Shown in pieces: positions 1 through 23,638 of a stretch of 23,638 nt of DNA; within the stretch, counting starts at the first letter, position 1; every line of letters begins with the position of its first letter. The position numbers and the translations under genes are program-made. Origin of the DNA: Candidatus Woesearchaeota archaeon (GTDB lineage Archaea > Nanobdellota > Nanobdellia > Woesearchaeales > UBA10216); NCBI GenBank assembly GCA_016180085.1, contig JACPBX010000002.1, positions 1-23,638 of the forward strand. The letters are read 5' to 3'. The notes under the pieces were generated by a model. It did not search any database and had not been told where the DNA came from. It saw nothing but the letters and a program-made list of their open reading frames with translations.

Positions 1-93
1 CTAACCGAATATCAGACTCGCCCATCTTTTTGGTCAAGCTTTTTGCTTGCAAAAAGGTTGTGCGGCGTTCTAGCCAAGCTGAACTATGGGCCC
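1..93 (-). tRNA. tRNA-Ile(GAU), 5' part only, with introns at 30/31 (61..17, 45 nt) and 37/38 (starts at 9, runs off the window)
   Basis: Minus strand reads GGGCCCA-TA-GTTC-AGCTTGGCTA-GAAC-G-CCGC|intron|T-CT-GAT-A|intron. Intron 1 BHB: CGCC pairs with intron GGCG, with 3-nt bulges GCA and AGT. Intron 2: CTGA pairs with TTAG (4..1). The 3' half is outside the window. Confidence 0.8.
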
Positions 94-108
94 AATGATG
101 ATAATAAG

Positions 109-267
109 CGCCCCGGGCCAGACTCGAACTGGCGACCATCCACTCCTATTGAGGATTTGTGGTATCCGCTAGCAAGTAACAGCTTCGTAAGCTTAATGAA
201 TAAGCCATTAAAGCGTCACACGCTCTACCTGTTGCTCCGCTGTTGGCAGCGTCTAAGCTACCGGGGC
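109..267 (-). tRNA. tRNA-Asn(GUU) with four BHB introns: 252..232 (15/16), 216..184 (30/31), 176..164 (37/38), 156..138 (44/45)
   Basis: 159 nt minus 86 nt of introns gives the 73-nt cloverleaf GCCCCGGTAGCTTAGCAGGTAGAGCGTGTGGCTGTTAACCACAAGGTCGCCAGTTCGAGTCTGGCCCGGGGCG. All stems pair, and each intron has a 4-bp central helix with two 3-nt bulges. Confidence 0.9.
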
Positions 268-300
268 ATGACCTTTTTAGAAAAAAGGTCAATCAAAAAG
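268..300. repeat. Palindromic repeat element (core copy) abutting the tRNA-Asn 5' end
   Basis: ATGACCTTTTT-AGA-AAAAAGGTCAATCAAAAAG; 30/33 identical to 13577..13609; contains a perfect 10-bp inverted repeat. Confidence 0.85.
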
Positions 301-370
301 CGGAAGAGGGCGGTTTATATACTTTTTGCCACAGTTAAATATTAATATGACCGCAGCAGCCGCCATTCTA

Positions 371-700
371 ATGATAACCTGGCAGGATTTTGAAAAAGTT
401 GAAATGCGCGTGGGCACTGTGATCTCTGCCGAGGATTTTCCCGAAGCGAAAAACCCGGCTTACAAGCTCACCATTGACTTTGGAAGCTTCGGAATTAAGA
501 AGTCAAGCGCGCAGATAACAAAGCTATACGGCAAAAAGGAACTTATGGGGAAACAAGTCATCGCTGTTGTCAACTTTCCGCCAAAGCAGATAGCTAATTT
601 TATATCGGAATGCCTCGTTCTTGGCGTTGTGATGGAAAACAATGAAATCGTATTGCTGCAGCCGGAAAGGAAGGTTAATAACGGCTGCAGAATAGCTTGA
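371..700 (+). CDS. csaA: tRNA-binding OB-fold protein / CsaA-type chaperone
   Basis: ITWQDFEKVEMRVGTV, PAYKLTIDFG, KKSSAQIT, AVVNFPPKQIA and SECLVLG are characteristic of the CsaA/Trbp111 family. Start uncertain (347 or 371). Confidence 0.85.
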   Translation: MITWQDFEKVEMRVGTVISAEDFPEAKNPAYKLTIDFGSFGIKKSSAQITKLYGKKELMGKQVIAVVNFPPKQIANFISECLVLGVVMENNEIVLLQPERKVNNGCRIA

Positions 701-716
701 TGGAGGACTGAACCAA

Positions 717-1259
717 ATGGAATCTGAAGACTTTAAGCTGCCGATTGGCTCGCCGCTCATAAGCTTTGACATGAAGGGCACTGACGGCAGGAATTACATG
801 TCAAAGTACTACCTGAACAGGGATTTCCTGATTGTTGTGTTTACATGCAACCACTGCCCTTATGCCCAGGCTTACGAGGACAGGATTATCGCCATAGCAA
901 AGGAGTTCTCAAAAAACGCTGCCTTTTTTGCGATAAACTCAAACGACGCAAGCAAATACCCGCAGGACAGCTTTGAGAACATGAAAATCAGGGCAAGTGA
1001 AAAAGGCTTCCCATTCCCGTATCTGCATGACGAAAGCCAGGAAACAGCAAGGGCTTACGGCGCTTTGGTAACCCCTCACTGCTTCGTCTTCGACAAGTCC
1101 GGAAGGCTCGCTTACCAGGGCGGCGTTGATGACAACTGGGAAAACCCGAAAGCCGCGACAAAACACTACCTGAGGGATGCGTTGCTGGAGTTATCCGCAG
1201 GCAAGCCTGTCACAAAGAAAACTGCTCCTGTTATTGGGTGCTCGATAAAGTGGAAATGA
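717..1259 (+). CDS. Thioredoxin-fold AhpC/TSA-family (peroxiredoxin-like) protein
   Basis: FTCNHCPYA CxxC motif, FAINSND, FPYLHDESQETARAYGA, TPHCFVFD, YQGGVDD and C-terminal GCSIKW. Confidence 0.85.
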   Translation: MESEDFKLPIGSPLISFDMKGTDGRNYMSKYYLNRDFLIVVFTCNHCPYAQAYEDRIIAIAKEFSKNAAFFAINSNDASKYPQDSFENMKIRASEKGFPFPYLHDESQETARAYGALVTPHCFVFDKSGRLAYQGGVDDNWENPKAATKHYLRDALLELSAGKPVTKKTAPVIGCSIKWK

Positions 1260-1276
1260 TTGTGATGGCGTTTATG

Positions 1277-1364
1277 CGCCGGAGGCGGGATTTGAACCCA
1301 CGTGACTCGGTGTGAGTCTCCTGCTCCTGAAGCAGGTGCAATAACCAGACTATGCGACTCCGGC
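1277..1364 (-). tRNA. Class II tRNA, anticodon CAG (nominally Leu) on a Ser-like body
   Basis: GCCGGAG-TC-GCAT-AGTCTGGTTA-TTGC-A-CCTGC-TT-CAG-GA-GCAGG, long variable arm GACTC/GAGTC, GTGGG-TTCAAAT-CCCGC, CTCCGGC, G73. Confidence 0.9.
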
Positions 1365-1559
1365 ATTGCACAAACGCCGCTACAAGTGCTTCTTTTCAGA
1401 TTCATAAGTTTTACCGTCGATTTTCAGCAAATTTTACGAGAATCACGAAAGAATTTCAATACAGGGCGTATTTTTTTCTATTTTTTCAAGATTTATTGAA
1501 AGATTTCCAAGAATATCGCAAATTCGCCAGGCAGATTTACAGAAGGCTTAGTGAGTTAG

Positions 1560-1574
1560 CGAAAGGTTTAAATA
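1560..1574 (+). promoter_or_regulatory. Putative BRE-TATA promoter with no adjacent ORF
   Basis: CGAAAGG followed by TTTAAATA; the next real ORF starts about 150 bp downstream and has its own TATA box. Confidence 0.4.
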
Positions 1575-1678
1575 AAACATAACACCTAATAGCTATAAAT
1601 CGGTGTGAGTCAGAGTTTTTCTGCAATAGCCGGGCTATGGGACCCGCGCTTTTTTATTTTAAAAATCCAACCATTAAC

Positions 1679-1702
1679 TTTATAAAACAGTTTATAAAAC
1701 AG
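1679..1702 (+). promoter_or_regulatory. Tandemly duplicated TATA box upstream of the Dph6-family gene
   Basis: TTTATAAAACAG occurs twice (1679..1690, 1691..1702); the second TATA lies about 24-31 nt before ATG 1722, the usual archaeal spacing for a short or absent leader. Confidence 0.55.
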
Positions 1703-1721
1703 CGGCAGCTGCAAATTCCAT

Positions 1722-2462
1722 ATGAACGTCGCAATCATGTACTCCGGTGGCAAGGACAGCAACTACGCTGTCCAGCACGCTTTGGAGAAAGGCTGGAACA
1801 TTAAGTATCTTCTCTCGGTAAAGCCGACCAGGACTGACTGCTACCTTTTCCACTTTGCTACGGTTGAGCACACTCCATTGCAGGCAGAAGCATTGGGACT
1901 AAAGCATTATCTTCTCAGCTGCAATGTTGCTGACCCTAAGAAGGAGGCAGCGATAGTGGAAAAATTCGTCGCTGAAAAGCAAAAGTCGAAGGCAGAGAAG
2001 GTTGATGCTGTATTGCTTGGCGGAACCGGCTTGCAGGCAACCCAGATAAGGAGCATTCAGGAAGCCCTGATGCCTTACGGGATTGAGGTTTTCGCTGCGC
2101 ATTCTGGAGATGACCATGAAACTATTTTCAGGAAGATGCTGGCTGACGGTTTTGACATAATTGTTACTCAAGTGGCTGCAGAGGGCGCTCCAAAGTGGCT
2201 TGGCAAGACAATAACTAAAGAAAACTTTGAGGAATTGAAAAAGGATTCTGAGAGGTATGGCTTTCATTTAGGCTTTGATGGCGGTCACATGGACACATTT
2301 GTTGTTGACGCCCCAACGTTCGTCAGGAAAATAATTGTCGATGACATGGAAACGGTAATGGAAGATGCCTATTCGGGGCATGTTGTGATTAAGAAGCTCA
2401 GGCTTGACGGCAAGAAACCGCAGAAGGAAGGTCAGGTTGTCGCAGCAAAAGTTACTGCCTGA
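1722..2462 (+). CDS. dph6: PP-loop ATP pyrophosphatase, diphthine--ammonia ligase (Dph6/MJ0570) family
   Basis: N-terminal MYSGGKDS PP-loop, YLFH...LQAEALG, IIVTQVAAEG, WLGKTI, GFHLGFDGGHMDTFVVDAPTF. Confidence 0.75.
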   Translation: MNVAIMYSGGKDSNYAVQHALEKGWNIKYLLSVKPTRTDCYLFHFATVEHTPLQAEALGLKHYLLSCNVADPKKEAAIVEKFVAEKQKSKAEKVDAVLLGGTGLQATQIRSIQEALMPYGIEVFAAHSGDDHETIFRKMLADGFDIIVTQVAAEGAPKWLGKTITKENFEELKKDSERYGFHLGFDGGHMDTFVVDAPTFVRKIIVDDMETVMEDAYSGHVVIKKLRLDGKKPQKEGQVVAAKVTA

Positions 2463-2649
2463 ATTCTTCGTTTTTTCAGCCATATTGACCGAAACATATT
2501 TAAACAAAAGAAGCATTGTTTTTCTGTTGATTTTCCGACGACAAAATCGGGCTTGAAGCAGCCCAAAAACAGCTTAAAAACAGCCCAGAAAAGGGGCGCA
2601 TTCTGAGCTCCGGGAAAAACAGTCAAAAATCACGAAAATAGTGGCAAAA

Positions 2650-4602
2650 ATGGCAGATTCGGAAGCTGCGGCAACGGCAGCAAAGGAAGCGAAAGATGTG
2701 AATGACGCTAAAGAAAAATACGATGCGTCAAGCATCCAGGTTCTTGAAGGGCTCGAGTCGGTAAGGAAAAGGCCTGGCATGTACATAGGCAGCACCAGCG
2801 CCACAGGGCTGCACCACCTGGTTTATGAGGTGGTTGATAATTCCGTTGACGAGGCCCTGGCTGGCTACTGCACAAGGATAGCTGTCGTCATCCATCCTGA
2901 TAATTCTGTCACGGTCAGCGATAACGGGAGAGGGATACCTTTTGAAGTGATGCCGCAGTACAAGAAGACAGCATTGGAGATTGTGATGACAAAGCTCCAC
3001 GCTGGCGGAAAGTTTGACAGGAAGAGTTACAAGGTCTCAGGCGGCTTGCATGGAGTGGGGGTTTCTGTCGTTAATGCGCTTTCCACGAGGATGACTGTTG
3101 AGGTCAGGCGCGATGGGAAGGTGTGCAGGCAGACGTATGAGAAAGGAAACCCGGTCACCGATGTTGAGTTTGCCGGGAGCACAGCTGCTGGCGAAACCGG
3201 CACGACAGTCACCTTTGTGCCGGATTCCACAATCTTTGAGACAACTGATTTTAACTTTGATGTTCTTTCAAGCAGGCTGAGGGAGCTCGCGTTCCTTAAC
3301 CCAAAGCTGGAGATTTCCATAAGGGAGGAGCGCTCCGGCAAGGAGCACACCTTCAAGTACGATGGCGGGATAAAATCGTTTGTCGAGTTCATCAACCAGA
3401 ACAAGAAGGCCATGCACGAGGTTGTTCACATCCAGGGCCAGAAGAACGGCACGCAGATAGAGGCCGCATTCCAGTATAACGACGGATACCTGCCCAACAT
3501 CTTCAGCTTCGTAAACACGATAAACACTGTTGAGGGAGGCACTCACCTTTCAGGCTTCAGGACTGCGCTTACAAGGACGGTAAACACCTACGCTGAGAAG
3601 CACAGGCTCCTTGACAAGGACACAAAGATTTCAAGCGAAGACACAATTGAGGGCATGTCGGCAGTCATTGCCATCAAGGTGGCTGAGCCGCAGTTTGAAG
3701 GCCAGACAAAGAAAAAGCTTGGAAACTCTGAGGTAAAGGGCCTCGTTGACTCGGCAATCAGCTCTTCCCTCTCAACCTTTCTCGAGGAAAACCCGAAGAC
3801 TGCAAGGACAATCGTGGAGAAGTGCGTTAACGCTGCCATGGCAAGGGAAGCGGCAAGGAAGGCCAAGGACCTTGTGAGGAGGAAGACGCTGTTCGAGGGC
3901 AGCTCGCTGCCGGGAAAGCTTGCTGACTGCTCAAGCACGGACCCGGCCCAGTGCGAGCTTTACATCGTTGAGGGCGACAGCGCTGGCGGAAGCTGCAAGC
4001 AGGCAAGGAACCGGGAGTTCCAGGCGGTGCTGCCGCTGAAAGGCAAAATCCTAAATGTTGAGAAGGCAAGGCTGCACAAGATATTCGCTAGCAGGGAAAT
4101 CGTTGCCTTGGCTTCTGCCATTGGAACAGGCGTTGGCGACGATTTTGACGCAAAAAAACTCCGCTACCACAGGATAATTTTAATGTGCGACGCTGACGTT
4201 GACGGCTCCCACATCCGGACATTGCTGCTGACCTTCTTTTTCAGGTATATGAAGCAGCTTATCGAAGCAGGCTATGTTTACATCGCCCAGCCACCCCTGT
4301 ACAAGCTGACAAAGAGCAGGAAGGACTACTACGTTTACAACGACTCGAAACTGCAGGAGCTGCTGCAGCAACTCGGAGAGGATGGGATTTCGCTTCAGCG
4401 CTACAAAGGGCTTGGCGAGATGAACCCCGAGCAGCTCTGGTCAACAACCATGAATCCTGAAACCAGGGCACTGCTGAGAGTCAGCGTTGACGACGCTGTG
4501 GAAGCAGACAAGATATTCACAATCCTGATGGGCGAGGAAGTCGAGCCGAGAAGGCTGTTTATCGAGCAGCACGCGCTTGAGGTAAGGAACCTCGACGTTT
4601 AA
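2650..4602 (+). CDS. gyrB: DNA gyrase subunit B
   Basis: YDASSIQVLEGLESVRKRPGMYIG, EVVDNSVDE, LHAGGKF, GGLHGVGVSVVNALS, EGDSAGG, PLKGKILNV, DADVDGSHI, QRYKGLGEMNPEQLW and C-terminal NLDV. Alternative GTG start at 2641. Confidence 0.97.
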   Translation: MADSEAAATAAKEAKDVNDAKEKYDASSIQVLEGLESVRKRPGMYIGSTSATGLHHLVYEVVDNSVDEALAGYCTRIAVVIHPDNSVTVSDNGRGIPFEVMPQYKKTALEIVMTKLHAGGKFDRKSYKVSGGLHGVGVSVVNALSTRMTVEVRRDGKVCRQTYEKGNPVTDVEFAGSTAAGETGTTVTFVPDSTIFETTDFNFDVLSSRLRELAFLNPKLEISIREERSGKEHTFKYDGGIKSFVEFINQNKKAMHEVVHIQGQKNGTQIEAAFQYNDGYLPNIFSFVNTINTVEGGTHLSGFRTALTRTVNTYAEKHRLLDKDTKISSEDTIEGMSAVIAIKVAEPQFEGQTKKKLGNSEVKGLVDSAISSSLSTFLEENPKTARTIVEKCVNAAMAREAARKAKDLVRRKTLFEGSSLPGKLADCSSTDPAQCELYIVEGDSAGGSCKQARNREFQAVLPLKGKILNVEKARLHKIFASREIVALASAIGTGVGDDFDAKKLRYHRIILMCDADVDGSHIRTLLLTFFFRYMKQLIEAGYVYIAQPPLYKLTKSRKDYYVYNDSKLQELLQQLGEDGISLQRYKGLGEMNPEQLWSTTMNPETRALLRVSVDDAVEADKIFTILMGEEVEPRRLFIEQHALEVRNLDV

Positions 4603-4700
4603 GTGTAAATCCTTGAACAACGCCAGCGCAGAAAGCAGGAATACAGCAAAACCCAGAATGGAAAAAATTATTAATAAAAAGCATAGAAAGACAATAATTT

Positions 4701-4919
4701 ATGGCAAAGCCAAAGTGGTTTATTGGATTTAAGCTATTAATTATTGCTACATTAGTTGGTTTGTTTACAGTGGCACTATTTCTTTTTCCAATTTTCGGAA
4801 TCTTCACAAAATTTTTGCCATTCGTTTTTATATTAGTTTTAGTAATTTTCATTGAACCAATTTATGATTTTATTCATGGCAAAGGTGCTTTTAGACAATG
4901 GTTAAAAATGCATAAATGA
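4701..4919 (+). CDS. Small AT-rich two-TM membrane protein, hypothetical
   Basis: 72-aa ORF with two hydrophobic stretches; about 28% GC by hand count versus roughly 50% in flanking genes. Confidence 0.55.
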   Translation: MAKPKWFIGFKLLIIATLVGLFTVALFLFPIFGIFTKFLPFVFILVLVIFIEPIYDFIHGKGAFRQWLKMHK

Positions 4920-4989
4920 CTAAAACAGCTGACATTAACCAGCCTTCACTTACCAGTCACCGTTTTACCAATACCACACCATCGCAACC

Positions 4990-4997
4990 TTTTTAAA
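4990..4997 (+). promoter_or_regulatory. Putative TATA box of rps3ae
   Basis: TTTTTAAA about 26-33 nt upstream of ATG 5023. Confidence 0.5.
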
Positions 4998-5022
4998 CGG
5001 GCTGTCAGTTCTCAAAAAGTTG

Positions 5023-5763
5023 ATGGCAGAAGCAAAGCAGGCATTGAAGATTGTGAAGAAGAAGTGGCTGCCGATAAGGGCGAGCAAGTTCTTTAACAAT
5101 GAGTTCCTGGGAGAGTGCTATATCCCGGGGCCGGAACAGCTTCTTGGCAGGACCATTTCAGCAAATCTTGCAAATCTTACCGGTGACATAAGACAGCAGT
5201 CGGTAACGCTCAAGTTCCTGGTCACGTCGTTAGAGGGTGATGCAGGCATTGCAGATGTCGTCAGCTGCGAAATGGCCCCTTCAGCGATAAGGCGCATAGT
5301 CAGGAGGGGCTCTGACAGGCTTGACGAGTCATTCATATGCGAGATAGAAAACGGGCAGAAGGTCAGGATAAAGCCAATGATAATAACCAAAGCAGCAACA
5401 AACAGCGCAGTCCACCGCCTGCTTAGGAACGCCCTCGTCAGCAGCATTGCCAAATACGTCAGGAAACACACCTTTGAGTCGCTGATAAACGAGGTAATCA
5501 CCTCAAAACTCCAGACAACAGTCAAGTCAGAGCTTAAGAAGGTCTATCCACTGAAAGCTGTTGAGGTCAGGGCACTTGAAATTGTCCGTGAGGAGAGGAA
5601 GGGCGGGGAAAAAGAAGGTGAGTCGAAGGGCGAAGATACTGCCAAAGAGCAGGGCAGCCAAGGCAGCCAGGACACCGTCCAAGGAGAGCCAGAAGAGCAG
5701 GAAGTGGAAGAGGCGCAGGAAGAGACTGCTGCCGAAGCCGAAGTGCCCGAAAAACAGGATTAA
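5023..5763 (+). CDS. rps3ae: 30S ribosomal protein S3Ae (eS1) with acidic C-terminal tail
   Basis: KKKWLPIRASKFF...LGRTI..NLANLTGD and IRRIVRRGSDRLD; ends the fold with KKVYPLKAVEVRALEI. This protein is specific to archaea and eukaryotes. Confidence 0.9.
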   Translation: MAEAKQALKIVKKKWLPIRASKFFNNEFLGECYIPGPEQLLGRTISANLANLTGDIRQQSVTLKFLVTSLEGDAGIADVVSCEMAPSAIRRIVRRGSDRLDESFICEIENGQKVRIKPMIITKAATNSAVHRLLRNALVSSIAKYVRKHTFESLINEVITSKLQTTVKSELKKVYPLKAVEVRALEIVREERKGGEKEGESKGEDTAKEQGSQGSQDTVQGEPEEQEVEEAQEETAAEAEVPEKQD

Positions 5764-5900
5764 CCAAACACGCCTTTTATCTCTATTTAGTAGTGGTTAA
5801 AAACCTTCTTATAGTGTGCAATGAAAAAAAGCGCTGGTAGTTGCAGCTCTATCAAAAAGAGAGGTTTAAAAGAGGCATAAAGAATAAAGAGGTTCAGATT

Positions 5901-8105
5901 ATGGCTAATGACGCCGAAACAGAAGCAAAACCAGAAGCTGTAAAGACAGGCGCCGACAGGCTTCTTGAGCTTGTGAAGGGCTCGAAGGAGATTGCGCTGG
6001 CTGATGCAGCCCAGCGGCTGGGCGTCCCTGTCCAGACAGTTGAGGCGTGGTCTAATTTTCTCGAGGAAGACGGCCTTATAGCTGTGAAGTACAAGTTCAC
6101 AACGCCTTATCTTTCCTCTCCTGAAGCGCCAAAGGCTGCAGCAAAAAACAGGCTTCTCGGCATTGTTTCCGAAGGGCCTCAGGGCCTTGAAGGGATGGAA
6201 AAGGCCGGGGAGCTTGTTGACGTCAAGGCCTCTGTTGAAAGCGCAAGGGAGCTTCTCACCAAGGCATCTGAAGAAAAAACCATAGGCGAGTTTGGCTTGT
6301 TGAGGCAGACCTATGAGGACCTGCTGGCTAAGTTAAGGCTTGCCCATGACAGGCTCGCAGCCCAGCCAGGCATTGCACCGCAAAAGAGGGTTGCACTCAG
6401 TGAGTTTCTGAAAAGGCTTGACAGCATGCTCCAGTCAGCTGCCGATTATGTTTCCGAGGGAAGGTTTGACCAGGCAAATATATCTTATTCAGGCCTGCAA
6501 AAGCAGGCAGAGAAGACTGCTGAGGAGCTAAACCAGGTTTACGAGCAGATTGTCACGGTCAAGTCAGTTCAGGAAACCAAGGACTACAAGGAGCTCCTCG
6601 AAAAGGTTTACCAGCTCATGGAGGAAGGCAGGGTGGAGGAGGCGAAGCAGCTTTATGAGAAGCTGGAATTCGCCCGTGAGAACCTGGCAAAAGATTTTGT
6701 TGAGAAGAGGCAGAACATGGAGGAAGACCTTGTCAAGCTCAACAAGGACCTTGCAAGGAAGGTTGACCAGCTTAACATCAAAAAGCTCGGGGAGATGAGC
6801 AGGCGCATAAACCTGCTGCTGGATTCAGGCAGGCAGTTCCTCAGGAAGGGGGAGTTTGACACTGCAGAATCGTATTACACAGCCATAAAGCACGAATACG
6901 CCAAACTTCCTCCAGGCTTCGCAAAGGAAAAAAAGGAGCTGCAGGAGAAGGTGCTTGGTTTCTACAGCTCGCTTGCAAGCCAACGGGAGAAAGAGCTGAG
7001 GAAAGCCTTTGACAGGTCAGTGAAGGAGGTCCAATCCCTGATTAAGGAAACCCACAGCGTCATAAGCGAAAACAGGATAGGGGATGCCATCAAACTCTAC
7101 AACCGCGTCAGGACTCTTTTCGCAAGGCTGCCAAGGGGCTTTCTCGAGGAAAAGGCCGAACTGCAGGAAAAGATACTTCCCCTGTACACAGCAATAACCT
7201 CGGAATACACGCAGGAATCCCTCCGCAGGCTCAAGTCAAAGTCTGCCGATATAATAAGCCTGCTGGGCATGATGAACGAGCGCACAGAAAAGGGCGAGAT
7301 AAGGGAAGCCGAGGAGGCCTACGAAAGGATAAAACAGCTCTACCGTGAAATGCCTGAAGGCTTTCTTCACGAGGAAACCACCCTGCAGAACCAGATAGTG
7401 CAGGCTTACGAGGCATACCTGAAGAAAGCCAGGCTGCTGGAAACAACCAGCTTTGCCTCAGCGCTTTCTGAAATGTCAAAGCTTCTGGACAGTGCAGAAG
7501 GGGAACTGAAGAGAGGCGATTACGATTCTGCCAATGGCACATACCTCAAGATAATCAGCTTATACGACACCTTACCACCAGGCTTCATGGCTCAGAAGAC
7601 CGAGGTCAGGGGGAGGGTTCTCCGCCTTTACAAGGCACTGCTATCCGAAAGCTATCCTGTTTCAGGGGGGCTGGGGCAGGCAGGAGGAAAGGCAATCGGC
7701 AGGCAGCAAAAAAGGCCAGGCGCTGCAACTGCTGCAGCTACAGCAGGCTCTTCTGTCAGCGAAATGATTAAGCTCATTACCGATGTTCACACTGCTGTAC
7801 TGCACGGGAACTTCCGGTTCCTGCAGGGAATAATGCCAAGGCTTGATGCCCTTTCCAAGAGGCTGCCAAACCTTGCCAAAATAAGCCCGAGAATCTTTTC
7901 AAGGGTATCAGACTTAAGGGAAGAGCTGGAGCTGTACAAAAAAGCCTTGTCGCTCCAGGCGCTTTTCGAATCAAAACAGTCCAGGCAGCTGAAATCCGCC
8001 CTTGACTTAATTAAAAGGCAGTGCAGCATCCTGGTGCAGCGGTGCCCCGAGGACAAGGCCCTGTTTGACTACATAACAGGCCAGCATGATGTTTGGCCAG
8101 CATGA
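5901..8105 (+). CDS. Large helical-repeat protein (N-terminal wHTH-like segment plus five 74-aa LPxGF repeats); 5' part of a probably frameshifted gene
   Basis: GAGGT SD before ATG 5901; LPxGF-type motifs at 6684, 6906, 7128, 7350 and 7572 with an exact 222-nt period; the stop arises inside a 16-bp duplication. Confidence 0.8.
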   Translation: MANDAETEAKPEAVKTGADRLLELVKGSKEIALADAAQRLGVPVQTVEAWSNFLEEDGLIAVKYKFTTPYLSSPEAPKAAAKNRLLGIVSEGPQGLEGMEKAGELVDVKASVESARELLTKASEEKTIGEFGLLRQTYEDLLAKLRLAHDRLAAQPGIAPQKRVALSEFLKRLDSMLQSAADYVSEGRFDQANISYSGLQKQAEKTAEELNQVYEQIVTVKSVQETKDYKELLEKVYQLMEEGRVEEAKQLYEKLEFARENLAKDFVEKRQNMEEDLVKLNKDLARKVDQLNIKKLGEMSRRINLLLDSGRQFLRKGEFDTAESYYTAIKHEYAKLPPGFAKEKKELQEKVLGFYSSLASQREKELRKAFDRSVKEVQSLIKETHSVISENRIGDAIKLYNRVRTLFARLPRGFLEEKAELQEKILPLYTAITSEYTQESLRRLKSKSADIISLLGMMNERTEKGEIREAEEAYERIKQLYREMPEGFLHEETTLQNQIVQAYEAYLKKARLLETTSFASALSEMSKLLDSAEGELKRGDYDSANGTYLKIISLYDTLPPGFMAQKTEVRGRVLRLYKALLSESYPVSGGLGQAGGKAIGRQQKRPGAATAAATAGSSVSEMIKLITDVHTAVLHGNFRFLQGIMPRLDALSKRLPNLAKISPRIFSRVSDLREELELYKKALSLQALFESKQSRQLKSALDLIKRQCSILVQRCPEDKALFDYITGQHDVWPA

Positions 8106-8110
8106 TGTTT
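8079..8110. repeat. Perfect 16-bp tandem duplication GGCCAGCATGATGTTT x2
   Basis: Copies at 8079..8094 and 8095..8110; both overlapping ORFs contain GQHDV. Confidence 0.95.
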
Positions 8111-8514
8111 ACCTTTCAAAGCTGATGTCTTATGGACAACAGAGTAGCCAGCCATCCGCACCAGTATCAGCCCCTGCAGCAGCTGCAATGCCTAATGCGC
8201 CGTATTATGAATTGGCTCATAAGCCAGCTCCGATAGCTGCAACTACAAGGGAGGTTCCTGCCAGCGAGCTGCTTGAAAAACCTCAGGCAATCCAGACTGG
8301 GCAAATGGAAGAGCCAGCCGACGCAGAGGAAAGCGAAGCTGGGGAAGCAGAAGCAACGGGAACAACAAACGCAGAAAGCCGTGCTGCCGATGAAGATGAG
8401 GGTTTTCATGATACTCGGGACATAGAAAACTTAGATACGGAAATAGAGGGCATCCGTAAAAAGATTGAAGAGCTGAAAGGCCTGAGCAAGGCAACAGTCA
8501 AGCTCCCGGGATGA
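8086..8514 (+). CDS. Acidic low-complexity region plus short coiled coil; probably the C-terminus of the 5901 gene
   Basis: Becomes in frame with 5901..8105 when one 16-bp copy is removed (...YITGQHDVYLSKLMSYGQ...). Confidence 0.6.
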   Translation: MMFGQHDVYLSKLMSYGQQSSQPSAPVSAPAAAAMPNAPYYELAHKPAPIAATTREVPASELLEKPQAIQTGQMEEPADAEESEAGEAEATGTTNAESRAADEDEGFHDTRDIENLDTEIEGIRKKIEELKGLSKATVKLPG

Positions 8515-8617
8515 AAAGAATCACCGCAAAAAAGCACATCGGTAATGATAACAATTATTAATAAGAAATCAGCAATAAATCAGTGATAATTCAGTAAAAA
8601 AGAGGAAAAAGAGGTTT

Positions 8618-10093
8618 TTGATGCCAGCACCAGCAGCACCGGGTTTTGATGGAGCAAAGCAAGTCATTGACTCATACAAGCTCCAGATAAGCGGGGTAGT
8701 TGTCAACATAAAAATATTCACGAAAGAAGCAGAAGCTGTGCCCATATATGCAATCTCGTTTCTGAACATCAGCGATGCCACGCTCAGGATTCTTAACAAG
8801 CTCAGGGAAGAATTTTTGTCTAAAGTGCTGATTGGCGCAATACAGCTGACCGAGGAGGAAGGCGAGAACATAAAGAAGAAGTTTGAGGACGAAATAAGGG
8901 TTCTCATAAGGAAATACTTTCCAGGCATCGACACTGAAACAACCAGCCTTCTGGTAAGCCACGTCATGCAGCAGAACGTTGGCCTTGGAAACATAGAGAT
9001 TCTGCTGAAAGACGCCAACCTTGAGGAGATTGTGGTTAACAACGCAGCAGAGCCGGTCTGGGTTTACCACAGGAAGCACGGCTGGCTCAAGACAAATGTC
9101 ATTATTCCGAACGAGGCGAGGATAAGGCACTACGCCACTACCATAGGAAGGGATGTTGGGAAAGAGATAACCCTCCTCAAGCCCCTTATGGACGCTCACT
9201 TGATGACTGGGGACAGGGTAAATGCCACGCTGAACCCGATTTCAAGCAAAGGCAACACAATAACCATAAGGAAGTTCTCAGAGAAGCCGTGGTCAATCAC
9301 CGACCTGATAGTCAGCGGCACCATGAACACTGAAACAGCAGCGTGGGTGTGGCTGTGCGTGCAGCAGGAGCTTTCCATGATTATCGCAGGGGGCACAGGC
9401 TCTGGCAAGACATCTGCGCTGAACGCCATAGCGAATTTTTTTCCGCCAAACCAGAGAATCATTTCGATAGAAGACACTCGCGAGCTGACATTGCCCAACA
9501 CGCTGCACTGGGTGCCTCTTGAAACCAGGCTGCCCAATCCGGAAGGGAAGGGCGAAGTCAGCATGCTCGACCTTGTTGTCAACTCGCTCAGGATGAGGCC
9601 TGACAGGATAATAATGGGCGAGATAAGGAGGAAGGCAGAGGCCGAAGTCCTTTTTGAGGCAATGCACACAGGGCACAGCGTTTACGGCACGCTGCACGCC
9701 AACAACGCCGAGGAAACGATAATGAGGCTCATAAATCCCCCGATTGAGGTTCCCAAGACGGTCCTCTCTTCGCTGTCAGCCATACTCGTCCAGAACAGGA
9801 ACAGGCGAACTGGCTTCAGGAGAACACTGCAGTTCGCGGAAATCGAGGCAAACGGCGACCCTAAGGTAATAATCCAGCTTGACGTCGCCAAGGACAGGCT
9901 TTCGCAGATAGGAGCACCGACAAGGCTGCTTGAGACGCTTGGCCTTTACACAGGACTGACGTCTGACGAGATCAAGAGCGATCTCCAGAACAAGATGCGG
10001 ATACTCAACTGGCTTGTCTCGCAGAAGGTAACTGACGTCCACCAGATAGGGCTCATAATGTCAAGGTATTACACCGGCAAGCTCAGGATTTAA
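8618..10093 (+). CDS. Type IV pilus / Tad secretion ATPase (TadA/CpaF/VirB11 family)
   Basis: Walker A GGTGSGKT, IISIEDTREL, LRMRPDRIIMGEIR (Walker B), AMHTGH and TLHAN His box; SD GAGGT upstream. Confidence 0.95.
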   Translation: MMPAPAAPGFDGAKQVIDSYKLQISGVVVNIKIFTKEAEAVPIYAISFLNISDATLRILNKLREEFLSKVLIGAIQLTEEEGENIKKKFEDEIRVLIRKYFPGIDTETTSLLVSHVMQQNVGLGNIEILLKDANLEEIVVNNAAEPVWVYHRKHGWLKTNVIIPNEARIRHYATTIGRDVGKEITLLKPLMDAHLMTGDRVNATLNPISSKGNTITIRKFSEKPWSITDLIVSGTMNTETAAWVWLCVQQELSMIIAGGTGSGKTSALNAIANFFPPNQRIISIEDTRELTLPNTLHWVPLETRLPNPEGKGEVSMLDLVVNSLRMRPDRIIMGEIRRKAEAEVLFEAMHTGHSVYGTLHANNAEETIMRLINPPIEVPKTVLSSLSAILVQNRNRRTGFRRTLQFAEIEANGDPKVIIQLDVAKDRLSQIGAPTRLLETLGLYTGLTSDEIKSDLQNKMRILNWLVSQKVTDVHQIGLIMSRYYTGKLRI

Positions 10094-10131
10094 TCAGGGT
10101 TTGACGTTGCGAGTGACAGAGAGGTTTGTTT

Positions 10132-10953
10132 ATGGCTGCAATAGAGAAGATTCTTGTGAGAAAGTTCCCGGGCCTGAAGAAAAGCCTGAGAATGGCCCAC
10201 CTGAAGCAGACGCCTGAGGTGTTTGTCAAGAGGGCATTCCGCCTCTCGCTTTACGCTTCCTTCGCGCTTGGGGCAACTGCATTCTTTGGCACAGCCAAAA
10301 TGCTACCAATCCAGACCGTTCTTGCGCTTGTTCCTTCTGTTTTGGTTGTATCGTTCCTGCTTGTATTCATTTTCTTCATGAACTCTCCAAAAGGCATCAT
10401 CAGGAAGAGGCAGCGCGACATAGACAAAGACGTCCTTTTTGCGGGAAGGTATATGCTGATGAAGCTTGAGTCAGGCAGCCCGATAATCAACACGCTTGTT
10501 GACGCTTCAAGAGGCTACGGGATTGCGGCAAAATACTTCAGGGAGATTGTTGACGAGATAAACACAGGAGTTTCTGTTGAGGATGCGCTTGAGTCTGCAA
10601 GGTCCTACACCTCGTCAGAAAAATTCAAGAAGATACTGTGGCAGCTTCTCATAACGCTGAAGACTGGCACTGACGTGACAGAGCCTCTCAAGGCAACGCT
10701 CGGCTCGCTGGCCCAGGACCAGGTTATAGAAATAAAGGAGTATGGGAAAAAGCTGAATTCGCTTATGCTTTTTTACATGGTAACCGCGTGCATAGCTCCC
10801 TCCCTTGGCCTTGCAATGTTCCTGATTATAGGCAGCTTCATCAGCCTGGAGCTGAGCAACTCTGTTCTTTTCGGCATACTGTTTTTCCTTGCCGTAATAC
10901 AGGGCTTTTTCCTCATAATGATCAAGGCTGCAAGGCCCATGGTTGAACTGTGA
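10132..10953 (+). CDS. Type II secretion F-family (TadB/TadC-like) membrane platform protein
   Basis: Directly follows the ATPase; N-terminal TM pair, soluble T2SSF-like helix region (FREIVDEINTG..VEDAL) and C-terminal TMs; SD GAGGT at 10121. Confidence 0.85.
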   Translation: MAAIEKILVRKFPGLKKSLRMAHLKQTPEVFVKRAFRLSLYASFALGATAFFGTAKMLPIQTVLALVPSVLVVSFLLVFIFFMNSPKGIIRKRQRDIDKDVLFAGRYMLMKLESGSPIINTLVDASRGYGIAAKYFREIVDEINTGVSVEDALESARSYTSSEKFKKILWQLLITLKTGTDVTEPLKATLGSLAQDQVIEIKEYGKKLNSLMLFYMVTACIAPSLGLAMFLIIGSFISLELSNSVLFGILFFLAVIQGFFLIMIKAARPMVEL

Positions 10954-11003
10954 AGTTTTGCTAAGGCAGGTGTGGAGCAAAGGAAGGAATTATTTGTGAA
11001 GGA

Positions 11004-12050
11004 ATGAAAATGGGAATCAGTGGCCAGATGTTTGAAAGCGTTGGAAAGGCATTCATATTTGAGCGCTTCAGGCCAAAGCTAAAAAACTACCTGTCAAAGG
11101 CAGGTATAAGCGAAGTCCCCTTCGCTTTAATGGGCGGGCTTTTCTGGCTCAGCATACTGCCTGTAGCTTACCTTTTCATATTCAAGGCGTGGGGCATTGT
11201 GATTGAGAAGAGCCACAACCCAGTTTTGCAGTTCCTGCTTGCAGTTGTTTCGTGGTCAATAGTCCACTTTGCAGTTCTTGCCGCAATTGTGGCAGTTGTG
11301 TATTTCTACCTTGACCTGAGGATATTCAACCGCACGAAAAGAATGGAGGCGGTTCTTCCTGACTTCCTGCGCATGGTTTCTGAAAACCTGAAAGGCGGCA
11401 TGCCGTTTGAGAGGTCGTTATGGAGCGCCATCAAGCCAGAATTCGGCATACTCAGCCAGGAAGTCAGGCTTGCTGCCAAAAAGGTAATGACAGGAACTGA
11501 CGTTGACGTTGCAATTACAGAGTTCACGGGCAAGTATGATTCCCCCATGCTCAGGAGGTCGTTTGACCTGATACTTGAAGGCATGAAGGGCGGTTCCAAG
11601 ACAGCCGAGATTATTGACAGGGTTATTGACACGATAGAAGAAACAAAGGAGCTGAAGGCCGACATGGCCGCAACAAACCTGTCTTACGTTATTTTCGTCA
11701 TAGTGATAGTCGTTATTGTGGCTCCAGGACTTTTCACGCTTTCCTTCCAGTTCCTTACAATTCTCCAGGGCCTTGGCGAAAGGATAAGCAGTTCAGGGGC
11801 AGAACAGGCAGGCGCAAGCCTGCCAATAAGTTTTGGCAAGGTCTCGATAGAGCCGGAAAGGTTCAGGGACTTCTCAAGATACGCCCTCATGGTAATATCC
11901 ATTTTTGCGGGAATGATAGTATCGCTCATCAGCAAGGGAAGCATCAAGGGCGGAATAAGGTTCGTGCCCTTCCTCTTCATCGGCTCACAGATTGTCTATG
12001 CGGTTGCCATGCAGATTGGGACGAGCGTGTTTGCCGGATTCTTTGCCTAG
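11004..12050 (+). CDS. Second type II secretion F-family (TadC-like) membrane platform protein
   Basis: MEAVLPDFLRMVSENLKGGMPFERSL, FGILSQEV, YDSPMLRRSFDLI and C-terminal TM helices. Confidence 0.87.
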   Translation: MKMGISGQMFESVGKAFIFERFRPKLKNYLSKAGISEVPFALMGGLFWLSILPVAYLFIFKAWGIVIEKSHNPVLQFLLAVVSWSIVHFAVLAAIVAVVYFYLDLRIFNRTKRMEAVLPDFLRMVSENLKGGMPFERSLWSAIKPEFGILSQEVRLAAKKVMTGTDVDVAITEFTGKYDSPMLRRSFDLILEGMKGGSKTAEIIDRVIDTIEETKELKADMAATNLSYVIFVIVIVVIVAPGLFTLSFQFLTILQGLGERISSSGAEQAGASLPISFGKVSIEPERFRDFSRYALMVISIFAGMIVSLISKGSIKGGIRFVPFLFIGSQIVYAVAMQIGTSVFAGFFA

Positions 12051-12067
12051 CTTCTGCCCGGCTCCCC

Positions 12068-12769
12068 TCAGCCTTCCACCAGCATCTTAACCTCACTGCC
12101 GCCCAGCTCCCTCCACATGCCGGGCTTCAGGCCGCCAATTCCAATGTTTCCAACCCTTGTCCTGGTTATCCTCAGCACGTAATTCCCAACTGCCTTGAAC
12201 AGCCTTTTCACAATCTTGTGCCTTCCCTCATGCACAACAACTTCTGCAACATCCTTATGCAGCATCCTTAGCTTCGCAGCCACCCTTCTTCCTTCCACAA
12301 AAACCCCTTTCCGTATTCTTTCAGCATCTTCCGGCCGCAGGTTCTGCCGCAGCTTGACAACGTAAGTCTTTTCAACCTCAAACCTGGGATGCATCAGCCT
12401 GTTCGCAAACCAGCCGTCATTGGTCATGACAAGCAGACCTTCAGCGTCAGCATCAAGCCTTCCAACAGGGTAAACCCTCTCATCAAGATTTATAAGGTCA
12501 GTGACTTTTCTTTTTGCAAACTTATCCGCAGTGGTTGTTACGTAACCAACCGGCTTATAGAGCAAGATGTATCTTTTCCTTTCGGCAGCAACTCGCCTGC
12601 CGTCAACCGCTATCACATCCTTTTGGTCATCGGCCTTCTGGCCTGTAACTGCGACATTGCCATTAACTGTGACCCTGCCCTGAAGAATCAGCTCCTCAGC
12701 TTTCCTTCTTGAGGCAACCCCAGCTGCGGAAAGTATTTTTTGGATTCGCTGCAGCATTTTTTCGCTCAC
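12068..12769 (-). CDS. RsuA/RluB-family rRNA pseudouridine synthase with N-terminal S4 domain
   Basis: RIQKILSAAGVASRRKAEELI (S4), LYKPVGYVTT, catalytic YPVGRLDADAEGLL, HPRFEVEKTYVV and EGRHKIVKRLF. GTG start overlaps the upstream stop by 4 nt. Confidence 0.92.
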   Translation of the reverse strand: MSEKMLQRIQKILSAAGVASRRKAEELILQGRVTVNGNVAVTGQKADDQKDVIAVDGRRVAAERKRYILLYKPVGYVTTTADKFAKRKVTDLINLDERVYPVGRLDADAEGLLVMTNDGWFANRLMHPRFEVEKTYVVKLRQNLRPEDAERIRKGVFVEGRRVAAKLRMLHKDVAEVVVHEGRHKIVKRLFKAVGNYVLRITRTRVGNIGIGGLKPGMWRELGGSEVKMLVEG

Positions 12770-13356
12770 CGCACCTGCTGTCTTCGCATCTTTGCTATCA
12801 GCAGCTCAAGCGTGTCTATCTGCTTCATCAGCCGCAGCTTTTCAGCATCTGCAGATGCAAGCTGCTGCGAGAACCTCACCAGCTCAAAGTCTTCCGCTTT
12901 AATTTTATCGGCAACAGCAGCAAGCTTGGCAACATCCGCTTTTAATTTGGCCAGTTCATTGCTAACCGCTGCGGCTGTCGTTGTTATCTCGCTTTTCAGC
13001 CTCTCGGCGCCTTCAAGCTTGGCCTTTACCTCCCTTGTAAGCTCAATCAGGTCCTCAGTTATCTTTTGCTTAATGCTGCCCTGAACATGGGATGACAGTG
13101 ACTTGAGCTCTGCAAGCGCTTTAGCGAGTTCGGCCTGCAGCTGCCTTGCCGCATCTGCTGACTTCCTTGCTTCTTCAGCCATTAAACTGTTAGAACTCCT
13201 GATTTCGGAAATTGAATCCTTTGCTGCCGCGGTCAGGCTGTGAAGGCCTTTTATCTGCTCTGACTGCTCCTTTATTGCCGCAACTGCGTGCTTAAGCTGC
13301 TCAGCAAGCTCCTTCAGCTCACTCCCCGAAACAAGTTCCCTAATCCTTGACAGCAT
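12766..13356 (-). CDS. Hypothetical coiled-coil protein
   Basis: 196 aa of Ala/Leu/Glu/Lys heptad-like sequence; apparently translationally coupled to the pseudouridine synthase; TATA-like sequence about 25 nt upstream. Confidence 0.7.
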   Translation of the reverse strand: MLSRIRELVSGSELKELAEQLKHAVAAIKEQSEQIKGLHSLTAAAKDSISEIRSSNSLMAEEARKSADAARQLQAELAKALAELKSLSSHVQGSIKQKITEDLIELTREVKAKLEGAERLKSEITTTAAAVSNELAKLKADVAKLAAVADKIKAEDFELVRFSQQLASADAEKLRLMKQIDTLELLIAKMRRQQVR

Positions 13357-13453
13357 AGCATTTGCAGAAACCTGGCTGGTTTAATAAGTTTTTGCAGCAA
13401 CATATTTAAAAAGCCCGACTAAGACATCGTAGGGTTGATAAGGGCAATCGCGC

Positions 13454-13539
13454 CTTTTGGATTGAACCTTTTGCTTGCAAAAGCCCAAATCGAGGCGAGC
13501 TCGATTGGGCCCAGTCGACGCAAGTCGACTTGGGGTCAT
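13454..13539. repeat. Expanded palindromic repeat element abutting the tRNA-Arg 5' end
   Basis: CTTTTGGATTGAACC-TTTTGCTTGCAAAAG, two internal hairpins (CCCAAATCGAG/CTCGATTGGG and CAGTCGAC/GTCGACT), then GGTCAT immediately before tRNA G1. Confidence 0.8.
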
Positions 13540-13668
13540 GCCCCTATGGTCCAACGGACAAGATGCGGCCCCGCGAATGACCTTTTTGGTAAAAAGGTCA
13601 ATCAAAAACGGCTGCTTTTATTCAGTCGTGGGTAGGCTGAGATCTGGGTTCAATTCCCAGTGGGGGCG
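13540..13668 (+). tRNA. tRNA-Arg(GCG) with a 57-nt 37/38 intron (13577..13633); unusual C33
   Basis: GCCCCTA/TGGGGGC acceptor, A20 in the D-loop (Arg determinant), CGGCC/GGCTG anticodon stem, CTGGG-TTCAATT-CCCAG T-arm, G73. BHB: CCGC pairs with GTGG, with bulges GAA and GTA. Confidence 0.75.
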
Positions 13669-13671
13669 TTA

Positions 13672-13719
13672 GCCACTACTGGGTCCTGAGCCGAAAGGCG
13701 AAGTTACCCAGTGGGGGCG
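13672..13719 (+). ncRNA. tRNA-like acceptor/T-stem minihelix hairpin downstream of tRNA-Arg
   Basis: GCCACTA-CTGGG ... CCCAG-TGGGGGC-G; the last 13 nt are identical to the tRNA 3' end; capped by GCC-GAAA-GGC. Confidence 0.5.
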
Positions 13720-13738
13720 CTTTATAGTTGCAACAAAA

Positions 13739-14548
13739 ATGGCCAAGCTAGTTTTAATGACAGCACTTTTGCTTGCGGTGCTGGTAGCAGCATGCACAGC
13801 CAAGCCAGATGGAGCATATCAAGCCCAGCCCCAGCAATTGCCAACAAACATAGAGCAGAACATAGCGCAGGAACAGCCACCACAGCAAGTGCAAATTGTG
13901 CAGGAGGAAAAACCGCACGAGGAAGGGGCGCAGGACCGGTTTTATTACGTGAGCAGGCTGCACTGGCCGCGCATGCCCGTTACTTATTTTATAGAGAATG
14001 AGGAGGGGTGCGGCCGTTATGAAGCCAACAGGATCAGAAGGGCATTCAGGGACATTTCAAATGCTACTGGCAACGCAGTGCTCTTTGCGCAGGCAAACGA
14101 TTCAGGCTCGGCAGATATTGAAATAAGGTGCACCTTCATAGAGGATTGCTATGAGCTGTCAACAGACATACGCGACGATTACGTCATTCGGACTGAAACC
14201 ATCTGCCAGCACCCGCTGGGCATTACAAAGACACTGGCAGAAGGCAACAGGCTGACGAAGGCTTACATCGAAATGGTTGGGCTTGCAGGCTTTGCAGAAA
14301 CAAAGCACGAGGGTCCAAGCGGGTTTTACGTTGGCACATGCGGCCACACAACAACTGAAATCCATGAGCTGCTTCACGCATTCGGCTACGGCCATTCGGA
14401 AGACAACAGCAGCATAATGAGCCCTGAAGCTGATGTTTTCGGCCTGACAATACAAAGGGAAGGCGCCTGCAAGGGGAGCACAAAGGCAATCGATGCAGCC
14501 ATAGTTGCAGAACTGGTTAACACCTACTCGGGCAAAGCCGGAAATTAG
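13739..14548 (+). CDS. Putative lipoprotein metzincin zinc metalloprotease (matrixin-like)
   Basis: Lipobox-like LVAAC after a hydrophobic signal, Q/P-rich linker, HELLHAFGYGH (HExxHxxGxxH) and Met-turn SIMSP. Confidence 0.85.
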   Translation: MAKLVLMTALLLAVLVAACTAKPDGAYQAQPQQLPTNIEQNIAQEQPPQQVQIVQEEKPHEEGAQDRFYYVSRLHWPRMPVTYFIENEEGCGRYEANRIRRAFRDISNATGNAVLFAQANDSGSADIEIRCTFIEDCYELSTDIRDDYVIRTETICQHPLGITKTLAEGNRLTKAYIEMVGLAGFAETKHEGPSGFYVGTCGHTTTEIHELLHAFGYGHSEDNSSIMSPEADVFGLTIQREGACKGSTKAIDAAIVAELVNTYSGKAGN

Positions 14549-14669
14549 AGCCCGTTTAGAACCTGTTGCCATTTGAAAATTAAGCATTAAATATTTAAAG
14601 CTGCCATGCTGACAGCAACTGACAGCAATAAAGGAAAAATTAAAAGAAAAGTCAAGGAGGTAACTCAGA

Positions 14670-14909
14670 ATGTCAAAGGTAACCATTTACAGCACGCCAA
14701 CATGCCCCTGGTGCGAGAAGGCAAAGGAGTTTCTAAAGGAGAACAACGTCCATTACAGCGAGATAAACGTTGCTGCCGACCACAAGGCAGCGCAGGAAAT
14801 GATCGAGAAGTCAGGCCAGATGGGCGTTCCGGTAATAGAGATTGACAACCAGATTATAGTGGGCTTTGACAAGAACGCAATGAAGAAGGCGCTGAAGATA
14901 AGCTCATAA
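14670..14909 (+). CDS. Glutaredoxin-like protein (NrdH/YruB type)
   Basis: YSTPTCPWC, SGQMGVPVIEI and IIVGFD; GGAGG SD upstream. Confidence 0.92.
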   Translation: MSKVTIYSTPTCPWCEKAKEFLKENNVHYSEINVAADHKAAQEMIEKSGQMGVPVIEIDNQIIVGFDKNAMKKALKISS

Positions 14910-14933
14910 AGCAGCCTTTGATATTCTATTTTC

Positions 14934-16199
14934 TTAAATGTAATACCCAATCACCGGCACCATCAGGCAGCCCATCAGGAGCTGCCGGCTTGACTTCGTA
15001 AGCACGGGAAACATGCCTATTGCGGTTGCGGCTGCCAGCACAAGCAGCCCTATAGGCCCTGAAATGGCTGCAACAAAGCCTGCTATGAATATTATGACCA
15101 GCCAGCTGAGGACAGAATAGTTCACTCTTGTTATCAGCAGCAGGAAAAATCTGGTCATAAAAATTACGCTTATGCATGAAGCTGCTGCGGCAATAACGGC
15201 TACCATAAGCAGCATAAACAGCAGCGAAGTTGAATAAGCATCAGCGCCAAGCATGCTGCCCATCACTGCTATTGAGCCGTTCCTTGCCTTGCCAAAAGAG
15301 TAAAGGGTTAGCACTGCAATGAGCATGGAGGCAGAAGCTATTATCCCTAGGAGGAAAATGTACGCTGATGCCCTCACCTTGCGGAAAGCAGATGTTCCTA
15401 GCATTGCAGCCTGCGCAGGGCCAAGTGCAGGGAAGATTCCCATCAGCGAGCTGGAGAAAAGCCCGACAGCAGCGAGCTTTGCAATTTTCAGCGGCTTTTT
15501 TATTTTAATCACTGAGTTTTTCTGCTGCAGGGGAAAAGCAGAGCGGTTTAATAATCCGCCAATGAGCGAGCTTATGCCGAAAAGCCCCGAGAACATTGGC
15601 AGCAGAGGCTGGTTTATGCCTGGCAGGCTGAAAACCGCAACGCCGAAGGCCCCCGAAAGCGAGAATGTCAGCGCCTTGGCAGCTGCAGATTTTACGTTTT
15701 TGCTCCTCAGCAAGTGAAAGGCAGCAACTGCTGCCAGGATGAGCCATACATAGCCATTTGTTGCGTTAAATATCGGCTTTATCGCAAGCACCAGCACCGG
15801 GGAAAGCAGGACAAGCGCCAAAACGCCGGTCAGGCAGCCGAAGGCTGCAAGCATTACAGCTTTCCTTCCCTGGCCGCGAAGAAGCAGCCTGTGCCCAGGC
15901 AAAACCGCCAGGGCAGCATCGGATTCTGAAAAGCCCAGGAAGACAGATGGCAGAAACTCATGGAACACGTGGCTGATTGACATCGCCAGAATGAAGGTTG
16001 CAACAGCAAAAGAGCCAATAACTCCGCCAACTGTGCTGTTGCCGCTTATAACACTGCCACTGAAAACAGCCGCAACAACCACAGCAACAAGGTTAATGTG
16101 CAGGCCAGGGAGGATGCCTGTAAAAATGCCGGCAAGAACCCCTGCAAAGGCTGCTAAGATGTAAATAAAAAAGCTAATCAGGCTTTCCAAATTCCTCAC
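14934..16199 (-). CDS. TctA / DUF112-family polytopic membrane protein
   Basis: GIFTGILPGLHINL, FHEFLPSVFLG, AVLPGHRLLLRGQG and GIFPALGPAQAA match the archaeal TctA-like family; many TM segments. Start uncertain. Confidence 0.8.
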   Translation of the reverse strand: MRNLESLISFFIYILAAFAGVLAGIFTGILPGLHINLVAVVVAAVFSGSVISGNSTVGGVIGSFAVATFILAMSISHVFHEFLPSVFLGFSESDAALAVLPGHRLLLRGQGRKAVMLAAFGCLTGVLALVLLSPVLVLAIKPIFNATNGYVWLILAAVAAFHLLRSKNVKSAAAKALTFSLSGAFGVAVFSLPGINQPLLPMFSGLFGISSLIGGLLNRSAFPLQQKNSVIKIKKPLKIAKLAAVGLFSSSLMGIFPALGPAQAAMLGTSAFRKVRASAYIFLLGIIASASMLIAVLTLYSFGKARNGSIAVMGSMLGADAYSTSLLFMLLMVAVIAAAASCISVIFMTRFFLLLITRVNYSVLSWLVIIFIAGFVAAISGPIGLLVLAAATAIGMFPVLTKSSRQLLMGCLMVPVIGYYI

Positions 16200-16626
16200 C
16201 GCAGCCGCAGCTAGTCAGTGTTGATAAGGGCGGCGTAGAGCTGCCCTTATTGCCGTTAAGAACCCTTATTTTGGCAACGATGACTGAAGCCCTGCCCTTA
16301 TATTCCCTCAGTTCGCCAAAAACCTCAACCTCCTGGAATCTTTTAAGCCCAAGGCCCTTTATGTAGCCGGCATCAAAGCTGACTGCTTCGACAGTTTCCA
16401 ACTCGGCAATTTTCACAACAGCGCGGCTTTCCGCAATGGAAACAGAGTCAACAAAGCCAGCGACCTTTATCATGGGGCTATTGCCGCTCCTCGCATCAAG
16501 CTTAGCTGCCCCTGATGGCGAAACCTGCAGCGGCCCTGCAACAGACGCTATAACGAACAGCGCAACAATCCCGATTGCAGAGCATGTTATGCATAATACA
16601 ACCAGCTTTCTCTCAGACAATAACAT
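16174..16626 (-). CDS. Membrane-anchored OB-fold nucleic-acid-binding-like protein
   Basis: N-terminal TM segment, then VAGFVDSV...QEVEVFGELREYKGRASVIVAKIRV, a beta-rich OB-like pattern; overlaps the TctA start by 26 nt. Confidence 0.6.
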   Translation of the reverse strand: MLLSERKLVVLCITCSAIGIVALFVIASVAGPLQVSPSGAAKLDARSGNSPMIKVAGFVDSVSIAESRAVVKIAELETVEAVSFDAGYIKGLGLKRFQEVEVFGELREYKGRASVIVAKIRVLNGNKGSSTPPLSTLTSCGCGEEFGKPD

Positions 16627-16795
16627 AGTACATCGAAACAAATTAGGCGAACAGTCTTAATGAGCTTTACTGAGAAATAATCGGAAGATTTCCATAGTCG
16701 CCGCAGAGAATAGCTCTGGGCACGGATAATTTTCACAAAAGAGGCTTTTTTCGGGAAGGTTTTCGGACAAACCGGAAATTAAACACCAGAACCTA

Positions 16796-17809
16796 TCAAA
16801 CCTCATCAGTTCTCCAGTAAGGCCTTATGGCTGACTTTTCCACAGGCGTCCTAGTGCCTTTTAAGTATTCCAGTATTCCAAGCCACGCTATCATTGCTGC
16901 GTTGTCTACAAGAAACTGCCTTTCCGGCACAAACAATTTAGCTCCCCTTTCCTCGCACATTACCCCGCACATCTCCTGCAACCTTGTGTTGCACGCAACC
17001 CCACCGCCGAGAAGCAGCTCGCTCTTGCCGGTGTGGGCCAATGCCCTTTCAGCGACTTCCACAAGCATTGCGAACACTGTTTCCTGCAGCGAGTAGCATA
17101 AATCCTCTTTGCTGTAGCTTCCACTGTCGTATTTGCGTTTAATGTTCGTCAGTATGCCCCCGAAGCTCACATCCATGCCCTTCACAACATAGGGAAGTTC
17201 AATATATTTTCCTCCCTTGGCAGCTGCTTTTGCCGCGAGTCTCATTATCTGGGAACCTCCAGGAAAGCCTATTCCTATCTGCCTTGCGAACTGGTCGAGC
17301 ATGTTGCCAACCCCCATGTCAAGGGTCTCGCCAAAAATCCTGTATTTCCCTGCCTCAAATGCAATTACCTGTGTGTTGGCTCCTGAAACGTATAGCTTTC
17401 CAATCTCAAGGTGGCTTATGCAGTGGTTAACTCCGATAAGGGGCTTTTTGTGAACCAGCGAGAGGGTTCTTGCAGCCGCTGCCCCAACCCTCAGGCAGTG
17501 GCCTATGCCGGGGCCTTGCGAAAAGGACACGATGTCAATGTCATGCATCGCTATTTTCGCAGCTGCCAGTGCTTCTGTTATTGCCTTATCGCATACCTCA
17601 ACATGGTGCTCTGCTGCCTGTGCCGGGATTATGCCGCCTGATTTTGTTGTGAACTGCTTTATTACGTTCGCCAGTATTTTACGGCGCATCCCGTTTTTGG
17701 CTGCAGCTGGTGCCGAGATAGCAGTTTTAGCCTTACCGGCAGCAGCTAGTCCAACACCGAATGTGTGGGCTGTGCTTTCGATGCCAAGGCAGACAATCCT
17801 GTTTCGCAT
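16796..17809 (-). CDS. kae1: tRNA N6-threonylcarbamoyladenosine synthesis protein Kae1 (TsaD family), with apparent indels
   Basis: LGIESTAHTFGVG, FSQGPGIG, NHCISHLE, YVSGANTQ, GETLDMGVGNMLD, KGMDVSFGG, SLQETVFAMLVE, GGGVACN, DNAAMIA and RTDEV. TATA-like TTTAAAAA about 25-32 nt upstream. Confidence 0.95.
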   Translation of the reverse strand: MRNRIVCLGIESTAHTFGVGLAAAGKAKTAISAPAAAKNGMRRKILANVIKQFTTKSGGIIPAQAAEHHVEVCDKAITEALAAAKIAMHDIDIVSFSQGPGIGHCLRVGAAAARTLSLVHKKPLIGVNHCISHLEIGKLYVSGANTQVIAFEAGKYRIFGETLDMGVGNMLDQFARQIGIGFPGGSQIMRLAAKAAAKGGKYIELPYVVKGMDVSFGGILTNIKRKYDSGSYSKEDLCYSLQETVFAMLVEVAERALAHTGKSELLLGGGVACNTRLQEMCGVMCEERGAKLFVPERQFLVDNAAMIAWLGILEYLKGTRTPVEKSAIRPYWRTDEV

Positions 17810-17903
17810 AACCTGACTGGTCTGGCCGGTTATTTTTAAATTTGCTCATAAACTACGAAAAACTAAGAAAATCTGTAATACCGTTCTTTACTTTGCCGGA
17901 TTC

Positions 17904-18737
17904 TCACAGCCTGCCTTCCGCCAGGCCCTGTTCGCTGAAGAATAATGCCACAATCAGGACAATCGCATAGGCTGCCAGGGGCAGGAAAGCCGGGATGGCA
18001 ACAGGGCTGTGCTGCAGCAGGAAGGCTGCAAAGTCTAGGACTATCAGTACTGTAGCTGCGTAAGCTGCTATCTTGAGTGCGTCCAGCAGCGAGGCATCGC
18101 CTTTTGAAATTTTAATTGCAAGATAAGCCAGGGCAGATGCTGCAATTATGATTGCGGTATATTTCACGACCATCGACAGGTAGAACAAAATGAGAAGGCC
18201 TGGAAGCATCAGAAGGATAAGGGCTGAAGCCGTGCCTGCCAGTTCGCCCTTTCCGCTGCCTTTCACAAGGTCCAGCTCCCTTATTGGCTTTGCGTTTTGT
18301 TTCGGCCTGAACAGGCTGCATATTTCGCTGCGAAAGAAGCACAGGAGCGGTTTTGTCCGCAGCTCTGTGCCTGTGAGAACAACATCGTACTGTGCTGATT
18401 TTTTTGCATCGGCGGTTGTGTTTATGAAGATTTTCATGTTGCCAAGCCACGGAAACCCGGACTCAATCGGCGCTTTGGTCGCAAGTTCTGTCTTTATGTC
18501 AAACTTGGAGAACTTGTCCAGCTGCGATGAAATGCCGCTGTTCAGGTTTGCAATTGAAGGCAGTACAAGGGCTGCCGTTGCCATTGTCACAATGAGCAGG
18601 AGGTAGAGCAGATGGCCTATCACCGGCTTTACTGACTTCTTGGCAACGCTGCGGTAGGCAAGCGGGTTGAACGCGTTGGCAACAGCAAGGAAGAAAGCTG
18701 CTGTGTCCTTTAATTTCATCAGCGATTGTTTTATCAT
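17904..18737 (-). CDS. Hypothetical membrane protein (DUF1189-like topology)
   Basis: N-terminal TM, extracellular domain and four C-terminal TMs. The first 50 codons of the tracked ORF run through a repeat element and the upstream gene end, so the start was reset to ATG 18737. Confidence 0.7.
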   Translation of the reverse strand: MIKQSLMKLKDTAAFFLAVANAFNPLAYRSVAKKSVKPVIGHLLYLLLIVTMATAALVLPSIANLNSGISSQLDKFSKFDIKTELATKAPIESGFPWLGNMKIFINTTADAKKSAQYDVVLTGTELRTKPLLCFFRSEICSLFRPKQNAKPIRELDLVKGSGKGELAGTASALILLMLPGLLILFYLSMVVKYTAIIIAASALAYLAIKISKGDASLLDALKIAAYAATVLIVLDFAAFLLQHSPVAIPAFLPLAAYAIVLIVALFFSEQGLAEGRL

Positions 18738-18741
18738 TTTC

Positions 18742-18823
18742 GTTTTTGATTGACCCCAAAGTCGCTGTTGCGACTGGGCACAGTCGTGTTGCACACGACT
18801 TGGGTTTTTTCCAAAAAGGTCAT
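18742..18823. repeat. Expanded palindromic repeat element between two genes
   Basis: GTTTTTGATTGACC-[AGTCGC/GCGACT and AGTCGTG/CACGACT hairpins]-TTTTTCCAAAAAGGTCAT; same termini as the tRNA-associated copies. Confidence 0.85.
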
Positions 18824-20004
18824 GGGAACGGACTCTCAGGACAGGCTGGCGGCGGCCCAACTCCATATAGGTAATCATCCTGCTCATTTGTCAGGTTGTA
18901 CCTGGCTGCGTGGTAAGAGTCTATTGCGAACCTGTAGAACTCCGGTGGTGGCGTATCAGCATCTTTTGTCACGCACGTCACGTTCCACACCTGGCCTGTC
19001 TGGGCTGCTGTGCACCTGTTGCCTGAGCCGTAGTAGCACCAGTCAACATAAGGCCTTTCCCTCTGCCCGTTCACTGAGGCCATCACGAACGGGTTTATCA
19101 GGCTTTCAACGCCGCAGCACGGCGAGCGCACGTCATTGCCATAGAACCTGTCCAGGAAGCTGGAAGCATTCGGCTCGTGCCTGTATACACGCAAGTCTAT
19201 CTGGCGGTGGAATGTTGAGATGTTCAGATTAGTTATGTTTGTTGCGTTGAAGTAGTTTGTGTAAACAACGCTGCCATCCTCGGCAGCTCCCCTGCTGCCT
19301 ACAGCGTAAAGCGGGTCTGGTATCCCGTGTATGCCGAATATTGTGCTTATGTTTTCAGTGTTGTTTATCATAACATCACCAGCAACTACGGAGTAATTTA
19401 CTGTGAGGTTCACGCCCACCTGCCAGGGACCTGTCCAGTTGTCCTGAAATACCAGCAGCCGCATGGCGTTGTAGTTTTTGCCAAATGACGTGTTTATTCC
19501 GAATGCCCTGAATGAGGCATTTTCCATTTCCTGCAGCCTCCTTGTCAGGTTTCTTCCCCTCATGATTTCAATGCCCAGGCACTGGTCAACGCCTTTGTGA
19601 ATGGCTGGGTTGTTCACGTCTGCAAGGGAGTCCGTGTCGCAAGGCGGCATGTGGCCTGCCAGGCCGCAGCACATTGTGCCGTTTATTATCATCTCTTTAA
19701 GCGTGTTGTTGAATTTAAGGCTGGCGTCTGCGCCCAGGAAGTAGTTGCCCCTTTGCCGCATATAGTCCGCCATTGCGTAGAAGGCGCTGTAAGTGGCGAT
19801 GTAAAGCGACTGGGGAAGGTAGCTGTTTCTCAGGTCCTTTACCTGCGCGTTCGCAGAATCAGCCTTCGCCTGCGTTGCAGGGAGCTGGTCTTTCATAGTT
19901 ACTGCCCTCTGCGTTCCAAAAGTTACTATAAGGACAGCAGCTATAAGTATTGCGATTGAAGTGAAAAAAATTCCCCTTTTAGTTCTCAACAGTATTTTTT
20001 TCAT
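18820..20004 (-). CDS. Large pilin-like protein with class III (prepilin) signal peptide and Cys-rich ectodomain
   Basis: MKKILLRTKRG|IFFTSIAILIAAVLIV; CCG motifs occur twice; lies in an array of similar genes. Confidence 0.75.
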   Translation of the reverse strand: MKKILLRTKRGIFFTSIAILIAAVLIVTFGTQRAVTMKDQLPATQAKADSANAQVKDLRNSYLPQSLYIATYSAFYAMADYMRQRGNYFLGADASLKFNNTLKEMIINGTMCCGLAGHMPPCDTDSLADVNNPAIHKGVDQCLGIEIMRGRNLTRRLQEMENASFRAFGINTSFGKNYNAMRLLVFQDNWTGPWQVGVNLTVNYSVVAGDVMINNTENISTIFGIHGIPDPLYAVGSRGAAEDGSVVYTNYFNATNITNLNISTFHRQIDLRVYRHEPNASSFLDRFYGNDVRSPCCGVESLINPFVMASVNGQRERPYVDWCYYGSGNRCTAAQTGQVWNVTCVTKDADTPPPEFYRFAIDSYHAARYNLTNEQDDYLYGVGPPPACPESPFP

Positions 20005-20034
20005 TGCCGTTGTTGATTTGACGTGGGTTCATAA

Positions 20035-20138
20035 GGGGCTTTGCCCCGTTGCCCTTCAAGCGAGGGTTGATAAGGCACAAGTCGTGTAAGCACGACTGTG
20101 CACAGTCGCCGCAAGGCGACTTGTGGCAGGCTACTGCC
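20035..20138. repeat. Cluster of hairpins including the internal modules of the repeat family
   Basis: CAAGTCGTGT..CACGACTGTGC.CAGTCGC..GCGACTT (20076..20125) matches the reverse complement of the interior of 18742..18823; flanked by GGGGC/GCCCC and GGCAG/CTGCC hairpins. Confidence 0.8.
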
Positions 20139-20139
20139 C

Positions 20140-20673
20140 TTATTGCCAAACTCTTATTTCGGTGATTGTAGGGCCATAAACAAGTGCTGTCCTGTTCACT
20201 ACTCCAAAAACAAGCTTCTTGGATGAAACAAGCACAGTGCTTGTGTTTTCGTTTGATACTGCCCTTTCATAAATCAGGTCGTTGTTTATCAGGATCTTGA
20301 AGCTGTACTGCGGCGGTATCAGCCTGTAGGTGACGTTTTTGACAAGCTCAGTCGCAAAGTGCCTTTGGTTTGTAAAATAAAACTCTGTTGCCTGCTGAAG
20401 CACTGTGTTGTCAATGTTGTTGATGGTGTTGTTTTTAGTCAGGTTTATTATCAGGGGGTTGTTGAGCTCGCTAAGCTTTGAGGAAGTGAGCGTTTCTGTG
20501 AATCCCCTTGATACAAGCTCTGACTGGGTAGTGTATGGCTGGGCTGACTTTGCCGCAAGCACTATTACGAGGGCTACAGCCACTATCATGGACGCAATGA
20601 ATGCATCAATAGTCAGGTACTGGGCCTTGTTACCTCTTATAGATCCAATAAGCCTGAAGTTCACAAGGTTCAT
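20140..20673 (-). CDS. Pilin-like protein, class III signal peptide
   Basis: NKA|QYLTIDAFIASMIVAVALVIVL: basic residue, A, Q+1, then a hydrophobic helix. Confidence 0.75.
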   Translation of the reverse strand: MNLVNFRLIGSIRGNKAQYLTIDAFIASMIVAVALVIVLAAKSAQPYTTQSELVSRGFTETLTSSKLSELNNPLIINLTKNNTINNIDNTVLQQATEFYFTNQRHFATELVKNVTYRLIPPQYSFKILINNDLIYERAVSNENTSTVLVSSKKLVFGVVNRTALVYGPTITEIRVWQ

Positions 20674-20699
20674 TTTTCTTATAGCCCCTCGTCCCGGGG

Positions 20700-21119
20700 C
20701 TACCCTGTTATGGATTCGTTGCAGCCTTTGCCACTAATGTTCACCAAGGGGCTGCCAATGCCTGCCCGGTCTCCCTGCATAGGCACGATGTTGCCCTTCT
20801 CGTCTTCAAAGTATATGCAGAACTCGGATTCAATGCCAAGCAGAGACTTAAGGTTCTCATACGAGGCGTTTGAGGCAGTGGCAAGCTTTCCGACATCAAC
20901 CTTGGCCCCGTCAATAAAGGTGCCTGTCAGGTTTTGGCTTGTTCCCAGTATCGAAGGCAGCTTATCAGCATCTGCCTGCAATTTTGCGGTCTGCCTGTTC
21001 TCCGAAATAGGGCCTGTGAGGTAGTAAAGCAGCACCACAGCAATGAAAAAAAGCACCACGCCCACTATCGCGTCGGTTGACCATGTTTGGGCTTTTTTCA
21101 GGCTGGACCTCTTTTTCAT
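20700..21119 (-). CDS. Pilin-like protein, class III signal peptide
   Basis: MKKRSSLKKA|QTWSTDAIVGVVLFFIAVVLLYY. Confidence 0.78.
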   Translation of the reverse strand: MKKRSSLKKAQTWSTDAIVGVVLFFIAVVLLYYLTGPISENRQTAKLQADADKLPSILGTSQNLTGTFIDGAKVDVGKLATASNASYENLKSLLGIESEFCIYFEDEKGNIVPMQGDRAGIGSPLVNISGKGCNESITG

Positions 21120-21194
21120 TTTCTTGTTGCCCTTATTTGGATGCGGCTTTAAAACTTTTATGGTTAATAATTAATCATGCAGCTGTTCTTAATT

Positions 21195-21809
21195 TCATGT
21201 GCAGCAGCCTGTGTAGCCGTAATCGCAGCATGTTTGCGGAGCTATTGCCCCGTCACTGCCGCAGGAAGGCGGGTTAGGAGGGGCAGTGTCGCATGACGTC
21301 TGCTCTGCTGCTGAGAGGGGCAATGGCCTGAATTCGACTATGCCCCGCTCTTTCCTTAGCGTGTTTCTGCCTCTCACAATACTGCCCCTGACATCCCTCG
21401 CAAGGGCTTTTGTGGCATTGAGCTGGACGTTTGGCCTTTTTGAAGCAACAGTCAGTATTGTTATGTTCGTCTGGCTGCTTATTGAAGTGGAGTTGGTAAT
21501 GCTTGTTATGTACGGCTGGCCGTCCAGTGTGGGCGGCAACGCAAAAGAGTGAAAATAGCCGTTCTCAGAGGCAAATGCTATCTGGGCTTCCTGCTCCAGA
21601 AAGTCTGCAAGGTCCTGCAGCAGGGCTTTGTAGTTGTCATCGCTTGCTCTTATGAGGTCGTCTGAGACAGCAGCAAGGGTAGCTATAAGGAAAAAGGTCA
21701 GCATCGTTATCAGCATCATCGCCTCGTTTGCCGACTGGCCCTTCTTGCACCAGAGCTTGCCCGAAGTATTGCTATTGCCTCTTTTTCCGCTCATCATAGC
21801 TATCGCCAC
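21195..21809 (-). CDS. Pilin-like protein (Q+1/E+5 class III signal) with Cys-rich tail
   Basis: KKG|QSANEAMMLITMLTFFLIA; C-terminus SCD...SCG...TCCDYGYTGCCT. Confidence 0.8.
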   Translation of the reverse strand: MAIAMMSGKRGNSNTSGKLWCKKGQSANEAMMLITMLTFFLIATLAAVSDDLIRASDDNYKALLQDLADFLEQEAQIAFASENGYFHSFALPPTLDGQPYITSITNSTSISSQTNITILTVASKRPNVQLNATKALARDVRGSIVRGRNTLRKERGIVEFRPLPLSAAEQTSCDTAPPNPPSCGSDGAIAPQTCCDYGYTGCCT

Positions 21810-21879
21810 ATATGCAACAAGATCAAACAGCTTTAACTGAAGAGGCTATTTAATAGTTTCGACTGCAGAATTAGCTGAA

Positions 21880-22368
21880 TCAGCTGCAGGGAACTCCGTT
21901 AATGCTTGCGCCGTTGCTGCCTATGCACATCCTGTCCCCTATCGGTATGATGTTTCCGTTCATGTCCTCAAAGTGTATGACGAAATCAGAGTCGATGCCA
22001 AGCTCTGCCTTCATCTGCTCGTATTTTTTGCTTGCAAAATGCTCAAGCAGCTCAGGGTCAACGTCATTCCTTACTATGAATCCTGTGCCGTCCTGCTCCT
22101 TTGAGTCTATGATGAGCTTTGAAAGGATGTCCCTCTCAGCTACATCCTTTGTCAGGGCTTTCGCCGCAGTGCCGCCCTTTGAACGGGCTTGCTGGTCTGC
22201 TATGGCATCAAAAATAAAAAAGACAACAACCAGGAAAACAAGAAACGCAAAAACAGCTGTGCGGTCATCAATGGACTTCAGTCCCAGAAGCCTGGGCTTC
22301 GGTATCTGCGCAGCAGCCACAGCAGCTGGTTTTCTCCTTGCCCCTCTCTTTGCCGCTCTTTTTCTCAT
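21880..22368 (-). CDS. Single-TM protein paralogous to the 20700..21119 pilin-like protein, lacking the cleavage motif
   Basis: C-terminus YEQMKAELGIDSDFVIHFEDMNGNIIPI..IGS aligns with YENLKSLLGIESEFCIYFEDEKGNIVPM..IGS. Confidence 0.75.
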   Translation of the reverse strand: MRKRAAKRGARRKPAAVAAAQIPKPRLLGLKSIDDRTAVFAFLVFLVVVFFIFDAIADQQARSKGGTAAKALTKDVAERDILSKLIIDSKEQDGTGFIVRNDVDPELLEHFASKKYEQMKAELGIDSDFVIHFEDMNGNIIPIGDRMCIGSNGASINGVPCS

Positions 22369-22462
22369 TCCCTGCTACCTCTTTTTCACTCTTTCAGTTA
22401 CCTTTGACGTTTTGGGTTTAAATAGGTTTCGATGATTACGGCGCAGAAGCTTTTGCTAGCAC

Positions 22463-23212
22463 CTAGCAAAGCGGAGTTTGCGCACAGAACAGGGTTTCGT
22501 CATCGGTGTCAACCTCGCAGTCACCATCGTAGTCTGCGTTCATACAGACCCTAAAAGGACTGCCTCCTGGTGTTGGGTTGTTGAACCAACCATCCGTCCA
22601 CGTCTTTGAAGGCCTGTACTTTGGCCTTCCTGCCGCATTGTCTCTGCACTGCATAAAGAAGAGCACATCGCCAGCTGTAATGGCTCCATCTTGGTTGTAA
22701 TCATAAATAACCGACGGCGGGCACCTTCCGCCGAAGTTTATGTGCACGAATGTTGTTGTCTGGCCGGCAGGGCCTTCCGGCGTTTCGTAAGCCTCTATGC
22801 TGATTTTCTTGATGCCTGCTCCAGTTGTCAGTTCGCTAAGGCTGCCGTTGAACGAGCCGTTGATGTTTACCTTTGACGGGTAAGGGAATTCAGCAATGGT
22901 CTGTTCGGTAATGGCTTTTATCAGGAGCTGCTGGGCGCCTGTTCCCCAGTTGCCTATGATGGACAGGTTCAGAACGCCTTTCGGCATCCTTGCCTCAAGC
23001 TCTGTCCTAGAAGGCGGTCCCTGGTAGTAGACCTTTTCTGCTGTTGTCACGATTTCCCTGCCAAGCTTGTCAAGCTGCGCCTTGTCTATCTGTTCGGCAG
23101 AGCTGCTCGAGTAGCGGTAGAACAGGTAAGCGGCTGGAAGTATCATTATTCCAATAACCAAAGCTATGAGCATGTACTCAAAAGCTGCCTGGCCTCTTTT
23201 GCTTTTTACCAT
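22463..23212 (-). CDS. Pilin-like protein (Q+1/E+5 class III signal) with C-terminal dockerin-like Ca-binding duplication
   Basis: MVKSKRG|QAAFEYMLIALVIG; loops DYNQDGAITAGD and DYDGDCEVDTDD near the C-terminus. Confidence 0.82.
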   Translation of the reverse strand: MVKSKRGQAAFEYMLIALVIGIMILPAAYLFYRYSSSSAEQIDKAQLDKLGREIVTTAEKVYYQGPPSRTELEARMPKGVLNLSIIGNWGTGAQQLLIKAITEQTIAEFPYPSKVNINGSFNGSLSELTTGAGIKKISIEAYETPEGPAGQTTTFVHINFGGRCPPSVIYDYNQDGAITAGDVLFFMQCRDNAAGRPKYRPSKTWTDGWFNNPTPGGSPFRVCMNADYDGDCEVDTDDETLFCAQTPLC

Positions 23213-23374
23213 TCCATAACCTTTCGCGGCAACGAATATATTAATTTTGCTGATTTTGCTAACAGCCTGTTATCGCGCGTTGCTGCGGCAGTTGAGACAA
23301 CAAAAAGGGCAAAATGTAATAAGTGATAAATAGGAAAGAAAGAAAATAAAAGGAATAAAAAGGAAGCAAAAAGG

Positions 23375-23638
23375 TTACGGCCTTCTTGCCAGCAGCTCTC
23401 CTGGCAGCTCATGGTCAATGCCGGTAGCATCAAGCCATTCGTAGACCATTGTAACGTTATACCTGTTCTTGTCCCTGCCAGTATCCCTGAACGTGCAGTA
23501 ATTGGCACAGCCGGCGGTTAGAGTGTTTAAAGTGAATGATGCGCTTGCACCGTTCCTGAGCGTCACAGGATAGCCGGCAGCAGGCGTATCGCACGCACAG
23601 CCCAGATTCACAGCCCCAGCACCTCCAAGCGCTTCTGA
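23375..23638 (-). CDS. C-terminal part of a probable further pilin-like or secreted protein (5' truncated by the window)
   Basis: The frame is open to the window edge (SEALGGAGAVNLGCACD...); beta-rich end YNVTMVYEWLD..GIDHELPGEL with Cys pairs; same strand as the pilin array. Confidence 0.6.
   Translation of the reverse strand, partial: SEALGGAGAVNLGCACDTPAAGYPVTLRNGASASFTLNTLTAGCANYCTFRDTGRDKNRYNVTMVYEWLDATGIDHELPGELLARRP

Follow-up and report, generated by a model that had tools for sequence, protein, structure and literature searches.

Repeat copies and tRNA genes in the window

The window, a stretch of 23,638 nucleotides from a Candidatus Woesearchaeota archaeon, carries genes for tRNA-Ile, tRNA-Asn and tRNA-Arg, together with copies of a short hairpin repeat (here called the element) and of a second hairpin family. 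Five copies and a further site at 20076-20125 had been listed in an earlier note on this DNA, and all were recovered at the same coordinates. The site at 20076-20125, described there as internal modules standing alone, is instead a 50-nt insertion in a second-family copy, and is absent in the sister species G005. The features are as follows.

10-93, minus strand: 5′ part of tRNA-Ile(GAU), with exon 1 at 62-93, intron 1 at 17-61 and exon 2 at 10-16
27-60, plus strand: element of the TTGGT-CAAGC/GGTTG subtype, whose precise end lies within tRNA-Ile intron 1, 1 nt from its 5′ splice site
109-267, minus strand: tRNA-Asn(GUU), with several introns, none starting with the element
269-299, minus strand: element of the TTGAT-TGACC/GGTCA subtype, between the TATA box and tRNA-Asn
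13432-13454, plus strand: left arm of a second-family hairpin, truncated by the younger element
13455-13538, plus strand: composite element upstream of tRNA-Arg, made up of an outer hairpin with a double-hairpin module nested in it; the −1 T of the host is at 13539
13540-13668, plus strand: tRNA-Arg(GCG), with a 57-nt intron (13577-13633) at 37/38, helix CCGC/GTGG (4/4)
13578-13608, minus strand: element at the 5′ end of the tRNA-Arg(GCG) intron, offset 1; seven congeners compared
18743-18822, plus strand: composite element that fills a gene spacer and whose end provides the upstream gene with its TGA stop (18820-18822)
18820-20004, minus strand: 394-aa ORF with no Pfam match, terminated by the element
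20064-20143, plus strand: copy of the second hairpin family, with a TTGAT foot, ending CCCTTAT and followed by TGC
20076-20125, no strand assigned: inverted double-hairpin module with bulged bases, inserted in the preceding copy with no target duplication

The motif GGTCAT had been taken as the end of the repeat, directly abutting G1 of two tRNAs. It does adjoin both: for tRNA-Asn (minus strand) it ends at 268, beside G1 at 267, and for tRNA-Arg(GCG) at 13539, beside G1 at 13540. Its last base belongs to the host, being either the tRNA −1 base or the first intron base. Base 268 is thus the −1 T of tRNA-Asn, which places the element joint at T-G-C; at 18823 the last base varies with the host codon and matches the empty alleles. 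The element itself ends at GGTYR. The inverted end was also correctly placed at the start of the tRNA-Arg intron (from 13577) and of the tRNA-Ile 30/31 intron (from 61, helix CGCC/GGCG), both of which have 4/4 BHB (bulge-helix-bulge) central helices, and the element is offset from 5′ splice sites by 0-2 nt. Intron 2 and exon 3 of tRNA-Ile(GAU) lie on contig C37, one end of which overlaps the start of the window.

Occupancy of these sites differs among relatives. The element-bearing tRNA-Ile intron 1 is also found in G007 and G008 and is absent from G003, and the site upstream of tRNA-Asn holds a different subtype in G008. Upstream of tRNA-Arg, other subtypes occur in G001, G005, G007, G008 and G009, an intact second-family copy adjoins the orthologous gene in G006, and G003 has nothing. 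At the site of 18743-18822, G006 has a TAG stop and an ordinary spacer, while G005 and G008 carry, at the downstream gene's start codon, an additional element in inverted orientation. The end of the second-family copy at 20064-20143 holds the TAA stop of the ORF at 20140-20673.

A mobile hairpin with one precise end

The element is a short imperfect palindrome of about 30 bases, present in many, mostly extragenic copies, and consists in order of a T-tract, a G(A/G)T foot, an imperfect hairpin and the precise end GGTYR. Searching the genome with this grammar returned about 40 full copies, where Markov controls gave 0-1, and a broader scan 50 against 1-3; after hand curation there are about 63 in the metagenome-assembled genome (G000, 83% complete), some 40% of them outside tRNA genes. 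The element is polar: the precise end joins host DNA cleanly, whereas the far end is ragged, with an extra tail or with flanking DNA deleted or duplicated, and copies stack on one joint. Hairpin feet across subtypes read TGAT, GGAT, TGGT, CGAT or CCGC, and the foot bases co-vary in searches made without a pairing requirement (one co-variation table was left out as circular because its scan had required it). Among the hairpins of the inner double-hairpin module, 98 of 110 have a paired partner, forming inverted doublets, and G294 carries alternating hairpin arrays in mosaic clusters. One subtype, CAGCCC, was seen in tRNA introns only. A reading as integron attC sites was rejected, the main subtype having no AAC/GTT core.

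Our literature search found no published description of the repeat, and a tRNA was the sole match in Rfam. A plasmid search gave no matches, viral contigs yielded one copy, and a metagenome scan for close strains found none.

Empty and filled sites in congener pairs with G005, G006 and G008 show that the element is mobile. The suggestion of a small REP- or MITE-like mobile element therefore holds for the REP-like part but not for MITEs: true terminal inverted repeats are absent, the ends being asymmetric, and the target-site duplications proposed as a check do not occur regularly at these pairs, L300 being one possible case (3 nt).

The same precise end also adjoins start codons, ribosome-binding sites, stop codons and a conserved promoter motif, which argues against targeting of tRNA processing sites as such. 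In genus g312 (Nanoarchaeia, another order), an ATG follows 15 of the 19 copies at a distance of 1-2 nt, and in this position the element end resembles a Shine-Dalgarno sequence. In-frame inserts in conserved proteins were found at G008 L059, G008 L044, G005 L300 and in TrxB of G000; besides TrxB the genes include one resembling phosphoglycerate mutase and one resembling Ogt, both assigned to families by their motifs. In this genus TGC directly follows 12 of 26 non-tRNA copies against a 2% background (P = 3.5e-14), a preference that is not seen in AT-rich hosts and leaves most splice-site joints unexplained. One-ended joints are recorded as tandem units of 53 nt in G001, as a gene end in G008 that has been duplicated and has diverged, and as duplicated tRNA ends in G182, G202, G229 and G498. 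Two candidate targets were rejected: TTGAT, by the logic of ISDra2, is missing from the empty site (L044 against C14), and TCAT as a left target mostly reflects start codons on the opposite strand. Neither transduced tails common to unrelated copies (p 0.07-0.22) nor a preference for hairpin-rich targets (P 0.07) reached significance. With contigs this fragmented, any bias by replication strand is confounded with gene orientation.

Element copies at tRNA junctions and intron starts

Two findings had been named beforehand as counting against a link with tRNAs, a lack of enrichment at tRNA junctions and fixation across distant relatives, and neither was observed. The enrichment is strong, with 34 of 63 copies lying 0-4 nt from a tRNA boundary against 0.3 expected, and includes the 5′ start of 22 introns. 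All 22 intron-start copies share one orientation and lie 0-2 nt from the splice site, with tails mostly of 6-25 nt. Fifteen of these introns have a 4/4 BHB central helix, six 3/4 and one 2/4, counts that include hand corrections for His and Pro-CGG; the intron-side outer helix is often missing. As a group they fit the BHB tRNA intron pattern, with a 4-bp central helix between 3-nt bulges and a cloverleaf that is restored on removal. The splicing endonuclease EndA (197 aa) is encoded on C40. The introns that start with the element are predicted to be spliceable.

Two lineage-specific introns made of the element alone were found at sites that are intron-free in all relatives, in agreement with the proposal that the repeat is a source of new, predicted spliceable introns. 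The tRNA-Pro(GGG) intron is identical in G000 and G005, sisters (98/88) in a tree of one gene, EF-2, and a 37/38 intron is missing from 7 congeners and from 5 genomes outside the genus (12 in all). For tRNA-Ala(CGC), element introns occur in 6 congeners and in none of 5 genomes of other genera, and the version in G004 and G005 consists of the element, CGAA and 2 nt. The intron-less Ala, Gly and Ile genes of G003, which is nested within the genus, may be losses. Some element-bearing T-loop introns were probably copied later between tRNA genes.

Many other introns of the genome lack the element, and many have conserved 3′ tails unrelated to it (Thr-CGT, T-loop ends). The tRNA-Arg intron of G003 resembles the element minus its hairpin and keeps TTGAT. 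In a pseudo-tRNA, a one-ended element joint lies within the exon.

The introns without the element, the unrelated tails and the in-frame copies tolerated in proteins would fit random insertion followed by selection that retains copies in spacers and in existing introns, which would merely be lengthened. We consider this unlikely as the whole account, because the Pro(GGG) and Ala(CGC) introns are nearly pure element and missing from other genera, because the uniform position and orientation at 22 of 22 intron starts is kept despite the tails, and because copies of opposite orientation in G008 halt just before the 3′ splice site.

An RNA-level form of the targeting suggested in the earlier note, with element RNA being excised, joined to tRNAs where they are processed or spliced, and then returned to DNA, draws on the same tRNA enrichment, on the restriction of the CAGCCC subtype to tRNA introns and on the recurrence of the intron-start position beyond the genus, where it was found in the D-loop, the anticodon and the T-loop across at least 11 genomes. 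It now appears improbable. Copies upstream of tRNAs are oriented opposite to those in introns and keep the −1 base; in tRNA-Arg(CCT), which starts with GT, the element is joined to a TGC 4 nt upstream and not to G1; and 3′ copies lie 2-3 nt beyond N73. The series of start-codon joints, along with those at ribosome-binding sites and stop codons, largely refutes it, and a motif scan, a weak test, found no credible reverse transcriptase.

Mechanism, spread and comparison with known systems

We consider it fairly probable that the element is a non-autonomous, polar, REP/PATE-like DNA hairpin that acts through a precise-end ratchet and seeds introns. A single-strand HUH enzyme (IS200/IS605 or RAYT-type Y1), supplied in trans, would cut the hairpin foot and make one-ended joints. 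Repeated joints would remove or replace dispensable DNA beside the precise end until selection halts them at an essential border, such as a tRNA −1 base, a 3′ trailer, a splice site, a ribosome-binding site or ATG, or a stop codon; we infer this ratchet from end states in species that are ~80-88% identical. An element inserted into a tRNA loop so that its precise end lies at the cut would become an intron once its loose end forms the BHB central helix needed by the host EndA. This end, reading ...AAAAACG plus purines, may be pre-adapted to pair with loop bases such as TTCG. The opposite orientation could not form the 37/38 helix without extra bases, which would explain why all 22 intron-start copies run one way.

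The earlier statement that no transposase lies in the window holds for Y1/TnpA and TnpB alike, and neither was found in the 83%-complete genome, including by a search for Y1 (PF01797). Searches with PF01797 across this genome, its family and five other carriers returned ordinary IS200/IS605 elements and one RAYT-like gene, L333, which has no flanking repeats; a PF07282 (TnpB) search of the genus and a HUH motif scan of G000 ORFs revealed no linked transposase. TnpA is present in two of nine congeners only and is never flanked by the element, and none of the Y1 and TnpB loci fetched, from incomplete genomes, is bracketed by it. A short BLAST of one subtype against transposase loci gave no match at IS ends. 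The TnpB elements of G001 and G007 have left ends with TTGAT plus a hairpin, similar to the element, which might derive from an IS605 end. That an IS200/IS605-type enzyme moves it in trans is our guess.

Without a linked transposase, spread might instead have been enzyme-free, through gene conversion, replication slippage and template switching at hairpins, copies passing between species by DNA uptake; a TCA microhomology, seen in 4 of some 22 joints that have an empty site for comparison, and the G003 tRNA-Arg intron, apparently an element with its hairpin deleted, are in keeping with this. The difference between a precise and an imprecise end, the strong TGC preference, and the occurrence of near-identical copies elsewhere (18 of 400 further Woesearchaeales genomes, other orders and one Aenigmatarchaeota MAG) make it doubtful. 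A static host hairpin selected to aid tRNA processing, termination or translation initiation would explain why the same tRNA sites are kept in most congeners and why a Shine-Dalgarno-like end precedes ATG, but is most improbable given in-frame copies in proteins, species-specific presence, subtypes swapped at one site and no copies in 14 genomes from other genera of the family, and as the sole explanation is refuted by the empty alleles, a secondary benefit being possible.

Returning to the mobile hairpin, we tentatively propose, with less confidence, that it represents a horizontally spread, DPANN-wide class of one-ended single-stranded DNA hairpins that creates tRNA introns de novo and rewrites gene borders, and that would be moved by an enzyme so far tied to no archaeal repeat.

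Among the closest known systems are the REP/REPIN/BIME elements moved by RAYT (TnpA-REP) Y1 transposases (PMC6006769, PMC3733652), which share imperfect hairpins of 20-40 nt in dozens of copies, lineage-restricted expansion, a conserved foot left unpaired on the 5′ side of the stem, mosaic clusters, inverted doublets, and some in-frame coding insertions. Their foot is GTAG or CGTC, whereas the element has TGAT, GGAT, TGGT or CGAT, no flanked RAYT was found here, the precise end lies at essential borders, and the element forms predicted tRNA introns. For archaea, PMC6006769 gives IS200-type TnpA only. The PATEs/SMRs of Haloquadratum (PMC3119063) are likewise archaeal, transposase-free palindromes without target duplication that nest within another hairpin, but have two near-terminal palindromes rather than a single hairpin of ~30 nt, and the portion of that work consulted describes no role in tRNA introns. 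Rickettsia palindromic elements and Methanocaldococcus jannaschii coding repeats (PMC2229807) similarly insert in-frame into conserved proteins, and the review also covers insertions into RNA genes (tmRNA, M1 RNA); the Rickettsia elements, at 105-146 bp, stay in the RNA product, whereas the element, at ~30 bp, is placed for BHB intron removal.

Transposition of tRNA introns is known in Thermoproteales (Fujishima 2010, as reviewed in PMC4090602, which calls its mechanism unknown), intron gain through an integrating element has been described in Caldiarchaeum (PMC3293823), and a 2026 census of 129 gains in Asgard archaea gives no general arrival route (10.64898/2026.10.13.758758). The present case differs in that the donor would be a genome-wide repeat supplying new intron sequence, and not just the copying of an intron. 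It offers a concrete answer to the origin of archaeal tRNA introns, in which the donor and its copies outside tRNA genes can be seen, as can dated gains and a structural reason why the introns would be spliceable. It also indicates that REP-like elements act in archaea, where they change the borders of tRNAs as well as start and stop sites. Because of such element-altered genes, many tRNAs of these genomes escape tRNA finders. If the model is correct, the element that interrupts tRNAs also rewrites gene borders.

Anatomy and spread of the hairpin element

The host genome (G000) is a 1.0-Mb MAG of 83% completeness that includes the window as contig C35, and the nearest named homologues of a core gene belong to Ca. 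Woesearchaeota. All five copies of the repeat and the separate internal module reported in the earlier note were present where it had placed them. A search with a repeat grammar recovered about 40 full copies in G000 versus 0–1 in Markov controls, and subtypes added by hand brought the total to 63. Read on one strand, the element opens with CG, a T-tract and a G(A/G)T foot; a 5-bp outer stem follows, then T/A arms and a loop that varies, and GGTYR forms the end. One mismatch is tolerated in the outer stem, whose bases co-vary in matched pairs in searches that imposed no pairing. The base after GGTYR belongs to the host: it tracks the proline codon at 18823 (CCA or CCG) and agrees with the empty alleles.

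The module is an inverted double hairpin containing bulged bases. It sits within the element loop and also moves by itself, as the 50 nt at 20076 are missing from the congener G005 with no duplication. A second hairpin family shares the TTGAT foot and encloses the module at 20064–20143; a truncated copy lies at 13432, and the family ends at sites like those of the element. Its members lie at 20016–20143 and 13432–13454 in the window and at C7:1640, C11:5409, C29:39219 and C41:27176 elsewhere in G000; TGC also follows these hairpins, which adjoin tRNA-Ser 5′ ends in G003 and sit in frame in TrxB.

The element pattern was found in all nine congeners versus none of 14 genomes from the family's other genera. 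It also appears in 18 of 400 other Woesearchaeales genomes, in further orders and in one Aenigmatarchaeota MAG, while reversed-pattern controls in these wider scans had zero matches. Many sites are filled in G008 or G005 but empty in G000, and vice versa, which bears out the earlier proposal of a small mobile element. Sites occupied in several species carry different subtypes, and younger copies occupy the joint with older remnants displaced from it (G000 C6 5873–5926 and C11 10638–10695; locus L027). One copy (L340:3879–3909) lies on the 49-kb contig IMGVR_UViG_3300037046_000058, which also carries genes for a DNA methylase and the anti-restriction protein ArdC and is a possible vehicle. On the 243-kb contig C2 of G008, 13 of 14 pattern matches point in one direction, possibly a replication-strand bias, confounded with gene orientation.

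Element copies at tRNA junctions and intron gain

Three tRNA genes in the window were missed by standard tools yet could be rebuilt cleanly:

From 93, continuing to contig C37: tRNA-Ile(GAU)
267–109: tRNA-Asn(GUU)
13540–13668: tRNA-Arg(GCG)

Introns begin at 22 of the 63 copies, in one orientation throughout (offset 0 in 12, 1 in 8 and 2 in 2); eight copies end immediately upstream of a tRNA, including a Leu gene on C36, and four sit 2–3 nt beyond a 3′ end. The enrichment implied by the earlier note was thus found, with 34 of 63 copies at tRNA junctions in hand-curated counts versus 0.26 expected from uniform placement in non-coding DNA, presuming 46 tRNAs and 60 introns. A divergent subtype, seen nowhere but in tRNA introns, accounts for six of the intron-start copies, which may have been copied from one tRNA to another; dropping them leaves the conclusion unchanged. 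The predicted central helix of the bulge-helix-bulge (BHB) splice-site fold has all four pairs in 15 of the 22 introns, three in six and two in one, after the His and Pro-CGG helices at position 37/38 were set right by hand. G000 encodes EndA, and judged by sequence the element-bearing introns should qualify as BHB substrates. Beyond the genus, the element begins D-loop, anticodon-loop and T-loop introns in at least 11 genomes.

One gain is in tRNA-Pro(GGG), where a 41-nt element intron is identical between G000 and G005, sisters in the EF-2 tree (98/88) that served as the only species tree. This gene is free of any 37/38 intron in seven further congeners and in five genomes from other genera, and the genes of G002 and G007 are otherwise identical to that of G000. 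For tRNA-Ala(CGC), element introns of several subtypes occur in six congeners, and five genomes from other genera lack them. The intron of G004 and G005 ends in the element, then CGAA and two bases; the terminal CG of the element itself is therefore predicted to pair with the anticodon-loop TTCG. G003 is without introns in Ala, both Gly and Ile 30/31; because of the nested position of G003 in the tree, these may be losses, and they were not counted as gains elsewhere. Introns are also gained by other routes in this genome, since tRNA-Asn (109–267) is interrupted by several short introns that hold no element.

Several further tRNA features were observed. Position 33 of tRNAs is near-universally U; in tRNA-Arg(GCG) it is C (13571–13572), as in six of seven congeners, with T in G007. 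A hairpin downstream of this gene (13669–13719) ends in a repeat of the gene's final 13 nt, and one or two such repeats lie 3′ of the gene in G001, G003, G005 and G008. Extra Leu-type bodies with long variable arms are numerous (window 1277–1364; G000 C22:56668, C14:10856, C14:62556, C7:2173, C36:13856, C41:16208 and C23:14180), several with anticodon CAG and others with non-Leu anticodons (CCT, GAA); similar genes in G007 and G008 have GAT, AAG and CTC. The T-arm of tRNA-Leu(TAG) (G000 C23:33529–33630) contains an 18-nt tandem duplication that four congeners lack and that is possibly an assembly error. A tRNA-shaped element at G000 C30:2013–2135 (L248) holds the module in its T-loop, and related units without the insert occur in G007 (L199, L204).

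Joints beyond tRNA genes and a proposed mechanism

The suggestion that the element targets tRNA genes as such was not supported, as the same end is found at other borders. It supplies the TGA stop of ORF 18820–20004 (TAG in G006), lies 0–3 nt from ribosome-binding sites, start codons and a conserved promoter motif, and is found in frame within several proteins. In genus g312, which belongs to a different order, 15 of 19 copies have their end 1–2 nt ahead of an ATG, many of them in recognisable ribosomal-protein and enzyme genes. A tandem ACTGGAC motif, probably a regulator site, lies about 15 nt 5′ of a TATA-like box in many promoters genus-wide and is often adjoined by the element (G000 C1:23400–23535, C3:253, C5:5149, C18:11154 and C40:35170; L284–L286).

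TGC follows 12 of 26 non-tRNA copies in G000, compared with a background of 2%. T(-1)G1C2 is likewise the joint of seven of the eight copies upstream of tRNAs; the eighth tRNA starts with GT, and there the element joined a TGC 4 nt upstream instead. The 5′ coincidences therefore reflect DNA preference plus selection rather than RNase P geometry.

Joints are precise at one end and ragged at the other. The precise end also forms the exact boundary of duplications: in G001, three tandem units of 53 nt; in four distant genomes, tRNA ends; and in G008, a gene end whose second copy has diverged. In a pseudo-tRNA the precise end has cut into the exon. At the G008 gene end (C4, L058:5293–5368), the element separates two ~70% identical copies of the final 70 nt, which differ mostly at synonymous sites; this pattern suggests a foreign allele joined by the precise end. 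We infer repeated one-ended strand transfer starting at the hairpin foot, with selection stopping the joints at essential bases. The single orientation in introns would result from pairing with a pyrimidine at position 32, which is open to the loose end and not to the fixed one. In G008, opposite-orientation copies halt just before 3′ splice sites.

The folded-strand asymmetry, absence of target duplication and conserved 5′ foot are compatible with HUH Y1 chemistry (PMC6006769). An enzyme of this class is a tentative candidate for moving the element, held back because none of the IS200/IS605 elements found in some congeners is flanked by the repeat. Solo TnpB elements occur at L284, L285 and L286 (G001, G007); the first two have a left end of TTGAT plus hairpin and a right end in TTTAC, which in L284 directly adjoins a copy of the repeat.

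Relation to known systems

Literature searches, with most subscription papers outside their coverage, returned no account of this repeat family and no dispersed repeat known to seed archaeal tRNA introns. Of the earlier REP/MITE-like label, the REP part stands for behaviour, as the element works in the manner of REP, PATE and RPE elements; in strict terms it departs from REP in the foot and RAYT, and from MITE in inverted ends and target duplication. Our own tests bore on a dated intron gain, on the one-end rule in tRNA genes as well as protein genes, and on an explanation for the orientation.

Follow-up and report, generated by a model that had tools for sequence, protein, structure and literature searches.

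The window, a 23,638 nt stretch of DNA from a groundwater Woesearchaeota archaeon (G000, a DPANN archaeon with a genome of ~1 Mb), carries on its minus strand a real tRNA-Asn(GUU) gene, very probably functional, 159 nt long and divided into five exons by four BHB introns (Table 1). The introns account for 86 of the 159 nt (54%, the share originally given). The exons, of 15, 15, 7, 7 and 29 nt, join to form a 73-mer that ARAGORN recognizes as tRNA-Asn(gtt), with a full cloverleaf in which all stems (acceptor, 7 bp; D, 4 bp; anticodon, 5 bp; T, 5 bp) are intact. Conserved features of this 73-mer include G18 G19, U33, a 5-nt variable loop, a UUCGAGU T loop and G73; because there are 8 nt in the D-loop and 5 in the variable loop, sequence positions coincide with standard tRNA numbering. 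CCA is not encoded. Coordinates of exons and introns were cross-checked by matching each piece back to the contig by BLAST. With its inserts in place, the gene goes undetected by both ARAGORN and Rfam. Since the five exons lie colinear inside 159 nt, the gene counts neither as split nor as permuted. The four-intron reading rests on the gene sequence itself and, independently, on the presence and absence of introns in orthologues.

Table 1. Features of the tRNA-Asn locus and the RNA ligase gene (window positions unless a contig is named)
Feature	Position	Strand	Description
Putative archaeal BRE/TATA box	313..327	-	AAAAAG TATATAAAC; 46-60 nt upstream of the mature 5' end
Dispersed palindromic repeat copy	270..298	+	GACC-T5-AG-A6-GGTCAATCAAAA; between the putative promoter and the tRNA 5' end, antisense
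tRNA-Asn(GUU) gene	267..109	-	159 nt, five exons and four introns
Exon 1	253..267	-	tRNA positions 1-15: acceptor 5' strand, U8 A9, D-stem 5' strand GCUU, A14 G15
Intron 1 (21 nt, site 15/16)	232..252	-	HBh' type
Exon 2	217..231	-	Positions 16-30: remaining D-loop with G18 G19, D-stem 3' strand, G26, 27-30
Intron 2 (33 nt, site 30/31)	184..216	-	
Exon 3	177..183	-	Positions 31-37: G31, C32 U33, anticodon G34 U35 U36, A37
Intron 3 (13 nt, canonical 37/38 site)	164..176	-	
Exon 4	157..163	-	Positions 38-44: A38, anticodon-stem 3' strand CCACA, A44
Intron 4 (19 nt, site 44/45)	138..156	-	
Exon 5	109..137	-	Positions 45-73: variable loop, T arm GCCAG-UUCGAGU-CUGGC, acceptor 3' strand, discriminator G73
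tRNA-Ile(GAU), 5' part, two introns	1..91	-	17 nt downstream of tRNA-Asn; truncated by the contig end
RtcB (PF01139)	G000:C15:48015-50810	-	1001-aa open frame with a ~470-aa insert

Marck and Grosjean's BHB geometry, restated in 10.64898/2026.10.13.758758, pairs the four exon bases just ahead of the 5' bulge with the four intron bases just ahead of the 3' bulge. All four introns form four of four such central pairs between two 3-nt bulges, through exactly the helices that had been proposed (GCTT/GAGC, CGTG/TACG, CTGT/GCGG and CCAC/GTGG, from intron 1 to intron 4). The flanks of these helices vary. Intron 4 (CCAC/GUGG in the RNA) has both flanks of the strict hBHBh' motif, a 4-bp inner helix (UCCU/AGGA) and a 3-bp outer helix that arises in the precursor when the tail of intron 3 pairs with G46 U47 C48. 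Intron 2 (CGUG/UACG) has an outer helix of 2 bp (G24-C32, A23-U33) and an inner hairpin that starts past a 1x1 mismatch. Intron 1 (GCUU/GAGC) has a 5-bp inner helix (CGCUG/CAGCG) and no outer exon helix, while intron 3 (CUGU/GCGG, with two G-U pairs) has almost no inner helix, and an outer one only once introns 2 and 4 have been removed; in relatives, the intronic strand of its central helix reads GCAG, which pairs better than GCGG. Introns 1 and 3, at a minimum, thus count as relaxed motifs (HBh' and hBH/loop, respectively).

Because the flanking bases differ, none of the four boundaries can slide, and each boundary is fixed by the mature sequence alone, independently of the BHB motif. At arbitrary boundaries a 4/4 helix arises in 2.3% of cases, in the gene and genome-wide alike, and the joint chance of four such helices at fixed boundaries (shuffled introns, product) is 1.4e-7. 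BLAST finds no copies of the four introns elsewhere in the genome at E < 0.1, and no C/D-box motifs of the guide RNA kind were seen by eye in intron 2. The idea that the introns are copies of a dispersed repeat was discarded, as the GACC...GGTCAATCAAAA element adjoins the gene and does not lie inside it.

This element is one of 11 strict copies of the repeat GACC-T(4-6)-loop-A(4-6)-GGTCAATCAAAA in G000 (270-298 on the plus strand of the window, 13579-13607 on the plus strand, and nine more); the copy at tRNA-Asn holds a 23-nt palindrome, and the repeat tail CAAYCAAAAA occurs 36 times, against ~4 expected. A related hairpin occupies the same place in the relatives G005, G008 and, in part, G007, with none in G006 or G009. 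Another copy abuts tRNA-Arg on contig C10 in the same arrangement. The BRE/TATA-like motif beyond the repeat is kept upstream of tRNA-Asn orthologues and is promoter-like by its sequence. On the other side of the gene, no T-run separates tRNA-Asn from tRNA-Ile, for which reason the two are probably co-transcribed. The tRNA-Ile gene is likewise missed by ARAGORN and Rfam; a complete copy in G007 (~L007:1637-1775, 139 nt) gives a 75-nt tRNA-Ile(GAT) upon removal of introns of 45 and 19 nt, and the neighbouring tRNA in G020 is intronless (64.7 bits).

Forty related genomes were searched at the DNA level for the orthologous tRNA-Asn gene, which was found in many of them; orthologues were aligned to an intronless copy, with BHB-compatible excisions alone allowed. 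In 20 other genomes the gene has between 0 and 5 introns, which fall at the same sites (Table 2). The resulting set of 21 genes, drawn from one family and three neighbouring ones, covers this whole range, and one genus alone spans 1-5. Intron 1 is missing at exactly 15/16 in G001, G010, G015, G019 and G020, and against the intronless genes of G015 and G020 the spliced 73-mer of G000 shows 8/73 and 5/73 differences, respectively. From this pattern of presence and absence it follows that the G000 inserts are exactly the indels between natural alleles, and the four inserts of the original prediction, of 21, 33, 13 and 19 nt, stand in both size and site, as the BLAST coordinates also show. The fifth insert, in the T-loop at ~59/60, measures 15 or 32 nt in the congeners G005 and G008; that of G005 is a perfect hBHBh' motif (TTCG/CGAA; its outer helix is the T stem), and the G008 version is relaxed. 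The orthologue in G003 (L011:1481-1625) has a normal 3' part and intron 1, and no acceptor 5' strand can be recognised beside its D arm; the gene may be split there or contain one more intron close to its 5' end.

Table 2. Introns in tRNA-Asn orthologues
Introns	Genomes	Sites or score
0	G015, G020	RF00005 72.8 and 70.7 bits
1	G009, G013, G018, G034	15/16
1	G019	20/21
2	G002, G021, G032	15/16, 37/38
2	G007	15/16, 59/60
3	G014	15/16, 37/38, 59/60
3	G006	15/16, 38/39, 59/60
3	G010	30/31, 37/38, 43/44
4	G016	15/16, 30/31, 37/38, 44/45 (the four G000 sites)
4	G001	30/31, 37/38, 44/45, 59/60
5	G005 (L002:1501-1677, 177 nt), G008 (L003:1501-1693, 193 nt)	The four G000 sites and ~59/60

The BHB helices covary among these genes. 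The inner helix of intron 1 occurs in five distinct versions overall (CGCUG/CAGCG, CGCCG/CGGCG and CAUGC/GCAUG among them), with two to three pair types at 4/5 positions. In the central helix of intron 2, a double change turns U-A into A-U in G001 (CGAG/UUCG), and G-U has become G-C in G016 and G010.

The introns at 30/31 and in the 44/45 region never occur apart and are always accompanied by that at 37/38, which is also found without both: all six genomes with the 30/31 intron (6/6) hold 37/38 and 44/45 as well (43/44 in G010). A GyrB tree, which does not include G005 and G016, recovers the genus as monophyletic (100/99). Within it, the three-intron block occurs in G000, in the G008/G001 pair and in G005 (off the tree), and is missing from G007, G006, G002, G003 and G009; beyond the genus, G010 and G016 (the latter off the tree) have it too. 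As judged from these sequences, such a distribution needs several losses, gains or replacements. The gyrB matches in L119, L120 and L121 (G018, G022 and G020) each contain one in-frame TAA.

The minimum-energy fold predicted for the whole precursor (-65.9 kcal/mol, z = -4.4) contains the acceptor stem, the T arm and the BHBs of introns 1 and 4, which have probabilities of ~0.9 and ~0.8, respectively. In predicted folds these two BHBs survive in nearly every partly spliced state, that of intron 4 falling to 0.35-0.49 if intron 3 leaves first. Equilibrium folding never yields the BHB of intron 2, nor does prefix (co-transcriptional) folding, and an alternative hairpin spanning the 5' splice site of this intron is predicted to be more stable; we accept the motif because of its compensatory changes, not its energy. 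That of intron 3 is absent from equilibrium and prefix folds in nearly all splicing states, its central helix being predicted only with introns 2 and 4 removed (P 0.5). The absence of these two BHBs from the predicted folds is to be read with the unreliability of in-silico tRNA folding in mind. The mature sequence plus intron 3 is predicted to fold as a rod with no cloverleaf.

Competition between the four folds, and hence ordered splicing, had been proposed on the grounds that the central helices use bases of the D and anticodon stems. Mutual competition between central helices does not survive: they lie on separate exon segments (10-13, 25-28, 32-35 and 39-42) and exclude one another nowhere, their competitors being the mature D and anticodon stems. 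The proposal does hold for intron 3. Having almost no inner helix, this intron depends for its outer helix on the anticodon stem (27-31/39-43), which shares bases with the central helices of introns 2 and 4; furthermore, the outer helix of intron 2 shares C32 and U33 with the central helix of intron 3. Given these overlaps with the BHBs of its neighbours, intron 3 would be cut last of the three. Intron 3 is thus probably spliced after introns 2 and 4, and it is for this intron alone that an order can fairly be deduced from the modelled structures. Dependency between close introns, with removal in sequence, has already been described (tRNAscan-SE 2.0, PMC8450103).

In the route that we envisage, the gene would be transcribed as a precursor of at least 159 nt, probably extending into the tRNA-Ile that begins 17 nt downstream. 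Four bases that lie 3-6 nt ahead of the 3' end of every intron are complementary to the exon bases at the same distance (3-6 nt) ahead of that intron's 5' end. Their pairing would place both cut sites in 3-nt bulges flanking a 4-bp helix, so that a single EndA, probably an alpha4 tetramer, could cut all eight sites; RtcB would join the five exons into the 73-nt tRNA, and CCA would be added after exon joining. Introns 1 and 4, predicted to fold alone, could be removed at any time, while intron 3 would form its motif only with introns 2 and 4 gone.

Both a splicing endonuclease and an RNA ligase are encoded in G000. The endonuclease type, whose identification the original prediction had proposed as a check, can be judged from a single EndA gene (G000:C40, 197 aa) that contains one copy each of PF02778 and PF01974. 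Among solved structures, its best matches by sequence are the alpha subunit of N. equitans, followed by the alpha4 enzyme of M. jannaschii. Across 81 aligned Woesearchaeota/Nanoarchaeota EndAs the catalytic Tyr, His and Lys never vary (Lys in 81/81), and the residue adjoining the catalytic Lys is always basic (K in 78, R in 3). Tyr and His are spaced by 10 residues in 81/81 of these proteins, as in M. jannaschii; N. equitans has a spacing of 16 and ARMAN-2 one of 15, and in these two the stretch is the specific loop (PMC3488258). Over residues 46-197, alignment with M. jannaschii requires only two one-residue gaps, and thus no insertion fit for a CSL- or ASL-type loop is seen. No EndA paralogue was found in the 82.8%-complete assembly of G000 by tblastn or by a lineage-specific profile with all filters off, and in 37/40 relatives just one EndA-family gene per genome was found. 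Weak PF01974 matches in relatives (E 0.03-0.4, ~280-aa ORFs), considered as a second EndA subunit, proved to be a transketolase N-terminal subunit.

By its sequence, the G000 EndA is alpha4-like and probably forms a homotetramer: it displays the marks of alpha4 genes (a single gene of ~180 aa with both domains, the triad, and no second or duplicated unit), and none of the known specific loops that mark broad-specificity EndAs. Position 60, in a loop aligned to the ARMAN-2 ASL region, is basic (K or R) in 75/81 EndAs, which makes it a lead, and only that, in the search for a specificity determinant. As for RtcB, profile positions 1-58 and 49-426 are matched ~1.4 kb apart in the same frame, which suggests that the insert between them is intein-like.

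An alpha4-like enzyme sits uneasily with the motifs it would have to cut. Relaxed motifs are reported to be cleaved poorly by alpha4 enzymes, efficient cleavage being credited to EndAs with a specific loop (PMC5829648), and cleavage of HBh' and hBH motifs is linked to (alpha-beta)2 or epsilon2 enzymes that carry such a loop (PMC5829648, PMC3488258). There is thus a tension between the relaxed motifs of introns 1 and 3 and an EndA whose sequence contains no known loop. The alpha4 EndA may be broader in specificity than its architecture implies, there may be a cofactor that went undetected, or bulge closure in the precursor may take forms invisible to secondary-structure prediction.

The second of these ways out would mean that the gene is real and the enzyme not a plain alpha4, with a very divergent structural subunit or an RNA-binding cofactor providing broad specificity for introns 1 and 3. 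We consider this unlikely: the literature on relaxed motifs and the match of EndA to one subunit of the N. equitans heterotetramer speak for a partner, but relatives almost invariably have a single EndA-family gene, their weak second matches belong to transketolase, neither tblastn nor the unfiltered lineage profile reveals a paralogue in G000, and PMC5829648 itself assigns several DPANN EndAs to the alpha4 class. Tentative, and less likely than not, is the twofold proposition that a plain alpha4 EndA (with no CSL/ASL, N. equitans-type loop or beta subunit) services tRNAs with four to five introns, relaxed motifs included, and that the introns at 30/31, 37/38 and 44/45 form an interdependent block removed in obligate order. 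Sites of such motifs would be the D-loop, the anticodon stem, the variable loop and the T-loop. If the proposition is true, broad EndA specificity would have arisen in Woesearchaeota through a structural solution so far undescribed, with the conserved basic residue 60 and the Lys-rich N-terminal tail as candidate determinants, and the association of specific loops with disrupted tRNA genes, as published, would not be general. Heavily interrupted genes alongside a loop-less, single-gene EndA put to the test the model that ties enzyme architecture to intron load.

Could the locus instead be a decaying, non-functional copy, with a working tRNA-Asn gene hidden in the unassembled 17% of the genome? 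The assembly (998,598 bp, 45 contigs) is 82.8% complete, standard tools fail to recognise the gene, and for introns 2 and 3 folds other than the BHB are predicted to be more stable. Decay is nevertheless very improbable, since the exons hold steady as the introns diverge: between G000 and G005 the exons differ at 0/73 positions and the shared introns at 14/89 (p = 1.5e-4), and between G000 and G016 the respective figures are 4/73 and 42/100 (p = 2e-8). Exon 1 is identical in G000 and the orthologues of G005, G008, G006, G007 and G009. Moreover, all stems of the spliced tRNA are intact, the BHB helices show compensatory changes, the promoter motif is conserved, the same architecture recurs in five other species, and no second Asn locus turned up in the relatives searched. 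An intronless tRNA-Asn elsewhere in the genome, which the original prediction had named as a threat to its reading, was sought with ARAGORN, Rfam and a DNA search, and none was found in the 82.8%-complete assembly.

Two further readings have next to no probability. A parse with three introns, for example with one 32-nt insert made up of introns 3 and 4 plus exon 4 and with a G-U-rich anticodon stem, ties on cloverleaf score only if G-U counts as a full pair; but a reference-free search of all BHB-compatible excisions places the four-intron model on top when Watson-Crick pairs outweigh G-U and BHB quality is scored, and the exon-4 bases stand at exactly the predicted place in intronless and one-intron orthologues. 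A chimeric join of tRNA fragments, conceivable in a metagenome-assembled genome for a gene ~100 nt from a contig end, is effectively ruled out by the same exon-intron order at 9-27% divergence in the separate genomes G005, G008, G001 and G016, and by synteny with gyrB and tRNA-Ile common to the relatives.

With the four-intron gene as the preferred reading, the question becomes how it compares with known systems. Multi-intron tRNA genes of the Thermoproteales were reportedly described by Sugahara et al. in 2007/2008. The likeness to these genes is considerable: several BHB introns per gene at canonical and non-canonical sites, sequential removal, and processing by EndA and a ligase. They differ in their reviewed maximum of three introns, as opposed to four in G000 and five in congeners, in their crenarchaeal host, as opposed to a ~1 Mb DPANN genome, and in their enzyme, the G000 EndA being a single alpha-type gene with neither the crenarchaeal loop nor a beta subunit.

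Three introns per tRNA gene was the published maximum in 2014 (PMC4033280), and the tRNAscan-SE 2.0 paper speaks of "two or three" (PMC8450103). The suggestion that four introns might be new fails as a count, however, since Supplementary Data 4 of PMC11291895 (2024) contains four-intron tRNAs from the Asgard Freyarchaeia (e.g. Arg-TCT and Ile2-CAT), and up to five intervening sequences in one Asgard tRNA gene are reported in a 2026 preprint (10.64898/2026.10.13.758758). Our literature search turned up no report of tRNA genes with four or five introns in Woesearchaeota or other DPANN archaea. The four-intron tRNA-Asn is a well-supported case of a known phenomenon, neither a record nor a new kind of gene. 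In Asgard archaea, Freyarchaeia included, as here, genes carry four to five introns with a patchy distribution among relatives, and D-arm introns are missed by standard annotators; in contrast, theirs is a different superphylum and an independent lineage, the G000 introns are very short (13-33 nt), and Asgard EndAs carry an L1 loop (PMC5829648), which the G000 EndA lacks. ARMAN-2 (epsilon2 EndA, PMC3239211) and N. equitans (split tRNAs) resemble G000 in being DPANN archaea with unusual tRNA genes and BHB processing. Unlike theirs, the G000 exons are colinear at one locus, neither split nor permuted, and its EndA is neither a three-unit epsilon2 enzyme as in ARMAN-2 nor a heterotetramer as in N. 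equitans, with a Tyr-to-His spacing of 10 as against 15 and 16. Together, the tRNA-Asn genes with 0-5 introns form a compact natural series for the gain, loss and kept spliceability of BHB introns.

Predicted tRNA sets of DPANN archaea have been noted to be incomplete, and hidden disrupted genes were suspected (PMC5829648). Hidden multi-intron genes explain concretely why these sets look incomplete, and such gaps are open to misreading as gene loss or host dependence. ARAGORN reports 23 tRNA genes in G000, and Rfam 22; the former assigns no gene to Asn, Asp, Cys, Gln, Ile, Lys, Met, Trp or Tyr (9/20 amino acids), two of which are accounted for by the tRNA-Asn and tRNA-Ile genes described here. 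A scan for T arms and acceptor stems yields 19 plausible tRNA candidates, 14 of them longer than 100 nt, and most of the detectable genes measure 100-180 nt. Applied to 18 candidates with intact T arms, a strict-BHB solver reproduces the Asn and Ile models, with many others poor or ambiguous. A 23-nt look-alike of the anticodon arm at G000:C22:89137-89159 lies in coding-like sequence, has a different triplet and was rejected as a chance match. At 13540-13668 on the plus strand of the window, a 129-nt tRNA-like gene has a good acceptor stem and T arm, and a sub-threshold Rfam score of 18.5 bits; ARAGORN calls it inconsistently as Ser-gct or Pro-ggg with an intron, and the solver offers no convincing model. 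A third copy of the palindromic repeat lies within it, and it is probably another interrupted tRNA that carries a repeat element.

What the first reader, a model, noticed from the sequence alone, without database searches (positions are those of the whole stretch)
1277..1364. CAG-anticodon tRNA with serine identity elements
The anticodon loop TT-CAG-GA reads Leu CUG, but the body looks like archaeal tRNA-Ser. It starts GCCGG, has U13-A14-G15, has discriminator G73, and its variable-arm loop (ACACC) lacks the A47c/G47d element. Archaeal LeuRS is known to use A73 and that element, whereas SerRS ignores the anticodon and uses the long arm and G73. This parallels the Candida Ser-tRNA(CAG). However, CTG encodes conserved Leu in this window's GyrB (GLHHLVY at 2809 and 2818; LPLKG at 4030 and 4036), so there is no wholesale reassignment. 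Remaining options are ambiguous Leu/Ser decoding, a LeuRS with altered specificity, or a non-translational role.
Basis: partly seen in the sequence, partly recalled or inferred. Interest (0 to 1): 0.82.

Follow-up and report, generated by a model that had tools for sequence, protein, structure and literature searches.

The report
Serine-type tRNA reading leucine codon
A tiny groundwater archaeon (Woesearchaeota) carries, inside a recently inserted 400-bp unit, an intact tRNA built and tagged like a serine tRNA but reading the cell's commonest leucine codon, next to a small gene for an RNA that is its mirror image. It looks like a controlled miscoding tRNA and not a change of the genetic code, though nobody has tested what it is charged with.

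Summary
Window 1277-1364 (minus strand) is an intact, intron-less class II tRNA with anticodon CAG, a GCCGGAG acceptor stem, G73 and an ACACC variable-arm loop.

- **Isotype models I built:** it scores 78.7 bits as tRNA-Ser of this order, 52.5 as archaeal tRNA-Leu and 62.3 as bacterial tRNA-Leu(CAG).
- **Canonical tRNA-Leu:** every complete gene, here and in a sister genome, has A73.
- **Codon meaning:** CTG is the commonest Leu codon and aligns with Leu (54%) and not Ser (2%). There is no reassignment.
- **Family:** the gene is one of at least seven G73 long-arm tRNAs in this genome (CAG x5, GAA, CCU). Relatives carry UAA, UAU, GAA and CAA.
- **Module:** each copy sits in a roughly 400-bp unit. 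The window's unit (1260-1667) is absent from the same site in two sister genomes.
- **Partner:** each unit holds a divergent mini-gene (window about 1597-1655, plus strand). Its RNA is complementary to that tRNA's own acceptor/D arm and variable arm.

Best reading (0.45): a SerRS-charged miscoding tRNA held in check by a cognate antisense RNA. Rivals are an extra Leu-charged tRNA (0.2) and a non-translational selfish RNA (0.2). Charging and expression are untested. Earlier agents of this scan reported the same family on other contigs of this genome.

The parts
1277..1364 (-). Class II tRNA gene with anticodon CAG (window 1327-1329), G73 at 1277, variable arm at 1302-1319 and D arm at 1338-1355. 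It is intron-less and encodes no CCA.
   Evidence: Isotype scores: Ser model 78.7 bits, archaeal Leu model 52.5, bacterial Leu(CAG) model 62.3.
1260..1667 (.). Inserted module holding the tRNA, a spacer and the antisense mini-gene. It lies between the stop codon of a peroxiredoxin-like gene (717-1259) and the promoter of a diphthamide-synthase-family (PF01902) gene (1722-2462).
   Evidence: In sister genomes G059 and G167 the two flanking genes are adjacent and these roughly 408 bp are missing.
1597..1655 (+). Predicted antisense small RNA of about 55-59 nt. Positions 1600-1611 complement variable-arm residues 47-58 (12/12). Positions about 1622-1650 complement tRNA residues 1-28 (acceptor 5' strand plus D arm, with G-U pairs and a few mismatches). 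A T-run at 1650-1655 would act as terminator.
   Evidence: Repeats D1 and D4. Duplex -65.5 kcal/mol; cofold -82.4 against -52.3 for the two RNAs apart. Own-partner duplex -67 against -43 or weaker for any other tRNA. The RNA alone is unstructured (z +0.5). Transcription is inferred, not shown.
1567..1574 (+). TATA-like box TTTAAATA about 25-30 nt upstream of the predicted start of the antisense RNA.
   Evidence: Read from the sequence. An equivalent A/T box lies at the same distance in the other modules. Inferred promoter.
1400..1410 (-). TATA-like element AACTTATGAAT upstream of the tRNA. Related motifs (CTTATGAA, CATAAGAA, CATATGAA) lie upstream of the paralogs.
   Evidence: Inferred promoter.
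1368..1385 (.). The 5' leader arm, which pairs with the 3' trailer arm 1260-1277 (18 nt, 78% complementary). This would extend the acceptor helix in the precursor.
   Evidence: I1. Leader-trailer duplex -18 kcal/mol, z -4.9. Weaker signal in paralogs C14a and C7, none in the other four.
1386..1566 (.). Spacer with the repeated motif AGATTT..GAAAG (1489-1505 and 1533-1549). It resembles the spacers of the other modules at DNA level. An open 76-aa frame (1352-1582, plus strand) is not conserved in any other module.

Best explanation
The gene encodes a functional-looking class II tRNA whose aminoacylation signals are those of tRNA-Ser: G73, G30-C40, a long variable arm, and the acceptor stem and D arm of this order's tRNA-Ser. 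Its anticodon reads CUG, the genome's commonest leucine codon.

It belongs to a multi-copy, patchily distributed family of about 400-bp modules. Each module pairs such a tRNA with a divergently transcribed small RNA of about 55 nt. That RNA is complementary to its own tRNA's acceptor 5' strand, D arm and variable arm.

Inferred mechanism:
1. SerRS ignores the anticodon, so it would charge the tRNA with serine.
2. The free tRNA would then put Ser at Leu codons across the proteome, which is harmful.
3. The cognate antisense RNA binds the tRNA or its precursor and unzips the acceptor stem, D arm and variable arm, which is the main SerRS handle. The tRNA is then neither charged nor used.
4. The pair therefore behaves like an all-RNA poison/antidote or switchable-mistranslation unit.

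Shown: the tRNA anatomy, the Ser-like model scores, A73 in all complete canonical tRNA-Leu genes, CUG = Leu, the insertion, the family, and partner-specific complementarity.
Inferred: serylation, transcription of both strands, and binding with its consequence.
For: 1. **The tRNA is real.** It has all universal features and an MFE cloverleaf.
2. **Isotype scores.** The Ser model gives 78.7 bits, equal to the best held-out canonical tRNA-Ser (56-79). The archaeal Leu model gives 52.5 (held-out Leu 76-96; this genome's own Leu tRNAs 72-88). The bacterial Leu(CAG) model gives 62.3 (held-out 101-103).
3. **Discriminator base.** All family members examined have G73 whatever their anticodon. All complete canonical Leu tRNAs here and in G059 have A73. 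A73 is crucial for bacterial, archaeal and human LeuRS. G73 is an antideterminant against LeuRS in E. coli and H. volcanii. G73 plus G30-C40 are strong determinants for bacterial-type and archaeal SerRS (PMC9976931). The window tRNA has G30-C40.
4. **SerRS.** One full-length SerRS with its N-terminal arm is present.
5. **Codon meaning.** 2008 aligned CTG codons give Leu 54% and Ser 2%, like other Leu codons. CTG makes up 35% of Leu codons. Ser insertion would therefore be damaging.
6. **Other anticodons.** Sister modules carry GAA, CCU, UAU, UAA and CAA on the same kind of body. The family cannot simply be tRNA-Leu.
7. **Toxicity precedent.** tRNA-Ser variants with GAA or GAU anticodons are among the most toxic in yeast (PMC6125640).
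8. **Partner specificity.** Every one of 7 modules has its own companion. The duplex matrix is strongly diagonal: -48 to -67 kcal/mol for own pairs, against -16 to -50 for all others. The orthologous modules G000 C23 and G059 C15 changed variable arm and companion together.
9. **Orientation.** Signals fit antisense transcription: a TATA-like box about 25-30 nt upstream and a T-run after the companion in the modules I read by eye.
10. **Gain and loss.** The sites in G059 are empty for three of the modules.
11. **Metagenome control.** Of 45 GCCG-type tRNA(CAG) genes, 43 have A73 and no companion. The only two with G73 have the family's T-loop intron, and one has a companion at -214.
Against: - There are no aminoacylation, expression or proteomic data. 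Serylation is inferred from rules established in other organisms.
- The variable arm is longer (18 nt, 5-bp stem) than in the order's canonical tRNA-Ser (15 nt, GNRA-like loops). SerRS acceptance is therefore not guaranteed.
- Nine of 13 known members carry Leu anticodons. Three paralogs (C22, C14a, C14b) score higher on a bacterial tRNA-Leu(CAG) model than on the Ser model. The only LeuRS found is of bacterial type. A Leu-related origin or Leu charging is thus conceivable.
- G37 in this copy is the Leu-type purine.
- The canonical tRNA-Leu(CAG) gene in this assembly lacks its 3' part. CUG decoding might therefore depend on these copies.
- The similarity between companion and tRNA could partly be maintained by gene conversion between direct repeats.
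Confidence: 0.45

Rival explanations
1. It is a working extra tRNA-Leu(CAG). The bacterial-type LeuRS of this lineage tolerates G73, and the many CAG copies supply the most used Leu codon. The antisense RNA merely tunes supply.
For: - The only LeuRS found is of bacterial type.
- Paralogs C22, C14a and C14b resemble bacterial tRNA-Leu(CAG) (R3 84/70/70 bits against R1 73/62/56).
- Nine of 13 members have Leu anticodons.
- CUG is the top Leu codon and is read as Leu.
- The canonical tRNA-Leu(CAG) at C36 has no 3' part in the assembly.
- This copy has G37.
Against: - G73 is an antideterminant for E. coli-type and archaeal LeuRS, and A73 is the one universal Leu determinant (PMC9976931).
- All complete canonical Leu tRNAs of this genome and of G059 keep A73, so the enzyme still selects for it.
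- The window copy scores below every true Leu tRNA on both Leu models.
- The same body carries GAA, CCU and UAU anticodons.
- A housekeeping tRNA would not be expected in insertions with private antisense genes, nor to be missing from sister genomes that have a complete canonical set.
Confidence: 0.2
2. It is a tRNA-shaped but non-translational RNA. The module would be a selfish or regulatory RNA pair, for example a mobile miniature element, a decoy for tRNA-targeting enzymes or a processing substrate. Its tRNA would never be aminoacylated or would never reach the ribosome.
For: - The module is an insertion and copy number varies between relatives: 7, at least 3, 0 found, 1.
- The variable arms are unlike those of either canonical class.
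- One copy (C7) has lost G18G19 and the TTC of the T loop.
- Many allo-tRNA(UAU) species in bacteria are likewise thought not to be used in translation and to be linked to transposable elements or TA systems (PMC5389517).
Against: - The window copy keeps every universal tRNA feature: U8, A14, G18G19, U33, a 7-nt anticodon loop, GTTCAAATC and 7/5 stems.
- Stems stay paired through many compensatory differences between paralogs.
- The anticodon CAG is retained in five diverged copies.
- Across two genomes with different GC content, the anticodons match abundant codons: CTG and AGG in G000; ATA and TTT in G059. This suggests selection through decoding.
Confidence: 0.2
3. CUG is reassigned or stochastically dual-coded (Leu/Ser) in this organism, as in Candida or Ascoidea.
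For: Low-level ambiguity cannot be excluded from sequence alone.
Against: - CTG columns give Leu 54% and Ser 2%, indistinguishable from CTC, CTT and TTG. CTG is not avoided, at 34 per 1000 codons.
- Conserved Leu residues in GyrB are CTG.
- The gene is absent from the same site in sister genomes.
Confidence: 0.03

Closest known systems
Candida/CTG-clade tRNA-Ser(CAG) and Ascoidea dual CUG decoding (PMC6041473; Santos et al. as cited in PMC6125640)
   Same: A serine-identity class II tRNA with a CAG anticodon and G37. SerRS ignores the anticodon.
   Different: In those yeasts CUG has changed meaning or is stochastically dual, and CUG is rare and avoided at conserved Leu sites. Here CUG is the commonest Leu codon and clearly means Leu. 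The tRNA is multi-copy, sits in insertions and has an antisense partner. The host is an archaeon.
Bacterial allo-tRNAs (Mukai et al. 2017, PMC5389517; review PMC7609411)
   Same: Natural tRNAs with SerRS identity elements and a wide range of non-Ser anticodons, including Leu, Ile, Arg and Phe. They insert Ser at Leu codons when expressed in E. coli. They are patchy and are often found near toxin-antitoxin or transposon genes.
   Different: Allo-tRNAs are defined by 8/4 or 9/3 acceptor/T architecture and are bacterial. This tRNA is canonical 7/5 and archaeal. No cognate antisense RNA gene is described for allo-tRNAs ('antisense' occurs 0 times in PMC5389517).
Nematode nev-tRNAs (Hamashima et al. 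2012, PMC3333845)
   Same: Class II tRNAs whose anticodon (Gly, Ile) disagrees with their charging identity (Leu). They are expressed and can decode in vitro.
   Different: They have Leu rather than Ser identity and are eukaryotic. They tend to match rare codons (section title), whereas this family matches abundant codons. They have no antisense partner.
Streptomyces tRNA-ProX/ProRSx (reviewed in PMC11415595)
   Same: A dedicated, genetically encoded mistranslation device: a tRNA with one identity and another anticodon.
   Different: It is paired with a special synthetase, not with an antisense RNA. It is a class I tRNA and is bacterial.
Type I and type III toxin-antitoxin systems (own knowledge)
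   Same: A harmful gene product is neutralised by a small RNA encoded beside it. In type I the RNA is a divergent or overlapping antisense.
   Different: In all described types the toxin is a protein or its mRNA. Here the presumed toxin would itself be a tRNA and the antidote would pair with the mature RNA's structural arms. No protein is encoded in the module.

Membership tests
tRNA (Rfam RF00005), class II | Cloverleaf with conserved tertiary nucleotides and a long variable arm | tested here: met
   54.7 bits against a gathering score of 29. MFE cloverleaf with a 5-bp variable stem.
tRNA-Ser of this archaeal order | Body (acceptor, D arm, T arm) fits the Ser profile better than the Leu profiles | tested here: met
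   R1 78.7 bits against R2 52.5 and R3 62.3. Held-out canonical Ser score 56-79 on R1.
tRNA-Ser of this archaeal order | Discriminator G73 and the G30-C40 pair (SerRS determinants, PMC9976931) | tested here: met
   G at window 1277. Anticodon stem CCUGC/GCAGG gives G30-C40.
tRNA-Ser of this archaeal order | Serine anticodon (NGA or GCU) | tested here: not met
   The anticodon is CAG.
tRNA-Ser of this archaeal order | Variable arm of the canonical type (15 nt, 3-4-bp stem, GNRA-like loop) | tested here: not met
   18 nt, a 5-bp stem and loop ACACC, compared with the canonical Ser.
tRNA-Ser of this archaeal order | Charged with serine by SerRS | not testable with these tools
   One SerRS gene is present. 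There are no biochemical data.
tRNA-Leu | Discriminator A73 | tested here: not met
   It has G73. All complete canonical Leu tRNAs in G000 and G059 have A73.
tRNA-Leu | Leucine anticodon | tested here: met
   CAG.
tRNA-Leu | Body fits the genome's Leu tRNAs, including the UUAGU variable loop | tested here: not met
   R2 gives 52.5 bits against 72-88 for this genome's own Leu tRNAs. The loop is ACACC.
allo-tRNA (Mukai 2017) | 12-bp acceptor branch in 8/4 or 9/3 configuration | tested here: not met
   7-bp acceptor stem and 5-bp T stem.
allo-tRNA (Mukai 2017) | SerRS identity elements combined with a non-Ser anticodon | tested here: met
   See the Ser rows above. This is a likeness in function, not membership.
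CUG codon reassignment (CTG-clade type) | CUG falls at Ser (or other non-Leu) positions of conserved proteins | tested here: not met
   2008 CTG codons give Leu 54% and Ser 2%.
Type I toxin-antitoxin | Small toxic protein whose mRNA is bound by an antisense RNA | tested here: not met
   No ORF is conserved across the modules. The target of the complementarity is the tRNA itself.

The most novel reading that the evidence does not exclude
An all-RNA poison-antidote module. The poison is a serine-charged tRNA aimed at the host's most abundant hydrophobic or Arg codons. The antidote is a private antisense RNA that unfolds that tRNA's acceptor stem, D arm and variable arm. The module spreads as a 400-bp protein-free unit through the genomes of DPANN archaea, and its anticodon retunes to each host's codon usage.
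Probability: 0.3. Interest if true: 0.92.

Novelty: new variant of a known kind. Interest (0 to 1): 0.78.

Why it matters
Natural tRNAs whose charging identity disagrees with their anticodon are rare: the CTG-clade yeasts, allo-tRNAs, nev-tRNAs and tRNA-ProX. Their biological purpose is still an open question.

This case would be the first in Archaea. It has a canonical 7/5 shape, targets the host's commonest codons, is multi-copy and recently inserted, and comes with a built-in candidate regulator, the tRNA-specific antisense RNA. That combination makes the question testable: is deliberate mistranslation a regulated weapon, an addiction device or a stress switch? One can express the tRNA with and without its partner.

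It also warns annotators. Anticodon-based naming ('tRNA-Leu') hides such genes, and intron-rich DPANN tRNA sets need isotype-aware calling. If the tRNA is instead Leu-charged, it would reveal a LeuRS that has given up the otherwise universal A73 rule.

Tried and rejected
- **Wholesale CUG reassignment:** rejected.
- **'Other tRNA-Leu genes share G73 and this body':** rejected. All complete ones have A73 and GCGGGG acceptors.
- **'The Leu model scores higher':** rejected for the window copy against both Leu models.
- **Integrase att-site duplication as the origin of the upstream partial copy:** rejected. The copy is not a contiguous tRNA segment. It has the acceptor/D arm and the variable arm but lacks the anticodon arm. 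It recurs in all 7 modules with partner-specific sequence.
- **C/D-box or H/ACA guide RNA:** no box motifs seen on reading 1597-1655.
- **Small protein encoded in the spacer:** the 76-aa frame at 1352-1582 is open only in this module. The other modules have stops in all frames.
- **Viral carriage:** a pattern for GCCG-type tRNA(CAG) found nothing in viral contigs. The pattern was narrow, so this is weak evidence.
- **DNA search across 200 genomes of the order:** mostly found T-arm matches to ordinary tRNAs, so it was not useful for a census.
- **Ser-model search of sister genome G167:** only canonical Ser and Leu among the long-arm matches I read. Nothing from the family was found there, but absence is not proven.
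- **Search for the 3' half of the canonical tRNA-Leu(CAG):** nothing in the assembly.
- **Leader-trailer helix as a general family feature:** strong only in this copy, with a weaker signal in C14a and C7 and none in the other four.

Full report
**What is at the coordinates.** Window 1277-1364 (minus strand) encodes an 88-nt class II tRNA. ARAGORN calls it tRNA-Leu(CAG). Rfam's tRNA model scores it at 54.7 bits, E 1.9e-9. Its minimum-energy fold is the cloverleaf (-39.4 kcal/mol, z -4.2, no shuffle as good). Reading the sequence gives:
- acceptor stem GCCGGAG/CUCCGGC
- U8
- D arm GCAU-AGUCUGGUUA-UUGC, with U13-A14-G15 and G18G19
- anticodon stem CCUGC/GCAGG, which gives G30-C40
- anticodon loop UUCAGGA (U33, CAG, G37)
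- a 5-bp variable stem GACUC/GAGUC with loop ACACC
- T arm GUGGG-UUCAAAU-CCCGC
- discriminator G73 at window 1277, with no encoded CCA

**Organism.** The window is contig C35 of a 1.0-Mb assembly that is 83% complete and has 49% GC. The best named relative of its GyrB is a Candidatus Woesearchaeota MAG from Rifle groundwater, at 64% identity. Most tRNA genes of the genome carry introns, several at non-canonical positions. Intron-less copies such as this one stand out.

**Serine or leucine body.** I built covariance models from intron-less genes of related genomes and of metagenomes:
- R1, tRNA-Ser of this order (4 isoacceptors)
- R2, archaeal-type tRNA-Leu of this order (3 isoacceptors)
- R3, bacterial-type tRNA-Leu(CAG) (5 metagenome genes)

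| tRNA | R1 (Ser) | R2 (archaeal Leu) | R3 (bacterial Leu CAG) |
|---|---|---|---|
| Window tRNA | 78.7 | 52.5 | 62.3 |
| Held-out canonical tRNA-Ser | 56-79 | 33-56 | not compared |
| Held-out canonical tRNA-Leu of the order | 37-51 | 76-96 | not compared |
| This genome's own three complete tRNA-Leu | not compared | 72-88 | not compared |
| Held-out bacterial tRNA-Leu(CAG) | 66-71 | not compared | 101-103 |

One caveat is that a GCCG 5' end is not Ser-specific. 43 ordinary A73 tRNA-Leu(CAG) genes in metagenomes start GCCG.

**The genome's other class II tRNAs and its synthetases.**
- *Canonical tRNA-Leu in this genome.* The genes are GAG (C18), UAG (C23) and CAA (C26). All have GCGGGG-type acceptors, a UUAGU variable loop and A73.
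- *Sister genome G059.* It is 99% complete and in the same family. It has all five canonical tRNA-Leu genes, including CAG, and all have A73.
- *Canonical tRNA-Ser.* The genes found (UGA, GGA, CGA) have GCCG-type acceptors, G73 and short variable arms with GNRA-like loops.
- *SerRS.* One full-length SerRS is present (TIGR00414, 497 bits).
- *LeuRS.* The only LeuRS found is of bacterial type. TIGR00396 scores 952 bits, whereas the archaeal model stays below its cut-off.
- *What still holds.* A73 is crucial for bacterial, archaeal and eukaryotic LeuRS alike. G73 is an antideterminant against LeuRS in both E. coli and H. volcanii. G73 plus G30-C40 are strong determinants for bacterial-type and archaeal SerRS. 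In human tRNA-Leu, A73G alone switches acceptance to Ser (PMC9976931).

**Meaning of CUG.** I aligned 200 non-overlapping conserved ORFs (61,816 columns, 49% identity) with 293 kb of G059.
- 2008 CTG codons face Leu in 54% of cases and Ser in 2%. Other Leu codons give 48-60% Leu and 1-3% Ser. Ser codons face Ser in 32-44%.
- CTG is the commonest Leu codon: 35% of Leu codons, 34 per 1000, the fourth most used codon overall.
- There is no reassignment. Ser insertion at CUG would hit the whole proteome.

**A family, not a single oddity.** Scanning the genome for Ser-type 5' halves found at least seven long-arm G73 tRNAs with non-Ser anticodons:

| Anticodon | Location |
|---|---|
| CAG | window; C22:56668; C14:10855; C14:62616; C7:2164 |
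| GAA | C23:14180 |
| CCU | C41:16297 |

- Five of the seven have an intron after TTCAAA in the T loop. This is why ARAGORN mis-drew or missed them.
- All stems remain paired despite many differences between copies.
- G059 has UAA, UAU and GAA members. G022, in another family of the order, has a CAA member. None turned up among the long-arm matches I read in G167.
- In a metagenome scan, the only two GCCG-type tRNA(CAG) genes with G73 had the family's T-loop intron, and one had the companion described below. The 43 with A73 had neither.
- The anticodons match abundant codons in each host: CTG, AGG and TTC in G000 (49% GC); ATA and TTT in G059 (37% GC); TTA in G059 is only the second commonest Leu codon.
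- The G000 C23 (GAA) and G059 C15 (UAU) copies lie at the same locus between orthologous genes. They have identical anticodon stems but different anticodons.

**An insertion.** In G059 and G167 the peroxiredoxin-like gene and the diphthamide-synthase-family gene that flank the tRNA here are directly adjacent. Window 1260-1667 is missing there. The C14:10855 and C7 modules also have empty sites in G059. I saw no target-site duplication or terminal repeats. How the units move is unknown.

**The partner gene.** About 240 nt upstream of the tRNA lies a stretch that repeats the tRNA's residues 1-28 (74% identity, most differences being C for U) and residues 47-58 (12/12). It skips the anticodon arm.
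- *Orientation.* On the opposite (plus) strand it is preceded by TTTAAATA (1567-1574) at TATA-box distance. It is followed by a run of six T (1650-1655).
- *Product.* This predicts an RNA of about 55 nt antisense to the tRNA. The RNA alone is unstructured (z +0.5).
- *Predicted duplex.* The duplex with the tRNA is -65.5 kcal/mol. The co-fold reaches -82.4, against -52.3 for the two RNAs apart. In the co-fold the acceptor 5' strand, D arm and variable arm are paired to the small RNA, while the anticodon and T hairpins survive.
- *Specificity.* All seven modules have such a companion. Each pairs far better with its own tRNA (-48 to -67 kcal/mol) than with any other family member or any canonical Ser or Leu tRNA (-16 to -50).
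- *Co-variation.* G059's and one metagenome module also have a companion. The orthologous C23/C15 pair changed arm and companion together.
- *No protein.* No ORF is conserved in the spacer.
- *Status.* Transcription of either strand is inferred from sequence signals only.

**Most likely mechanism (confidence 0.45).** SerRS does not read the anticodon. It relies on G73 and the long arm, so it should serylate this tRNA. The free tRNA would then insert Ser at the commonest Leu codon. In yeast, tRNA-Ser variants with anticodons for hydrophobic residues (GAA, GAU) are among the most toxic (PMC6125640). The private antisense RNA targets the acceptor strand and the variable arm, which are the elements needed for charging. 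The unique variable-arm sequence lets it spare the essential canonical tRNA-Ser. The module therefore looks like a protein-free poison/antidote or switchable-mistranslation unit that is gained and lost between close relatives.

**Rivals.**
- *(a) An extra tRNA-Leu charged by a LeuRS tolerant of G73 (0.2).* In favour: the bacterial-type LeuRS; the predominance of Leu anticodons (9 of 13 members); three paralogs that score higher on the bacterial Leu(CAG) model; G37 in this copy; and a canonical tRNA-Leu(CAG) gene at C36 whose 3' part is not in the assembly. Against: G73 throughout the family; A73 in every complete canonical Leu tRNA; sister copies with Phe, Arg and Ile anticodons; and the insertion-plus-antisense context.
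- *(b) A non-translational, selfish or regulatory tRNA-like RNA (0.2).* In favour: the patchy, mobile distribution and one degenerate copy. Against: the intact universal features, compensatory stem changes and codon-usage tracking.
- *(c) Reassigned or dual-coded CUG (0.03).* Contradicted.

**Comparison with known systems.** In function it resembles Candida tRNA-Ser(CAG), bacterial allo-tRNAs, nematode nev-tRNAs and Streptomyces tRNA-ProX. It is not a member of any of them:
- It is 7/5, not 8/4 or 9/3.
- It is archaeal.
- CUG keeps its meaning.
- It targets abundant codons, not rare ones.
- No special synthetase was seen: the class-II-core and class-I Pfam searches of this 83%-complete assembly returned only ordinary synthetases.

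A cognate antisense RNA gene beside a mismatched tRNA is not mentioned in the allo-tRNA paper I searched for the word, and three further full-text searches turned up no archaeal case. I class the tRNA as a new variant of a known kind. The all-RNA toxin-antitoxin reading would be categorically new, but it rests on inference.

**Relation to earlier notes of this scan.** Earlier agents reported Ser-type tRNAs with CAG or CCU anticodons and matched antisense mini-genes on other contigs of this same genome. Those notes gave me the lead to look for the partner here. I re-derived the following independently for this locus:
- the family list
- the specificity matrix
- the insertion
- the isotype scores
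- the codon test

I also added several new points:
- the bacterial-type LeuRS
- the bacterial-Leu-like paralogs
- the A73/G73 metagenome control
- the truncated canonical tRNA-Leu(CAG)
- the codon-usage tracking

**Limits.** There are no expression, charging or proteomic data. The models rest on 3-5 sequences each. The census of relatives is small. The assembly is incomplete.

Noticed in passing
G000 contig C36:48659-48850 (outside the window): The 5' two thirds of a canonical Leu-type tRNA(CAG): a GCGGGGG acceptor strand, an intron in the D loop, an intron in the anticodon loop, and the start of the variable arm (TCCCTTAGTG). It then runs straight into an oxidoreductase-like ORF. No matching T arm or 3' acceptor (..CCCCCGCA) exists anywhere in the assembly. 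It could be a split tRNA gene, a pseudogene or a missing contig.
   Followed up: partly
G000 contig C18:18574-21309 (locus L030:208-2943): The only LeuRS found in this archaeal genome is of bacterial type. TIGR00396 scores 952 bits, above its cut-off, while the archaeal model TIGR00395 scores 281 bits, below its cut-off. It is probably a horizontal acquisition. It lies 3 kb from tRNA-Leu(GAG).
   Followed up: partly
L250:381-492, L251:87-198, L252:365-476 (G000 C23, C41, C7): Three family members share a homologous intron of about 23 nt after TTCAAA in the T loop, with a conserved CCTAGGC core. Other members have unrelated introns at the same position. The window copy and C22 have none.
   Followed up: partly
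window 1489-1505 and 1533-1549: A repeated motif, AGATTT..GAAAG, lies in the spacer between the tRNA and the antisense gene. Similar motifs (GGAAGATTTTTGGAAAAA and the like) recur in the spacers of the other modules, with no conserved reading frame. It may be a regulator binding site.
   Followed up: partly
window 1679-1702: A perfect tandem duplication, TTTATAAAACAG x2, lies just outside the insertion in the promoter region of the diphthamide-synthase-family gene. G059 has a single TTTATAAG copy there.
   Followed up: no
window 13540-13668 (+): An intron-containing tRNA with a GCCCCTA acceptor stem and G73. ARAGORN mis-calls it as Ser(gct) without introns and as Pro(ggg) with introns. The Ser model gives it only 19 bits, so it is not a Ser-type tRNA.
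   Followed up: no
G000 C3:6346-6465, C3:26764-26875, C18:15197-15338 and others: Many tRNA introns share a hairpin plus an A-rich tail (GACCCTTTT..AAAAGGGTCAATCCAAAAACG).
   Followed up: no
G000 compared with G059, genome-wide: The anticodons of the mismatched tRNAs follow host codon usage across a 12-point GC difference. G000 has CAG, CCU and GAA, with CTG at 34, AGG at 31.5 and TTC+TTT at 43 per 1000 codons. G059 has UAU, UAA and GAA, with ATA at 35, TTA at 19 and TTT+TTC at 45 per 1000. Only two genomes were compared.
   Followed up: partly
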